Part shown: piece after piece, positions 1-64,000 of the stretch
Numbering within the stretch: position 1 is the first letter of the stretch
Layout of the letters: every line of letters starts with the position of its first letter
Origin: Vulcanimicrobiota bacterium
GTDB taxonomy: Bacteria > Vulcanimicrobiota > Vulcanimicrobiia > Vulcanimicrobiales > Vulcanimicrobiaceae
NCBI GenBank assembly: GCA_963812155.1
Contig: CAWETW010000002.1
Location: forward strand, 384,001-448,000
Reading direction: 5' to 3'
Length of the DNA stretch: 64,000 nt
Translations under genes and position numbers: made by a program
Notes under the pieces: model-generated
Database searches by the model: none
Told to the model about the DNA's origin: nothing
Seen by the model: only the letters and a program-made list of their open reading frames with translations

Positions 1-641
1 TCGCCCGCGACCGGTGCGGGATAGCGCTCGTAGAGAAAGCCGCCGTCGTTGGGAAGCCACGCCGCGGTCGAAAACTTACTCCATTGCAGCGTATCGGGCA
101 GGTCCTTGCCGCCGGCAACATCGCGCACGTGCCACGTGACCCAGTCGGAACCTGAACCGTGGGAGGCGTAGGCGAGATAGCGGGCAGTCCAACTCGGGAA
201 CTCGCCGCCGAGGGTCACCGATCCGTCACTGGAAAGCCCGTTCGGATCGATCAGCACGCGTGGCGCGCCGTTCGGGCCGCGCATCGTATAGAGCACCGCT
301 TGGTCTTGCAATCCCGAATTATAGAAGTAAAAGTAGGCGTCGCGCATGTGAAACGGCACGGTATAGCGCTCGTAGTTTGCCAGCGATTGCAGCCGCGTGC
401 GAATCGCGGCACGCTGCGGAATCGCATCGAGATACGAACGCGAGAGCGCGGCTTCGGCCTCGATCCAACTGCGCGTCGCCGGCGCGTCTATGGCCTCGAG
501 CGGACGGTACGGGTCGGCGACGGTCGTCCCATAGTACGTGTCGACGGTCGCGTCGGTCGGCGGTTTGGGATACTCGAAGCTGCTTCCCAAGAGAACCAGG
601 CACCCGGCAAGCGCAAAGCTTGCATAGGCGACGCGCGACAT
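1..641 (-). CDS. Prolyl oligopeptidase (S9) family, N-terminal part; runs off the window
   Basis: Manual translation MSRVAYASFALAGCLVLLG...VDTYYGTTVADPYRPLE...PRVLIDPN...GSGSDW...LQWSKFS is typical of the S9A N-terminal region. Not listed in the ORF track. Confidence 0.85.
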   Translation of the reverse strand, partial: MSRVAYASFALAGCLVLLGSSFEYPKPPTDATVDTYYGTTVADPYRPLEAIDAPATRSWIEAEAALSRSYLDAIPQRAAIRTRLQSLANYERYTVPFHMRDAYFYFYNSGLQDQAVLYTMRGPNGAPRVLIDPNGLSSDGSVTLGGEFPSWTARYLAYASHGSGSDWVTWHVRDVAGGKDLPDTLQWSKFSTAAWLPNDGGFLYERYPAPVAG

Positions 642-647
642 CGGTTC

Positions 648-3600
648 CTATTCTGCCAACGCGGTGGCAACGATGCGTTCTTGTTCGACCGCGTGCTGGC
701 CGGCATAGCCTTCGCTCGGGCTCGCGCGGTAGCCGCGTCCGATGTACTCGATGTCGAATCCGTCGCGCTTGCTTTCGAGCAGGCGCCGGCGCACGAAGGC
801 GCGCGCGCCCATGTTCTTCGGCTCTTCCTGCACCCACACGATCTTTTTGAGCTTCGGGATAGCCGCCGATGACGCGATTGATCTCGCCCGCGGGAAGCGG
901 CGCGAGCAATTCGATGCGCGCGATGGCAGTACTCCGCAACGAGGCGTAGGACGCGTGCGCGACGAGGTCGTGATAGATCTTGCCGCTGCAGAGAATCAAG
1001 CGTTCGATGGCCGTCCGGTCGGTCACGCGCGGATCGTCGATGACCGGCGCGAACGGATCCGAGCGCCATGTCGTCGAGGCTGCCCGCCGCACTCTGCACC
1101 CGCAGCAGCGATTTCGGCGTCATCACGACCAGCGGCACCGCGATCGGCGAACGTGCCTGCATGCGCAGCAAGTGATAGTAGTTGCCGGCGTTCGACGGGT
1201 ACGCGACGCGCAGATTTCCTTCCGCAACGAGCTGCAAGAAACGCTCGAGACGCGCGCTCGAGTGCTCCGGACCACCGCCTTCGTAGCCGTGCGGGAGCAG
1301 CAAGACCAGGCGCGAGTTCTGACCCCACTTCGCCTGTCCGGCGGCGATGAACTGATCGACGACGATCTGCGCGCCGTTGAAGAAGTCGCCGTACTGCGCT
1401 TCCCACAGCACGAGCGCTCCCGGCACCTGCGTCGAGTAGCCGTACTCGAATCCGACGCAGGCGTACTCCGAGAGCGGGCTGTTGCGGATCTCGAACGATG
1501 CCTGCGACTCCGCCAAATGCTGTAGCGGAACCCACGTCGCGCTGCGATCGACGTCGTGAAACACGGCGTGCCGGTGGCTGAAGGTTCCGCGCTCGGTATC
1601 CTGGCCGGAGAGCCGGATCGGCGTTTCGCCGGTGAGAAGCGACGCAAAGGCGAGCGCTTCGGCGGTGCCCCAGTCGACGGTGCCGCGCTCGGCGATCGAG
1701 TCGCGGCGGCGATCGATCTGCGCGACCAGTTTCCGATTCAAGACGAAACCTTCCGGAACGCTTCCGAGCGCGGCGGTCCACGCTTCAAGCTGCGCTCGCG
1801 ATACCGGCGGCAGCAGCGTGCCGTCGAACGTGTTGCTGCCGGCCATCTTGCGCCCGGTCGTGTGCGTCGCGAGCACGCCTTTGACGGACCTGCGCGCTTC
1901 GCCGAGCCGCTCGGCGGCTTCCTCGACCATCGCGCGCGACTGATCGGCCGTCAGTACGCCTTGATTGATGAGTTTGTTGGCGAAGAGTTCGCGCACGGTC
2001 GGATGGCTCTTGATCCTCTCGGCCAGCTGCGGCTGGGTGTATGCCGGTTCGTCTTGTTCGTTGTGACCGAAGCGGCGGTACCCGATCAAGTCGATCAGCA
2101 CGTCGCGCGCGAACGCGCGCCGGAAATCGACCGCCAAATGCACGGCGGCGATGCACGCGTCGACGTCGTCGGCGTTGACGTGAACGATCGGCACGTCGAA
2201 GCCCTTTGCCAAGTCCGACGCGTAACGCGTCGAACGGGCGTCGGCCGGATCGGTCGTAAAACCGATTTGATTGTTGGCGATGAGATGAATCGTGCCGCCG
2301 GTTTGATAGCCGGGCAGCGACTGCAGGTTGAGGACTTCCGAAACGATGCCTTGACCGGGAAATGCGGCATCGCCGTGAATCAGAATCGGTACCGCGCCTT
2401 TGGGATCGTAGTCCGGGAACGCCGGTAGCGTGATCGGTTTGCAGCGCCCGCGCGCTGCCTTCGACGACCGGATCGACGGCTTCCAGATGACTCGGATTGT
2501 GGGCGAGCGTCACGGCGATCGATTTGCTCTTCGAGGTGACGAACGTGCCGGTCGATCCATGGTGGTATTTTACGTCGCCCATCACGTCGTCGTCGCCTAG
2601 CTCCCCGCGATATTGCGCCGCCTCGAACTCCATCATGGCTTCTTCGTACGGCGCGTTTACGACGTGCGCGATGACGTTGAGCCGTCCGCGGTGAGCCATG
2701 CCGAGCACGGCGTTACGCACGCCGTCGTCGGCGAACATGTCGAGCATTTCCTCGAGCATCGGCACCATCACGTCGAGACCTTCACCGGAGAACGTTTTCT
2801 GTCCGAGGAACGTCTTGCGCACGTAGCGATCGAACGCTTCGACGCGCGTCAAACGCGAGAGGAACTCGATTTGTCTCTCGGGCGAAAACTTCACTTTGTT
2901 CTTGCCGGATTCGATGTAGTCGCGCAGCCACACGCGCTGACCCGCGTTCGAAATGTGTTCGATCTCGTAAGCGATCGTAGAACTGTACGTCTCTTTGAGG
3001 TGCGGCAGCACCTCGTTGAGCGTGCTCCCGGGAACCTTGACGCGCAGGACGCCGGCCGGAATCGCGCTCATCAGCGCCGGCGTCAAACCGTAGGTCTGCG
3101 GTTCGAGCGACGAATCGCCGACCGGCGGCGTGCCCAGCGGATCGAGATGCGCCGCTAGATGGCCGTGGCGGCGGTACGCCGAGACGATCGCCATGCCCGC
3201 AGCGACGGCGCGCAGCATCTCGTCGGAGGGCGGCGCCGCACCGGCGGAGCCGGGCGTCCGCGCGGCCGGAATCGTCGTGGTGATCTGCGGGACCGGAGCC
3301 GCCTGCAAACCGAGCGATCCGAAAATCTCTTCGTAGAATCCGTCGCGTCCTTGAAGCAGTTCGTCGACGCGGCGCAGGTATTCACCCGACTGCGCGCCTT
3401 GAATCACGCGATGATCGTAGGTGCTCGTCACGTGCATGATCTTCGAAACGCCCAACAGTTGCAGCGATTGCACGTTGGCGCCGGCGAACCCGGGCGGATA
3501 ACCGATCGCTCCGGTCGCGATAATTGCACCCTGTCCCGACATCAGTCGCGGCAGCGAAGCGATGGTTCCGATTCCGCCGGGATTGGTGAGCGTAAACGAG

Positions 3601-4580
3601 GCGCCTTGCAGATCGTCGGCCACGAGTTTGTTGTCGCGCGCCTTTGCAACCAGCGCTTCGTAGGCGTTCCGAAATGCCGCGAAGTCGAGCGCGGCGGCGT
3701 TCTTGATCACCGGCACGACCAAGAACCGCGAGCCGTCTTTCCGCTCGCTGTCGACGGCGAGACCGAGGTGAATGCCGGGCTCGAGCCGTGCCGGAGCGCC
3801 CTTTTCGTCGCGCCGGAACGAATGCGTGATGAACGGCATTTCGCGCGCCGCACGCACGAGACCAAAGGCCACGACGTGGGTGAACGAAACCTTTTCTTGG
3901 CGCCCGGCGGCTTTAATCGCACCGTTGAGTTCTTTGCGTCGCGCGTCGAGCACGTCGACGGCCAAAGCGCGAAAACTCGTCGCGGTCGGAATCGTCAGGC
4001 TTTGCTCCATGTAGCCGGCAAGCGCGGCAGCCGGTCCCTTCAAGGGCGCGAGCGTTGCGCCGGCGGGTATGGGTCCCGCCGAAGACGTTGCGTCGTGGCG
4101 GCGCTTTGCGGCCTCGGCTTGACCGACGACGTCGCCGCGGAGAATCAGGCCGTCGGGACCCGAGCCGCGGACCCGCGCGAGATCGACGTCGAGCCGCCGC
4201 GCCATCCGGCGCGCCGGTTGGTCGGCAAGCGCGTGGCCCGCCGGCGTCGGCGGCGCTGCCGCCGGCGGCGGGGCGGGTGCGGCGGCAGTTGCCCCGTTGC
4301 CCGACGATGCCGGCGCCGTACGCGCGGCCGCCTGCCCGTTACTCTTGCTCGTATCGATTTCGGCGAGTGCGGCGCCGACCGAAACCGAGTCGCCTTCGCC
4401 CGCCAGAATCTGCGTGATGACGCCGCTCGCAGTGGCGGGCACCTCGACGTCCACCTTGTCCGTGGTCACGTCGACCAAAGCGTCGCCTTCGGCCACGAAG
4501 TCGCCGACCCGCTTGCGCCATTCGACGATGGAGCCCTCGGTGACCGACTCGCCCATCTCGGGCAGCGTCACCTTCACCAT
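648..4580 (-). CDS. kgd: Multifunctional 2-oxoglutarate dehydrogenase: lipoyl domain + PSBD + E2 catalytic domain + E1; frameshifts near 2415, 1058 and 857
   Basis: TTDKVDVEV lipoyl motif, TSTYDHRVIQGA, GMAHRGRLN, HNPSHLEAV, HGDAAF, RLSGQD, WEAQYGDF, GPEHSSAR and WVQEEPKNMGA, distributed across successive frames (ORFs 1785-4655, 488-2212, 319-1092, 648-839). Confidence 0.93.
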
Positions 4581-4680
4581 CGCGTCCACTTTTTTCGTCA
4601 ATGCTCCCGAAACTCGAAGATGCTCTTGCGCGCCTTCGCGACGGCCCACGAGCAAACCCCGCGCGCGCCGTACAAGTCTG

Positions 4681-5667
4681 CTACCGAGCGTCGATGCCGG
4701 TCACGTGCGCGATCGCGAGGCTGCTTGCGGCGATGGCGACCCACAGAACTGCGCCCAAGGCGAGCGGGCGCAGTCCCGCCTCGCGCATGCGCCGCACGTC
4801 GGCGCTAAGGCCGACGCCGGCCAAAGCGACGACGATTGCCGCCCATGCAATGGATTGGATCGCATGCTCCCAGCCGGCCGGAATCGCGCCGAGCGAATGG
4901 GCGGCCGCTGCAACGACGAACCACAGAACGAACCACGGAACGATGCTTCGCCATGGAATCGCCGGCTCGTCGCGCGTGCGCGTCGCCAAGCGTTTCCAGG
5001 CATAATAAAGCACCATCGGCACGATCAGCAGCGTGCGCGTGAGTTTAACGACCACGCCCGTGTTGCCGGCTTGGGAACCGTAAGCAAACGCAGCCGCCAC
5101 GACCGACGACGTGTCGTTGATGGCGGTGCCGGCCCAGAGCCCGAATGCCGATTGCGACAGCGCGAGTGCGTGACCGAGCGGCGGGAACGTCAGCACGGCG
5201 ACGACGTTGAAGAAGAAGACGGTTCCGAGCGCGTAAGCGACGTCTGAGGCGTCGACGTCGATCACGCTCGACAACGCCGCGATCGCCGAACCGCCGCAGA
5301 TTCCGGTTCCGATCGCGAGCAACCGCCGCAAATCGCGATCGAGTCCGAGCGCGCGACCGCACGCGTACGCCAACGCCAGCACGATGACGAAGGTACCGAG
5401 CATCACCGGCAGCGCCGTCACGCCGCCGCGTACGATCTGCCCGAGGCTCAACGTCGCTCCCAGCAGCACGATCGAACACTGGAGGAGCGTCTTCGACACG
5501 AACGCCGCGCCGGGCTCGATCGACGCCGGCACGATGCGCAGCGCCGCGATGGCGACGCCGGCAACGATGGAAAAGACCGGAGCCCCGACGATCGGCGCCC
5601 ATCTTCCGAGCAGCATCGCGAACGCGGCGATAGCCGCGCACGCGAGGATGCCGGGGAGCAGTTTCAC
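4681..5667 (-). CDS. YeiH/UPF0324 putative sulfate exporter family membrane protein
   Basis: About 10 TM segments; AIGTGICGGSAIAA, FGLWAGTAINDTSSVVAAA and VKLTR motifs. Confidence 0.9.
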   Translation of the reverse strand: MKLLPGILACAAIAAFAMLLGRWAPIVGAPVFSIVAGVAIAALRIVPASIEPGAAFVSKTLLQCSIVLLGATLSLGQIVRGGVTALPVMLGTFVIVLALAYACGRALGLDRDLRRLLAIGTGICGGSAIAALSSVIDVDASDVAYALGTVFFFNVVAVLTFPPLGHALALSQSAFGLWAGTAINDTSSVVAAAFAYGSQAGNTGVVVKLTRTLLIVPMVLYYAWKRLATRTRDEPAIPWRSIVPWFVLWFVVAAAAHSLGAIPAGWEHAIQSIAWAAIVVALAGVGLSADVRRMREAGLRPLALGAVLWVAIAASSLAIAHVTGIDAR

Positions 5668-5689
5668 TCCCGGCAGTTATAACGTTCGG

Positions 5690-6488
5690 CTAAAAATATC
5701 CGGCTTGGCGCGGAACCGCGTGGATCAAGACGCTGCGTTGAAAATGCGGGCGGCGGTGGCTGAGCACGAAAGCGGCGACGTCGTAGGCCTCGCCGAGCGA
5801 GAGCGATCCCGGCGCCGTTCTTCGGCATGTTGTAGCGGACGAAGCCGGTCATGCGATCGATGTGCGCCATGCCGGCACCGGCGTTGAACGAACCGCTGCC
5901 CCACAGTGGCGGAAAGGCGCCCTTCACCCCGGCGCCGTCGGCTCGATGGCACTGGACGCACGTGCGCGCGTAGAGGTCCGCACCGTGCGCGACGTCGGGC
6001 GAACGTGCGGGCAACGGCTCGATGAAGCGATCCGACGCCTTCACCGGCGTACCCACGGGAATTCCGCGCGAAAGCCACGCGATGTACGCAACCATCGCGA
6101 TCATCGCCGGACTGCTGTAGCTGGGCGGACGGCCGTTCATGCTGTAGAGAAAACACTCGGCCAGCCGATCCTGGAGCGTGATGATGCGGTGGGCGCGCTT
6201 GTTCCACTGCGGAAAGCGTCCGTACGTCCCGACGAAGCTGCCGCCTTTGAGTTTCGTTCCGGCGTCGAGGTGACAGGCGGCGCACGTCATGTTCGCGCGC
6301 ACGTAGCCCTTCATCAGATGCGGCGTGTCGACGATAATGGCCCGGCCGTACTCGATCGACGCACCAAGCGGTCCAGCCGGCAGTGCGCGCGGATCGTACA
6401 ACGCTTGCGGGTGTCCGCCGCTCGAACACGCCGCCGCCGCCAGAGCGAATGCCGCAACGAAGAGCCGCACACCCTGCCGTAGTCGCAT
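5690..6488 (-). CDS. tsdA: Diheme cytochrome c, thiosulfate dehydrogenase TsdA-like lipoprotein; frameshift near 5815
   Basis: CAACH and CVQCH heme motifs, RLAECFLYSMNG, FPPLWG.GSFN.GAGM, YNMP, lipobox-like AAAC. The corrected frame continues APGSLSLGEAYDVAAFV to TAG at 5690. Confidence 0.75.
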
Positions 6489-6489
6489 C

Positions 6490-7194
6490 CTAAATTTCCG
6501 GCGCAATGTACGTATAGCGATATTTTGCCTGCAACACCGCGATGGTCGCCACCATTGCGGGCACCACGAGGGCGCCGGGAATCAAATGCGTCAGCATGTC
6601 GTCGGCGACGTCGTCGGCGGACATTCCCGCTGGAGCGAAGCCCTTTTTTACGATGCCGCGCGCCTGCTCTTCGGTGGCGGTGTGGCAGTTGAGGTAGATC
6701 AGGCCGCGACGCTGCAGCGTTGCGATCGACGTATCTTGGTACGTGCCCTTATCGTCGTCCGGGTTTGCATTTTCGTCGAACGGGGCGCGCGCCGCAACGA
6801 ACGTGTTGGTTTGCAATACCGCACCGGCAGCATCGGTGAGATTGAAGTACTCGCCGATCCGGTATTTTTTCCAGACGTAGTCCGTGTAGCCGTACGCCGC
6901 AGATGGTCCGTGTGCGGCGAACGCGACGGCGATTCTTCCGGATGGGTATCCGAAACCGAACTGCAGGCCGTTGAACGAATTCTTCACGTTGTTCCACATC
7001 GTCGGCCGGAACGCCACCGACTCGTACAGTTGGCGAATGTCCGCGTCGCGGCCAACAGCCGCGTCGAACGCCGCCTCGTCGAAGTCCGCCCGGCGTTCGA
7101 CGAATCGAGTGCCGCCGGGGACGCCTTGGGCGCCGGCAGTGCCCCCCGCGGCCATCGCGATCGCCGCCGCCGACAAAAAGGTAGTGCGGTTCAT
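6490..7194 (-). CDS. Exported DsrE-like protein
   Basis: Tat-like signal MNRTTFLSAAA; IAVAFAAHGP, YLNCHTA and LIPGALVVPAMVATIAVLQ resemble periplasmic DsrE-fold proteins. Confidence 0.55.
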   Translation of the reverse strand: MNRTTFLSAAAIAMAAGGTAGAQGVPGGTRFVERRADFDEAAFDAAVGRDADIRQLYESVAFRPTMWNNVKNSFNGLQFGFGYPSGRIAVAFAAHGPSAAYGYTDYVWKKYRIGEYFNLTDAAGAVLQTNTFVAARAPFDENANPDDDKGTYQDTSIATLQRRGLIYLNCHTATEEQARGIVKKGFAPAGMSADDVADDMLTHLIPGALVVPAMVATIAVLQAKYRYTYIAPEI

Positions 7195-7308
7195 GCTCCC
7201 CAGTTCCTCGTTTTATTAACTAAAGTCATTTGTTCTCCACGCCCGCGCCAGTTTCCCGCGCGGCGCGCGCTCTAGGACCCCTCCCCCGGCAGGTCAAAGG
7301 GCTCCTCC

Positions 7309-8187
7309 ATGGACGGATTCGAGGTAGACCCGACGCGCGCAACCTCACTCGACGTCGGGCGGCGATCGTTCGTCGGCATCGCGGCGGCCGCCACCGCGGG
7401 CATCGGCAGCGTCGCCCGCGGGCTCGCGCAGGCGCTCCCGGCGATGGGACAAACCCACGCGCCGCTGGTCCCCGAAGACGATCCAAGCATCGTCACCGAC
7501 CGTCCCACGCTTACCGTCGACGGCTCGACCGTCGCGTCGTATGCCGCGTGGCCGAAGCAGGCCGATGCAAGAACGCCGTCGGTCGTCGTCGTCATGCACA
7601 TATGGGGCGTCGACACCTCGATACGCGACGTGGTGCGCCGCTTCGCAGACGCCGGTTTCGCTGCGATCGCGCCGGATTTGTACGCGCGCCACAACGGGCC
7701 GATCGGCGACGGCAGCACCGATGTCGCAGCGTTCCGTCCATACGCAAAGCAACTCGATCCCAAACAATACGTCGACGATTTGGGCGCGGCGGCCGGCTGG
7801 CTCGCGGCGCGCTTCCCTTCGACCAAGACCGCCATCATGGGATTCTGCATGGGCGGACACATCGCACTCGTGACCGCGGCCGCGACGGGGAAGCGTTTCG
7901 CGGCAGTCTGCCCGTTCTACGGCTCGCCGGACGGCGTCGATCCGCACGCGATCCAGATCCCGGTGTGCGGAAGCTACGGCGCGCGCGACACGAGCATTCC
8001 GGCGGCCGCAGTGCGCGCCTTCGCCGCGGCACTCACCGTTCCCAACGACATCCGTATCTACGACGAAGCCGGTCACGCGTTCTTCGACGACCAGCGCGCG
8101 TCGTACGTTGCGACGGCTGCCGCGGACGCGTGGAAACGCACCATCGCGTTCCTGCAGAAGTATTCGGTCGAGCCGGCATGCTCGTAA
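7309..8187 (+). CDS. Dienelactone hydrolase family protein, Tat-like signal
   Basis: GFCMGG nucleophile motif, APDLY, AGHAF; GRRSF near the N-terminus. Confidence 0.9.
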   Translation: MDGFEVDPTRATSLDVGRRSFVGIAAAATAGIGSVARGLAQALPAMGQTHAPLVPEDDPSIVTDRPTLTVDGSTVASYAAWPKQADARTPSVVVVMHIWGVDTSIRDVVRRFADAGFAAIAPDLYARHNGPIGDGSTDVAAFRPYAKQLDPKQYVDDLGAAAGWLAARFPSTKTAIMGFCMGGHIALVTAAATGKRFAAVCPFYGSPDGVDPHAIQIPVCGSYGARDTSIPAAAVRAFAAALTVPNDIRIYDEAGHAFFDDQRASYVATAAADAWKRTIAFLQKYSVEPACS

Positions 8188-9410
8188 CCGTCACGCCCAT
8201 CCTCCTCGCCGCGTTTGGAATAGGCGCCGTCGCCGGCGCAATCGCTGCGTGGCTCTTTTCGCGCGCCGAGATCAGCGGTTTGCGCGCGACGCTGGCCGAG
8301 TCCGCGGGGTCGCAGGAGCATGCGATCGAAGCGCTTCTCGAACGCGCCAAGAACGAACTGCGCGATGCAACGGCGCATCGCGCGAGCGAGCGCGTCGGCG
8401 AACTCGTCGCGCCCGTAGCGCAGAAGCTGCACGAGTTCGATCGGCTTCTGCAAGAGCTCGAGGCGAGGCGCCAGCACGAAAGCGGCAGCCTGCGCGCGCA
8501 GATCGACAATCTGCTCGGACGAGCCGAAAAGCTCGAGAACGCGACGACGAGCCTGACGACGCAGACGTCCACGCTCGTGACCGCGTTGCGCAATCCGGCG
8601 TCCCGCGGCAAATGGGGCGAAATGCAGTTGCGCAACGTCGTCGAGAAGGCCGGGATGCTGCCGTACTGCGACTTCTCCGAGCAGCAGACCGTCGCGCTCG
8701 AAGAGGCGCGCGGCCGTCCCGACATGACGGTCAATCTTCCCGGCGAGCGATTCGTGTTTGTGGACGCCAAGGCACCGACCGATTCGATGCAGGCGGCGCT
8801 CGAAGCGTCCGACGACGAGTCGCGGCGCCGGCTGGTGAAGCAACACGCGCGCGCCTTACGGGATCATGCCGACGCGCTGGCGCGGCGCGGATATCAGACC
8901 GCGAAAGGGTCGGCCGACTACGTCGTAATGTTCGTGCCGGGCGAAGCTTTCTTGAACGCCGCCTGTTCCGAGGACCCGGGCTTCATCGAATACGCGCTCG
9001 ACAAAAACGTTCTGGTCGCGGGACCGCTCTCGCTTATCGGCCTGCTGCGTACGTTCGCAATGGGTTGGCAAGCGCTGCGCCAGGAAGAGAACGCTAAACG
9101 CATCGCCAGCATCGGCAAAGTGCTCTACGAACGCGCGCTGAAATTCTCGGAGCACCTGCTCGAACTGCGGCGAGCGCTCGAAAAATCCGTCAATGCCTTC
9201 AACGGCGCGGTCGGATCGTACGAAACGAAACTCTTGCCGCAGGGCCGGCGCCTGAAAGACGAAGCTTCATTGGCGGGCGACGATCTTTTCGAGATCCCGC
9301 CGATCGACGTCGTGCCTCGCGAGGTTACCGCAATCGACACCGGTCAGTCCCCAAAGCGAATACCGCGTTCGCAGCAGCTCTTTGCCAACGACGACGCCAG
9401 CGGCCTATAG
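8178..9410 (+). CDS. rmuC: DNA recombination protein RmuC
   Basis: N-terminal TM helix and coiled coil; RGKWGEMQL, RPDMTVNLPG, VDAKAP, VVMFVPGE. Confidence 0.92.
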   Translation: MLVTVTPILLAAFGIGAVAGAIAAWLFSRAEISGLRATLAESAGSQEHAIEALLERAKNELRDATAHRASERVGELVAPVAQKLHEFDRLLQELEARRQHESGSLRAQIDNLLGRAEKLENATTSLTTQTSTLVTALRNPASRGKWGEMQLRNVVEKAGMLPYCDFSEQQTVALEEARGRPDMTVNLPGERFVFVDAKAPTDSMQAALEASDDESRRRLVKQHARALRDHADALARRGYQTAKGSADYVVMFVPGEAFLNAACSEDPGFIEYALDKNVLVAGPLSLIGLLRTFAMGWQALRQEENAKRIASIGKVLYERALKFSEHLLELRRALEKSVNAFNGAVGSYETKLLPQGRRLKDEASLAGDDLFEIPPIDVVPREVTAIDTGQSPKRIPRSQQLFANDDASGL

Positions 9411-9422
9411 GGAAGCGCTACG

Positions 9423-9689
9423 TTATCCCTGATCGGGTAGCCGTTCTCCGATCAACTCCCGTATCTTGGCGTTGATCGTCTCACATTTCAGAAAAAACGG
9501 TGCTTTCGTACAGGTGACGGTTAACGAGCGATCGCCGGCATCGTAGCGCCAGTCGATCGTAAAGCCGGCCTTCGAAAGCGTTCCGGCGTCGGAGTTCAGC
9601 GCGATTCCCTCTCGAACGGCGTCGGCTTTCATGGCTTCCCACGTTGCTCGTGAGACTTCCGGAAATACTTGCGGAGGACACGCTGCCAT
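9423..9689 (-). CDS. Small hypothetical protein
   Basis: 88-aa ORF with protein-like composition, GGAG upstream. Confidence 0.6.
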   Translation of the reverse strand: MAACPPQVFPEVSRATWEAMKADAVREGIALNSDAGTLSKAGFTIDWRYDAGDRSLTVTCTKAPFFLKCETINAKIRELIGERLPDQG

Positions 9690-9704
9690 TGCTCAACTCT
9701 CCAT

Positions 9705-10235
9705 CTACGGCCAGTCGGTGCCGTTGGTGAACTCGACCCGCGTGACCGCAAAGACGACGCCGGCCGCGTGAAGCAGCGGGGCGGCCGCGACGGCTTGCTG
9801 CAACGTCGTGCAGTTATCTCCGTATCCGCGGTGACCGACACCGTCTTGCCATGCTTTGAGATCGCTCCAGCCATGGATGTCGATGCCAGACGTAAACTCC
9901 CCGCGACGGTCGAGTTGCAACGTCGCCAGCTCGCGTCCGCGCGCGCCTTCGAGCGAGAAATCGAAGACGACGCGGCGGGCGGTCGTTGTGCCGGTGTTCT
10001 TAAAAGAGACGCAGACGATAGCGCCTTTCCCGTCGCGTTTCACGGCGGCGAATCCGCCGAGAACCGCAATCGGCCCCGACGTTGCGCCGAGCGCCGCCGC
10101 TGCAAAATCGAGCGACCGGTACGGATTCGGAGTCGGCGACGGAGAGGGTGAGGGCGAGGGCGTAGCGGCGTTACCCCTGACGCTGAGGCCAATCGCCAAA
10201 ACCGCCAGCGCAGCGAAGATCGCGCGTGACTTCAT
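9705..10235 (-). CDS. Secreted hypothetical protein
   Basis: Signal peptide MKSRAIFAALAVLAIG followed by a PSPSPSPTP linker. Confidence 0.65.
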   Translation of the reverse strand: MKSRAIFAALAVLAIGLSVRGNAATPSPSPSPSPTPNPYRSLDFAAAALGATSGPIAVLGGFAAVKRDGKGAIVCVSFKNTGTTTARRVVFDFSLEGARGRELATLQLDRRGEFTSGIDIHGWSDLKAWQDGVGHRGYGDNCTTLQQAVAAAPLLHAAGVVFAVTRVEFTNGTDWP

Positions 10236-10405
10236 GCGCCTGCCTTTGGAACCGGCAACGCCGCCTCCTACCGCCGCGCTTTCGCTCGGCTCGTAGATGT
10301 GGCTGTCGCTCATGTGCACGAGTGCGGGTCACCGGGTGCGGAAACGGCGGGTGCGACGCCACTTTCATGCCGTTGACTATGCGCAGCCCCCGTCTTGGGT
10401 TCGCG

Positions 10406-10451
10406 AGGAAACCCCTATTTATCCCAATTCGTCGTCAGCTTGGGCCTATTT
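10406..10451 (-). repeat. Partial (half) copy D of the ~100-nt palindromic repeat
   Basis: AGGAAACCCCTATTTATCCCAATTCGTCGTCAGCTTGGGCCTATTT closely matches the first half of copy B at 31609. Confidence 0.8.
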
Positions 10452-10995
10452 GTGGTCAGTCGACCAGGCCTTGAGCGCGTTGAGCGTATTTTCCACGTGG
10501 AGCGACGGATCGAGGCTCGTATAGGTGTAGACGACGGTGCCGTCGGGCGCGATGACGTACGATGTCCGGTTGGCGTATTGCGGATGTGCGGCGAGCACGG
10601 CATCGTACGACTTTTCGACCGTTTGATCGGTATCGGCGGCAACGGGAAACTTACTGCGGCACTCGCTCACCGAGAACCGCTGCAGCGTATCCAGCTGGTC
10701 GTGCGAAACGCCGATGACCGTCGCGTTGAGCGCTTTGTACTGGTCGATCGCGTCGGCAAACTCGTGTGCTTCGATGGTGCATCCGCTCGTGAACGCGGCC
10801 GGATAGAAGTAGAGCACCACGGGGCCTTTCTTCAGCGCGTCGGCCAGCACGAAGGTGAAGACTTTCCCGCCCTGCAGTCGCCTGCAGCGTGAAGGCGGGC
10901 GCCTTCGCGCCGACGGAAAGCGACGCAATCGCGGGAAGCGCGAGCGCCGCAGCGGCGAGCGACAGGACGAGCGGGGTAGCGAGGCGGCGAATCAT
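10446..10995 (-). CDS. Exported peroxiredoxin (Bcp/PrxQ-like); frameshift near 10875
   Basis: Signal peptide plus SLSVGAKAPAFTL in one frame; VVLYFYPAAFTSGCTIEA (PxxxTxxC) in the next frame. Confidence 0.88.
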
Positions 10996-11070
10996 GAAAA
11001 CGTTCCTCCAGCGCCACCTACCATAGCACATCGCCGCGCCGAACGCATGAAGGCGTGTTAGGATGAACCG

Positions 11071-11523
11071 ATGGAGCCCGCGGTCCGTCCCGCGACGGTC
11101 AACATGCGAATCGTCTGGATCGTCACCTTCGTGCTGCTGATCGTCGTTGCGGGTTGCGTCGCCGCCGGCACGACGCTGGTGATGAGCCTCTTGCACGTGA
11201 TGGACCGCAGCGACGCGCACGTCTGCGCGCTGGCGGCCGCGCGTCGCAGTCCGCTCGCCGCAGGATTGCTCGGGACGCCGATTACGCAAAAGGGCCTGAC
11301 CGCCGGATCGTCGTCGTCCGATAACGGCGAGATGCACCAGCGCATCACGTTTACCGTCCAAGGACCGCGCGGAGAGGCGTTCGTCGTCTCCGAAGGCCGG
11401 CGTTCGCCGCTCGATTCGCATCTGGTCGTGCGGATGGGGCGCGATCAGCGCAGCGTCACGATCTATTCCGGACCGTTTGCCTGTCCGGAGCTGCGCGCGC
11501 GCGCGGGCGCCGTTACACCTTGA
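11071..11523 (+). CDS. Membrane-anchored protein, Coa1-like family
   Basis: TM helix followed by SPLAAGLLGTPI...ITFTVQGPRGEA, a pattern resembling bacterial Coa1-family proteins. Confidence 0.5.
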   Translation: MEPAVRPATVNMRIVWIVTFVLLIVVAGCVAAGTTLVMSLLHVMDRSDAHVCALAAARRSPLAAGLLGTPITQKGLTAGSSSSDNGEMHQRITFTVQGPRGEAFVVSEGRRSPLDSHLVVRMGRDQRSVTIYSGPFACPELRARAGAVTP

Positions 11524-12055
11524 AGCGCACGTCGCCGAACTGGTTTGGGTCGTAGTTCGCATCGCCGGGCGGGCGCGGAACGTCTTTCCACCACACGCTG
11601 TACATCGCCAGCCATTCGAAGTTCTCGAAGAGATACGGGTTTGCGCGCACCCGCCGGAGTTTCTGCACGAACGGCAGCACGGTGTTCCAACGCGCGCGCA
11701 GCATGAATCCAACCGCGTCGACGATCAGCGAAACGTCGAGCACGCGACGCCGAGCCAGCGTTGCAACCGTTTCGACGTATTGAGCGACGATGAGCAGCGC
11801 GTTATCGTCGTTCGATCCTTCGAAATTATTGCGCACCGATTCGTCGTCGGGATAGCGGTCGGCGATGTCTTCGAGTTGGGCGAAGGCCGCAACGATCTGC
11901 GGATCGGTCAGCTGCCCGATCGCCTCGAGAATTGCCAGCGCGTTGCGTTCGTGCTCGATCTGCTTGTTCTGCCGTGCGAGCAGAAAGGTTGAAAATCCGA
12001 GTGCGACGAGCGAAACCACGATCGACGCACCCGTCAGAATGAGGTCGCTGTTCAA
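11513..12055 (-). CDS. Membrane-anchored hypothetical protein (DUF4760-like)
   Basis: TTG start overlaps the upstream TGA; N-terminal TM helix; QYVETVA and YLFENFEWLA. Confidence 0.6.
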   Translation of the reverse strand: MNSDLILTGASIVVSLVALGFSTFLLARQNKQIEHERNALAILEAIGQLTDPQIVAAFAQLEDIADRYPDDESVRNNFEGSNDDNALLIVAQYVETVATLARRRVLDVSLIVDAVGFMLRARWNTVLPFVQKLRRVRANPYLFENFEWLAMYSVWWKDVPRPPGDANYDPNQFGDVRFKV

Positions 12056-13200
12056 AGCCCCATCAGTCGGGCGAGCACGACGCGCTGCACTTCGTTCGTT
12101 CCTTCGCCGATCTCGTTGATCTTTTGATCGCGGTACATGCGCGAAATCGGATACTCGTCCATGAACCCGTACCCGCCGTGCACTTGGAGCGCCTCGTTGA
12201 CCACGCGGTGGGAGAGTTCGCCGGCAAACAGCTTGGCGAAGCATGCCGACTGCACGTAGTCGCGCCCTTGGTCTTTCTCCCAAGCCGCCCGCAGCATCAT
12301 GAGGCGCGCGTGCTCGATCTCGGTGAGCATGTCGACGAGTTTGAACGAGATCGCCTGAAATTTGCTGATCGGGCGCCCGAAGGCGTACCGTTCCTTGGAG
12401 TATTTGAGCGCTTCGTCGTAGGCTCCCAGCGACAACCCGATGGAGAGCGCGGCGACCGAAATGCGGCCGCCGTCGAGCGTCGTCAGGAACTGACGGTATC
12501 CTTCGCCGCGCGGTCCGAGCAGGTTCTCCTCGGGCACGGGTGCGTCAGCGAAAGAGAGCTCGCGCGTATCGGAAGCACGCCAACCCATCTTCTGATACTT
12601 CTTACTGCGCGTGAACCCGGGAGTGGACTGCGGGACGATGAGATTGGAGATCTCCGGCTTGCCGTCGGGGCGCGTTCCGGTGACGGCCGTAATCGTCGTC
12701 CCGCCGCTGATGTCGGTCCCCGAGTTGGTAATGAACGCCTTCGTGCCGTTGACGATCCAGTTACCGTCTTTGAGCACCGCTTTGGTCGAGACGTTGCCCG
12801 CGTCGCTTCCGGCGTTGGGTTCGGTCAACCCGAATCCCCAGAGCATCTTGCCCTGCGCGAGCGGCACGAGATAGCGCTCCTTCTGTTCCCGAGTGCCGAA
12901 GAGGTAGAACGGCGTCGCGCCGAGCGAGACGTGCGCGGCCATCGTGATCGCGGTCGACGCATCGGCGCGCGCAATCTCCATGACCGCGAGCGCGTAACTG
13001 ACCGTGTCGCCGCCCGCTCCACCGTACTCCTCGGGAAACGGCAGGCCCATGAACCCCAACTCGCCCATTTTCGCAACCAGCTCGTAGGGGAAGGCCGCGT
13101 CGTGGTCCATCTTCTCGGCGCGCGGCTTGACCTCGTGCTCGGCGAACTCGCGGGCCAGGCTCGCAATCGCCCGCTGCTCGTCGGTCAGATCGAAGTTCAT
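12052..13200 (-). CDS. Acyl-CoA dehydrogenase
   Basis: FGLTEPNAGSDA, NGTKAFITN, RYAFGRPI, QVHGGYG, IGEGTNEVQR. Confidence 0.96.
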   Translation of the reverse strand: MNFDLTDEQRAIASLAREFAEHEVKPRAEKMDHDAAFPYELVAKMGELGFMGLPFPEEYGGAGGDTVSYALAVMEIARADASTAITMAAHVSLGATPFYLFGTREQKERYLVPLAQGKMLWGFGLTEPNAGSDAGNVSTKAVLKDGNWIVNGTKAFITNSGTDISGGTTITAVTGTRPDGKPEISNLIVPQSTPGFTRSKKYQKMGWRASDTRELSFADAPVPEENLLGPRGEGYRQFLTTLDGGRISVAALSIGLSLGAYDEALKYSKERYAFGRPISKFQAISFKLVDMLTEIEHARLMMLRAAWEKDQGRDYVQSACFAKLFAGELSHRVVNEALQVHGGYGFMDEYPISRMYRDQKINEIGEGTNEVQRVVLARLMGL

Positions 13201-13245
13201 GGCAGAGGTATAGGCCCCATGCCGAGGAAAACTCCTCTCGCCGCG

Positions 13246-13956
13246 ATGATATCCCTGCGCAGCGTTTCACTGGTCTACCCGAACGGCGTGCACGCCCTCG
13301 ACAACGTGAACCTCGAAATCGCAAAAGGCGAGTTCGTTTTTCTCGTCGGTCATTCGGGAACCGGAAAATCGAGCTTGCTCCGCCTGCTCTATCGCGAAGC
13401 GCGACCGACGTCGGGTGAGATCACGGTCGACGGCATCCGCGTCGACCGGCTGCGGCGGGTACGAATCCCCGCGCTGCGCCGTCACCTCGGCGTCGTCTTC
13501 CAAGATTTCAAGCTGCTCGTCGACAAAACGGTCTGGGAAAACGTGGCGTTCGCGATGCAGGTCACCGGCGCGCACACGCGCGACATCAAGCGCCAAGTTC
13601 CGCGCGTCCTCGATCTCGTCGGTCTCTCGCATAAGAGCCGCATGTATCCCAACGAGCTCTCGGGCGGCGAACAACAGCGTAGCGCGATCGCGCGCGCGCT
13701 CGTGAACAATCCCAAGATTCTGCTCTGCGACGAACCGACCGGAAATCTCGACCCGTCGACGACGTCGGAGATCATGGAACTGCTTCACCGCATCAATCTC
13801 AAGGGCACCACCGTGGTCGTCGCAACGCACAATCAAGCCGTCGTCGATCGCATGCGGCGGCGCGTCATCCGGCTCGACGACGGTCGCATCACCACCGACG
13901 AAGAACGAGGATATTACTATCTTGGACTGGGGCAGGGTCAAGTTCTTTCTGGGTGA
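13246..13956 (+). CDS. ftsE: Cell division ATP-binding protein FtsE
   Basis: GHSGTGKS, VVFQDFKLL, LSGGEQQR, DEPTGNLD; precedes ftsX. Confidence 0.93.
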   Translation: MISLRSVSLVYPNGVHALDNVNLEIAKGEFVFLVGHSGTGKSSLLRLLYREARPTSGEITVDGIRVDRLRRVRIPALRRHLGVVFQDFKLLVDKTVWENVAFAMQVTGAHTRDIKRQVPRVLDLVGLSHKSRMYPNELSGGEQQRSAIARALVNNPKILLCDEPTGNLDPSTTSEIMELLHRINLKGTTVVVATHNQAVVDRMRRRVIRLDDGRITTDEERGYYYLGLGQGQVLSG

Positions 13957-14803
13957 GGTGCTGCGCAACTTTACGCGCAACGCCGGCATGCAAGTAACCG
14001 CGATCGGCACGGTCGCAATTACGATCGTCCTGCTGGGACTCTTCCTCTTCGTGCGAGCCGCGCTGGCAGGCGTCGGCGCGCACCTGCTCGATCAAATCGA
14101 AATTTCCGCGTACTTGAAGCAAGACGCCGGCCCGGCACAGGTACGTTCGATCCGCCGGTTCTTCACCGAAGATCCGCGCATCGCGTCCGCCGAGTTCGTT
14201 TCGAGGAAGCAAGGTTTGACGGAGCTGCGCGAGCGCACGAAGGGCGTCATCGACACGGCGCTCCTCACCGAAAATCCGCTTCCCGACAAGTTCCGCATCA
14301 AAGTGCGCGTCCCCGAGGAAGTGCCCGCCGTTGCCGCCGGCGTCCGGCGGCTCGCCGGCATCGACAACGTGGTCTACGGACAAACCGTGGTTCAACGCCT
14401 GCTCAAGCTCGGCGACGTGCTGCGCCGCATCGGCATCGGCGTGATCGCCGTCTTCCTCCTCGTCGCCGGCATGATCATTTCGAATACGATTCGCCTGACC
14501 GTCTTCGCGCGCCGGCGCGAGATTGCGATCATGCAACTCGTCGGCGCGACGAACTTATACATCCGCATTCCGTTTATTTGCGAGGGACTTCTCGACGGGT
14601 TGGTGGGCGCGCTCATCGCCGTCGGCTTGCTCTGGATCGCCCGCGCCACGATTTGGCCGAGGCTGCTCGAAGCGCTGCCGTGGATTCAACTGAACGTCGT
14701 CAGGGTCGGAGCGGGTCCGCTGGTCGCCGAACTCTTCGTCGTGGGCTGCGCGGTCGGCGTCGTCGCGTCCTGGATCTCCGTTGGCCGGCACCTCCATACG
14801 TAG
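13922..14803 (+). CDS. ftsX: Cell division permease FtsX
   Basis: NPLPD, ISNTIRLTVFARRREIAIMQLVGAT, PFICEG. Confidence 0.95.
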   Translation: MDWGRVKFFLGEVLRNFTRNAGMQVTAIGTVAITIVLLGLFLFVRAALAGVGAHLLDQIEISAYLKQDAGPAQVRSIRRFFTEDPRIASAEFVSRKQGLTELRERTKGVIDTALLTENPLPDKFRIKVRVPEEVPAVAAGVRRLAGIDNVVYGQTVVQRLLKLGDVLRRIGIGVIAVFLLVAGMIISNTIRLTVFARRREIAIMQLVGATNLYIRIPFICEGLLDGLVGALIAVGLLWIARATIWPRLLEALPWIQLNVVRVGAGPLVAELFVVGCAVGVVASWISVGRHLHT

Positions 14804-15989
14804 CCGGTGGCGCCCGGCCGCCGCGTGCGGCCTGCTGCTCGCACTAGTGCCCGCGCTGGCCGCGAGCAATTCGCAGACGATCCAACAGCGCATCGACGCC
14901 CAACGGGCGAAGGCGGCGAAAATTCAATCCGCGCTGCACGTCAAGCGCGCGCAGCTTCACGCCGTGACGGCGCGCTACAACGACTTACAAGCGCAGCTCG
15001 GCGAAACGAACGACGCGATTGCGGGCGTGACCGCGCACATCGGGAGCCTCAACGCCCAAACGGCTTCCACTCAGCGCCGGATCGATTGGAATACCGTACA
15101 ACTCGACGCCGCGCGCGCATCGCTCAAACGCCAAGACGACGCCTTGCACCGGCGGCTGGTCGATATCTACGAAAATGGCGACCTCGGCTACATCAACGTT
15201 TTGATGTCCGCGCAGTCATTCAGCGATTTCGTCGAGCGTTGGGAAGATTTACGCCGCCTGATCGCAGCCAATCAACGCACCGTGCGCGCCCGCAAGCAAG
15301 CCGAACGGCGCGTTGCTTCGGTCGAAGCGGCGCTCGAAGCCACGCGGTTGCAGCTGCAGCAAGAACAGCAGGCGCAAGTCGAAGCGCGCAATCAGCTCGG
15401 CACGCTCGCGGCCGAACGGCAAAACCTGGTGAATCTCACCGGCGCGCAGCGGCACGCCGTCGCGACGCAGGTCGCGCAGATGGAGGACCTCTCCGCGGCG
15501 GAAGAGTCGCAGCTCGAGGCCCTCATTCAAGAGCGGCAGCGAGAGCTCGCGGCAGCCCGCCGGGCGGCCGGGATCACGGGCGGTGTGGAACCCTCGGGCG
15601 GGCACGGCAGCTTCTCGTGGCCGGTCACGGGAACGATCACCTCGCCCTTCGGCTGGCGTTCCAATCCGTTCGGGGGGTCGCCCGAGTTCCACCAAGGGCT
15701 CGACATCGCCGCACCCACGGGAACCGCCGTAACGGCGGCGGCCGGTGGAACCGTTATTATGGCGCAATGGTACGGGGGGTACGGCAACTACGTGTTGATC
15801 GATCACGGCGGAGGCTACTCGACGGGATACGGGCATCTTTCGGCGATCTACGTCTCCAACGGCCAAAGCGTGAAGCGGGGACAAGCGATCGGCGCCGTCG
15901 GGTCGACCGGCGCGTCGACCGGGCCGCACCTCCATTTTGAAGTAAGAATTGATGGAAAACCCGTAGACCCCGCCCCCCGCCTCCATTAA
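14781..15989 (+). CDS. Coiled-coil + M23 peptidase (EnvC-like murein hydrolase/activator)
   Basis: Long coiled coil; HQGLD, YGHLS and STGPHLHFE (zinc ligands intact). Start codon uncertain. Confidence 0.9.
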   Translation: MAGTSIRSRWRPAAACGLLLALVPALAASNSQTIQQRIDAQRAKAAKIQSALHVKRAQLHAVTARYNDLQAQLGETNDAIAGVTAHIGSLNAQTASTQRRIDWNTVQLDAARASLKRQDDALHRRLVDIYENGDLGYINVLMSAQSFSDFVERWEDLRRLIAANQRTVRARKQAERRVASVEAALEATRLQLQQEQQAQVEARNQLGTLAAERQNLVNLTGAQRHAVATQVAQMEDLSAAEESQLEALIQERQRELAAARRAAGITGGVEPSGGHGSFSWPVTGTITSPFGWRSNPFGGSPEFHQGLDIAAPTGTAVTAAAGGTVIMAQWYGGYGNYVLIDHGGGYSTGYGHLSAIYVSNGQSVKRGQAIGAVGSTGASTGPHLHFEVRIDGKPVDPAPRLH

Positions 15990-16055
15990 GACTTAGCGAG
16001 TATCCTCCGTTGGAAGAAACCTCTACCTGGGTACGCCAGGTAGTGGAAAGGACGT

Positions 16056-17462
16056 ATGACGCTTCGAATCCGGGCGCTCCTGGCCGCGCTCATCCTCGTC
16101 GCCGTGGCCGGCGCCGGCGCGTTTTTCATCGCGCACCGCACGGCTGCCGTGGCTCAACAAAACTACGACGTTGCAACCACCGGCGACGTGCGCGATCTTT
16201 TCTCACCGGTTGGATCGGGAAGCGCGCAGGTGGCCGGATTGGCGGTCCGCAAGCTGGAGGAAAGCTACTACAAGCCGGTCGACCCCGACGCGATCGTCGC
16301 CGGCGAGCAGAGCGCGCTGCGCGCCTATTTGAAATCGAAGAACGTCGCGAACGTTACGCTGCCGTCCGAAAACGCCGGCGGGAATGCGGCCCAAGACGCC
16401 GATCTCGCCGTGAGCCACCTCGCATACGCGCAACTGCACTACGCCGGCAAACTCGGCACGTCGGGCCGTAACGATCTTTCGGAAGCGGCGCTGCACGGCA
16501 TCATGAACTCGCTGAAAGATCCGTACACCGTCTATCTGTCGGCCCGCGACTATCAGGGGCTGCACGAGTCGCTGAGCGGCGGCAACTTCGGCGGAATCGG
16601 CGTTTACATCTATCAACTCAAAGACGGCCGGATCGTCGTGCGCCCGCTCGAACAAATGCCGGCCGCTCGCGCGGGCATGAAGGTCGGCGAAGTCGTTGAC
16701 ACCGTCGGCGGAAAACCGGTGCGCGGGCTCGCGCTCGACCGCGTCGAGGCGTTGATTCGCGGCGTGCCCGGCTCGACCGTTCAAATGACGACGCACCCGT
16801 TCAAAGGCGGCGGTCGCGAACACTCGTACGCGATCGTCCGCGAAGTGATCCACGTTCCGTCGGTGCACGCCAAGATGGAAAACGGTATCGAATACGTGCA
16901 ACTCAGCGATTTCGGCGAAACGTCCGGCGACGAAGTCCGGACGGCGATGCTCGACGGACACGCGAAGGGCGCCAAGGGCTACATTCTCGACTTGCGCGAC
17001 AACGGCGGCGGCTTCCTCGAAACGGCGGTGCAGATTTCCAGTCTCTTCGTTCCGCAGGGAACGATCGTTTCGACGATCCGGCGCGATGGCCAGCGCACGA
17101 CGAGCGAGGCACTCGGCACGGCGATTCCCGGTCTGCAGCCGCTGGTGATTCTCGTCAACAAGTACACGGCGAGCGCGTCGGAGATTACCGCCGGCGCACT
17201 TCAGGATTATCACTTGGCAACGCTCGTAGGCACGAAAACCTTTGGAAAGGGCGTCGTCCAGAGCATCTACCCGATGCCCGATCAGGGCGCGTTGAAGATC
17301 ACGACCGCGCGATACGTGACACCGCTCGGACGCGACATCCAGCACCGCGGCATCGAACCCGACGTCGTCGTCAACCAAGACGTCGATCCCGCCCTCATCG
17401 ACACGCCGGCCGACAAACAACTGGCGGCGGCGAAGGCACGCTTACGCTCTCTTAACCGTTAA
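16056..17462 (+). CDS. S41 C-terminal processing protease with PDZ domain (paralog 1)
   Basis: DPYTVY, GGIG, LDLRDNGGG, TASASEI, TFGKG. Confidence 0.93.
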   Translation: MTLRIRALLAALILVAVAGAGAFFIAHRTAAVAQQNYDVATTGDVRDLFSPVGSGSAQVAGLAVRKLEESYYKPVDPDAIVAGEQSALRAYLKSKNVANVTLPSENAGGNAAQDADLAVSHLAYAQLHYAGKLGTSGRNDLSEAALHGIMNSLKDPYTVYLSARDYQGLHESLSGGNFGGIGVYIYQLKDGRIVVRPLEQMPAARAGMKVGEVVDTVGGKPVRGLALDRVEALIRGVPGSTVQMTTHPFKGGGREHSYAIVREVIHVPSVHAKMENGIEYVQLSDFGETSGDEVRTAMLDGHAKGAKGYILDLRDNGGGFLETAVQISSLFVPQGTIVSTIRRDGQRTTSEALGTAIPGLQPLVILVNKYTASASEITAGALQDYHLATLVGTKTFGKGVVQSIYPMPDQGALKITTARYVTPLGRDIQHRGIEPDVVVNQDVDPALIDTPADKQLAAAKARLRSLNR

Positions 17463-17471
17463 TTGGAAGAT

Positions 17472-18842
17472 ATGAAACGCTTTCTCGCATCCTTCATCGG
17501 CGCGTTCTTCGCAACCACGCTGATCGCGTTACCGGCGGCCTCCAGCACGCCCGCGGCTGCGCCGACGCATCTTTCTCCCTCGGACGCCGGCGAAATCGCC
17601 GTCGGCTACCAGCATCTCACGAGCGACTTCTACAAACACGTCGAACCGCAGACCGTGTTGAACCAGGTTCGCACGCAGCTGCTGGCGGCGATGCGAACCG
17701 CCGGCATTTCGAACGCGTCGCTGCCGGTGATGAAATCCACCGACGCGAGCGGAGCTAACCTTCGCAGCATCGACCGTGAGGTTGAACTGGCGGCCGGCGA
17801 GTCGCACGCGAAGTTCACCACCCACGAACTCGCCTATCTGACGCTCGATGCGATGATGCGTTCCGTCGGAGACCGCTACACCGTCTTTCTCACCCCCAAA
17901 GAATTCGCCGGACTGAACCAAGATCTCGACGGCGGCGATTTCGGTGGAACCGGCATCGTCATTCAAATCGACGATCAGACGAAATATATTCTGGTCGAAA
18001 ACGTCGTGCCCGACGGACCCGCCGACAAGGCCGGCATCGAGCAAGACGATCTCATTACGGCGATCGACGGAAAATCCACCAAAGGCCTCTCGGTGCAGCA
18101 AGCCAGCGAGAAGCTGCGCGGCAAGGAGGGCACGCCGGTCAGCCTCACCATGCAGCGTGACGGCGCGGCGCTCTCCGCTCCGATTGCCATCGTGCGCGCC
18201 AAGATCCACCAACTCAGCGTGTACGAAAAGATGCTCCCGGGCAAAATCGGCTACGTCGAGTTGACGGTCTTCGGCCGCGACACCGGTGCCGAACTCACGC
18301 AAGCGCTCACGCGCCTGCAGCAGCAAGGCGCGAAGGCGGTCGTGCTCGACCTGCGCGACAACGGCGGCGGTTATCTGGAAGCGGCCGTCGCGGTCAGTTC
18401 CAAATTCATTTCGAGCGGACCGATCGTCTCGGTCGAGTCGCGCGCTTCAAACATTACCACGCTCGAGGCTGACGATACGGCAATCGACCCGCTGCCGCTG
18501 GTCGTGCTCGTAAACGGATACACCGCCTCCGCATCCGAGATTACGTCGGGTGCGATCCAGGACAGCGGTGTCGGCACGATCATGGGAACCAAGACCTTCG
18601 GGAAAGGCGTCGTCCAGACGATCTATCCGCTACCCGACGGTTCGGCCGTCAAGATCACGACGGCGCGCTATCTCACGCCGCGCAACCGCGACATCAACCA
18701 TCTCGGCATCACGCCCGACGTCGTCATCGGCGAAAACAAGCATCCGCAGTACGGAACGCCGGCCAAGGACGACCAACTCGAACGCGCGCTTCAGTATCTC
18801 AACGAGAAATTAGCCAAATTGAGCGCCGAAAACGGCGCCTAA
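17472..18842 (+). CDS. S41 C-terminal processing protease with PDZ domain (paralog 2)
   Basis: Signal peptide, DRYTVF, LDLRDNGGG, TASASEI, TFGKG. Confidence 0.93.
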   Translation: MKRFLASFIGAFFATTLIALPAASSTPAAAPTHLSPSDAGEIAVGYQHLTSDFYKHVEPQTVLNQVRTQLLAAMRTAGISNASLPVMKSTDASGANLRSIDREVELAAGESHAKFTTHELAYLTLDAMMRSVGDRYTVFLTPKEFAGLNQDLDGGDFGGTGIVIQIDDQTKYILVENVVPDGPADKAGIEQDDLITAIDGKSTKGLSVQQASEKLRGKEGTPVSLTMQRDGAALSAPIAIVRAKIHQLSVYEKMLPGKIGYVELTVFGRDTGAELTQALTRLQQQGAKAVVLDLRDNGGGYLEAAVAVSSKFISSGPIVSVESRASNITTLEADDTAIDPLPLVVLVNGYTASASEITSGAIQDSGVGTIMGTKTFGKGVVQTIYPLPDGSAVKITTARYLTPRNRDINHLGITPDVVIGENKHPQYGTPAKDDQLERALQYLNEKLAKLSAENGA

Positions 18843-18847
18843 TTAGA

Positions 18848-18950
18848 AGGGAAGCTCGGATTTAGCTCAACTCGTTGTCAACGAGGGCCTCCTTTACCGT
18901 AGTAAACTTCAGCCCTCGTTTCCTAGATTTGAGCGAAATCTGAGCTTCCT
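18848..18950 (-). repeat. Copy A of the ~100-nt palindromic repeat / structured RNA candidate
   Basis: Outer arms GGAAGCTC...GAGCTTCC; core shared with 31609-31710 and 38142-38245; lies between convergent genes. Confidence 0.85.
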
Positions 18951-18965
18951 TAAGACACAGCCCTT

Positions 18966-21581
18966 TTACGTGAGTTTTTTCTTGGCGGCCGGCGCGGCCG
19001 CTTTTTTCTTTCGCGTCGCCGGCGTTTTCTTTGCCGCGGGTTTTTTCGCCTTAGCCGGCGCTTCGCCGGTTTCCGCAACGGCTTTCTTGCGCGTACGTTT
19101 CGGCTTTGCTTCGGCTGCGGGTAACGCCGCGATCGCCACGCTCTGCAGTTTCTTGGGCGCTGCCGCAGGCTCGGCGGCGGTGCGACGGCGCCGTGCGGGT
19201 TTGGTTTTCGCAGGCTCTTCGCGAACGGCCGCGAGGCTCGGCGGAGGCGCTTCGACCGCCGGCGCGGCCGGGCGCCTGCGGTCCAGCGCGCGCGACGGTT
19301 CGCGCGGAGCCGTCCGGCCGGTCGGGGCGGCGGCGCCGTCGGAACCAACGCGGAAGATGTGGCGGTCGGGCATGGGGCGCTGCGGGAGCGACCCCGTCAT
19401 CGGCTCGACCCCATCGCCCGCTTGCGATCCGCCACGGCCGCGGCGGCGCCGGCGCCGCCGGTGGCGCTTAGCATCGCCGGCGAGTCCGTCGATCGGTGAA
19501 GCCGCGTGAGGCGGTTCGGCATCGCTGCTTTCCACCCGCTCCGGCGCTGCCTTGACGTCGGTGGTCTGAAAGGGCGCGTCGTTTGCGCGTCCGCCCCGCC
19601 CCCGGCGCCCGCGGCGGCGGCGGCGGCGTTTGTGCCCGTCGCCCTCCTCGCCCTCGCCGTGGCGGATCTCGCCGCGCGAAATGATGATCGCATCGGCCTG
19701 CTCCTCACCGCGCCGCTCCGCCAAGAGCGCTTTGTCCTGCGCCTCCTCTTCCTCGGTTGCGGTGGTGATGCCGATCGGGGGCCGCGCCGACGCGTGATGC
19801 GCCGCCTCTTCGGCGAGTTCGCGTAACTGCTTGGCCTGTTCGGCCGCCGTCGGCGCGGCTTTGCCGCGACCGCGCCGGCGTTTCTTCGCCGCCGAAACGC
19901 CGGCCGTTACGAGTTCGGCCAGCACGTAATCCTGTTCGTCGTCGACGTCGAGCACGCGAATGCGCGCCGTGTTGCCGGCACTGTTGGCACCGTTCTCCAC
20001 CTCGACCACGCGGTTGGCGACCACGGCCGCCGCCGACGTCGGATTTGGAAGACGTCCGGGAAGCAGTTCGACGTCGTGCTCGTCGCCAACGCGAACCACT
20101 TGGCCCGGCGCCTCGTGGAGGCGTCCGAGGTCGATGCGCGACTTTTCGGGATGCAGCATTGGGTCGACGCGCACGTGGATCGGATGGCCGAGCCGCCGAG
20201 CGAGTTCCTCGCACTCGTCCTCGTACCAAAAATCCATCTGCGTCGCCACGGTTGGCGCGACGTAGGCCACGATCTGACCCGCGCCGTTTCCGGAGCTGCG
20301 GATGTGGCGGAACGTTTCGATCGCGACCGACTGTGCGGACATCACGCTGCCCATGCCCGAACACGTCGGACACGACCCTCGCAGTTGCGCGCCCAGATCC
20401 TTTCCGACGCGCTTGCGCGTGAACTCGAGCAACCCGAGATTCGAAAAGGATTGAATGGTTGCGCGCGTGCGGTCGCGACGCAGGCCGTCTTCCAGCGCTT
20501 TGATGACTTTGCTGCGCGACGCTTCCGACGCCATGTCGATAAAGTCGACGACGATGATGCCCCCGATGTCGCGCAGGCGCACTTGACGGGCCAGTTCGCG
20601 CGCGGCTTCCAGGTTCGTGGTAAGGATCGTATCTTCGAGATTGCGGCCGCCGGTGAACTTCCCGGAGTTGACGTCGATGACGGTCAACGCTTCGGTGGAT
20701 TCGATCACGATCGACCCGCCCGAAGGCAGATTGATCTTCGGTTTCATGAGCTTCTGCAGCTCCTCGCCGATGTGGAAATCTTCGAACAGCGACGCGCCGC
20801 CGTTATAGTGCTCGACGCGGTCGAGATACTGCGGCCCGAGCAACTGCAGAAAGTCGCGAACCTTGCGGTACTCTTCTTCGTCGTCGATCAGCACGCGCTC
20901 GACGTCGGCGGTGATGAAGTCGCGCGCCGCCTTGTAGATGAGGTTCATGTCTTTGTGCAGCAGCGAGGGTGCCGGAGCGCGTTTGTAGGTCTCCAGAATT
21001 CCGTGCCACATGCGAATGAGCACGCCGAGATCCGCGATGAGTTCGGCTTCGCTCACGCCCGCGGCCGCGGTTCGCACGACGGTCGCCATGCCTTCGGGAC
21101 GGATGCGCTTCATCACGCCCTTGAGCCGGTCGCGTTCCTGCGCCGATTCGATCTTGCGCGAGACGCCCGAATACTTGCCGGTCGGCATCAGAATCAAGTA
21201 GCGGCCAGGCAGGGAGATGTTCGTCGAAATGCGGGCGCCCTTGAGGCCGCGCGGCTCCTTGACGATTTGGACGAGAATGTCGTCGCCGCGCTTGACTTTC
21301 TCGCCGATCGTGAAGCCGCTATGGCCTTGCGTGATCTCGACGTCGCCGATGTTGAGCGGCTGCTTGTTGATGTCGTCGACGTACAGGAAGGCGTTTCGCC
21401 CCAGCCCGATGTCGACGAACGCCGCTCCCATTCCGGGCAGCACGTTCTGGACTTTTCCTTTGAAGATCGAGCCGATGACTTTCTCTTCGCGCTCGATGTA
21501 GAGTTCGGCGAGATCGCCGTTCTCTAAGATGGCGACCCTGTTTTCCCACGGGTCACTCGAGATCAAAATCTCGGTCGACAA
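18966..21581 (-). CDS. rne: Ribonuclease E/G family with long disordered basic C-terminal tail
   Basis: S1 domain (GKVQNVLPGMGAAFVDIG), IDVNSG, GGIIVVDFIDM, CPTC; Arg-rich and Lys-rich tail. Confidence 0.92.
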   Translation of the reverse strand: MSTEILISSDPWENRVAILENGDLAELYIEREEKVIGSIFKGKVQNVLPGMGAAFVDIGLGRNAFLYVDDINKQPLNIGDVEITQGHSGFTIGEKVKRGDDILVQIVKEPRGLKGARISTNISLPGRYLILMPTGKYSGVSRKIESAQERDRLKGVMKRIRPEGMATVVRTAAAGVSEAELIADLGVLIRMWHGILETYKRAPAPSLLHKDMNLIYKAARDFITADVERVLIDDEEEYRKVRDFLQLLGPQYLDRVEHYNGGASLFEDFHIGEELQKLMKPKINLPSGGSIVIESTEALTVIDVNSGKFTGGRNLEDTILTTNLEAARELARQVRLRDIGGIIVVDFIDMASEASRSKVIKALEDGLRRDRTRATIQSFSNLGLLEFTRKRVGKDLGAQLRGSCPTCSGMGSVMSAQSVAIETFRHIRSSGNGAGQIVAYVAPTVATQMDFWYEDECEELARRLGHPIHVRVDPMLHPEKSRIDLGRLHEAPGQVVRVGDEHDVELLPGRLPNPTSAAAVVANRVVEVENGANSAGNTARIRVLDVDDEQDYVLAELVTAGVSAAKKRRRGRGKAAPTAAEQAKQLRELAEEAAHHASARPPIGITTATEEEEAQDKALLAERRGEEQADAIIISRGEIRHGEGEEGDGHKRRRRRRGRRGRGGRANDAPFQTTDVKAAPERVESSDAEPPHAASPIDGLAGDAKRHRRRRRRRGRGGSQAGDGVEPMTGSLPQRPMPDRHIFRVGSDGAAAPTGRTAPREPSRALDRRRPAAPAVEAPPPSLAAVREEPAKTKPARRRRTAAEPAAAPKKLQSVAIAALPAAEAKPKRTRKKAVAETGEAPAKAKKPAAKKTPATRKKKAAAPAAKKKLT

Positions 21582-21764
21582 AATTGTCCTCTAGCCGTTC
21601 GGATCGCACCGGCGCGCCGGTCTTTTGCAGCCGCTGCGCCGCAACTCGGCGGGGGCAAAAGTCCCCGCGGTCGCGGTTCGCTGCGGGCGACGCTTGGCGT
21701 CGCGACGGGCAACCCTAGAAAAAATTTTTTGAAAAAGGCGGTTCCGGCGGGGTCCTTTCCCGCC

Positions 21765-21780
21765 GGTCCGGAACCGGACC
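21765..21780. promoter_or_regulatory. Palindrome GGTCCGG-AA-CCGGACC, candidate operator
   Basis: Perfect 7-bp arms; near-identical site at 47330-47345; both lie in divergent intergenic regions. Confidence 0.35.
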
Positions 21781-21787
21781 TTCCCAC

Positions 21788-22187
21788 ATGAGAACCGTCG
21801 GAAGGTGGGCGTTCGTTGCACTCCTCTTCAGTGCGGCCGCCGCATGCAGCCGTGGCCCGGGCCCCTCGCGCATTGCCGACCCCCTACCTGGGCACGCTGC
21901 TGGACGACACCCTCGTCGAGGCTTCGACGACGGTCCTCGTGACCAAGCGCGACGTCGTCATCGCCTTGAATTGTGCCCCGCTCGCCGGCGCGATCGCCGC
22001 GAACGACGAACCGGCTATCGATCGGGCCGTCGCAGACAAAGCGGTCGCCCGCCTACCGGCCGGCGTGACCATTTACACGCCTCCTTTCTCGGCGCAGAAC
22101 CCGCGTGCGGCGCCGCTCGTCGTCACCGACGACAAGCACGCCGGGCGGCTCTGCACGCCCAACGCTTACGACGTCGTCAAGCAGTAG
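21788..22187 (+). CDS. Putative lipoprotein; probable frameshift near 21855
   Basis: MRTVGRWAFVALLFSAAAACS lipoprotein-like signal; protein-like sequence continues in the frame of ORF 21816-22187. Confidence 0.45.
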
Positions 22188-22196
22188 CGGCGACGA

Positions 22197-23330
22197 TTAG
22201 GCGTTTCCGAGCACGTCGCGGTCGCGCTGGGAGTGAACGTTGAGCAGGATGCCGACCGCGGCGAAGCCGGTGAGGATTGCCGAACCCCCAAACGAGACGA
22301 AGGGCAGCGGAATGCCCGTGATCGGCATGATCCCGACCGTCATTCCGACGTTCACGAGGATGTGGAAGAAGAACATCCCCACCAGCCCACCCGCGAGAAG
22401 AAACCCGAACCGGTCGCGCGCCGCAAGCAGGCTGCGCACCGCGCCGTAGAGCAGCACGCCGTAAATCGCGAGCAGCCCAATCGCCCCGGCAAAGCCCCAT
22501 TCTTCTGCGAGCACGGTGAAGATAAAATCGGTGGAGTTTTCCGGCACGAAGTTCAGCTGCGTCTGCGTGCCGTGATATAACCCGCGCCCGAACAACTCGC
22601 CGCTTCCTACCGCGATCTTCGACTGATTGAGACTGTAGCCCGAACCGAGCGGGTCGAGCTTCGGATTGAGAAAGACGAAGAGCCGCGCCTTTTGGAACGG
22701 TTTGAGGACGGCGTTCGTGCCGATCGCGACGGCGGCCACGAGCAGCACGCCCAACGCGTACACGGCGAAGTCGCCGAGCTTGGGCAAGCCGAGAAAGAGT
22801 TGCGCCGTCAGGATCGCGAGCAGCACCAGCGCCGTGCCCAGATCGGGCTGCTTGAGAATCAGCAGCGCGGGAATTGCGACCGTGAGCAGCGGTTTCCAGA
22901 GATCTTGCAGCTTATCGTAACGGCCGCGGCAAAGCACCGCGGCCAGCGATATGGCCAGCACGAGTTTGGCCGGCTCCGACGGTTGAAACGTACCGAGCGG
23001 TCCCAGCGAGATCCAGCGCTGCGCGCCGAGCGCGCTGTGGCCGCCCCGCAAAATAAAGAGCAGCAACAGCAGGTTGACGACGTAGAGTCCGGGCGCCCAA
23101 CGCTGCCAGTTGCGGTAATCCACGAGCGAGACGACGACCATGAGCACGACGCCCAAACAGATGTAGAGAATCTGCCGGTGGGCTTCGCCGGCGAACTGCG
23201 CGTTGTGCAGGCTCGCCGATCCGATGCAGACGACGCCGATCGCGGTCGCGGCAACGGCCGCGATTGCCAGCGGCCAATTGTAATTCCGTAGGAACCGCCT
23301 GGTTCCGGTGCCGAGGGTGAGCGTGGCCAC
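22197..23330 (-). CDS. rodA: Rod shape-determining protein RodA (SEDS family)
   Basis: GAQRWI, FQPSEPAK, KQPDLGT, VPENSTDFIF, PITGIPLPFVSFGGS. Confidence 0.95.
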   Translation of the reverse strand: MATLTLGTGTRRFLRNYNWPLAIAAVAATAIGVVCIGSASLHNAQFAGEAHRQILYICLGVVLMVVVSLVDYRNWQRWAPGLYVVNLLLLLFILRGGHSALGAQRWISLGPLGTFQPSEPAKLVLAISLAAVLCRGRYDKLQDLWKPLLTVAIPALLILKQPDLGTALVLLAILTAQLFLGLPKLGDFAVYALGVLLVAAVAIGTNAVLKPFQKARLFVFLNPKLDPLGSGYSLNQSKIAVGSGELFGRGLYHGTQTQLNFVPENSTDFIFTVLAEEWGFAGAIGLLAIYGVLLYGAVRSLLAARDRFGFLLAGGLVGMFFFHILVNVGMTVGIMPITGIPLPFVSFGGSAILTGFAAVGILLNVHSQRDRDVLGNA

Positions 23331-23361
23331 GCGCTACCGTTCGAGCGCGCCGGACGAGCGC

Positions 23362-23831
23362 CTACGGTGCGGCGGCAGCCGCCGCTTTGGATTTTTTGCG
23401 CCGGCGGCGCTTGCGTTTCGCCGGCGTCGCGGGTGGCGTCTCCGCGGACGGCGTCTCCACGGCCGGCGTCTCCGCCGACGGCGTTCCGTGACCGTTCGAA
23501 GCGGCAACGCTGACGGCCGCGATGGGTTCCGGCGGCGCGCCGGCCGCCGGCTCGGCCGCGACCGCGTGTCCGTTGGTGCGGTTCACCGCGAGTGATCGGA
23601 ATGTTCGCGAGCATGGCCAAGCGTCCGGTCTTGCTGCTCGAACGTGACGTCGATTCGCTCGCGGTCGACTTCGACGTAGCGTGAGATCACGTCCACGAGA
23701 TCGCGTTTCATCGCGTCGATCATCTCGGGCGCGAGTGCCAGATGATCGGTCATCAAAACGAGGCGCAGGCGTTCCTTGGCCGTCGAGCTCGATCCGGACT
23801 GACCGAAAAGGCGTTTGAGAAAATCGATCAT
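23362..23831 (-). CDS. minE: MinE with extended C-terminal tail; frameshifts near 23620 and 23590
   Basis: MIDFLKRLFG, TAKERLRLVL, MKRDLVDVISRYV, then MLANIPI and an Ala/Pro-rich basic tail in shifted frames. Confidence 0.85.
23435..23479. repeat. 15-nt imperfect tandem repeat x3 within the minE tail
   Basis: GGCGTCTCCGCGGAC / GGCGTCTCCACGGCC / GGCGTCTCCGCCGAC, encoding SAETP AVETP SAETP. Confidence 0.7.
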
Positions 23832-24684
23832 GCCCGCTTACCTCCGAAGATCGAGCCGATGCGCTCGAGGAGGCTGCGGTTCTCCCGGGGCATCGGCGCG
23901 GGAACGTCTTCGCCGGCGACGCGCGCCGCAATCGCGCGATACGCGGCGCCCGTAGGCGCGTCGTCGCGCAGCGCCAGCGGTTCGCCGCGATTGGTCGCGA
24001 CGATGATTTCCGGCTCGTCGGCGATCACACCGAGCAGCGGGAGCCGCAGAATCGCGTTGACGTCGTCGACCGAAAGCATCTTGCCTTTCTTGACGAGATG
24101 CGGACGCAGGCGGTTGATGATGAGTTGCGGCTTGAACGCGTTGCCGAGCAATCCGACGACGCGATCGACGTCGCGAACGGCCGAGACCTCGGGCGTGCAG
24201 ACGACGATCGCCTCGTCGGCGCCGACGACGGCGTTTTTGAAGCCCAGTTCGATGCCGGCGGGCGAATCGATCAGCACGTAGTCGAAACGTTCGCGCAGAC
24301 CGTGCGACGAGCGCGCGCATCTTCTCGGTGTCGACGTCTTCTTTTTCGCGCGCCTGCGCCGCGGCCAGCAGACGCAGCGTGGGCGCGTGCTTGTCCGGTA
24401 CGAGCGCATCGTCGAGCGTCACCTTGCCTTCGAGCACGTCGAGCAGGTGATGCTTGACGCGGCTTTCGAGGCCGAGCACGATGTCGAGATTGCGCAATCC
24501 GACGTCGGCATCGACCAGCACGACCGACGCGCCGCGTTGCGCGAGCGCGGTGCCGAGATTGGCGGTCGTCGTCGTCTTGCCGACGCCGCCTTTGCCCGAC
24601 GTGATGACGATCGCGCGGCCCAGCGCGCGCCGGCTGAGCTTGCGCCGCCGTATCGTCGCGCTCTTGCGGAATGAGAACGTGCAT
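23828..24684 (-). CDS. minD: Septum site-determining ATPase MinD, paralog 2; frameshifts near 24625 and 24300
   Basis: ITSGKGGVGKTTTTANLG, DADVGLRNLD, IDSPAGIE, TPEVSAVRDVDR; C-terminal SLLERIGSIFGG. Confidence 0.9.
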
Positions 24685-24685
24685 G

Positions 24686-25477
24686 CTACCCCGCTTTCAG
24701 GGCGTCGATCAGACGCCCGAAGAATCCTTGGCCCGCGAAACTCGTGAACGGCACGATCTCGCCCTCGAGCCGGCGTGCGATCTTGTCGTAGATAGTGCGC
24801 ACGCGGCTGTTCGGGTCGAGCACGACGGGTTCGCCGCGATTGGTCGTGTCGATGATCTCTTCGTCGTCGGGAACGATGCCGAGCAGTTCGACTGCCAGAA
24901 TTTCGCAGACGTCGTCGACCGAGAGCATGTCGCCGCTGCGCACCATTTCGGCACGCAGGCGGTTGACGATCAGCCGAATCGGCTTTCCGCGATCGTCCAG
25001 TTTGCCGACGACGCGGTCGGCGTCGCGAATCGCGCTGACCTCGGGCGTCGTCACGACGATCGCTTCGGCCGCGCCGGCGACCGCGTTGCGAAAGCCCGTT
25101 TCGATGCCGGCGGGACAGTCGATCAGCACGTAATCGCTTGTTCGGCCGCACGCTCGACGATCGACGCAAACTGCTCCTCGGAGATCGCATCCTTCTCGCG
25201 CGTCTGCGCGGCCGGCAGAATCGAGAGCGACTCGAAGCGTTTGTCTTTGATCAGCGCCTGACGCAGCTGGCAGCGTCCTTCGGCGACTTCGACGAGATCG
25301 AAGACGATGCGCTTCTCCAATCCCGAGCACGAGATCGAGATTGCGCAATCCGATGTCGGCGTCGATGAGAATGACGCGCTTGCCGCGCTTGGCGAGCGCG
25401 GCACCGAGATTGGCGGTCGTCGTCGTCTTTCCGACGCCGCCTTTGCCGGAGGTGATGACGATCCGCCGCGCGTTCAC
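24686..25477 (-). CDS. minD: Septum site-determining ATPase MinD, paralog 1; two compensating frameshifts near 25322 and 25140
   Basis: ITSGKGGVGKTT, DADIGLRNLD, IDCPAGIE, TPEVSAIRDADR. The middle segment (GLEKRIVFDLVEV...) is in ORF 25123-25404. C-terminal GFFGRLIDAL. Confidence 0.9.
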   Translation of the reverse strand: MNARRIVITSGKGGVGKTTTTANLGAALAKRGKRVILIDADIGLRNLDLVLGIGEAHRLRSRRSRRRTLPAASGADQRQTLRVALDSAGRADAREGCDLRGAVCVDRRACGRTSDYVLIDCPAGIETGFRNAVAGAAEAIVVTTPEVSAIRDADRVVGKLDDRGKPIRLIVNRLRAEMVRSGDMLSVDDVCEILAVELLGIVPDDEEIIDTTNRGEPVVLDPNSRVRTIYDKIARRLEGEIVPFTSFAGQGFFGRLIDALKAG

Positions 25478-26349
25478 GAGCCTGCCGCTCCGCGTTCGAA
25501 GTCGTCGAGCTTGTCGTAGGGAACGAGGGCGATGCGGCCATCGCGTACGACGGCTGCGTGTGGACGCGGGATGGCCGCCGGCGGGCACTCTTCGGACGCG
25601 ATATACGTTGCGATGCGAAGCTGCGTCGCGTCGAGGTCGAGCGCGTACACGCGGGCCGCTTCGTCGCCTTGCGCGCCGGCATGCGCGACGCCGGCCAACC
25701 GCCCGAAGACGACAACGTCGCCGCTGGCGATCAGTTCGGCGCCGGGATTGACGTCGCCGACGACGACGATGTGTCCGACGTGATGCAGCGCCTGGCCGCC
25801 GCGCAGGGTGCCGGAGTGGTAGAGCGTCGGGGGCGGCGCCTCGACCAGGTGTAGAACCGGCGTCTCCGGGACGGACGAAGGCTGCGGCTGCTGTTCCGGC
25901 CGGCGGACGCTTGCCTCGCCGCGCCGGCGCCGGTCCGCGATATCGGCGCGGGCTCCCGCGAAATCCGCGACCAGCGAACGGGCGGCCTCCGACAACCCAG
26001 CGTCGGAAAGGTCGGCGTCGCGCGGCGTTCGCAGGGCCCGGCGGCGTTCGAGCTCTCCGACCGGGCCGGCGGTTTCATATCGGAGCCCGGTCGCTTCGGC
26101 GACCGCCTGCACCGCGCCTGAACCGGCGAGCGCGCGCAGTTCGATGCCTGCATCGGAGAGCAGATCGAGCAAACGCGCAAGCTCACCGGCATGCGGAGCG
26201 GAGGCGCCAAAACTCGCGGTCGCCGAGACGCCCCGATAGAAGCCCGGCCGCTCCGCAAGGCGAGCTTGCAATTCGTCGAAGGCCTCGTCGAAATCGCGAC
26301 CTGCAAGCGCAATTTCGAGGCCTTGTTTCCTGCCGCGTAAGAGTGTCAC
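25474..26349 (-). CDS. minC: Septum site-determining protein MinC
   Basis: TLRGGQ, VVVGDVNPGAELIASGDVVVFGRLAGVAHAGA, QLRIA. Confidence 0.92.
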   Translation of the reverse strand: MTLLRGRKQGLEIALAGRDFDEAFDELQARLAERPGFYRGVSATASFGASAPHAGELARLLDLLSDAGIELRALAGSGAVQAVAEATGLRYETAGPVGELERRRALRTPRDADLSDAGLSEAARSLVADFAGARADIADRRRRGEASVRRPEQQPQPSSVPETPVLHLVEAPPPTLYHSGTLRGGQALHHVGHIVVVGDVNPGAELIASGDVVVFGRLAGVAHAGAQGDEAARVYALDLDATQLRIATYIASEECPPAAIPRPHAAVVRDGRIALVPYDKLDDFERGAAGS

Positions 26350-26420
26350 GAGTCTGTTACGAATACTCCGACGGTACGATGTTCCGCCCCGTTCATAGCG
26401 GGTGCGCCCCGCACCCGCCT

Positions 26421-26460
26421 TCATCCACAAACGACTCGCAAGTTCTTGCCGTTATCCACA
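26421..26460 (+). promoter_or_regulatory. DnaA boxes upstream of minC
   Basis: Perfect TTATCCACA at 26452-26460 and a one-mismatch TCATCCACA at 26421-26429. Confidence 0.55.
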
Positions 26461-26524
26461 TGTCGTGCACAGCGGTCACGCTGCAACATCGGCGGCCGCT
26501 CCGGAGTACCGTGAGGGAAAGACC

Positions 26525-28578
26525 ATGATTCGCAGACTCGCGTCCGCCGTCGTCCTGATTTCAATGGCGATCGCCGCCGTCCCGGCGCCGGTCAAAGCCA
26601 TGTCGACCGCCGCCGAAATTCAACTCGGCCAGCAGGAGGACCAGCAGATCGTCGCCGGGAGCGTCATCGAGACGGATCCGCTCCTCAACGCCTACGTCCA
26701 AGGCATCGCCGAGAATCTTTGGAATCAGGTCGCCCGCAAAGACGTCCCGTATTCGGTGAAGATCATCAAGGACGACAGCATCAACTCGTTCGCGACGATG
26801 GGCGGCTTCGTCTACGTCAACGAGGGGCTGGTCGACTTCGTGCAGTCCGACGACGAACTCGCCAGCGTGGTCGGCCACGAGACCGGCCACATCGAACGCC
26901 GTCACGTCATCACGACGCAATCGAAGGCGGAAATCCTCAACATCCTGTTCGGCATCGCGTCGCTCTTCTCGCCGCTCATCTACAACTTCGGCGGACTTGG
27001 CCGAGGCGGGCTTCATGGCGAAGATCTCGCGCGAAGACGAGCTGCAAGCCGACCGCTACGGCCTTCAGTTGATGTCGCGCGCCGGATACGATCCGGAGTC
27101 GATGGTCACGATGATGGCGCACCTCGCCGTGCTTCAGGACGAGAAGAGCGATCTGGTCACGAAGTATCTCGAGGACCATCCGGATCCGAAGAAGCGCGTG
27201 GCGCATCTGATGGGCTATCCCGAACTGGATCCCAAGGACGTGACGCCGACGCAGCAGCTGGTGCAATCCTCGAGCGACGAGGAACGCGCGCGCTACGAAT
27301 TCGGTTCGATCCGTCTGGCGAACGTCTTGAAGAACGACCCGCAAAATGCCGAGGCGCTGCTGGAGATGGGCCAGTCGGATCTCGCGCTCGGCTTAACGAG
27401 CAAGAGCCGGCAGACGCTCGCCGAAGCCGCGCAGCTCGGATCCGCGCAGACGCGCGCCGCAGCCGATCAGCGCATCGCTTCGCTGCGGCAGATGGAAACG
27501 CAGCGGGTTACGCTGACGCATCCGAACCTTCCCAAACTGCAGAGCGCGGTGCAGGCGGCGCAGGCCTCGCAAATCGAGGCCGCGACGCAAATCGCGGCGC
27601 GGGCGGCAGAAGCCAAGGACCAGTTCAAGGCGATCAACGGCCGCGTGAACTCGCTGCAGTACGAGATTCCCGACTTCAGCCGCATCAACATCCGGCGCGG
27701 CTCGCGCGTCGAAGCGATCGTGAAGAATCTGACTTCGATGTCCCGTTCGATCGACAGCGCGCTGCAGGACGCGCGCGCGCCCATCGGCGGCGTCGGCACG
27801 CTCGAGCGAGACAAGGAGACCGGGCTGCTCAAGGACGGTTCCGAAATCTACGCCGAGATGCTGGCGCCGTTTGCGACGCCGCCGCTGGGAGCCGACGCAT
27901 TCGCGATTCTGCCCTCGTATCCGCTGATGCTCAACGAACTCTCGCTCGCCGACGGCGACATGCTCCGCTCGGTCGACGCCGCGCGAGCGTCGCTGACCCA
28001 AGCTCGATCAGTCGGTCGGCGACCTCGACGAGTTCTTGAAGCAGCTCGATCACGTGCAAGTGAGCTTCAACGGCGACATCAGTGAGAGCGCGTATGCGTC
28101 GCTGCAGCCGGTGATGGAGAAATCGATCGCCGACTTCAACGCCGCAGCATCGTCGGCTTCGCAAGCGTCGCAGCTCTACAACATGGCGCGCACGCGCCAG
28201 TTGTCGGCGCGCATCTCACTGCTCGGCCTCGGCACGTCGCCGCAACGCTATTCGACGCTCCAATACGCGCTGCAGCAGCGCTTCGGAATGCCGGGCGTCG
28301 ACTACCGTACGATGCTGCGCGACGGCTTGACGCCGGGAGACGTGACGCTTGCCACGATCGTTGCGGCCGACGTTAAGAGCACGCCCGAGGCGATTATTGC
28401 GGAAGCCAGGAGTTCGAAGCAGACGATGGTCGACGTCGCCAACGCGCACGGCATGCACGCATGGCCGCTCGAAATCTTTACCGGCTTAGTTTATCTCGAT
28501 TACACCGACGACCCGATGAAGGAACTTCGCCGGGCCGACGGTACCGAAGCCGCCACGCTCCAGGAGTTGGGGCTGTAG
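26525..28578 (+). CDS. Exported M48 metalloprotease with helical/TPR-like C-terminus; frameshifts near 27000 and 28003
   Basis: INSFATMGG, ELASVVGHETGH, SREDELQADRYG, EDHP across three consecutive ORFs. Confidence 0.85.
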
Positions 28579-28594
28579 AAAGGACCGTCATCCC

Positions 28595-29581
28595 ATGGCC
28601 TCCGCGTTAGGCGCGCGTGACATCGTCCGGTTGGTCAAGAAGGGCGTCGACGTTCGCGCCGTTCAGGCGCACGTGCGCAAACCGTTTCGCTTTTTGCTCT
28701 GCGGCGATCCCGCGCTGGTTGCCGAAATGCGCGCGCTGCTGCTCTCCGGCCACGACGACGGCAGCGTGCCGCTCGACGCTGCCGCGTGTTTGGAAACGAT
28801 TGCGGCCAATGCGGCCTTCGCGGTAGCGCCGCGCGACGCTACCGCGGCAATTTTCTTGGGACGTCCGGGCGATCGCAGCGGCGCCGATTTTACGGCGCTG
28901 ACGTCGTGCGGCGTTCCGGTCTTGGCGCTCACCGTCGATCCCGACGCGCCGCCGAGCGGGCCGCCGTCGCCGCCGGGACGGGGCGCCGTCGCCGAGTATG
29001 GCGTTACCGCAATCGCGCGCGAAGCGTTGCGCGGACGCGTTTTTCCGCACTTGGTCGAGTGCGCGCGCGGCACGGAGATCGCGGTCGGACGCCGGTTACC
29101 GGTGCTGCGCGAAACCGTCGCCGGCAAACTCTCGCGCGATGCGGCGCGCAACGCGCTGAAGGTATCGCTCGCAAGCGCCGTCGTCGACCATATTCCGGTG
29201 GTCGGCTTGGTGCTCGGCGCCTTCGCGTCGGCCGGCGACATGGTCGCGATCACCGGCATTCAAATGATGCTCTTCCTGCATATCGAGGCGGCCTATGGGA
29301 AGGATCCCGACTTGCAGCGGCTCTGGCAGCTGCTGCCGGTCGTCGGCAGCGGGTTCGGATGGCGCGCGCTCGCGCGCGAGTTGAGCGGCTTCATTCCAGT
29401 CGCCGGCATCGCGATCAAAGGCGCAATTGCCTATGCGGGAACGATCGTCGTCGGCGAGAGCGTCACGTTCTTTCTCGAACACGGCCGCCACATGAGCAGC
29501 GGACAGGCCGCGCATCTCTTCGAGCGCACGAAGGACGACGCGTTACGGTTCGCGCGCGAGCTCATTTCGAAAATTCGCTAG
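28595..29581 (+). CDS. Hypothetical protein with DUF697-like C-terminal domain
   Basis: IPVVG...DMVAITGIQMML...AYG, IPVAGIAIKGAIAYAGT. Confidence 0.6.
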   Translation: MASALGARDIVRLVKKGVDVRAVQAHVRKPFRFLLCGDPALVAEMRALLLSGHDDGSVPLDAAACLETIAANAAFAVAPRDATAAIFLGRPGDRSGADFTALTSCGVPVLALTVDPDAPPSGPPSPPGRGAVAEYGVTAIAREALRGRVFPHLVECARGTEIAVGRRLPVLRETVAGKLSRDAARNALKVSLASAVVDHIPVVGLVLGAFASAGDMVAITGIQMMLFLHIEAAYGKDPDLQRLWQLLPVVGSGFGWRALARELSGFIPVAGIAIKGAIAYAGTIVVGESVTFFLEHGRHMSSGQAAHLFERTKDDALRFARELISKIR

Positions 29582-29591
29582 CCGAGCGCCG

Positions 29592-30326
29592 CTACAAACG
29601 CTCGAGCAGCGGCTCGTCGCCGAGGCGCTGGAGTTCCGGCGGTACGCGCTCGCGGACTCGGCTCGCCAACTGCGCCGCCAATTCGTGACGGCGCTGCGGC
29701 GTGAGCGCGTCGCGCCGATCGAGAAAGCGCCGCACGAGCGCGCGCTCTTCACCTGAGAGGTACCGGGTGGCCCCGTACTCCGGTTCGGCCTGTGCGACGA
29801 GACGCTTCGGCATTGCGAGCTGCGCGTCGCGTACCACGATCGTGCCGGCGGCAATGTCGCCCAGACGTTTATTTTCCGGCGACGCGAGCATGCTGATCGC
29901 CGAAACGGCGTAAAAGCCCAGACCGAGCTCTCCGACGCGTATCAGGTTGCGAACGAGCGCCGCGCCGACATCGACCGGGTATCCGCCGTCGCGCACCGTC
30001 CGGATGCCGAGCGCGCGCTTTCCGGGCGTTTGCCCGTTCCAAAACGTCTCGAAAACGATGAAGTAACCGAAAAAGAGCATGAAAATGACGAAGACGACGA
30101 TCGCGATGGCGATCGCATCGGTGTATCGCTGCAGCTCGGGGGGGATGGCGTGCTTGGTCGTGTCGATGCGGGACGCAGCCAATCCGAGTCCCGCGACCAG
30201 TGCGGCGAAGACGCCGACTTGCAATGCCATGTCGAGGACGAGCGCGAGGAAGCGACTGCCCAAACCGGCCAGCTCGTAACGAAACGCGATGCTCTCGGGA
30301 GTGCGGACGTCCACGTTTCGGTCCAT
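29592..30326 (-). CDS. RDD family membrane protein
   Basis: TPESI.F..ELAGLGSRFLALVLD, GQTPGKRALGIR, KRLGDIAAGT. Confidence 0.93.
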   Translation of the reverse strand: MDRNVDVRTPESIAFRYELAGLGSRFLALVLDMALQVGVFAALVAGLGLAASRIDTTKHAIPPELQRYTDAIAIAIVVFVIFMLFFGYFIVFETFWNGQTPGKRALGIRTVRDGGYPVDVGAALVRNLIRVGELGLGFYAVSAISMLASPENKRLGDIAAGTIVVRDAQLAMPKRLVAQAEPEYGATRYLSGEERALVRRFLDRRDALTPQRRHELAAQLASRVRERVPPELQRLGDEPLLERL

Positions 30327-30401
30327 GCCCGGCGCTTCGCCGATTCAGGTTTCCTTCATGCCTGTGCCGTACGTTCTCGCGAACTCATCCCGGAGGCAAC
30401 C

Positions 30402-31610
30402 ATGCGTCAATCAAGGCTTTCGCGCGCTTTGCGCCGCTTCGCCCCCGCGTTTCTTCTCGCGGTCGTGGCGGCTTCCGGCTGTTCTGCAAACGGCAGCGCC
30501 GGCTCGTCGCTGCCGAGAGGCTTTTCGCCTGCGGGCTTGGCGCATCGCGCAGGCCACGCGTCGACCGGTCTCGGCGCGATCCTCACGACCGCGAACCACG
30601 GCCAAATTTTCGGTTTCGACATCGATCAAAACGGCGGCGACGGCGTGCTCGCGACGGCCGCCAACGTCGAGATGTTCGACCAGGACGACGGACGGATTAC
30701 CCGATCGATTCCCCAGAAGACGCCGCAGGGAACGACCTATGGCATGGACGGGATCTTCGGACACGACGTCGGCTTAGTCACGCGTTACGTCGTGCCCAAA
30801 GGCTCGATCTACGCTCACCGGTATTACAACGTCATCAGTCCGGTAACCAAAGGCAAGTTCGACGCGAAATGGAAGCCGCCGATTCCCGACGTCGACGTGT
30901 TGCAGGGCGGCAACAATCAAAGCACGTCGACGAGCGTGCTGTTTGCCATCGAGCTGAAGAATCAGGACAATCCCGACCTCTTCGTCACGAACATCGCCGC
31001 CGACACGATCAGCAAGGTGATCCATTTAGACCCCAACGCGTTCGGTCTCGCCGACGGTCCTCAACTAGCTCAATACACGAGCGCCAACGAGGCCGTCATT
31101 GCATATTCTCCCGACGGCGGTGCCGTGGGCGGCCGCCCGCCGATCAACGGAATCTTCAATCTTTCGACGGGTCAGGAGACGAAGCTCATCGGCTACAATC
31201 TCGGACCGTACCACGCCGGCTACGTCAACGGCTTGGCGGTCGATCCCAACACCGGCATCGCTGCCACCACGACCGAGCTCAACGCCCAAGTCGAATTCTA
31301 CGACTTGAATAAGAAAGAGGGCATCACCGCGGTGCAGTTGCCCTGCACCGGCAATACCGACCAAACGTTGAGCGGATCGGGAATCGCAGTCGATCCCATC
31401 AATAAGCTCTTCCTGGTTTCGGAGCAGTACTATTGCCAGCAGAACCAGGGGAGCGCGATCGTCGTCTACGACGAGCAGGGAAACTTGGTCGAGACGATTA
31501 CCGGCTTTACGTTCTCAATCGGGGAGCCGGCCGCCGTCCTTAATCCGAGCAAGCGGATGGGGTGGACGTTCGGCCCCCACTTCGATCAGCTGCAACAGTT
31601 CTTCTACTAG
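30402..31610 (+). CDS. Secreted lipoprotein, probable beta-propeller
   Basis: GGAGG RBS; lipobox ASGC; repeated GLAVDP/GIAVDP blades. Confidence 0.75.
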   Translation: MRQSRLSRALRRFAPAFLLAVVAASGCSANGSAGSSLPRGFSPAGLAHRAGHASTGLGAILTTANHGQIFGFDIDQNGGDGVLATAANVEMFDQDDGRITRSIPQKTPQGTTYGMDGIFGHDVGLVTRYVVPKGSIYAHRYYNVISPVTKGKFDAKWKPPIPDVDVLQGGNNQSTSTSVLFAIELKNQDNPDLFVTNIAADTISKVIHLDPNAFGLADGPQLAQYTSANEAVIAYSPDGGAVGGRPPINGIFNLSTGQETKLIGYNLGPYHAGYVNGLAVDPNTGIAATTTELNAQVEFYDLNKKEGITAVQLPCTGNTDQTLSGSGIAVDPINKLFLVSEQYYCQQNQGSAIVVYDEQGNLVETITGFTFSIGEPAAVLNPSKRMGWTFGPHFDQLQQFFY

Positions 31611-31710
31611 GAAGGCCTCGTTTATCCCAACTCGTCGTCAGCTCAGGCCTCATTTACCGCAGTAAACCTCGACCCTCGCTTCCTGGATTTGGAATAAATT
31701 CACTCTTCCT
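31609..31710 (-). repeat. Copy B of the ~100-nt palindromic repeat / structured RNA candidate
   Basis: AGGAAG...CTTCCT termini, TTTATCCCAA/TTGGAATAAA arms, conserved core; fills the gap between convergent stop codons. Confidence 0.85.
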
Positions 31711-31712
31711 GA

Positions 31713-31973
31713 TTACGTAGCTTGCGGTTGCGGCTGACTTCCGCTTCCGTTCGTGGTCGTCGAGCTCGAACTGTTTTGCGTGCTCGAACCGTTCGCAGCG
31801 TTGCCGTTGGCCGGCTGGGTCACGGTGGTCGTATTCGTCGTTGACGTCGTGCTCCAAGGATGCCAATAGAGCAGTGCGCCGACGACGACGATCACCGCGA
31901 TGACCAAAATAGCGATTGCGGTCGTGCTTGGTCCCGATCCGTCGCTTACGACGATGTTCCGATCGTCATGCAT
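31713..31973 (-). CDS. Small single-TM protein with Ser/Thr-rich tail
   Basis: GAGGAGG RBS; one hydrophobic helix. Confidence 0.7.
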   Translation of the reverse strand: MHDDRNIVVSDGSGPSTTAIAILVIAVIVVVGALLYWHPWSTTSTTNTTTVTQPANGNAANGSSTQNSSSSTTTNGSGSQPQPQAT

Positions 31974-32120
31974 GCCGTTACCCTCCTCAAGTGGTTCGCC
32001 GCACGGCGGATCCGCGCGGCCATTGGCCCATACTGCCCCGCATTTCTCGCATCCAAACCTGAAAGCTCAACCAAGGGGCTTTCGGGTTTCGCGACGAGCG
32101 GCCCGGGGTAATCACGGCGC

Positions 32121-32336
32121 ATGAGCGATCAAATAAAGAAAGCCGGCGCCGATTTGCACGACGCCGCAGAAGAAATCAAACACCGGACGGTTGCCGAGGG
32201 CGAGCGGTTGAAGCGCGACGCTTTAGGAGACGAACTCACGACCGGAGAAAAGATCGAGTCGGGCGCAAACGAGCTGAAGAACCGGACGCAGGCCGAGATA
32301 GACAAAGCCAAACGCGGCCTACGCGACCACACCTGA
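32121..32336 (+). CDS. Small hydrophilic helical protein (CsbD/LEA-like)
   Basis: 71 aa, rich in K, E and A. Confidence 0.55.
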   Translation: MSDQIKKAGADLHDAAEEIKHRTVAEGERLKRDALGDELTTGEKIESGANELKNRTQAEIDKAKRGLRDHT

Positions 32337-32355
32337 AGCGACGACGTTAAGCGCC

Positions 32356-32544
32356 ATGCCGATCATCGAAGTCTGCATCGTTCTCGTCGTCGTCGGCGTG
32401 CTGCTGTGGCTCGTCAACACGTATATTCCGATGGCCGCCGGCGTTAAGTCGTTACTCAATGCCGTCGTCATCATCTTCCTCATCGTCTGGCTGCTCCGGG
32501 TCTTCGGGCTCTGGAACTACATCACGCACCTGCACGCGAGCTGA
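32356..32544 (+). CDS. Small two-TM protein (Thivi_2564-like)
   Basis: LVVVGVLLWLVNTYIPM...LNAVVII pattern. Confidence 0.7.
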   Translation: MPIIEVCIVLVVVGVLLWLVNTYIPMAAGVKSLLNAVVIIFLIVWLLRVFGLWNYITHLHAS

Positions 32545-32580
32545 CGCGCGGGCTGATTGAAAACGCTTCCTTCGGCGACA

Positions 32581-33156
32581 TCATTTCGCAAGCGCGTTTG
32601 CGGCGACGATGGCGGCCGCCAGCGCGAGTTTGTGGTCCTGGTTCCATGGGGATCCGAGGCTCCTTCGCAGATCGAGGAAGTGTGCGTCGAAGCTGTCGAG
32701 CCCCAGCGCGCGGCCGGCTTCGCTACAGACGTTTTTAGGTTCGAACCAATACACGGGTAGAGCGCGCGCCGCCGCCGCCGAGGCCAGGACGTCGCGGTAC
32801 ATCACCCAGTCGGCGACGTTCCGCGCCACTGGATCGTTGATTCGTTCTGCAATCGTCGGCGGAAGCGGCTGGCGTTCGCGAAGGGCTATGCCGAAAACAT
32901 CGCCGACGTCCTTCGTCACCGCATCGAGCGCGATGGCCGCATACCTCTCAACCGATGCGCGCACGCGTTCCACCAGCGCAACGCCCTCGTCGGACGAGAG
33001 CATCTGAGCTTCGTGGTGATGCGGAATCGCCGGCAAGTCGTCATCGACGAGTTCCACACGCCGCCGGTCGAGCAGCGTGCCGTCGCGCGCCGCGGTCACG
33101 AGCACGGCCCAACCGCCGTGGTCCGATATCCCGATGACGCCACCACTTTTCGACAT
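32581..33156 (-). CDS. Hypothetical protein
   Basis: AAAGGGA upstream; GVIGISDHGGWAVLV...DRRRVEL...PHHH. Confidence 0.7.
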   Translation of the reverse strand: MSKSGGVIGISDHGGWAVLVTAARDGTLLDRRRVELVDDDLPAIPHHHEAQMLSSDEGVALVERVRASVERYAAIALDAVTKDVGDVFGIALRERQPLPPTIAERINDPVARNVADWVMYRDVLASAAAARALPVYWFEPKNVCSEAGRALGLDSFDAHFLDLRRSLGSPWNQDHKLALAAAIVAANALAK

Positions 33157-33247
33157 CACGATCCCTTTCATCTCACGTAACACAAGGCCAATTCGTCCTC
33201 TTGAGCACGCCAATCACGTTTTTATCGGACGGCGGTTGCTAAGGAAA

Positions 33248-34795
33248 TTACCTTGATGATCTCGAGATAAAGGCAGCTGGTTTCAGTGCGCCAACGCACG
33301 ATGTATCGGGCGCAACCTTCGGATCGGCATAGAACGAAACGATCACTTTTTGTGCACAGGGAGACCAGGGTGAGACGGTGTGCCCGACGCCCGGGATGGC
33401 GATGAGCGTTGCGTGGGATAGCCGCGCTGCCGCTGCCTTCGCTCCCGCGAACGACGTCAACGTGTCGAACGTTCCGGAGAGAAGGAGCGTCGGAATGTTG
33501 CTGGCAACGGGCTCGTGCATTGATTTCGGGGCGAGGGGAAGTTTCCAGACGTCGCGACAGTCTTCTTGAACGTAAGCCCAGCCGCCGATACCTTCACGTT
33601 GCACCGAGGCCGGATAATCCGGGAACGCTTCTCGTCCGGCCGCGGCGAGTTCTCGCGGCGTCCCGAGGTGATCTTCGCGGCAGGTGGTACCGACCGCGAG
33701 ACCGTCGCCGAGAGCAGGTGCGCCTGGATGATAGGGCGGCGCTCGGCTTGCCCGATCCTTAGCAATCGCCTCGATGGAATCGGTGCGGCCGGCCGCGAGT
33801 CCCCCAATTGTATCGGGCGCGGCTTGAAGTGTGGGGATGCCGTACGTTTGGTTGCGCAGCCAATCGATGAGTGCCCCGCCATCGAGCATCACCTTGATGT
33901 TCTTGCCGGTGTTGGGGTCGCTGATTGTTGGCGTCAGCGGCTTGGCTTCGAGCTTATTGACCAGTTTGGTAAAAGTCCGCTCGAGATGAGGGTGGGCCGC
34001 GTTGCAGGCCGGTTGCGCTTCGCAGGCGTCAAAGAGGTTGTCGAAGCCAGAGCGCGCGTTCCACCAGTTTACCGCGATGCTGTAGCTCGTCGGTAGGACG
34101 GAGTCCAGAACGACGCTGCGGATCCCCTCCGGATGCTCGCGCATAAGCGTCTGCGCGGTATACGTGCCGAACGAGTTTCCGTAAACGTTCCACTCGGCAA
34201 TGCCAAGCACTTTGCGGAGATCGACCAAATCGGCCACGCTCTCGGTCGAATTATAAGCGCTGAGATTGGCGCCGGTGGCCGTGAGTTCGTCTCGGCAGGC
34301 TTTGGTTGCAAGCAAGTGGGCACGCTTTGTTGCCTCGGAATAAAACCGAAGGCCAAGTAACTCTCCGGCGAAGTTGTTACTTGCCGCGCAGATCAGCGCC
34401 GGCTTTGAGGACCAGGTGCCGCGTTGACTCACGACCCAGATGTCCCGGTCGCGAATAAAGTTCGCCTTGATGATCTGGTCGATTTCAAGCGGAGCAATAT
34501 CGCCCGGCCCACCTTCAAGGTACAGAACCGGATCGGGCCGCTTTTCCGACGATTGCGCTCGATGTCTTGCGACCATGATCCGAATGGTGCGACCGTTCGG
34601 CCTACTGCGATCCTCCGGGACGACAAGATACCCGCAGTCTGCGTTGGCAAGCCATTCTACGCCCCCAATTTTCGAGCACGTCGCCCGCTCGAAGCGTGGC
34701 ACGGCTGCCGGCCGATCGGCCCGTACGACTTGCGCCGTAACGGATAAACCAAACAGAATGGCGAGCGCCAGGAGATGTCGGCGGTTGATCGTCAT
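33248..34795 (-). CDS. Secreted alpha/beta hydrolase with TAP-like C-terminal domain
   Basis: YLEGGPG, QRGT, GNSFG nucleophile, VVLDS, GTFDTLT, GVGH. Confidence 0.9.
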   Translation of the reverse strand: MTINRRHLLALAILFGLSVTAQVVRADRPAAVPRFERATCSKIGGVEWLANADCGYLVVPEDRSRPNGRTIRIMVARHRAQSSEKRPDPVLYLEGGPGDIAPLEIDQIIKANFIRDRDIWVVSQRGTWSSKPALICAASNNFAGELLGLRFYSEATKRAHLLATKACRDELTATGANLSAYNSTESVADLVDLRKVLGIAEWNVYGNSFGTYTAQTLMREHPEGIRSVVLDSVLPTSYSIAVNWWNARSGFDNLFDACEAQPACNAAHPHLERTFTKLVNKLEAKPLTPTISDPNTGKNIKVMLDGGALIDWLRNQTYGIPTLQAAPDTIGGLAAGRTDSIEAIAKDRASRAPPYHPGAPALGDGLAVGTTCREDHLGTPRELAAAGREAFPDYPASVQREGIGGWAYVQEDCRDVWKLPLAPKSMHEPVASNIPTLLLSGTFDTLTSFAGAKAAAARLSHATLIAIPGVGHTVSPWSPCAQKVIVSFYADPKVAPDTSCVGALKPAAFISRSSR

Positions 34796-34891
34796 GGCTT
34801 CTTTCTATATGCACCGAACGCGTTGGCTCGAAAACATTTTCTACCTCCTGCGTTGCAGCAACGTTTTTCGCCGCTTTGCCAACCGAAGGGT

Positions 34892-35431
34892 CTATGGTTT
34901 TCTCGGTAGAGATTGGACTAGGTGCCCCTTTAGCTTGGGGTCCTCGAGCGGTTGAGATTCGAAGATCGGTCGCAGGAATGACGCGAACTCCGGTTCGATT
35001 GCCGCGCGCGTTACGGCATTATCGAAAATTGCACGCGTGATCGGCATGCGGGCGACGGGAACGAATGAGGCCATCCAGTTGCGCCAGAAATGATCTCCGA
35101 CAATCGAATCCTTACGCAGAAAGTACATGTCTTGCAAGTCGTCGATAATATTGCGCACCACGACCGTAGACTCGATGCTCGGGACATCCGGGTACAACTC
35201 ACGCATTTCCGGATTTGCTTCCAGATACATTGCCATAGTACCGGGATTGCGGATGAGACTCATTCGCGCCTGATACATTCGCTCCGACATCGCTTGCTGC
35301 ACTTCGAGAGTGGACGCCAGATGTGCCGCGTCTGCTTGCCTACGCGAGTGCAGCGCTTGCGTACGCGCGTACACTAGCGATAACATGCCGATCGCCATAC
35401 CGGTGGCGCCGAAAATAAGCCCTAAATCCAC
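34892..35431 (-). CDS. Membrane-anchored hypothetical protein
   Basis: 179-aa ORF with N-terminal TM helix; GC lower than the flanks. Confidence 0.65.
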   Translation of the reverse strand: MDLGLIFGATGMAIGMLSLVYARTQALHSRRQADAAHLASTLEVQQAMSERMYQARMSLIRNPGTMAMYLEANPEMRELYPDVPSIESTVVVRNIIDDLQDMYFLRKDSIVGDHFWRNWMASFVPVARMPITRAIFDNAVTRAAIEPEFASFLRPIFESQPLEDPKLKGHLVQSLPRKP

Positions 35432-35671
35432 AACACTTCCCCGATGACGCTATAGCCTGTTTTCGCAAACGTATCCTTTTTTCTCGTGAATGCCTCGGGC
35501 CCCTGACCCGTCCGCGCACGGCTGACCGAGCGTGGCCACGATAGAAGCCTTCGAGAGGGACTGGTATTTGGACAGCGGCAACGCCCTGATAAATGCGAGG
35601 GTCTTCCTCCGGGGTGGCGGAGAACGTAGGCACGTGGTCGCATTGGCGTTACGAAGATGGATTGAGTTCGT

Positions 35672-36097
35672 ATGAACGTACAAGAACAAATTAAAGAGTA
35701 TCTTACCAGCCAACCTGAGCCAAAGCGTAGTGATATGCAAGAGTTGCACCACCTCACGCTTCACGTTTTACCAGGTTGTAAATTATGGTTCGACAATGGT
35801 AAAAACAGCGAAAACAAGACCGTTAATAACCCTACTATAGGCTATGGATTTCACACCATTAAATACGCTGATGGAAAGACCAGGGACGTGTTTCAAATTG
35901 GTTTGAGTGCAAACAAAACCGGAATCTCCGTCTACATCCTCGGTATCAAAGATAAGACACACTTAGCCCAAACGTATGGAAACAAATTAGGCAAGGCGAG
36001 CGTGACCGGGTATTGCATTAGGTTCAAAACGCTAAAAGATATAAACATTGATATACTTGAAGCGGCAATACGATATGGGGTAGAGGCGCCGCATTAG
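35672..36097 (+). CDS. DUF1801 domain protein, AT-rich
   Basis: PTIGYG, IGLSANKTGISVY, LGKASVTGYCIRFKTLKDINIDIL. Confidence 0.85.
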   Translation: MNVQEQIKEYLTSQPEPKRSDMQELHHLTLHVLPGCKLWFDNGKNSENKTVNNPTIGYGFHTIKYADGKTRDVFQIGLSANKTGISVYILGIKDKTHLAQTYGNKLGKASVTGYCIRFKTLKDINIDILEAAIRYGVEAPH

Positions 36098-36125
36098 TAG
36101 ATAAGGAGTGCATGCCGTGCACGAA

Positions 36126-36572
36126 ATGGACTCGAACGAAGACCTACGCGCGACGCGCACCCGCTACTACGAGCGGTACGCGTTTCCGCTCTTCAGCCAC
36201 ATCGACTTTCGCGTCAGCGACGCCGATGCCGTGCGACCATTCTACGACGCGCTGATGCCACTGTTCGGTACCGAGCCCACGACGGTGCGCGTCGCGCGCT
36301 ACGGATATACGCGGCGCTACGGCACCGTCCGGGCAGATTTCTTCAACGTGTTCGAAGACCCGGACGCGCGCCCGACGGCGACGCGCATTGCATTCGCGGC
36401 GCCCAGCACCGATTTCGTCGATGAGGTCGCCCGGGTCGTACGCGCGCACGGCGGGCAAAACGTGGACGGTCCCGGGTACTTCGCGCAGCACCATCCGACG
36501 TTCTATGCGGTCTTCTTTGAAGATCCGCTGGGCAACCGCCTAGAAGTCTGCCATCACCGCATGGACAAATAG
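36126..36572 (+). CDS. VOC/glyoxalase family protein
   Basis: FSHIDFRVSD, PFYD, IAFAAPS, YAVFFEDPLGNRLEV. Start codon uncertain. Confidence 0.85.
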   Translation: MDSNEDLRATRTRYYERYAFPLFSHIDFRVSDADAVRPFYDALMPLFGTEPTTVRVARYGYTRRYGTVRADFFNVFEDPDARPTATRIAFAAPSTDFVDEVARVVRAHGGQNVDGPGYFAQHHPTFYAVFFEDPLGNRLEVCHHRMDK

Positions 36573-36712
36573 CGTCTAAGATCTACGTCTGGCGTTCATC
36601 CGGCGAATGCGGCTTGGGTCGTATTCCTCATATAGCCGCCGGTTCAACCAATTGTTTGCCGTTGACGGTGCCGAACGCTTGATTTCGATGCGATCGCCAT
36701 CCACTCGTCGCT

Positions 36713-37015
36713 CTAAAGCGTCGAGTCGTCGTAGCCGTCGACGACGATGAGATCCGTCGTGCTGATCTGTTGACGCAACGCCTTGGCGGGTGCGTATTCG
36801 GGCGAGTTCCACCATTCGATGGCTCGTTCAAACGCTTCGAACGTCAGGACGACGATTCGCGTGGGCGCCCACGCCCCTTCTAGCACGGTCATGGTGCCGC
36901 CGCGAGCGAGGTAACGGCCTCCGTATTGCGCCACGGTTCGCTGTGCGAGATCCTTGTACGTCTGGTACTTGGCCGGATCGACGGTTGCAACGTTGACGAT
37001 GACGTAAGCGGCCAT
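36713..37015 (-). CDS. DUF1330 domain protein
   Basis: AGGAGA RBS; YGGRYLARGG, LEG.W.P.RIVV, WWNSPEY. Confidence 0.92.
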   Translation of the reverse strand: MAAYVIVNVATVDPAKYQTYKDLAQRTVAQYGGRYLARGGTMTVLEGAWAPTRIVVLTFEAFERAIEWWNSPEYAPAKALRQQISTTDLIVVDGYDDSTL

Positions 37016-37165
37016 ACATGTCTCCTAGGATGAATCCGGATCGAATGCGTTAGACGCGGTAACGCCGGGCGGCAAGGCATGATGCACGAACCGGAGCCGT
37101 CCAACCTGCTTCACGAAGATCGCCGCGGCTGCGGGGTGCGGAGCGACAGCCGAGAACTAAGGCGC

Positions 37166-38170
37166 GTGCGGCAATCGGCCTTTATCGAAAAACGTTCGCA
37201 ATCGTGGGAACGGCTCGATGCGCTCGCAACGAAGGCCGGGAGGAAAGGCGTTCGGGGACTCGGAGCCGGCGACGCCGACGAACTCGGCCGGCTGTATCGC
37301 GCCGCGACGAGCGACTTGTCGTATGCCCGCGGACGCGAGTTCGATCCGGCGCTCGTCGAGTACTTGAACCGGCTGGCCGCACGGGCGCACGCGTACGTCT
37401 ATGGCGGCTCGGCGCAAACCGGCGGCGCACGTATATCCGCCTTCTATCGGGAAACGTTTCCGCGCGAGTTCCGGCGGTCGTTCGCGTACGTCGCGATCTG
37501 CACGGCGGTTACCGTCGCCTTCGCCGTCGTCGCCTTCGCCGTCGTACGCGCGCATCCGGCGGCCGCCTACTCGCTGCTTCCGTCGCAACTCGTGCCCGAC
37601 GAGATACGCAAGAGCCTGCACGACTCGAACTTCGCCTTCGATCACGACTTCGCGCCGGCGATGTCCGCCGCCATCATCACGAATAATATCCGCGTCGCAA
37701 TTGCCGCCTTTGCGGGTTCGGTCACGCTCGGCGCGCTGACGCTCTACATCATCGCCTACAACGGATTGATGCTCGGCGGCATGGGAGCGCTTTTTACCAA
37801 CGCCGGCTTCGGTTACGATTTCTGGGCGACGATTGCGCCGCACGGCGCGATCGAGCTCACCGCAATCCAAATCGCCGGCGCCGCCGGACTCCTGATCGCG
37901 GCCGGCGTGCTGTATCCCGGACGCTTACGCCGTAAGGAAGCGATCGTGCGTAACGCGCGCCGCGCCGGAACGCTGATCGCCGGCGTCGCATCGATGCTCG
38001 TCGTCGCCGGCACCATCGAAGGCTTCATCTCCCCGCAGCGCTGGCCGCCGCAAACGCGCGTAGGGTTCGGCGCGCTGACGGCCGTCGCGCTGGTGCTCTA
38101 CTTCGGCTTCAGCGGCCGCCATAAAAGAAAGTCCCATAAACAAGGGAGGTCTGACGTATTCCAAATCTAG
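37166..38170 (+). CDS. Stage II sporulation protein M-like (DUF95) membrane protein
   Basis: LYRAATSDLS, IITNNIRVA, IAPHGAIELTAI, AGTIEGFIS. The last codons and the stop lie inside repeat copy C. Confidence 0.9.
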   Translation: MRQSAFIEKRSQSWERLDALATKAGRKGVRGLGAGDADELGRLYRAATSDLSYARGREFDPALVEYLNRLAARAHAYVYGGSAQTGGARISAFYRETFPREFRRSFAYVAICTAVTVAFAVVAFAVVRAHPAAAYSLLPSQLVPDEIRKSLHDSNFAFDHDFAPAMSAAIITNNIRVAIAAFAGSVTLGALTLYIIAYNGLMLGGMGALFTNAGFGYDFWATIAPHGAIELTAIQIAGAAGLLIAAGVLYPGRLRRKEAIVRNARRAGTLIAGVASMLVVAGTIEGFISPQRWPPQTRVGFGALTAVALVLYFGFSGRHKRKSHKQGRSDVFQI

Positions 38171-38245
38171 GAAGCGAGGGTCGAAGTTTGCTACGGCAAA
38201 TGAGACCCGAGGTGACAACGAGTTGGGATACGTCAGGCCTCCCTT
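38142..38245 (+). repeat. Copy C of the ~100-nt palindromic repeat / structured RNA candidate
   Basis: Arms AAGGGAGGTCTGACGTATTCCAA / TTGGGATACGTCAGGCCTCCCTT; core inverted relative to copies A and B. Confidence 0.85.
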
Positions 38246-39600
38246 ACAAAAGTCCGCGTTGTTTGATGCGCAGATACTCGTCAATCAGCGCGGTCGTCAG
38301 TTTTTCCGCGGGCACGTCGATGACGACGACGCCCATGCGGCCGAGCAGCGCGGCCGCGGTGCGGCGCTCCTCGGCGAGTCCGACCGCAACGCCCGCGCGA
38401 AAAGCCCCGCCCACGTCGCGAGGCTCTTCGGCGAGTGCGGCGTTGACGGCGGCATCGTTCATGAAGACGCAGGCGAGCAAGTGGTGGCGTGCGACCGACG
38501 CGAGTTCGGCCAGCAGCGCGCTCTGCGAAACCGGATCGATGACGTCGGTGAGAAAGAGCACGAGCGAGCGTTTGTGCAGGTGCGAGCGCAGGTAGAAGAA
38601 CGCGCGCGCATAGTCGGATTCTTCGAAGCGCGGCTCGAGATCGTACAGCAGCTCGGCAACGGCCGCGGCCGAGGATCGCGTCGAACGCGGCGCCGCCGCC
38701 GCGAGAATTTCGCCGGCAAACGCGACCACGCCGACGCGGTCGCTCGCCAAGCCGGCAATGGCGGCGACCGAAAGCGCCGCCGTCACCGCGTAGTCGAACT
38801 TGCGCAGTTTGGCGCCGATGCGCGGCGTCATGAGGCGTCCGCAATCGAGCACGAGCATTACGTTCTGGCTGCGCTCGACCTCGTGATGCGCGACCATGAG
38901 TTTGCCGCGCCGCGCCGTCACCTTCCAATCGATCGCACGGAACGCATCGCCGTCGGCGTATTCGCGCAGTGATTCGAACTCGGTACCCGTGCCGCGCAGC
39001 CGCATCTTTCGCAGTCCGGCTTCGATCGTGCGGTTGCGCACGTGTAGCGAGCCGTAACGCTCGACTGCCGAGAGATCGGGAAAGACGCGGAAGGGCTCTG
39101 CCGCCGCGACCGCCATGCGCCGGCGAATGAGGCCGAGCGCGTTTTCGTACCAGACGAACAGCGTGCCGAACTCGTCGGGGCCGCGCGCGACCGGCGTAAC
39201 CGTACGGGACACCTCGACGCTCGAACGCGGCGGCACGCCAACGACCGTGTCGTCTTCGCCCCACTGCAGCGTGCGCACCGGCGTCTCGACGATGCCCACA
39301 CGAATAGAGCGCGCACAACGATTCACCACCCGATACGCAACGTCGAGTGTCACCCGTAACGCGAGATGGTCGCCCGCGACGCGCACGACGCCGATATCCG
39401 CATTCCGCGGACCCCACGCCGCGTCGACAACGGCTGCCGCGACGAGCGCGACGACGCCCGCATACGCGACGGCAATCAGCGCCGGCAGCCCGGGAGAACA
39501 CGCGAAGAGCAGCGCAATCGCGCCGAGCAGATAGAAGAATCGCGGCGTCGGCCACCCCGGCAGCCACACCCGCGGCCGCAAGCGCGCGCCGCTAGCGTCC
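38244..39600 (-). CDS. DUF58 (vWA-like) MoxR partner protein
   Basis: GTEFESLREY..GD..RAIDWKVTAR, LVLDCGRLM, LFLTD. Start approximate. Confidence 0.9.
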
Positions 39601-40563
39601 CTACGTTTCGGGGCCACGCGGCACCGGCACCGTCGCGAGGATGCCGCGCAATACTTCGACCGCGGAGATGCCTTCGATCTCCGCATCGGGTGCCACGATG
39701 AGCCGGTGCGGCAAGACGGCGGACGCGACGTCCTTGACGTCGTCGGGCGTCGCAAAATCGCGGCCCGCGATTGCCGCAGCCGCCTGCGATGCGAGCAGCA
39801 GCGCTACGCCGGCGCGCGGCGAAGCTCCGAGCGTTAAGCGCTGATGGTTGCGCGTCGCCGCGACGATTGCGTACACGTACTCGCACACGCCGTTCGACAG
39901 ATGCACCTCGCGAATGGCGCGCTGGGCCTCGAGCACTTCGTTCGCGGTCGTGATGGGAACGATTCCCGACGATGCGAGCGCATGCGCGTCGAAGCCGCCG
40001 GCAACGCGTTGCAGAAGTTCGAGCTCGCGCGCGGGCGCCGGATACGAAGGCGCAATCTTTACCATGAAGCGGTCGAGCTGCGCCTCCGGCAGCGGATACG
40101 TTCCTTCGTACTCGATGGGGTTTTGCGTCGCGCAGAGCAAGAACGGAGACGGCAGCGCGTGTGCGACGCCGTCGATCGTCACGAAGCCCTCCTCCATCGC
40201 TTCGAGGAGGGCGGCTTGCGTCTTGGGCGGCGTGCGGTTGACCTCGTCGGCCAGCACGACGTTGGCAACGATCGGTCCGAGACGAGTCGTGAACTCGGCG
40301 GTCTTCGGATTGAATACGGTCGTGCCGACGACGTCGGCAGGCATGAGATCCGGCGTGAACTGAATGCGCCGAAACTCCAAACCCAGCAGCGCGGCGAACG
40401 CGCGCACCGCCAGCGTCTTGCCCGTCCCGGGAACGCCTTCGATCAAGACGTGACCGCGCGCGAGCAGCGCGACCGTCAAATTGAAAGCGGTCCCTCGCGC
40501 GTCGACGACGACGCGTTCCATCCCCTGCGCGATGCGCTCTGCCAAGTTTCCGACGACGTTCAT
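39601..40563 (-). CDS. moxR: MoxR family AAA+ ATPase
   Basis: GHVLIEGVPGTGKT, RIQFTPDLMPAD, LADEVNRTPPKTQAALLEAM, ATQNPIEYEGTYPLPEAQLDRF. Confidence 0.96.
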   Translation of the reverse strand: MNVVGNLAERIAQGMERVVVDARGTAFNLTVALLARGHVLIEGVPGTGKTLAVRAFAALLGLEFRRIQFTPDLMPADVVGTTVFNPKTAEFTTRLGPIVANVVLADEVNRTPPKTQAALLEAMEEGFVTIDGVAHALPSPFLLCATQNPIEYEGTYPLPEAQLDRFMVKIAPSYPAPARELELLQRVAGGFDAHALASSGIVPITTANEVLEAQRAIREVHLSNGVCEYVYAIVAATRNHQRLTLGASPRAGVALLLASQAAAAIAGRDFATPDDVKDVASAVLPHRLIVAPDAEIEGISAVEVLRGILATVPVPRGPET

Positions 40564-41636
40564 CCCCACTCCTTACGCAAGCGGAACGCAATAGAGGCCG
40601 CCGCGAGCAGCGACGATTCCGACGGTCGCCCGAGGCCGCGCAATCGTTCGAGTTCGGCAAGTGCGCTGCGCGTCTCGGGATCGTCGCGGCCGCGAGCCCG
40701 GCGTGCGGAATCTTCGGCAAAGCGCGCGACGAGCGCCGCAGAGCCGCGTGCGCGCCGCAACAGCGCCGCCATGGCGGTAACGTAGGCCGACGAATCGCGA
40801 TCGGCTGCAGCGGCCGCAGGCAACGGCGGTGCGAACGGAACGTTGGCGCCGATCAATCCGAGCACGACGATGCCCACGACCATCCAAAATGCCGCGCGCA
40901 CGGGCTCCGGCATGACCTGCCAAAAACCGAGATCGTCGTCGTACCCGTGCACGTATTCGTCGAATGCTACCGCACCGTGTCCGGCAACGGCGTCGTACGC
41001 GAACGCCGCATTGTCGGCGTCGTGCAGCCTGGCGTTGCTGAATATGCCGGGCGCCGTGACGGCAATGACGTCGCCTTTACCGTAGCGATACCAAACGGCG
41101 ACGATGCCGCGTGCGTTTGCCAGTAGCGGTATGCCGCGACGCAACGCGAAAGGGAACACCGCTTCGACCGGCGCTCCGACGCGCGTAACGCCGGCCGTGT
41201 AACGATTGCGGGCGATCGCGAGCGCGCCATAGGCGCTCGCCGGCGTGCTGATGCCCACACCCGGGGCGACGTCATCCGCTCCGGCGAAATCGGTATCGAG
41301 CGCCACGAGGCGTCCGCCGCCGGCGACAAATCGCTTCAACGCAGACGCGTCGCGAGCGTTCAATCCTCGGGCAGCGGAATCGCCGGCATAACTCGAAACG
41401 ACCAGCGTTCCGATGCCGGAATCGAGCAATGCCAGCGGATGCTGGAAGCGCCGCAGCGGCACGCCGGCATCGAGCAGCACGCCGTAGAGGGCGCGATAGC
41501 CGCGCATTCCGGTATCGTAGGTGGAGTACGTCGAGGGTGCCGCGCCGCTTTGCACGCGTTCGCGTTCGAACGCAATCAGCGCCAGCGCGGCGACGCCGAT
41601 CGCCAACACGGCAAATTCGACGCGGCGGTTCGTCAC
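40560..41636 (-). CDS. DUF4350 domain membrane protein
   Basis: STYDTG.RGYRALY, FVAGGGRLV, FSNARL, FDEYVHG; position within the MoxR operon. Confidence 0.75.
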   Translation of the reverse strand: MTNRRVEFAVLAIGVAALALIAFERERVQSGAAPSTYSTYDTGMRGYRALYGVLLDAGVPLRRFQHPLALLDSGIGTLVVSSYAGDSAARGLNARDASALKRFVAGGGRLVALDTDFAGADDVAPGVGISTPASAYGALAIARNRYTAGVTRVGAPVEAVFPFALRRGIPLLANARGIVAVWYRYGKGDVIAVTAPGIFSNARLHDADNAAFAYDAVAGHGAVAFDEYVHGYDDDLGFWQVMPEPVRAAFWMVVGIVVLGLIGANVPFAPPLPAAAAADRDSSAYVTAMAALLRRARGSAALVARFAEDSARRARGRDDPETRSALAELERLRGLGRPSESSLLAAASIAFRLRKEWG

Positions 41637-42439
41637 GCGGACGGCTCGCCTGCGAGCCGGAGATACGAGCTCCGCGCGCGCTCCCACTCCCCGCTCGCGA
41701 GCGCGCGCTCCGCATACGTACCGGCGACGAACGCGGATGCGACGTCATCGAACGGGGCAACGAGCCTGCCGTCCTCCGTGCGCAGCGTCCGGCGCAGATC
41801 CCCGACGGTTGCGCTGCGGTCGTCGCTCACGACGCCGCGTGCGGAAAGCGACGCTAACGCGGCAGCAAACAGCCCTGCCGACGCGCGCGCGTAGTCGCCG
41901 TCGCGAGCCCACGCGCACGCCGCCGCATAGAGCTCGGATGCGTCGCGCGGCGTTTCAATCCGCAGCGCGCGACCCGCAGCGCGCCGTTCGATCGCCAAGC
42001 CGGAGAGCAAACGAAACGCCACGACGAGCAGTACGAGTGCGACCAGCGCCATCAACGCGTCGCCGGCGACCACCGCGCCCCGCGTGCTCAAGTGCACGCG
42101 TCCGAACGCGGCGCGCCAGAGATCGTTCCAGCGGTCGCGCACCCATTGCCAGAACTCCAGCCACAGCGACGGGCGCGCCACCGCCGCGCGTTCGGCTGCA
42201 AGCCGATAGCGTCCGCGGATCGAGAGTTCGGCGGCCACCAAACGTTTGAGATCGGCCGGCGGTTGCGCGCCGGCGTTGGACTGGAGCGCGTGCGGCGAAC
42301 GGTGGCTGGCGGCGGCCCATCGCGCCACCAGCGCGCTGCGTGTCGGCTCGTCATTCGCCGGCGCGCGCGCCGGCAGCAGCACCGCCGCCGCGCACGCTGC
42401 GGCGGCAGCGGCGGCGTGGCGGCAGCGTTGCGATATCAC
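41633..42439 (-). CDS. DUF4129-like membrane protein
   Basis: TM helix followed by GDYARA, SATVGD, F....YAER; operon context. Confidence 0.65.
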   Translation of the reverse strand: MISQRCRHAAAAAAACAAAVLLPARAPANDEPTRSALVARWAAASHRSPHALQSNAGAQPPADLKRLVAAELSIRGRYRLAAERAAVARPSLWLEFWQWVRDRWNDLWRAAFGRVHLSTRGAVVAGDALMALVALVLLVVAFRLLSGLAIERRAAGRALRIETPRDASELYAAACAWARDGDYARASAGLFAAALASLSARGVVSDDRSATVGDLRRTLRTEDGRLVAPFDDVASAFVAGTYAERALASGEWERARSSYLRLAGEPSA

Positions 42440-43371
42440 GCGACGGCGGGAGTCGCAGCGATGCGTTCGATCTCCGCTTCGAGATCGTAACCCTCTCGCC
42501 GGATACGGACGTCGAAATAGTAGACGCCGACGAGGACGATCGAAAACGGAGCGATCGCCGCGCGCAATAGCGCCGAGACGATGACCTCAACGGCCACGGC
42601 GTGCGCGAACAGCGCGAGGAGCGCCACCGCCGACACCACCATCGATCCACCAAAGATCACGGCGAACGCTGCGAGCGCAAACACCAGCGCTCTCCCGAGT
42701 TCTTTGCGGGCAAAAACCCGGCCGAATCCCGACGCGATCGCTGCCATCGGACCGGCGTTTTCGATCGCGACGGCATTCATGGCGAAAGCGAGCGCGATGA
42801 AGACCAGTGCGAGCGCGAGCAGAAACGCCAACGCCAGCAGCAGCAGCACGACGAAGGCGACGATCGCCAGCACGATCGACGCCCGCGCCAGCAGCGCCGC
42901 GACGACGCCCGCCGCTACCAGCACGATGAAAAATGCGACGTACCACGCGACGAAGACGGCCACCGCAACGAGTTGCGTGAGTAGAATCGCGCCCCAGTGC
43001 GGCAGCACGCTGCGATAACACGCGCCGAACTCGACGGGACGGCCTCCGTAGAGCCGCGCGACGCCGAAGGCGACCGCAACGAAGACGAACGGCCAGAGCG
43101 CGTAGTACAACAGCGCGACGGCCACAATCGCCGCAATCTCACCGGGCGATGAAAACAGGCTCGCCAGCGCCGGCTGCGGCGCGTTCGGATGCGTAAAGAC
43201 GCGAATCATCTGATCGAACTGCGCCAACTGGCTTGAATCTAAAACGTATTGAATCACGGCCAACGGCACGATCAACACGAGTACGATAGCGAGGAACGGC
43301 CAAAAGTTACGGACGTACAGCGTAATGGCCCGGTCGAAAATCTCGCCGAAGCCGAGCGGGCGCAGGTCCAT
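42436..43371 (-). CDS. Multi-pass membrane protein of the MoxR cluster
   Basis: LRPLGFGEIFDRAITLY at the N-terminus; YYFDVRIRREGYDLE at the C-terminus. Confidence 0.8.
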   Translation of the reverse strand: MDLRPLGFGEIFDRAITLYVRNFWPFLAIVLVLIVPLAVIQYVLDSSQLAQFDQMIRVFTHPNAPQPALASLFSSPGEIAAIVAVALLYYALWPFVFVAVAFGVARLYGGRPVEFGACYRSVLPHWGAILLTQLVAVAVFVAWYVAFFIVLVAAGVVAALLARASIVLAIVAFVVLLLLALAFLLALALVFIALAFAMNAVAIENAGPMAAIASGFGRVFARKELGRALVFALAAFAVIFGGSMVVSAVALLALFAHAVAVEVIVSALLRAAIAPFSIVLVGVYYFDVRIRREGYDLEAEIERIAATPAVA

Positions 43372-43424
43372 CGCGCGGCACTTCCGGCAGGGGCGGCCAA
43401 AAACCCCCGGGTAAAAGGAGCAAC

Positions 43425-44054
43425 GTGGTCATCGGAACGCTCGCCGCCATCTGGCGATACCCGGTGAAAAGCCTGCGCGGCGAATCGCTGACCGGCGCCG
43501 AGGTCACCGGTTCCGGGATCGCGGGCGATCGCACCGCCGCACTTTTCGTCACGCGCGGTCACGCGCGCGCTGGGAAACCGTATCGCGGCAAAGAGCACGA
43601 CCGGCTGCATCTCACCGCGGATACCGAGGAAGCGCGCGCCCTCGGCGCCGCGCGCGGCGTCGAGCTCGAGCGGCACAACGACGGGCGATTTTTCGATACC
43701 GCGCCGATCTCGCTTATCGTGGATCGTTGGCTCGAGGAGTTGGCCGCGTTGCTCGGCCGGCCGGTCGAGCCCGAACGCTTCCGGCCGAATTTTCTCGTGC
43801 GCGCCGATGCCGCGTTCGACGCCGGAGAAGCGGCGCTCACCGGCACGCACCTGCAGCTTGGAGACGTGCGCCTGCGCGTCCTCAAGCCGATCGAACGCTG
43901 CGTCGTCACGACCTACGATCCGCGCGGGGGCTCGTCGGATCCCAACGTGCTGCGCCTCGTCACTCAGAAGCGCAACACGTGGATGGGAATTCTATGCGAC
44001 GTCGTGCATCCGGCAACGGTGCGCGTCGGCGACACGCTCCTCTCCTCGCCGTAG
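43425..44054 (+). CDS. MOSC domain protein
   Basis: IWRYPVKSLRGE, GDR, RFRPN, ERCVVTT. Confidence 0.92.
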   Translation: MVIGTLAAIWRYPVKSLRGESLTGAEVTGSGIAGDRTAALFVTRGHARAGKPYRGKEHDRLHLTADTEEARALGAARGVELERHNDGRFFDTAPISLIVDRWLEELAALLGRPVEPERFRPNFLVRADAAFDAGEAALTGTHLQLGDVRLRVLKPIERCVVTTYDPRGGSSDPNVLRLVTQKRNTWMGILCDVVHPATVRVGDTLLSSP

Positions 44055-44080
44055 CCCCGATTCGGGGCACTCTCGCGCTC

Positions 44081-44734
44081 GTGGAATCGCAGCGCGGATT
44101 TAGCCTCGTCGAAACGATCGTCGCGGCGGCCATCGCACTGTCGCTCGCGCTGCAGCTGCTTGCGATGACGCACGCAACCGCGCTCGGAGCGCGCCGGCTC
44201 GACGGCCGGCTGCGGGCGCGCGGCTCCGCCGACCGGCTCGAAGAACGTCTCGTCGCAGACGCTGCGACTGCCTGGTCCGTCTTCGTTCCGGACGCCGGCG
44301 TCGACGGCCGGCCGAACGTCGACGGACACGAACTCGACTTCGTCACCGAGGACGGGTCGCACGTTGCGTCGTGGTGGGCATACGCGTTCGACGCCGTCTC
44401 CGGACGCGTAACGCGCTATGCCTACGTTCCGGGTAAAACGGCCGTGGCCGGTGAGTCCTACGATCATCTCACCGGCTTGCGCGCGCAGGCGCACCCGGTT
44501 GCCGACGTCGGAAAACGCTCGAGCGGCGTCTACGATCCACTCTTCGCGCGGGCCTCCGCAACCGACGTCGAGGTGGATTTCGGATGGAATCCGGCGGCCA
44601 CCGGCGGCAATCGCGTCGTGGCGGTGCGTCTGACCGGCGACGGCGTCGACCGCACGCTGATGCTGTCGCCCGCGACGGCGCCCAGCCGCTTCACCGTCGT
44701 CGTGAAGTACACGCCGGCTCCGGCATCGCGTTGA
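44081..44734 (+). CDS. Prepilin-type N-terminal cleavage/methylation protein
   Basis: QRG|FSLVE followed by a hydrophobic helix. Confidence 0.8.
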   Translation: MESQRGFSLVETIVAAAIALSLALQLLAMTHATALGARRLDGRLRARGSADRLEERLVADAATAWSVFVPDAGVDGRPNVDGHELDFVTEDGSHVASWWAYAFDAVSGRVTRYAYVPGKTAVAGESYDHLTGLRAQAHPVADVGKRSSGVYDPLFARASATDVEVDFGWNPAATGGNRVVAVRLTGDGVDRTLMLSPATAPSRFTVVVKYTPAPASR

Positions 44735-44766
44735 ATGCGTCCGGCTCCGCTCGGCACGACGTGGTG

Positions 44767-45375
44767 TTAGAGCGTCGTGCGGCCTTCGAACGCTTTCGCC
44801 AGCGTGATTTCATCGGCGTAATCCAGGTCGCCGCCGATCGGCAAACCGTAGGCGAGGCGAGTCACCACGACGCCCAGCGGCGAGATGAGGCGCGACAAGT
44901 AGAGTGCGGTCGCTTCGCCCTCGGCATTCGGATTGGTCGCCAAAATGATTTCGCGCGGCTCTTCGCGACCGATGCGCTCGATCAATTCCTTGACGCGCAG
45001 CTGAGCCGGGCCGATGCCGTCCATCGGCGATATCAAACCGCCGAGCACGTGATACCGTCCCTTGAACGCGCCCGTGCGCTCGACCGCGTAGACATCTTTC
45101 GCTTCGGCGACGACGCAAACGGCGCTCGCGTCGCGGCGCTCGTCGTTGCAGATCGGGCACGGATCGTTTTCGGTCAGCGAAAAGCACACCGAACAGAAAC
45201 GCACGCGATCTTTCACGGCGACGATGGCTTCTGCGAGCGCTTGCGCTTCGTGACGCGGACGGTTGAGCAAATAGAAGACCAGCCGTGCGGCGGTCTTCGG
45301 GCCGATGGTGGGAAGCTTGCTGAACTCGTTGATGAGGGCCGCGACCGGGCCGGCAATGGAACCGGAACTCGGCAT
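44767..45375 (-). CDS. recR: Recombination mediator RecR
   Basis: LPTIGPKTAARL, C4 zinc finger, YHVLGGLISPMDG, ATNPNAEGEATA. Confidence 0.97.
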   Translation of the reverse strand: MPSSGSIAGPVAALINEFSKLPTIGPKTAARLVFYLLNRPRHEAQALAEAIVAVKDRVRFCSVCFSLTENDPCPICNDERRDASAVCVVAEAKDVYAVERTGAFKGRYHVLGGLISPMDGIGPAQLRVKELIERIGREEPREIILATNPNAEGEATALYLSRLISPLGVVVTRLAYGLPIGGDLDYADEITLAKAFEGRTTL

Positions 45376-45383
45376 TCCGGAGG

Positions 45384-45688
45384 TTACGAAAATCCCGGGA
45401 TGCGCATGCCGCCGGTCAGCGAGGCCATTCGCTTTTGCGACGTCTCGGTCGATTTCGAGAGCGCGTCGTTCATCGCGACGACGACCAAGTCTTCGAGCGT
45501 TTCGAGATCGTCGGGGTCGACGGCGTCTTTCGCGATGCGCACCGACTTCACGCGCTGATCGCACGTCGCTTCCACCGTCACCAGACCGCCCGCGGCGGTG
45601 CCGGTCACAAGCGTCGTGGCGAGTTCTTCCTGCGCCTTCGTCATTTCGGCTTGCATCTTTTTGACTTGCGCCATCAGTTGAGCTTGAT

Positions 45689-45692
<4 letters not shown>
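45384..45692 (-). CDS. ybaB: YbaB/EbfC nucleoid-associated protein
   Basis: GTAAGGLVTV, DPDDLETLEDLV; lies between dnaX and recR. Confidence 0.95.
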
Positions 45693-47275
<1,583 letters not shown>

Positions 47276-47329
47276 ACTGCAATCTTACGAGGAGGGTTTG
47301 GGCGAGCCTGCCGGCGGGTAGGCTGAAAC

Positions 47330-47345
47330 GGTCCGGTTCCGGACG
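47330..47345. promoter_or_regulatory. Palindrome GGTCCGG-TT-CCGGACG, candidate operator
   Basis: Reverse complement differs from 21765-21780 at one terminal base. Confidence 0.35.
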
Positions 47346-47414
47346 GGTTTAGAGAGGTTGGCTGGAGCGCCGCAATAGCGCTTCGGCGTTTCCGGTTACG
47401 AAGGGAACCGTCCA

Positions 47415-49061
47415 TTGGCTTTTGGAGACCTGCGCGCGGCCTTGCGGAAACACTTCGGTTTCGAAGCGTTCTATCCGGGCCAAGAAGAGGTCATTTCGCG
47501 CGTCCTGCAAGAGCAGGATACATTGGCTATTCTTGCCACCGGCGCGGGCAAGAGCCTCACGTATCAGCTGTCGGCGCTGTTGCTCGAAGGCACCACCGTC
47601 GTCGTCAGCCCCTTGATTGCGTTGATGAAAGATCAGCTCGACGTTCTGCGCGAGCGCGGCATTCGCGGTGCGATTGCATTGAACTCGACGCTATCGGAAG
47701 AACAGGAAGCGCGTGCGCGCGAACGGATAGCGTCCGGTAAGATCAAGATCGCGTACACGACGCCCGAAAAGCTCGAAGACGAAAGCTTTTTGCGCCTCCT
47801 CCAGTCGATCCAAGTCCCGCTTTTCGTCGTCGACGAAGCGCACTGCATCAGTCAATGGGGACACGATTTTCGCCCGGCGTATCTCGCGCTCGGCGGCGCC
47901 ATCAACAAGTTGGGCAAGCCGACGGTGCTGGCCCTCACCGCCACCGCGACGCCGTCGGTACGCGAAGATATTCTGCATCAACTCGGCATCGAGCACGTGA
48001 AGCCGATCGTCCGCGGCTTCGATCGTCCGAATCTCGTCTACGAGGCCTGCAAGGCGCACAAGGCCGTCGACAAGATGAAGATTCTCACGTCGCTCTTCAC
48101 CGGTCCCAACGCCCTCGAAGGCACCGGCATCATTTACACGGCGACGATCAAAAACGCGCTCGAGGTTCAACACCACCTGACGCACGAGCTCAACGTGCCC
48201 GCGGCCGTCTATCACTCGAAACTGCATAAAGAAGACCGCACGTCGGTGCAAAATCTCTTCATGAGTGAAGCGATTCGCGCGGTCGTCGCGACCAATGCGT
48301 TCGGACTGGGCATCGATAAATCGAACATTCGTTTCGTCGTGCACTACGACCTCACGGGTTCGCTCGAAGCCTATACGCAAGAAGCCGGTCGCGCCGGAAG
48401 AGACGGGCTGCCGTCGCGCTGCATTCTGATCTATCGCATGAGCGACACGCGCGTGCAAAGTTACTTCTTGACGGGAAAGTATCCCGACATCGAAGAGGTG
48501 CAGCGCGTCTTCGGGACGATCGAGGTGTTCGGCGATCAAGCCGACGGCGTTTCGATGGCCGATCTGCGCAAGATCCTGCAGCTTCCGCTCACCAAGCTGC
48601 GCGTAATTCTCGCGCTGCTCAAGAAATCGGGCTATCTCGAAATCGTCAAAAAATCGGCGTACGGTTTGACCGAAGCGGTGCGCAAGAACCGCGAACTCGT
48701 GTTGAGCCTAGCCAACTACGAGACGAAAAAATCATACGACCAGAGCAAACTCGCGATGATGCTGCAGTACGCGGAGACGACCTCGTGCCGCCGGCGATTC
48801 ATTCTCAACTATTTCGGCGAAGACTTCGACCGTTCGAACTGCGGTGCGTGCGACAACTGCCTGCGAGCGGCCGTTGGGAGGGTCGACGAGGGAGCGGCCA
48901 CCGGAGGGTTCAAAATCTCCGACGTGGTGCAGCACCCCAAGTTCGGCATGGGAACGGTGGAACGCGCGGAGCGGGATTTGGTGACGGTGCTCTTTCCGAG
49001 CTGCGGCTACAAGACGCTGCTGGCATCGGCCGTCCACCGCTCCGGCAAAATTGCTTCCTAG
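47415..49061 (+). CDS. recQ: RecQ family ATP-dependent DNA helicase
   Basis: TGAGKS, VDEAHCISQWGHDFRP, ALTATA, QEAGRAGRDG, CRR...CGACDNC. Confidence 0.93.
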   Translation: MAFGDLRAALRKHFGFEAFYPGQEEVISRVLQEQDTLAILATGAGKSLTYQLSALLLEGTTVVVSPLIALMKDQLDVLRERGIRGAIALNSTLSEEQEARARERIASGKIKIAYTTPEKLEDESFLRLLQSIQVPLFVVDEAHCISQWGHDFRPAYLALGGAINKLGKPTVLALTATATPSVREDILHQLGIEHVKPIVRGFDRPNLVYEACKAHKAVDKMKILTSLFTGPNALEGTGIIYTATIKNALEVQHHLTHELNVPAAVYHSKLHKEDRTSVQNLFMSEAIRAVVATNAFGLGIDKSNIRFVVHYDLTGSLEAYTQEAGRAGRDGLPSRCILIYRMSDTRVQSYFLTGKYPDIEEVQRVFGTIEVFGDQADGVSMADLRKILQLPLTKLRVILALLKKSGYLEIVKKSAYGLTEAVRKNRELVLSLANYETKKSYDQSKLAMMLQYAETTSCRRRFILNYFGEDFDRSNCGACDNCLRAAVGRVDEGAATGGFKISDVVQHPKFGMGTVERAERDLVTVLFPSCGYKTLLASAVHRSGKIAS

Positions 49062-50700
49062 CGAGACCGTCTCTCGCTCCTTCGCGGCGCTGACGCTGCT
49101 GGCGGCGTGCCTGACGGCTCCCGCCCCGGCGCAGACGCCCGCGTCTCCTACGCCCTCGCCGGCCGCGGCCCCGTCTCCCGGCGCATCGACGTCACCGGCC
49201 GCCTCGACCTCTCCCTCCCTTCCCGGAACGGCGTCGCCGACGCCGCCGCCGATTACGGTCGAGCCGGCGAGCGCGACGGTTCCGGTGGGTGGTTCGGCCC
49301 GCGTCGTGGTCGGGTCGGCAATCGCGCCGATTACCGTCGTCGCGCGCGACCCCGCGGTCGTCGAGGCGGCGGTCGATCAATCGTCGTCGGCGATTGCGCT
49401 CTCGGGAAAGAAGCCGGGAACGACCGTCGTCACGGTCTCCGACGCGCGCGGCCTCACGCGCGACGTCCAGGTGCGCGTCGCATACTATGCCGGAAGCACG
49501 GCCGCACAGACGACGCTCTCGATCACCGGCGATCCCGCATCGGCCGATTTCGTCCGCCAAGAGGTCGTGGCCGCGGTCGTTCGCGCGACCCAAGCGCGTC
49601 CGGGCGCACAGGTCGTCGTCTCCGCCGACGACGTCCGGTTCGCGGGCACGCTCGCGCAGGATCGCGTCGCCGCCGTCAACGTTCCGGTGCTCGTTCAAGG
49701 AACGGATTACATCGAAGTCGATGCGACGACGCGCGTCGACGTCCGCAACGTCGCCGCACCGCGCATTTCGCCCGGTTCCCTCATGGTGAGCGACTATCCC
49801 GAACGGCTCGAGGAAAACGGAACGCTCTTCACCGCGGATCTGCGCAGCGAACAGCCTTCGCGCTTTCTCTATTTTCATTACAATCCGCCGGGTCAGCCGA
49901 CGCGGCGCGTCGTTCTGCGCGTCGACAACACGTCGCCCGAGCCGGCAAACGTGCAGTTCATCAGCGGACTCGGCGGTCCGACTGCCAACGAAATGGAGGC
50001 GGGACACACGGCGACGCGCGCCTTCTTGATCAACGTCGTGCAGAATCAGGGACGGCTGATCACGATTCCCGGAAACTCGTCGCTGAACATCTCCCAACAG
50101 AGTCTCCCGCCGGGGACGATCGTATGCAACCTGCTGCAGCTGCGCGCCCTCTCGGGAAACGGCAGCGTACATTTGACGCTGACGTCGCAGCCCGCCGAGG
50201 GCGATGTCGCCGTCGCAGCCGGCGGAGCGCTGTTGGAAGCCGAGCACAAGCACGCGCGCGGCATCTATCCGATCCCGGAGTTTTACTACGCGGCGCAGTG
50301 GAACGTCAACGACGACTACCTCGAGGTTCCCATCGGTCAGATTCCGCTGCCCAACGATCTCCAAGGCCAAGCATTGGCGGGAGATTACGGCGTGCTGCAG
50401 TCGTTCGTGGTCACTTTACACAATCCAGGCTCGACGCCGCAGGCGGTCGCCATCTACGAAAACCCGCGCGGCGGACGCGCGACCGGAACCTACATCATCG
50501 ACGGCGTCCTCGTGCAGTCGCATCAGGTCACCGCGTTTTCACGCTACAAGATTCGGCAGTACCTCATCCCGGCGCGCGGATTCGTGCGCGTCACGATCGT
50601 GACGATGCCCGAGGCCGGCTCGAGCTACCCGCTGCGGTTGATCTTCGCACCGGACGACGGCAGCGTCGCGCCGGGAGCGCCCGGTTCGCCGGTGTATTAG
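49051..50700 (+). CDS. Secreted hypothetical protein with Ig-like/pilus-assembly-type N-terminal domain
   Basis: Signal peptide, Pro/Ser linker, LSGKKPGTTVVTV; C-terminal SDYPE and GDYGV motifs. Confidence 0.65.
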   Translation: MLPSETVSRSFAALTLLAACLTAPAPAQTPASPTPSPAAAPSPGASTSPAASTSPSLPGTASPTPPPITVEPASATVPVGGSARVVVGSAIAPITVVARDPAVVEAAVDQSSSAIALSGKKPGTTVVTVSDARGLTRDVQVRVAYYAGSTAAQTTLSITGDPASADFVRQEVVAAVVRATQARPGAQVVVSADDVRFAGTLAQDRVAAVNVPVLVQGTDYIEVDATTRVDVRNVAAPRISPGSLMVSDYPERLEENGTLFTADLRSEQPSRFLYFHYNPPGQPTRRVVLRVDNTSPEPANVQFISGLGGPTANEMEAGHTATRAFLINVVQNQGRLITIPGNSSLNISQQSLPPGTIVCNLLQLRALSGNGSVHLTLTSQPAEGDVAVAAGGALLEAEHKHARGIYPIPEFYYAAQWNVNDDYLEVPIGQIPLPNDLQGQALAGDYGVLQSFVVTLHNPGSTPQAVAIYENPRGGRATGTYIIDGVLVQSHQVTAFSRYKIRQYLIPARGFVRVTIVTMPEAGSSYPLRLIFAPDDGSVAPGAPGSPVY

Positions 50701-50706
50701 GGTTCC

Positions 50707-51738
50707 CTAGCCCACGCTTCCGACGCTCGCATAGAGTCCGCGCATGGCGCGCGCACTGGCCGGCCACGAGAGCCGATCGATAGCGGCGGCCCGCACCGAC
50801 GTTGCGCGCGCGTCGTCGTCTCCGCGCATCGCGCGCCGCAACGCGTGCGCCCATTGCGATTCATTTTCCACCGGGACGACCGGGGCGTCGCTCCCGACGA
50901 CTTCCGGCAACGCGCCGCGATCGGAAACGATGCACGGCGTACCGGCGCAGAGCGCTTGAGCGGCGGCATAGCCGAATCCCTCGTAGTGCGAGGGCACGGC
51001 GACGACCGCGCAGCTCGCGTAGAGATCGAGCAGTTCCCGGCGCTCGACGTATCCGCGAAACTCGACGCGATCCGCCACGCCGAGCCGGCGCGCGATCACC
51101 GCGCACTCGTTGCGATACGGCGTGGGCGGACCAACCGAAAGGATACGCGCGCCGGGAAGTTCGGGAAGCAGCCGCACGAGCGCGTCGAGGTTTTTACGCC
51201 GTTCGACAGTTCCGACGATGAGAATCGTGCGTCCGTCTCCGGCGCGCCGCTCCAGCGTGCAGAAATCGTCGGCGACGCCCGGATACACCACGTGCACGCG
51301 CGCCGGGTCGTAGTCGCCGAGCACTCGCAGCAGCTCCCCTCGCGAGAACTCCGAGTCGACCGCGATGCGTGCGACCGTGCGGTAGCGGTCGAGAGAAAAG
51401 CGTCCGAAGTAGTAGCGCGCGTACGCGGGCGCGTGCGCCTGCACGCACAGCCACGCCACGTCGTGTACGGTTGCGACGACCGGTAACGGCGATGCGAACG
51501 GCACCGTGCCGGAGGCGCAGTGCAGCACGGCCGCGTGCGCACGCGCGGCGCGGCGCGGCAACAGCACCTGATCCCACCAGATTCGCCGGTCGAAGCGCCA
51601 CGGATCGAGCGACGGCTCGCAGAGTTTGACGAGTTCGATCTCGGGATCGTCGCGCAGTGCATCAGCCAACCCGCGAACGTATTCGCCGATGCCGGTCGCG
51701 GTGCCGATGGCGAGTTGCGCGTCGAGCGCGACCCTCAA
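50707..51738 (-). CDS. Glycosyltransferase family 4
   Basis: TGIGEY, TVHD, VGTVERRKN, PSHYEGFG, ALPEV. Confidence 0.92.
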   Translation of the reverse strand: MRVALDAQLAIGTATGIGEYVRGLADALRDDPEIELVKLCEPSLDPWRFDRRIWWDQVLLPRRAARAHAAVLHCASGTVPFASPLPVVATVHDVAWLCVQAHAPAYARYYFGRFSLDRYRTVARIAVDSEFSRGELLRVLGDYDPARVHVVYPGVADDFCTLERRAGDGRTILIVGTVERRKNLDALVRLLPELPGARILSVGPPTPYRNECAVIARRLGVADRVEFRGYVERRELLDLYASCAVVAVPSHYEGFGYAAAQALCAGTPCIVSDRGALPEVVGSDAPVVPVENESQWAHALRRAMRGDDDARATSVRAAAIDRLSWPASARAMRGLYASVGSVG

Positions 51739-52586
51739 CGCAGTTCGCGCTCCAGCGCCCGCACCATCAACGCACGCGCGTCGATCCGGCGCGCGCGCTC
51801 GAGATACCGGCGGGCTGCGGGCGCGTCGCCACGCCGGTGCGCGACGACGCCCAAGCCGGCGACTGCGTCGGCGCTCGCCGGATCGGCGGCGGCCGCACGC
51901 GCGAACAGCGACGACGCGTCGTCGAGATCGCCGAGCAGCACGGCTTGATTGGCGGCTACGATCGCATACTTCTCGGAAAGCGGCGCGAGGTCGGTCGCGA
52001 TCCGCATGTCGCGCATCCCGCGGCGCAGCCACGCCATCTGCGCGGGGCTTCCGGACACTTCGCGCCAGGCTTGCCGGTTCGCGAGGTCGCCCATGCGCCA
52101 GGCCGTTTGAGCGATCGCGTCGGGATGCGTCGTCGTCAGCGACAGCCGCAGGTCGAGCGTCCGTTCCAGCGCATACGCCTTCGCGGGGCTGGCCGGCTCC
52201 AACGCTCGCACCGCCAACTGTACCGCATCGACGTCGGGAGCGGCGATAAAATACTCGAGCGCGAGATCGCGGTCGCCTTGCGCCATCGCAAGGCGTGCCA
52301 GCAGTTCGTCGCGCGAAGCCGACGGCGGCAGCCGCAGCGCGTAGTGCAGCGCCTCGCCGTTTCGCCGCGCAGAGAGCGCGTAGGCGGCCAATGTCGCTTC
52401 GACGTAGGGTGCGGGGGCGAGGCGATCGAGCGCGCGATAGACGGCGGCGCCGAATGCGACGGGAACGTGCGACGGCAGCGTGCCGCGCGCCGCCGCCGGG
52501 GCGGCAAACGCGTCCGATGCCAACTGAATCGCGCCGAATGCCGTCAACACCGAAACGGCGGCCGCGATGACGAAGACGCGAGTCAG
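51735..52586 (-). CDS. TPR-like helical membrane-anchored protein
   Basis: N-terminal hydrophobic segment and C-terminal TPR-like helices. Start codon uncertain. Confidence 0.55.
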   Translation of the reverse strand: MTRVFVIAAAVSVLTAFGAIQLASDAFAAPAAARGTLPSHVPVAFGAAVYRALDRLAPAPYVEATLAAYALSARRNGEALHYALRLPPSASRDELLARLAMAQGDRDLALEYFIAAPDVDAVQLAVRALEPASPAKAYALERTLDLRLSLTTTHPDAIAQTAWRMGDLANRQAWREVSGSPAQMAWLRRGMRDMRIATDLAPLSEKYAIVAANQAVLLGDLDDASSLFARAAAADPASADAVAGLGVVAHRRGDAPAARRYLERARRIDARALMVRALERELR

Positions 52587-53776
52587 AATTTGACGGTGAA
52601 GTTCACGTCTTCGCGGGTCTCCGTGGTCGTGTTGACCGGAATGAGACTGTCGAGATAGCGCAGCTGGCGTGCGGAGACCGACAGCGTGCTCGACGAGTTT
52701 GGAATCTGGAAGGTGAGCTTCCCGCCGTACGAGTTGTCGATCGCATCGAGGTTGCTCAGGCCCGGTAGGCCGTATCCGCCGAACAGCCGGTCGGCGGCGT
52801 AATCGAGATTGAGCGTCAATCCGCTTAGGACTGGGACGGCAACGCCGGCGCCGAGCGAGACTTTGCTCATGTTGGCGTAGTTCGGCACGGCCAGCGGCAC
52901 GCCGGCGCCCGGCAGCTGCCACGAGGATGCGTCTCCCAGCGTGGCCGGCGTAAGCCCGCTGGAATCGCTGCGCGTCAATCGCTCGTAATCGCTCGAAAGC
53001 CCGAACGTCAGCGTGCGCGCCCCGGCACGCACGTCGAGATTCGCGCCGGCTGCCGCGCCGTCGTCGTTCAAACCGACCGAGGGTGCGGCCATCGACGCGC
53101 TTTCCAATCGCGTCGTAAACTTCAGCGGCCCCAAGCGCACCGAGGACGGCACAGCTTGCACCGAACCGGCGGATCCGGCGATCGTTCCGCTCTCGCCGAA
53201 CGCAAGCGCCGAGCTCGCCGCAACCGTAGGCGCCGTGCCGTGCACGAGTCCGCCGAGCGAGAACGCGCCGGATTGCGGCGATACGAGCGTAACCCGCGCG
53301 ACCGGCTGGTACTGGCCGGCGGTGAACGTGGTCGCCGAAATGCGTGCGGCGTCGTCGCGCGCCGATGCGTCGTCGTCGCTTTGAGGCGTGACCGCGAAAC
53401 GAAGATTCGAGCGCAGCAGGGGCGCACCGACGGATTGCGCGAGATCGAACGCGGCGCCGTCGGATGCAACGAATCGCGCGTTGCGCGACGATGCGAACGT
53501 CGGCGACGATCCCGGACGGCGCTCGAACGTCGCCGAACGCAAAGCCGGCGCGGTTCCCAAAGCGAGATCGCGCAACGGAGACTCGCTGATGCGATCGCCG
53601 TACGCGGCGGCAAGCGCAGCACTGGCGTCGGCCGACTCGCCGAAGATGCGCATCATGACTTGCGCGGGGAGATCGAACGACGCGGTGCCCGCAACGTGCG
53701 GCGACGCCGAGGCAATGCGAGGTACGAGCGCTACTGCGAGCGCCGCCGAGGCGATCAAGCCGGCCAGCCTACGCAC
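52583..53776 (-). CDS. Putative outer-membrane beta-barrel protein
   Basis: GGAGGAGG RBS, signal peptide, amphipathic beta-strands, C-terminal DVNFTVKF. Confidence 0.65.
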   Translation of the reverse strand: MRRLAGLIASAALAVALVPRIASASPHVAGTASFDLPAQVMMRIFGESADASAALAAAYGDRISESPLRDLALGTAPALRSATFERRPGSSPTFASSRNARFVASDGAAFDLAQSVGAPLLRSNLRFAVTPQSDDDASARDDAARISATTFTAGQYQPVARVTLVSPQSGAFSLGGLVHGTAPTVAASSALAFGESGTIAGSAGSVQAVPSSVRLGPLKFTTRLESASMAAPSVGLNDDGAAAGANLDVRAGARTLTFGLSSDYERLTRSDSSGLTPATLGDASSWQLPGAGVPLAVPNYANMSKVSLGAGVAVPVLSGLTLNLDYAADRLFGGYGLPGLSNLDAIDNSYGGKLTFQIPNSSSTLSVSARQLRYLDSLIPVNTTTETREDVNFTVKF

Positions 53777-53869
53777 GTCCTCCTCCACTACGGTTGAAAG
53801 ACACCCTTCCCGTAAACGATGCAAGGGCTCCCGCCGTTACATCGCTCGGACGTTCCATCTTGGAGGCCT

Positions 53870-54274
53870 CTAGGCGCGGTCCCTGGCGATAAATCGCCGA
53901 GCTATCAAAATAGCCGCATAGTCGTCGACCGGCACGGGCGGCATCTGCAAGCCGGCCGGAACCAGACGGCGCCACCCCCGGGGCGGGTGTTCCCGGAAAT
54001 AGAGTTCGCGGGCCCTGCGCGAGGTCTCGAACTCGTCGACCAGGTGGATCGGGACGCCCAAGACGAGCAGCCGTTCCCGCAGCCCGGCGGCGCTGGTCCC
54101 GCGCCCGAGGGCGAGCGCCTCGACGCCGCCGGAAGCAACGAGTGCGGCCAGGCGTTCGACCAGATTCCCGGCGGGGACGACGCCCGATTCAATGACGGCG
54201 CCCGCCGGGTCGAGCAGGGCGAAGCCGGCCTTGTCCCGGCCAGGATCCACCCCTAGGACCGTCCCGGTGCTCAT
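53870..54274 (-). CDS. YqgF/RuvX-like RNase H-fold nuclease
   Basis: VLGVDPGRDKAG, VDEFETS, PVDDYAA. Confidence 0.8.
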   Translation of the reverse strand: MSTGTVLGVDPGRDKAGFALLDPAGAVIESGVVPAGNLVERLAALVASGGVEALALGRGTSAAGLRERLLVLGVPIHLVDEFETSRRARELYFREHPPRGWRRLVPAGLQMPPVPVDDYAAILIARRFIARDRA

Positions 54275-55215
54275 TTACGCTGCGGCGTAAGCACGATGAC
54301 GATCGGGACGCCGCCGATGTGAGGATAGAAGTCCTGCGCTGCAAACGCCGTCAGCACGTAGGTGCCGCGCTTGTCTATCCGCTGCTGCATTTGGGTGGCA
54401 TCGGGGATCAGTTGGAGCGCCTGCACGTTGTCGGCGAGAAACGGCGGCAGCCCCAGGCGCTTGGCCGAGATCGAAACGTAGTTCTGAACCTGCCCGAGTG
54501 CAATGTACGCACTGGCCCCGCTCGCGCCCGGAACTGTCAGTTGCGCGATGACCTGACCTTTTTGGAAGTATCGCTTGTCGTCGGTCCCGTTGACCTCGAA
54601 GTGGATCTCGTCGTTCTGGTAGAGATTTTGATCCGACGTGACCGTCAGCATCACGTTTGCTTGAGTCGTTTTCGCAAGATTCGTTAGCGTGTCGGAAAGC
54701 GTCGCGAGCCGCTTGTCGGCGTCGGGCGGAATGGCGTACGGCTTAAGGCCGAGAAGCGGATAGTTCGCGTTCACGAACTTTACGGCGTCGTAGTAGAACG
54801 ACCGAATCGTCCCCAGGCGCTGGGCTCGCGACGCGTCTCGATCGACGATTCGATAAAATGGAACCATGAGCGCGTCGACTTGGACGACGAGCTTGCCTGT
54901 GTTGACTTTCTTTTCGAGATCCCGCTCGCGATGCGTGAGTTCGGAGATCTGCTGGTTGAGCGAGTTGAGTTTGAAGAACGCCGTTTTTACCTGTTCCGAA
55001 GCGAAGATCGCGACCAGCGTTACGACCAGCGCGATGATCATGCCGGTCGCGATTGCAACGATGGTGGACGTGTAGCGCGGGCGGATGCCGAAGAGCGTAA
55101 GCCGCTGGCGCCCGACCCGGTGGCCGACGCGGTCGCCCACGTAGGCGACTGCGCCCGAAATCAGCATCACGAACAGCACGTTGCCCACGCCGCGTATGAA
55201 TTCGACGAAGTTCAC
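54271..55215 (-). CDS. DUF3084 domain protein
   Basis: GAVAYVGDRVGHRVGRQRLTLFGIRPRYTS. Confidence 0.85.
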   Translation of the reverse strand: MNFVEFIRGVGNVLFVMLISGAVAYVGDRVGHRVGRQRLTLFGIRPRYTSTIVAIATGMIIALVVTLVAIFASEQVKTAFFKLNSLNQQISELTHRERDLEKKVNTGKLVVQVDALMVPFYRIVDRDASRAQRLGTIRSFYYDAVKFVNANYPLLGLKPYAIPPDADKRLATLSDTLTNLAKTTQANVMLTVTSDQNLYQNDEIHFEVNGTDDKRYFQKGQVIAQLTVPGASGASAYIALGQVQNYVSISAKRLGLPPFLADNVQALQLIPDATQMQQRIDKRGTYVLTAFAAQDFYPHIGGVPIVIVLTPQRK

Positions 55216-55234
55216 CCCGCGCTACGCTCCGTCA

Positions 55235-56344
55235 CTAGACCAGCGCCGCCCGGCGCAGCCGGGCGAGCCCGATTGCGGTGAACAGCAGGTTCGGCATCCA
55301 CGCCCAGAGCCACGCGATTGCCAGAAAGGCTTCGCCGAAGAACGAGCACACCGTCATGACGATATAGTAGACGAAGACGATTGCCAGCGACAATCCGAAC
55401 CCCAAGCTCGCGCTGCTGCCGCCGCTGCGTATCGTGCGCAGCCCGAAGGGAACCGCGATCAGAATGAACACGAAGCAGGCAAACGGTCGCGCGAGCTTTT
55501 CCTGATAGGTGGTGACGTACTTTCGCAGCTCGCTCTCCGTCAGTTGTCCCGTTCGGACGATCCCGGCGATTTGAGCGCGGCTCATGTTGTCGGGATCGTC
55601 GTTCTTGATGCGCTTGACGAGGTCGGTTGGATTTTGGCCGATTTCGACCTGCTGTTGCGGTATCGGCGGCTCGGCCAGCACCGAACCGTCGGGATTGAAG
55701 CGGTAGAGGCTGGAATCTTGCAGCAGCCACTTGTCGGCCGTGAACTCGGCCCGGTCGGCGAAGACGATTTGGCGCGGCCGGTTGCGACTGTCGTATTGAA
55801 TCAGCGTGACGTGCAGCAGCGCCTCTGAATTCGGTTCGTAGGCGGTGGCGACGGTGACTTGGCGCCCGCCGCCCGGTAGCGGCGCCGTCACGGTCAGGTC
55901 ACGCCCGTACGCGCTGGTGTGATTGATGACCGAACTTTCGATCTCGACGAGCTGGTCGTTGGCGTACGGAACGAGTGCTTCTTGCAAAAAAAGCGTTACG
56001 AACGACATCACGATGCCGACGGCCAGCAGCGGCATCACGATTCGGCCGAACGTCACGCCCGCCGCTTTCATCGCCGTCAGTTCGCTGTCGCTCGAAAGCC
56101 GCTGGATCGCCAGCAGGGTGCCGAGCAGCAATGCCATCGGGATCACCAGCACGATGTAGGCCGGCAACGACCACGCAAACACGAGCACTGCCGCCCACAG
56201 CGGTGCGTGCTCGCTGCTGACGAGTTTTCCGACGTTGAGGATTTCCGTCGCCGCGAAGATCAGCGTAAACGCGCCCAAGCCGAAACCGAACGGTCCCGCC
56301 AACTCGGTCAGCATGTAACGGTCGAGGATGGTGAACTTTAGCAA
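55235..56344 (-). CDS. LptF/LptG family LPS export permease
   Basis: ILDRYM, PMALL, RLSSDSELTAMKAAG, AWMPN. Confidence 0.92.
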   Translation of the reverse strand: MLKFTILDRYMLTELAGPFGFGLGAFTLIFAATEILNVGKLVSSEHAPLWAAVLVFAWSLPAYIVLVIPMALLLGTLLAIQRLSSDSELTAMKAAGVTFGRIVMPLLAVGIVMSFVTLFLQEALVPYANDQLVEIESSVINHTSAYGRDLTVTAPLPGGGRQVTVATAYEPNSEALLHVTLIQYDSRNRPRQIVFADRAEFTADKWLLQDSSLYRFNPDGSVLAEPPIPQQQVEIGQNPTDLVKRIKNDDPDNMSRAQIAGIVRTGQLTESELRKYVTTYQEKLARPFACFVFILIAVPFGLRTIRSGGSSASLGFGLSLAIVFVYYIVMTVCSFFGEAFLAIAWLWAWMPNLLFTAIGLARLRRAALV

Positions 56345-56394
56345 GCGCCAAAGCGCCTTTTAAACACCCAACTACGCCGGCCACTCACTCCCTG

Positions 56395-57141
56395 TTAAAG
56401 CCTAAAGCCTTCGCCGAGATAGAACGTCCTCGCAATCGGAGAATCGAGCACTTCTTGCGCTGTGCCCGAGACTTCGATGCGCCCGTTATTCATGATGTAG
56501 GCGCGATCGACGATGGCGAGCGTCTCGCGAACTTGATGGTCGGTGATGAGAATGCCTAAGCCGCGGTCGCGCAGTTGGCGGATCATCGTTTGGATATCGG
56601 CGACGGCGATCGGGTCGATGCCCGTAAAGGGCTCGTCGAGCAAAAGAAACGCCGGTTCGATCGCCAGGGCGCGCGCGATCTCGACGCGCCGGCGCTCGCC
56701 GCCGGAAAGACTGTCGCCGCGAGCGTCGACGAAGGCCCGCAGTCCGAACTCCTCGAGCAATGCGGGCAATCGCCGCTCGCGCTCGTCGTGCGGTATGCCG
56801 TTCTGCTCCCAGATGAGCCGGATGTTGTCGCCGACGGAGAGTTTGCGAAAGATCGAGTTCTCCTGTGAGAGATACCCGACGCCGTTGCGGGCGCGCGCGT
56901 ACATCGGCGCCGACGTGAGGTCGATCTTCTTGGACTCCATGTCGAGCAGCACGGTGCCGCCGTCGGGCTTCACCAAGCCCACGACCATGTAAAACGTGGT
57001 CGTCTTTCCGGCGCCGTTCGGACCGAGCAGCCCGACGACTTCGCCGGTGCCGACTTCCGCCGAAACGCCGTTGACGACGGTGCGCTCGCCGTAGCGTTTG
57101 ACCAGCCCGCGCAGTTTAATCGACGATTCTTGACCGTTCAT
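56395..57141 (-). CDS. lptB: LPS export ABC ATPase LptB
   Basis: [48 protein letters not shown]. Confidence 0.96.
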
Positions 57142-57695
57142 TGCATTCGCATGTGGGTGAGTGAGATGTCGGATTCAAAGCTCGAGCCGGTGCCGCGAAA
57201 ACCCTTGGGATCCACGATGACGACGTTGCCGTTGCCGCGCAGCGCTTGCCCGGTGCGATCGTAGACGAGCCGGTCGCAATCGAGCTGCATGCCGGTGCTC
57301 GTCTGCGCGTGAACCGGTTTCAGCAGCGTGATCGTATTGGCATCCTCGTCGAGAAGCGCTTGCGGCGCTACGGCGGTCATCGTTCTCCCGTTGCGATCGT
57401 GGAAAGTGACGTGAGCATCTTGGAAAACCGCTCGCGCCTTGCCCTGCGGGCCTTTGCTCTCGTAGGATTTTGCGATCAATTCATACTCGATGCGGTTTTG
57501 GACTTGCTGAATGATGCGTACGGGCCGGTGCGCGCTGCCCTGACCGGTGATGTGGAGAGACGGCGCGGCGGCACTGCGCGGCGGATTCGCGCGTGCCGAA
57601 GGGGCCGGCCTGCTGGCGGGAGCTTGAGGGTTGCACGCGCAGAGCAAGAGGACGGCCGCGAACCGGCCGGCCCGGCGAAGTTCGACGGCGTTCAC
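57138..57695 (-). CDS. lptC: LptC/LptA-like beta-jellyroll protein
   Basis: Position before lptB; beta-rich LDCDRLVYD...GNGNVVI; lipobox-like LCAC. Confidence 0.65.
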
Positions 57696-58909
57696 CGTTG
57701 CCGATCGCCCGGCGGCTCCTTCGGACCGGCCGCGGCCAGCGCCAAGCCCATCGCCGGCAGCCAGAGTCCGAAGATGGCGATGCTCATCGTATCGATCAGC
57801 CCTTGTACGGCAATGCCGGCGAGTCCCGCCGTAACCGCGAGCGCAAGCACCGGCGACGCGGGCCCGCGCGACATCCGAGCGCGCAGTTCCGCCGCAAACC
57901 TCCACGCGAGCCAAGCGAACGCAGCCAACAGCAGTACGCCGCCTTCGGCGAAGAACGTAAGGTAGATGCTATGCGCGTGAAATGCGGTCGCGTCGGCATC
58001 CGGAACGTGCACGAGCGCGTAGAGCAACGGAAAGTCGAACGGTCCCACCCCGGTGAGCGGAAAGCGGTCGATGATTTGCAATGCAGCCTGCCAAATCGAG
58101 AGCCGCGTGTAGTCTTCGCTGGGATCGTGGTGGCTGTTAAAGAGCAGCAGCACGGCGAGCGCGCCTGCGGCAATCGCGAGCAGCGCGACGATGCGGCCGT
58201 GCCTGTTTTCACGCGAGCCCACCGCGACCAGAAACGCGGCCGCCGCCGCTGCGCCCATCCATCCGGCACGCGAAAACGTCAGCACCAGCGCAACCGCGCC
58301 GACACCCATTGCCGCCCATCCGAGCACGCGCAGCGCTCTCGGCGCAGCTTCGCGCGTGGCCGCGTAGGCGATCGGCAACATGACGATCAGATATGCCGCG
58401 AGCTCGCCGGGCAACACGAACGTACCGGTGGCGCGCCCGTGTTGCAACGCGTAGAGCGACGCCGGGGTGCGCGTCACGACCATCGCAATCGCCGCCGCCG
58501 CCGCGAGCGTCCCGGTCGAGAGGTACGCCCAGAAAATCGCGTCGGCGACGCGCGCTGCCCGATAGAAACGCAGCAGGGAACAGTGCCACAAAATACTCGT
58601 TCCGAAAATCCCGACGAACAGAAGACCGCGCAGCGGATCGAAGCCGGCCAGCGCGGCGAGCGTGGCCGCACCGAATCCCGCAAGCATCGGCAACAGCAAT
58701 GGCTGCGAGCGAGGCACGCGATATATGACGAGCAGCGCGCTCGAATAGACGACCAGCGCGCCAACGAGCGCCAGCACGGCGAGCGCGAAGGGCCTGGGCA
58801 CCACCGAAACGCCCGGATACGTGACGCTCGTCAGCACGATGAATGCCGGGTACAGCGGCAGCGCTGCGTAGACGGCCGCAAATCCCAGCGGAAGCGCGCG
58901 TTTCAGCAT
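57692..58909 (-). CDS. O-antigen ligase-like (Wzy_C) membrane protein
   Basis: RATGTF, LTFSRAGW, RLSIW, PLTGVG, HAHSIYL...EGG. Confidence 0.88.
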   Translation of the reverse strand: MLKRALPLGFAAVYAALPLYPAFIVLTSVTYPGVSVVPRPFALAVLALVGALVVYSSALLVIYRVPRSQPLLLPMLAGFGAATLAALAGFDPLRGLLFVGIFGTSILWHCSLLRFYRAARVADAIFWAYLSTGTLAAAAAIAMVVTRTPASLYALQHGRATGTFVLPGELAAYLIVMLPIAYAATREAAPRALRVLGWAAMGVGAVALVLTFSRAGWMGAAAAAAFLVAVGSRENRHGRIVALLAIAAGALAVLLLFNSHHDPSEDYTRLSIWQAALQIIDRFPLTGVGPFDFPLLYALVHVPDADATAFHAHSIYLTFFAEGGVLLLAAFAWLAWRFAAELRARMSRGPASPVLALAVTAGLAGIAVQGLIDTMSIAIFGLWLPAMGLALAAAGPKEPPGDRQR

Positions 58910-60069
58910 TGCGCCGGCGTTGCAACCGCAGCGATGCGCTCGGCGACGCGCCGGGCCGCGCCGGACTCGCCGATGCGTGCTTTTCCGGCAGCCGCCATGC
59001 GCGCGCGACGCAACGGATCGTCGAGCAGCGCCGACACGCCGGCGGCCGCGCTTTCGCTCTCCGCCGGAAGCACCGTCATCGCGTCGCCGAGCAGGCCCGA
59101 TTGGCGTTTGCGGTACCAGCCCGAATCGCGTCCCGGCGGTTCGAACGCAACGACGGGTACGCCGGCAGCCGCGGCCGCTTCGTTTGCGGTGCCCGCCTGT
59201 CCGAGCACGAGCGCCGCGCGACGCAACAGCGGGCCGATCGCACCGCGCCACGCGCGGGCACCGATGCGCCCTGCGGACGCAAGCGTGAAGGGAATCGCTT
59301 CGTCCGTCGTTGCGGCCACATCCCAGCCGCAGCGGCGGGCAATCGCTTCGAACTCGCCGGCGTCGAGTCCGCGTGCGACCGAGAGCACGGAGCCGGCGTC
59401 GGGCCGAGCGTGCGCGACGCGCCGCGCGACGTCCAACAGGAATGCCGCGCTGGCGTACGCGCCGGCGCGACTTCCCGGAAAGAGCACGATCGGCTGCTCG
59501 AAACCTTCGACCGCGGCGCCGGCTCGAGCGTCGTCGGGGGTGGCGAAGAGATCGGCGATGACGTTCGCCGGCGGTTCGACGCGCAGGCCGTGTCGCTCGA
59601 GGCGCTGCGCCGTCGGCGCGTCGCGCACGAAACGTGCGACCGCGCGCCGCAGGAGCCGTTCTTCGAAGGCGCCGTAGGGCGCGACGTCGACGCTCTTCGC
59701 CGTGCCGACGAAGACCGCCGGCGTCCGCGCCTGCAGCGCCATCATTAAGGCGAACGCGTCGCCGACGGCAACGACCGCGGCGTACTCGCCGCGCACCGCG
59801 CGTAAGAAGCGCCGTTGCGCGAGCGTGAGCCCGAGCAGACCCGCCCGCACGTCGCGCACGATGTTGCGCACGTTTCCCATGGCGATCAACCCGCCGCTGG
59901 GCATCGCCGCGCGCGGCCCGACGTCGCGCAACGATTCGGACGGAACGTCGCCGACGAGCGCCAGGTGATCGAGCCCCAGGTTCGGGCGCAGCGCCGCGAG
60001 CTCGACCGCGATCCGTTCGGCAATCGCCGCCTCGCCGTGCCCGTTACTGACGAACAAAACCGCGGTCAT
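58903..60069 (-). CDS. Lipid-A-disaccharide synthase-related GT-B protein
   Basis: SNGHGE, MPSGG, VGD, GTAKS, FPGSR, AGTANE. Confidence 0.8.
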   Translation of the reverse strand: MTAVLFVSNGHGEAAIAERIAVELAALRPNLGLDHLALVGDVPSESLRDVGPRAAMPSGGLIAMGNVRNIVRDVRAGLLGLTLAQRRFLRAVRGEYAAVVAVGDAFALMMALQARTPAVFVGTAKSVDVAPYGAFEERLLRRAVARFVRDAPTAQRLERHGLRVEPPANVIADLFATPDDARAGAAVEGFEQPIVLFPGSRAGAYASAAFLLDVARRVAHARPDAGSVLSVARGLDAGEFEAIARRCGWDVAATTDEAIPFTLASAGRIGARAWRGAIGPLLRRAALVLGQAGTANEAAAAAGVPVVAFEPPGRDSGWYRKRQSGLLGDAMTVLPAESESAAAGVSALLDDPLRRARMAAAGKARIGESGAARRVAERIAAVATPAQC

Positions 60070-60794
60070 GCCGCCGGCAGCAGCGGAACGAGCCCGAAGC
60101 CGGTCAGCGAGAAACGCGCGCGCGATGCGTCGTATGCGAGTTCGCTTCGCGACACGTAGCGTCCGTAAGGTCCGGCATGAACGATCGGTACGTCGCCGGC
60201 ATACTCCGGCTCGAAAAGCGTGTCGTGGCTGTGGCCGCCGAGGAGCAGATCGATCCGCGGGACGCGTTGCGCGAGCGTGCGGTCGAGACGCAAGCCGAGG
60301 TGCGAGAGCACGACCAGCACGTCGCCGCCGGGAATCGTGCGCGCGTACGGCTCGACCGCATCCCACGGGTCGAGAAATCGCCAGCCGAAAACGCGCTCCC
60401 AGGCGCTGCCGGCCGGATATTGCATGATCAGCAACCCGAGCACGTGGACGCGCACGCCTTCGCGCTCCATCGTAAGCGAACGCGCGAAGGGCAACGCACG
60501 TCGTTTCGTGTCGACGAGATTCGTGCAGACCAGGGGATGGCGCATGCGTGCCGCCCGCGCGGCAAGCAACGGAAAGAAATAGTGAAACTCACGGTTACCG
60601 ATGGCCTGAGCGTCGTATCCGGCGGAATCGATTTCGCCGACGATCGGCTCGTTGCGGTGATAGACGGTTTGACTGCCGCGCAACGAATCGCCGCAATCGA
60701 AGAGTAGTCCCGGCTGCGTTTCGCGTAGCGCGCGCAGGGGCGCGACGATCCCGCGGTGGTCGTGAAGATCCGACGTGTGATAGATGCGGATCAC
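60066..60794 (-). CDS. Calcineurin-like metallophosphoesterase (5'-nucleotidase/UshA N-domain only)
   Basis: HTSDLH, DCGD, GNREF, LSHLG, GGHSH. Confidence 0.88.
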   Translation of the reverse strand: MIRIYHTSDLHDHRGIVAPLRALRETQPGLLFDCGDSLRGSQTVYHRNEPIVGEIDSAGYDAQAIGNREFHYFFPLLAARAARMRHPLVCTNLVDTKRRALPFARSLTMEREGVRVHVLGLLIMQYPAGSAWERVFGWRFLDPWDAVEPYARTIPGGDVLVVLSHLGLRLDRTLAQRVPRIDLLLGGHSHDTLFEPEYAGDVPIVHAGPYGRYVSRSELAYDASRARFSLTGFGLVPLLPAA

Positions 60795-61924
60795 GCGGGC
60801 GGCCCCGCGGCCGCTGCGTTCGACTGCGCCAGCGCCACCGCGAAACGCGCGCAACGCTCCAGCGCGTCGGGCGGTCCGAGCGCTCGCTGAAGTTCGTCGA
60901 ACTGCCCGTACTGCCGTCCGGGATCGCGCAGCACCGCGTCCATGGCATCGGCGAGGCGTTCCGGCGTCGCTTCCTCTTGCAGCAGTTCCGGAACGACTTC
61001 GCGCTGCAGCACGAGATTCGGCAGCGTAATGAAACGGTGCTTGATCATCGTGCGCCCGTGCTTGACCAGCACCGGCGTTATGATGTAGAACGCGACCGCG
61101 GGGACGCCGCACAGCAGCGTCTCGAGCACGGCGGTTCCGGAGGCAACCCACGCGGCATCGGCATCCGCGATCGCGTCGATCGTTCCGCGCGCGATCTCGA
61201 TGCCGGTGAGATCGTACCGGCAGATCGTTTGCTCGATGCGCGACGTCGCACGATCGCCGGCCGCACCGAACACGCCGCGAAGCTGCGGGCGGCGCCGTTT
61301 GAGCAGCGCAAACGCACGCGCGAGCGCCGGCAGATGGTAGCGCAACTCACCGCTGCGGCTGCCCGGCAGCATCGCCACGGTGCCGCCGCCGGCGGGAGGC
61401 GCTTGACGCGCGGCGCGCCGCCGGTAGCGTCCGGCGAGCGGATGTCCGAAATACACGACCGGCAAGTTGAGGCTTTCGTAGAACGACGCCTGATGCGCAA
61501 AAGCGGTCATCGGCACCGCCACGCCTGCGACGGCGCGCGCCTTCTTCGGATTATCGAGCCACGTTCCGGGTGGAAAGACGTCGAGCACCGGCCCCGTGTA
61601 ACGCAGTCGCCGCAGCGTCATCGCCAGCCGCAAATTGAACACGCCGAAATCTACCAGCACGACAAGATCCGGCTTCGTCGCAACGAGATGAAAGGCCGTG
61701 CGCCACATAATGGCCAGCAGCTTCGGGATTCGCGGAATCGCCGCCAGCGGACCCATGCTCGCCCAACCCGTATGGTCGCGCCACAGCGTAAAACCCGCCT
61801 CCCGCATCGCTTGGGATCCGATGCCTTCGAATTGCGCGTCTAGGTCGACCTCGCGTATCGCTTGCGCGAGCAACAACGCGCTCGACTCTCCAGATGCCTC
61901 GCCGGTCGAAAAGAAATACCGCAC
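60791..61924 (-). CDS. lpxB: Lipid-A-disaccharide synthase
   Basis: TGEASG, VDFGVFN, FGHPL, LPGSR, ASGTAVLE, TLPNL, PELLQ. Confidence 0.9.
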   Translation of the reverse strand: MRYFFSTGEASGESSALLLAQAIREVDLDAQFEGIGSQAMREAGFTLWRDHTGWASMGPLAAIPRIPKLLAIMWRTAFHLVATKPDLVVLVDFGVFNLRLAMTLRRLRYTGPVLDVFPPGTWLDNPKKARAVAGVAVPMTAFAHQASFYESLNLPVVYFGHPLAGRYRRRAARQAPPAGGGTVAMLPGSRSGELRYHLPALARAFALLKRRRPQLRGVFGAAGDRATSRIEQTICRYDLTGIEIARGTIDAIADADAAWVASGTAVLETLLCGVPAVAFYIITPVLVKHGRTMIKHRFITLPNLVLQREVVPELLQEEATPERLADAMDAVLRDPGRQYGQFDELQRALGPPDALERCARFAVALAQSNAAAAGPPA

Positions 61925-61930
61925 TGCAAA

Positions 61931-61972
61931 GGTCGCGCGGTTAAGCGCCGTGCCGGCGCTTAACGCGCGACC
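61931..61972. repeat. 19-bp-stem inverted repeat between lpxA and lpxB
   Basis: GGTCGCGCG(G)TTAAGCGCCG-TGC-CGGCGCTTAACGCGCGACC. Confidence 0.8.
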
Positions 61973-61981
61973 GTCGCAACG

Positions 61982-62749
61982 TCACTTTAGTATGCCGCGT
62001 TGGGATTCGGCCTCGACGAAGGCGACGATCTCGCGGCCGGGATCGGTCGTGACTTCGGCTTTCATCGCGTCGAGCGCTTTGGAAACCGTGAGTTTCGGAT
62101 CGTAGAGAATTTTGTAGCATTTTTTGATTTCGTTGCGCTCTTCGGGGGAGAAGGCGGCGCGGCGAAGGCCGACGCTGTTGAGACCGTAGGGGCGTGCCGG
62201 ATTACCCTCGATGAGAAAAAACGGCGGCACGTCCTTCGTGAGTTTGGTCGCTCCGCCGACCATCGCGTATCGTCCGATACGCGTGAATTGGTGGACGCCG
62301 GCTTGGCCGCCGATGGTTGCGTAGGCGCCGACGTCGACGTGTCCGGCCAACTGCGCGAGATTACTCATCGTCACGCCGTCGGCGATCGTGCAGTTGTGCG
62401 CGATGTGCACGTAGGCGAGCAGCAAACAGTCGTCGCCGACCGCGGTCACTTCGTCGTGACCCGTTGCGCGCTGGATGCTCACGTACTCGCGCAGCACCGT
62501 CCGGTTTCCGACGCGAGTGAAGGCCCGTTCGCCGCTGTACTTGCGATCTTGCGAGGCGGCGCCGATCGTCGCAAACGGATAAACGTGGCAATCCTCGCCG
62601 ATGCACGTCCAACCGTTGACCACGACGTGCGACTGCAGCACCGTGCGGTCTCCGACGGTGACGTGTTCGCCGATGATGCAGTACGGCCCGATTTCTGCTC
62701 GCCTGGCGATATCCGCGCCGGGGTGAACGATTGCGGTCGGATGGATCAC
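61982..62749 (-). CDS. lpxA: UDP-N-acetylglucosamine O-acyltransferase
   Basis: IHPTAIV, hexapeptide repeats, QDRKY, HIAHNC, LAGHV, VHQF, KDVPP, LNSVGL. Confidence 0.96.
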   Translation of the reverse strand: MIHPTAIVHPGADIARRAEIGPYCIIGEHVTVGDRTVLQSHVVVNGWTCIGEDCHVYPFATIGAASQDRKYSGERAFTRVGNRTVLREYVSIQRATGHDEVTAVGDDCLLLAYVHIAHNCTIADGVTMSNLAQLAGHVDVGAYATIGGQAGVHQFTRIGRYAMVGGATKLTKDVPPFFLIEGNPARPYGLNSVGLRRAAFSPEERNEIKKCYKILYDPKLTVSKALDAMKAEVTTDPGREIVAFVEAESQRGILK

Positions 62750-63219
62750 GAGTGCAGAACCGACGCATCGGCGCCGAACATGCGCCGGTCGGAAACGATC
62801 GAGAAGCTGAGCACGGCAGAGCACGCGAGTTGTCCCTCGACCGTTGCCACGGTCGAGACCCAGCCGATGTTGCGCCGGTGACGGATCATCGCCACCTCCA
62901 TGTCGAGGCGATCGCCCGGTATGACGGGCCGCCGGAACTTCGCCTTATCGATGCCGGTCAGATACGGCGTCTTGCGCGAGAACTCGCCCGGTTCTAGGAC
63001 GACGGCACCGCCGAGCTGCGCCATCGCTTCGAGCATGTACACGCCCGGCAATAGCGGATTTCCCGGAAAGTGGCCGTTGAAGACGGGCTCGTTGAACGTG
63101 ATGTTCTTGAAACCGCGCGCGCGCACCATCGGCTCCAACTCGGTGATGCGATCGATCAGCAAAATTGGATATCGGTGCGGCAGCACTTCGAGAATTTGCC
63201 GGATGTCTAAGGCTCCCAC
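62746..63219 (-). CDS. fabZ: 3-hydroxyacyl-ACP dehydratase
   Basis: LPHRYPILLIDR, FNGHFPGNP.LPGV..LEAMAQ. Confidence 0.96.
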   Translation of the reverse strand: MGALDIRQILEVLPHRYPILLIDRITELEPMVRARGFKNITFNEPVFNGHFPGNPLLPGVYMLEAMAQLGGAVVLEPGEFSRKTPYLTGIDKAKFRRPVIPGDRLDMEVAMIRHRRNIGWVSTVATVEGQLACSAVLSFSIVSDRRMFGADASVLHS

Positions 63220-64000
63220 GCAATCTCCTTCGCGGCCTCGCGCAGCGCACGCGTGGCCCGTGCGTGCATTTCGTGGCCGCTCTTTACGGCGACGATCTCG
63301 AATTGCGGCCACGCTCCGAGCAGTGCGAAATCGCCGATGAGATCGAGCACCTTGTGACGCACGACTTCGTTAGACCAGCGCAGCGGCTGCATCGGTCCTT
63401 CGGGGGTAAACACCAGCGCGTTCTCGAGGCTCGCCCCTCGCGCGAGCCCGCGCGCGTGCAAGCCTTCGAGTTCGTGCAGGTAGCCAAAGGTGCGGGCGCC
63501 TGCGATCTCGCGCTCGTAGAGTTGCGCGTCGACCTCCGCGTCGAAATACTGCGTTCCTACCGGCGGCGCGAATTCGGCGACGAATCGCACCCGGAACGCC
63601 GGTGCGGGAAGTGCGGCCACCAAACGGTCTCCCGCGCGCAGCACGTACGGCTGCGTCAAGGTCACGACGGTGCGCGGACGATCCTGCATCGTCACGCCCG
63701 CGCGCTCGATGGCCTCGACAAAGTTCTGCGCGCTGCCGTCGCAGATCGGAATCTCGGGTCCCTCCACCGCAATCCGCGCATTGCTCACGCCGCTCGCGAA
63801 CAAAGCGGAGAGTAAATGTTCGGTTGTGGAAACCGAGGCGCCGTCGAGTCCGACGACGGTCGCGCGCGACGTGTCCACGACATTCTCCGCAACGGCCGGT
63901 ACGCTGACCGTGACGCCGGGATCGCGCGGCGAACGCAACAGAAAGACGATGCCGCTGCCGGGTTCGGCAGGCTGGACGTCGACGGTTGCGCGTTCGCCCG
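63207..64000 (-). CDS. lpxC: UDP-3-O-acyl-N-acetylglucosamine deacetylase; 5' end outside the window
   Basis: TEHLLSAL, PICDGSA, ARTFG, RHKVLDLIGD, KSGH. Confidence 0.96.
   Translation of the reverse strand, partial: GERATVDVQPAEPGSGIVFLLRSPRDPGVTVSVPAVAENVVDTSRATVVGLDGASVSTTEHLLSALFASGVSNARIAVEGPEIPICDGSAQNFVEAIERAGVTMQDRPRTVVTLTQPYVLRAGDRLVAALPAPAFRVRFVAEFAPPVGTQYFDAEVDAQLYEREIAGARTFGYLHELEGLHARGLARGASLENALVFTPEGPMQPLRWSNEVVRHKVLDLIGDFALLGAWPQFEIVAVKSGHEMHARATRALREAAKEIAWEP

Follow-up and report, generated by a model that had tools for sequence, protein, structure and literature searches.

A 100-bp non-coding repeat with IS5-type ends and an ERIC-type hairpin core

The palindromic repeat dispersed through the 64,000-nucleotide window (the whole stretch of DNA that was analyzed) is probably a MITE, a known kind of element; the function of its core we infer. 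Our best explanation, to which we assign a probability of about 0.55, is a 100-bp non-coding MITE with IS5-type ends and an ERIC-type hairpin core, likely moved by the transposase of a visiting IS5 element. The element is built in two parts, an outer ~17 bp corresponding to IS5-type ends and an inner hairpin core of ~52 nt. A first-pass annotation had listed a non-autonomous mobile element among the candidates, and this reading is supported by the IS5-like ends and by empty sites with a single CTAG in a longer relative from another family, f6.

Copies in the window and in related genomes

The three full copies (A, B, and C) and the half copy (D) described in that annotation are all present. 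A and B lie on the minus strand and C on the plus strand, and only the right half of D remains.

18850..18949, minus strand: copy A, 100 bp between IS5-type ends (repeat extent 18848-18951)
17463-18842, plus strand, and 18966-21581, minus strand: neighbors of copy A, an S41 peptidase gene and an RNase E/G gene
18950..18953, minus strand: YTAR (TTAA) at the 5' end of copy A
31610..31709, minus strand: copy B, 100 bp (repeat extent 31608-31711)
38144..38243, plus strand: copy C, 100 bp (repeat extent 38142-38245)
38144..38161, plus strand: left IS5-type terminal repeat of copy C, 12/15 identical to the best IS5 end
38226..38243, minus strand: right IS5-type terminal repeat of copy C, 11/15
38168..38219, plus strand: conserved core of copy C, from folding and covariation
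38168-38172 with 38214-38219: lower loop of the copy C core
Middle stem of the copy C core: 10 bp, with tandem G·A
38183-38186 with 38201-38203: upper loop of the copy C core
Top of the copy C core: 5-bp stem and 4-nt loop (38192-38195)
10406..10452, minus strand: half copy D, 3' half only

The end of copy B overlaps the TAG stop codon (31608-31610) of the gene at 30537-31610. Copy C adjoins the stop of a DUF58 gene (38244-39569, minus strand), and the 3' end of a SpoIIM-domain gene (37166-38170, plus strand) falls within its left arm. Half copy D lies directly past the stop of an AhpC/TSA gene (10446-10850, minus strand), with co-directional genes on either side. The flank of copy A opposite its YTAR reads CTTC, so that no intact duplication surrounds this copy.

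An HMM search of the genome studied here (G000; 2.96 Mb, 84% complete) found 26 places, comprising 23 full copies, 2 halves, and 1 weak match; the reversed genome, used as a control, gave no match at E ≤ 1. With a covariance model, the element was detected in 64 of 100 family genomes. The placement of all full copies between convergent genes, as first described, holds for 16 of the 23 copies genome-wide and fails for 7, which lie between co-directional genes. Convergent spacers are nevertheless enriched (p = 3e-11 against 109 of 965 spacers of at least 100 bp), and 12 of the 23 copies overlap or abut a stop codon.

The element is short, non-coding, and dispersed, and it is polymorphic between relatives, with frequent loss and inversion among close ones. 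Relative G001 carries 23 copies: 14 are common to G000 (2 of these inverted in place), and 9 are missing in G000, two as collapsed relics. Copy A is common to G001 and absent in 11 of 12 relatives checked. Copy B is common to G001 (with a 36-nt insert) and G007, and a soil contig from run X5 does not contain it; copy C is missing, or present as a relic only, in G001 and G007 as well as in contigs from runs X5 and X6. Head-to-tail tandem arrays and head-to-head doublets were seen, and in Rhodocyclales-type genomes the element has long been retained at one operon site, as it has in rRNA spacers.

IS5-type ends and target sites

An unbiased inverted-repeat search of IS5 (NF033581) loci, followed by confirmation of the family, revealed YTAR-flanked ends resembling the element arms in six loci (L590, L593, L596, L598, L600, and L609). 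A match to an IS5 end at 11 or more of 15 bases was obtained for 29 of the 46 arm ends of the 23 copies and for 21 of 2,000 random stretches, with an IS5 end list that was chosen with an element-derived motif and includes a few spurious entries; part of the match, ATTT at arm positions 11 to 14, also occurs in cores without IS5 ends. In the register of these ends, 21 of the 23 copies measure 99 to 101 bp; the ends of the G000 copy at C2:194691 match at 15 of 15. IS5-family transposons occur in 25 of 206 family genomes.

CTAG is an IS5 target duplication according to PMC10379815. The f6 relative, of ~165 nt, has CTAG on either side, and the empty site in two other genomes contains CTAG once; CTAG stands on both sides in 26 of the 38 listed copies, and tandem copies share one CTAG. 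The f6 copies resemble an ordinary MITE burst, and no autonomous partner for their ends was found among the DDE_Tnp_1, IS1634, IS630, and IS1182 elements compared. For the 100-bp element, an identical 4-bp repeat on both sides was observed in 0 of 23 genome copies and in 2 of 75 family cores at the exact register. Among the family cores, YTAR is enriched at registers 0 to +2, and TA, which ERIC has at both termini, is found within YTAR at many element ends and eroded at others.

An IS5 transposase was not found in the high-copy genomes G000 (84% complete), G001, G061, G016, and G097. The core is absent from 30 IS5 loci, which indicates that the element interior is not IS5 sequence. Moreover, in the 10 copies of G061 the outer 11 bp are 61 to 64% identical and the inner arm and core 89 to 91%, with 104 of 110 outer pairs kept despite the drift. 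This drift of the outer arm is opposite to the pattern expected if the ends were bound in a sequence-specific way, and it argues against the IS5 reading.

Other partners were considered. In element-rich genomes, the DDE_Tnp_1, IS1634, IS630, and IS1182 elements have ends unlike those of the repeat, including one IS1634 and several IS630 elements that are flanked by CTAG.

We propose that a visiting IS supplied the IS5-family transposase that copied the element to new YTAR sites, and that this IS has apparently since been lost from G000. The outer ~17 bp match IS5-family element ends in the same bacterial family, and CTAG/YTAR would be duplicated on insertion, as seen in the longer f6 relative. 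YTAR contains a stop codon on either strand, so an insertion at the end of a gene, and especially in a convergent spacer, would do no harm and would survive. Without the transposase, copies erode through drift of the ends and deletion of the interior between short repeats, and they invert in place or amplify in tandem. The core most probably acts as a docking site for a protein on ssDNA or RNA, aiding movement or tolerance.

The hairpin core and competing readings

Relative to shuffles, the core strand of copies A, B, and C folds with z values of −8.6, −4.3, and −9.8, against −8.0, −1.0, and −7.1 for the other strand. In a test set of 38 copies from 8 genomes, pairing was observed in 91.3% of cells, compared with 76.7% in column shuffles and 34 to 49% in slid controls, and 33 of 40 pairs showed two-sided change. 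The excess of paired cells and the two-sided changes support the covarying stems and the selection on a single-strand fold that had been proposed.

The core is a hairpin with two non-canonical loops, an A·G to C·A swap, and a better fold on one strand. What had been described as a large internal loop of conserved sequence consists of a G-C pair, two stacked non-canonical pairs, and a 2x3 loop, and its bases covary instead of being fixed; at the lower loop, A·G was counted 97 times, C·A 75 times, C·G once, and A·A never. Core pairs comprise 853 G·T versus 337 A·C, and the strand asymmetry amounts to −10.3 kcal/mol with RNA parameters and −3.8 kcal/mol with DNA parameters. A UNCG apical loop, described as invariant, is indeed present in A, B, and C and in only 13 of the 23 genome copies (TACG 12, TGCG 1, TATG 7, three others), and in 52 of 277 cores overall; since only part of the copies carry it, the argument built on UNCG fails.

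The core recurs in many bacterial phyla, and it also occurs between different arms or flanked by short arms alone. All 112 distinct GTDB matches to the loop letters alone have complementary stems (controls: 8 with shuffled letters, 27 with swapped halves), and a tRNA end adjoins 49 of 123 GTDB core matches. The core was not found in the E. coli rrnG spacer, and two exact-geometry patterns gave 0 matches in viral contigs. The 5 of 12 orthologous pairs that could be scored contained 12 changes that disrupt a base pair, 5 that preserve it as G·T, and 2 compensatory ones, so old copies are not strongly held. The pattern is that of a separate, older module kept as a one-strand fold, which probably binds a protein.

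A tentative second reading, clearly less probable than an IS5-mobilized MITE, makes the core itself the mobile unit, its two loops being read on a single strand by some enzyme or host factor and the IS5-like ends having been acquired. Insertion would then occur at TA/YTAR or beside hairpins and tRNAs, and the arms would need only to pair. This would fit the G061 outer arms that drift yet stay paired, the high-copy genomes without IS5, the cores with other or short arms and at tRNA ends, and the tandem arrays and head-to-head doublets, as in REP systems; it would also fit the fixed geometry, with 10 bp between the loops here, 21 bp in ERIC, and the same 25-nt distance from TA to lower loop. However, no enzyme gene recurs beside the element, as clustering of the ORFs of fetched loci returned orthologous host genes only. 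The suggested search for copies flanking a transposase detected Y1 transposases neither in the genome nor next to any of the copies, so that a RAYT/Y1 partner is lacking in G000; of 101 family genomes, 6 have Y1 transposases and three of these six lack the element, as do 16 Y1 loci. The arms, moreover, match real IS5 ends well above chance, and the f6 copies have the character of a MITE burst.

It is rather unlikely that the copies are kept because their hairpin, once transcribed, serves as a signal for processing, stability, or termination at the 3' ends of genes. The enrichment between convergent genes, the larger strand asymmetry with RNA than with DNA parameters, and the retention at the Rhodocyclales-type operon site and in rRNA spacers agree with such a role, for which ERIC in Yersinia provides a reported precedent (PMC2229807). 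Nevertheless, of the 28 resolved co-directional copies outside G000, 23 have the strand that folds better on the untranscribed side and 5 on the transcribed side (p = 0.0009, with kin that are not independent), and beside tRNAs copies are antisense by 44 to 5; G000's own co-directional copies are 4 sense and 3 antisense. Copies are also frequently lost and inverted between close relatives. The untranscribed folding strand, the in-place inversions (2 of 14 orthologous copies), and the lack of an Rfam family disfavor both the 3'-UTR RNA motif and the ribozyme that had been suggested.

We consider it improbable that an IS630 transposase mobilized the MITE by duplicating the TA inside CTAG, as for RUP and in keeping with the ISfinder label for ERIC. 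In this phylum, CTAG is found on either side of IS630 elements, a TA duplication would account for flanks such as TTAG..CTAA, and PMC11602168 lists MITEEc1 under IS630, but 0 of the 46 arm ends match the ends of the 9 IS630 elements tested at 11 or more of 15 bases. A small self-cleaving ribozyme spreading through RNA, which could account for the conserved non-canonical loops and head-to-tail arrays, is highly improbable given one unbranched stem with no junction or pseudoknot, a folding strand that is mostly untranscribed, and a search of Rfam 15 in which neither the gathering threshold nor the E-value gave anything except generic miRNA hairpins (0 at gathering in the window, only sub-threshold miRNA-type matches on 5 loci). 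The K-turn, hammerhead, and hairpin-ribozyme geometries do not agree with a single unbranched stem that carries 3x2 and 2x3 loops.

In the open-access literature covered, no description of this element family or of the shared ERIC-type core was found. The family offers two handles: a named candidate transposase with matching ends, that of L593 or L596, and the 52-nt core with its defined non-canonical pairs, covarying A·G/C·A swap, and fixed spacing. Two papers on such repeats (PMC2229807, PMC2759123) give no settled mechanism for the movement of ERIC and other long palindromic repeats like it. If the core merely rides along, the element is an ordinary MITE; if a protein does read it, the core links repeats of many phyla and makes the ERIC question testable. 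As a speculation that we hold to be unlikely, the two-loop hairpin could be a pan-bacterial mobility module, with loops spaced by one helical turn in this element (10 bp) and by two in ERIC (21 bp), swappable between transposon ends, and its binder could be the long-missing mover of ERIC-type repeats.

Comparison with known systems

The element shares with IS5-family IS (NF033581) and their MITEs the terminal ~15 to 18 bp, the GG...CC ends, the YTAR flanks, and the bacterial family; like IS5-family MITEs, it is non-coding, and its f6 relative shows CTAG duplication. In contrast, its interior is not IS5, its G061 ends vary more than the interior, and G000 lacks a partner.

The gene-end location, doublets, and tandem arrays recall REP/BIME systems with RAYT, although the element is 100 bp long, REP sequences are 20 to 40 bp (PMC3733652), and the genome has no Y1 transposase. 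Rickettsia palindromic elements (RPE) are likewise long palindromes of similar size (PMC2229807). RPE are in-frame gene insertions, whereas the present copies are intergenic, at gene ends. Two open frames of copy C matched no RPE peptide family (0 NCBIfam). An RPE apical motif retrieved 51 related hairpins from viral-collection contigs, and some of these also have the lower loop.

The first-pass annotation did not recognize the family, and the family itself is indeed unmatched in Rfam; it does, however, have kin, through its IS5-type ends and the ERIC-consensus loops in its core. ERIC (also IRU or RU-1), a 127-bp enterobacterial repeat, was compared through the consensus published in Table 1a of PMC2759123. 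MAFFT misaligns the element with ERIC, and E. coli K-12 gave no match to model R1 at E ≤ 5. By this consensus, ERIC differs in its middle stem (21 bp versus 10 bp), length (127 versus 100 to 104 bp), end sequences, and an upper loop without the bulged base. Both nevertheless form one long imperfect hairpin, and, by our own reading, the consensus contains both loop modules: the lower loop AAGGC/AACGCA, 25 nt from the terminal TA, and the upper tandem G·A and G·T, followed by a 5-bp stem and a 4-nt loop.

Copies and fold in the source genome

The element is real, and we read it, with a probability of roughly 0.55, as an IS5-ended MITE that carries a short-spacer ERIC-type core. It is a palindromic repeat of ~100 bp in which outer arms of ~17 bp enclose a hairpin core of ~52 nt, with a middle stem between two non-canonical internal loops (lower and upper). 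The three full copies and one half copy described by the first-pass annotation were recovered in the window where it had placed them:

10406..10452, minus strand, half copy D
18850..18949, minus strand, full copy A
31610..31709, minus strand, full copy B
38144..38243, plus strand, full copy C

The strand of copy C folds as a single long hairpin with an energy far below that of shuffled sequences, in agreement with the proposed selection on a fold. An iterated HMM search of the source genome (G000) returned 23 full copies, two halves and one weak match, and no match in the reversed genome. The full copies are old, with a median pairwise identity of 0.68 (range, 0.50 to 0.93). Across 38 copies, 91.3% of cells are paired, well above both controls (the shuffle control takes no account of kinship), and two-sided changes at 33 of 40 pairs bear out the covarying stems noticed earlier. 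The search of Rfam gave no match to the element. The UNCG apical loop, regarded at first as constant, is found in only 13 of the 23 G000 copies and in 52 of 277 cores overall.

The location between convergent genes, claimed for every full copy, holds for 16 of 23 in G000 but not for all; convergent spacers make up 109 of 965 spacers of at least 100 bp, with gene orientation taken from a custom-built gene caller. A stop codon is overlapped or abutted by 12 of the 23, and the core strand gives the better fold in 22 (RNA parameters) or 21 (DNA parameters).

G000 holds related sequences as well. A divergent core without IS5 ends (C1:247361-247462, identical with locus L043:3001-3102) appears to lie in the spacer that follows the 16S rRNA gene and resembles numerous rRNA-spacer copies from other phyla. 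At C3:624560-624820, an IS5-type end stands beside longer core variants overlooked by the HMM and by R1, the covariance model of the element; G000 therefore contains cores of at least two spacer lengths. A second family of palindromic repeats, with a TGTCAYCCTGAGC-like motif matched 166 times in G000 (e.g., C3:596172-596222 and C4:42517-42571) and nowhere within the window, resembles the CGTC/TGTC-tagged REPs described in PMC3733652. It also lies within the ends of IS5 locus L600.

IS5-type ends and insertion at CTAG

Of 206 family genomes, 25 encode transposases of the IS5 family (NF033581). An element-blind inverted-repeat search of IS5 loci gave six with YTAR-flanked ends of the form GGMAGSTCTGA, such as CTAG-GGAAGCTCTGA at L596 and L600, and NCBIfam bore out their assignment to IS5. 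Element arm ends matched IS5 ends at 11/15 bases or better in 29 of 46 cases, compared with 21 of 2,000 random stretches, the IS5 end list having been collected with an element-derived motif; against IS630 ends, 0 of 46 did so. Y1, DDE_Tnp_1, IS1634, IS630 and IS1182 elements were rejected as the source of the ends, as none matched them. In the IS5-end register, 21 of the 23 G000 copies measure 99 to 101 bp. IS5-type ends without a core are also present in G000, and no IS5 transposase was found in five high-copy genomes, including G000. The search of 30 IS5 loci for the core gave no match; the core was therefore acquired separately from the ends.

CTAG is given as the IS5 target duplication in PMC10379815. 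An identical 4-bp repeat flanks 0 of 23 G000 copies and 2 of 75 family cores, with YTAR more frequent at registers 0 to +2 than at −1 to −3. Either strand of YTAR contains a stop codon, so survival alone may account for the gene-end location.

The clean evidence of insertion comes from a longer relative of ~165 nt in another bacterial family (f6), with up to 59 matches per genome. Genome G184 reads CTAG-element-CTAG where G189 and G196 have a single CTAG, tandem copies have one CTAG in common, and CTAG stands on both flanks of 26 of the 38 listed copies (hand count). Also in G184, left and right halves of this relative flank ~0.9 kb (L200:3018-4068) that reads by eye as a small MazEF-type antitoxin-toxin pair, a possible cargo capture. 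In the same genome, an IS1634 (L233:1201-3167) is flanked by CTAG, and an IS630 (L396:1411-2598) is inserted directly against a half copy of the f6 relative.

Distribution and turnover

Matches to R1, from 1 to at least 39 per genome, were present in 64 of 100 family genomes; this tally includes the unpublished G128, G124 and G070, which also account for one of the five doublets below, possibly enter the 277-core set and are excluded from the orientation count. In a phylum sample, R1 matched 50 of the 70 genomes from this family, 4 of the 19 from f6 and none of the 60 that represent 19 further families.

The copy A site holds the element in 1 of 12 relatives, and unrelated inserts of ~100-170 bp occupy it in two others (L045 of G007 and L049 of G006), which suggests an insertion hot spot. 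The closest relative, G001, has 23 copies, 14 of them common to G000 (two inverted in place); among the nine missing from G000, two are collapsed relics and four sites carry the second repeat family. Because copy B and the greater part of copy C are missing from soil contigs, and the copy C site in G001 is relic-like, loss probably accounts for many of the "empty" sites in this genus. Head-to-tail arrays of ~96-bp units occur at L016:905-1583 (G011; seven units where G000 holds one copy) and L009:1-170 (G003); each unit comprises the left arm, the core and a new linker, and the right arm appears only in the last. Five head-to-head doublets were found in four genomes. Old copies are held only loosely: scoring was possible for 5 of 12 orthologous pairs, in which 12 changes disrupted a base pair and 7 preserved it.

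The core across phyla and its likeness to ERIC

A metagenome scan for the core gave 121 loci (GC, 0.28 to 0.67), with the middle stem paired in 109 of 114 distinct matches. Scanning GTDB by loop letters only gave at least 120 loci, spread over Gamma- and Betaproteobacteria, Actinomycetota, Verrucomicrobiota, Planctomycetota and Campylobacterota; stems were complementary in all 112 distinct matches listed, compared with 8 and 27 for the two controls. Among 277 cores, G·T (853) is commoner than A·C (337), and the upper-loop pair is A·G in 205, C·A in 58 and A·A in 9. The lower-loop pair, in 173 cores with both letters free, is A·G in 97, C·A in 75, C·G in 1 and A·A in none. C·A can substitute for sheared A·G.

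Cores were also seen at an apparent groEL 3′ end (G000 C2:322233; L417, L418, L511 and L532 in distant Gammaproteobacteria, e.g., Shewanella). In Rhodocyclales-type genomes (L257, L258, L277, L297 and ~20 more loci), the core is kept antisense at one operon site between an ABC ATP-binding gene and a likely CoA-ligase gene, named from protein reading, a possible domestication. A related apical motif, joined to different lower loops (L536-L586), is frequent in contigs with the look of gene-transfer-agent clusters.

We keep alive the alternative that the core itself is the true mobile unit. Ten copies in genome G061 share 89-91% identity across the inner arm and core but 61-64% in the outer 11 bp, where 104 of 110 cells nevertheless remain paired; many GTDB cores carry nothing but short arms that stop at a tRNA, and the searches turned up no partner element for the f6 ends. 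The G061 pattern would also be explained if template switching, a known mechanism, corrected drifting arms once a copy had inserted. The core may be a protein-read mobility module, at a fairly low probability.

A host RNA function of the fold predicts the reverse of the strand counts outside G000 and beside tRNA genes: the better-folding strand lies opposite transcription in 23 and with it in 5 of 79 family copies outside G000 (37 convergent, 14 unclear), and 44 of 123 core matches lie antisense beside tRNA genes against 5 sense. In G000 itself, the co-directional copies are 4 sense and 3 antisense. Since the better-folding strand is mostly opposite transcription, it is more likely that the fold matters during mobilization or that transcribing it within operons does harm.

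No description of this element family, or of an ERIC core shared across phyla, was found in a literature search. Thirteen repeats of E. coli K-12, found starting from the aceF-lpd spacer, fit the published ERIC consensus, which is printed in Table 1a of PMC2759123. Because the R1 search did not detect ERIC, the kinship is architectural, and from it we infer homology. ERIC has the same lower loop as the element core, a tip of tandem G·A, G·T, a 5-bp stem and a 4-nt loop, and the same distance of 25 nt between the terminal TA and the lower loop. The middle stem of ERIC measures 21 bp against 10 bp in the element, approximately one helical turn longer.
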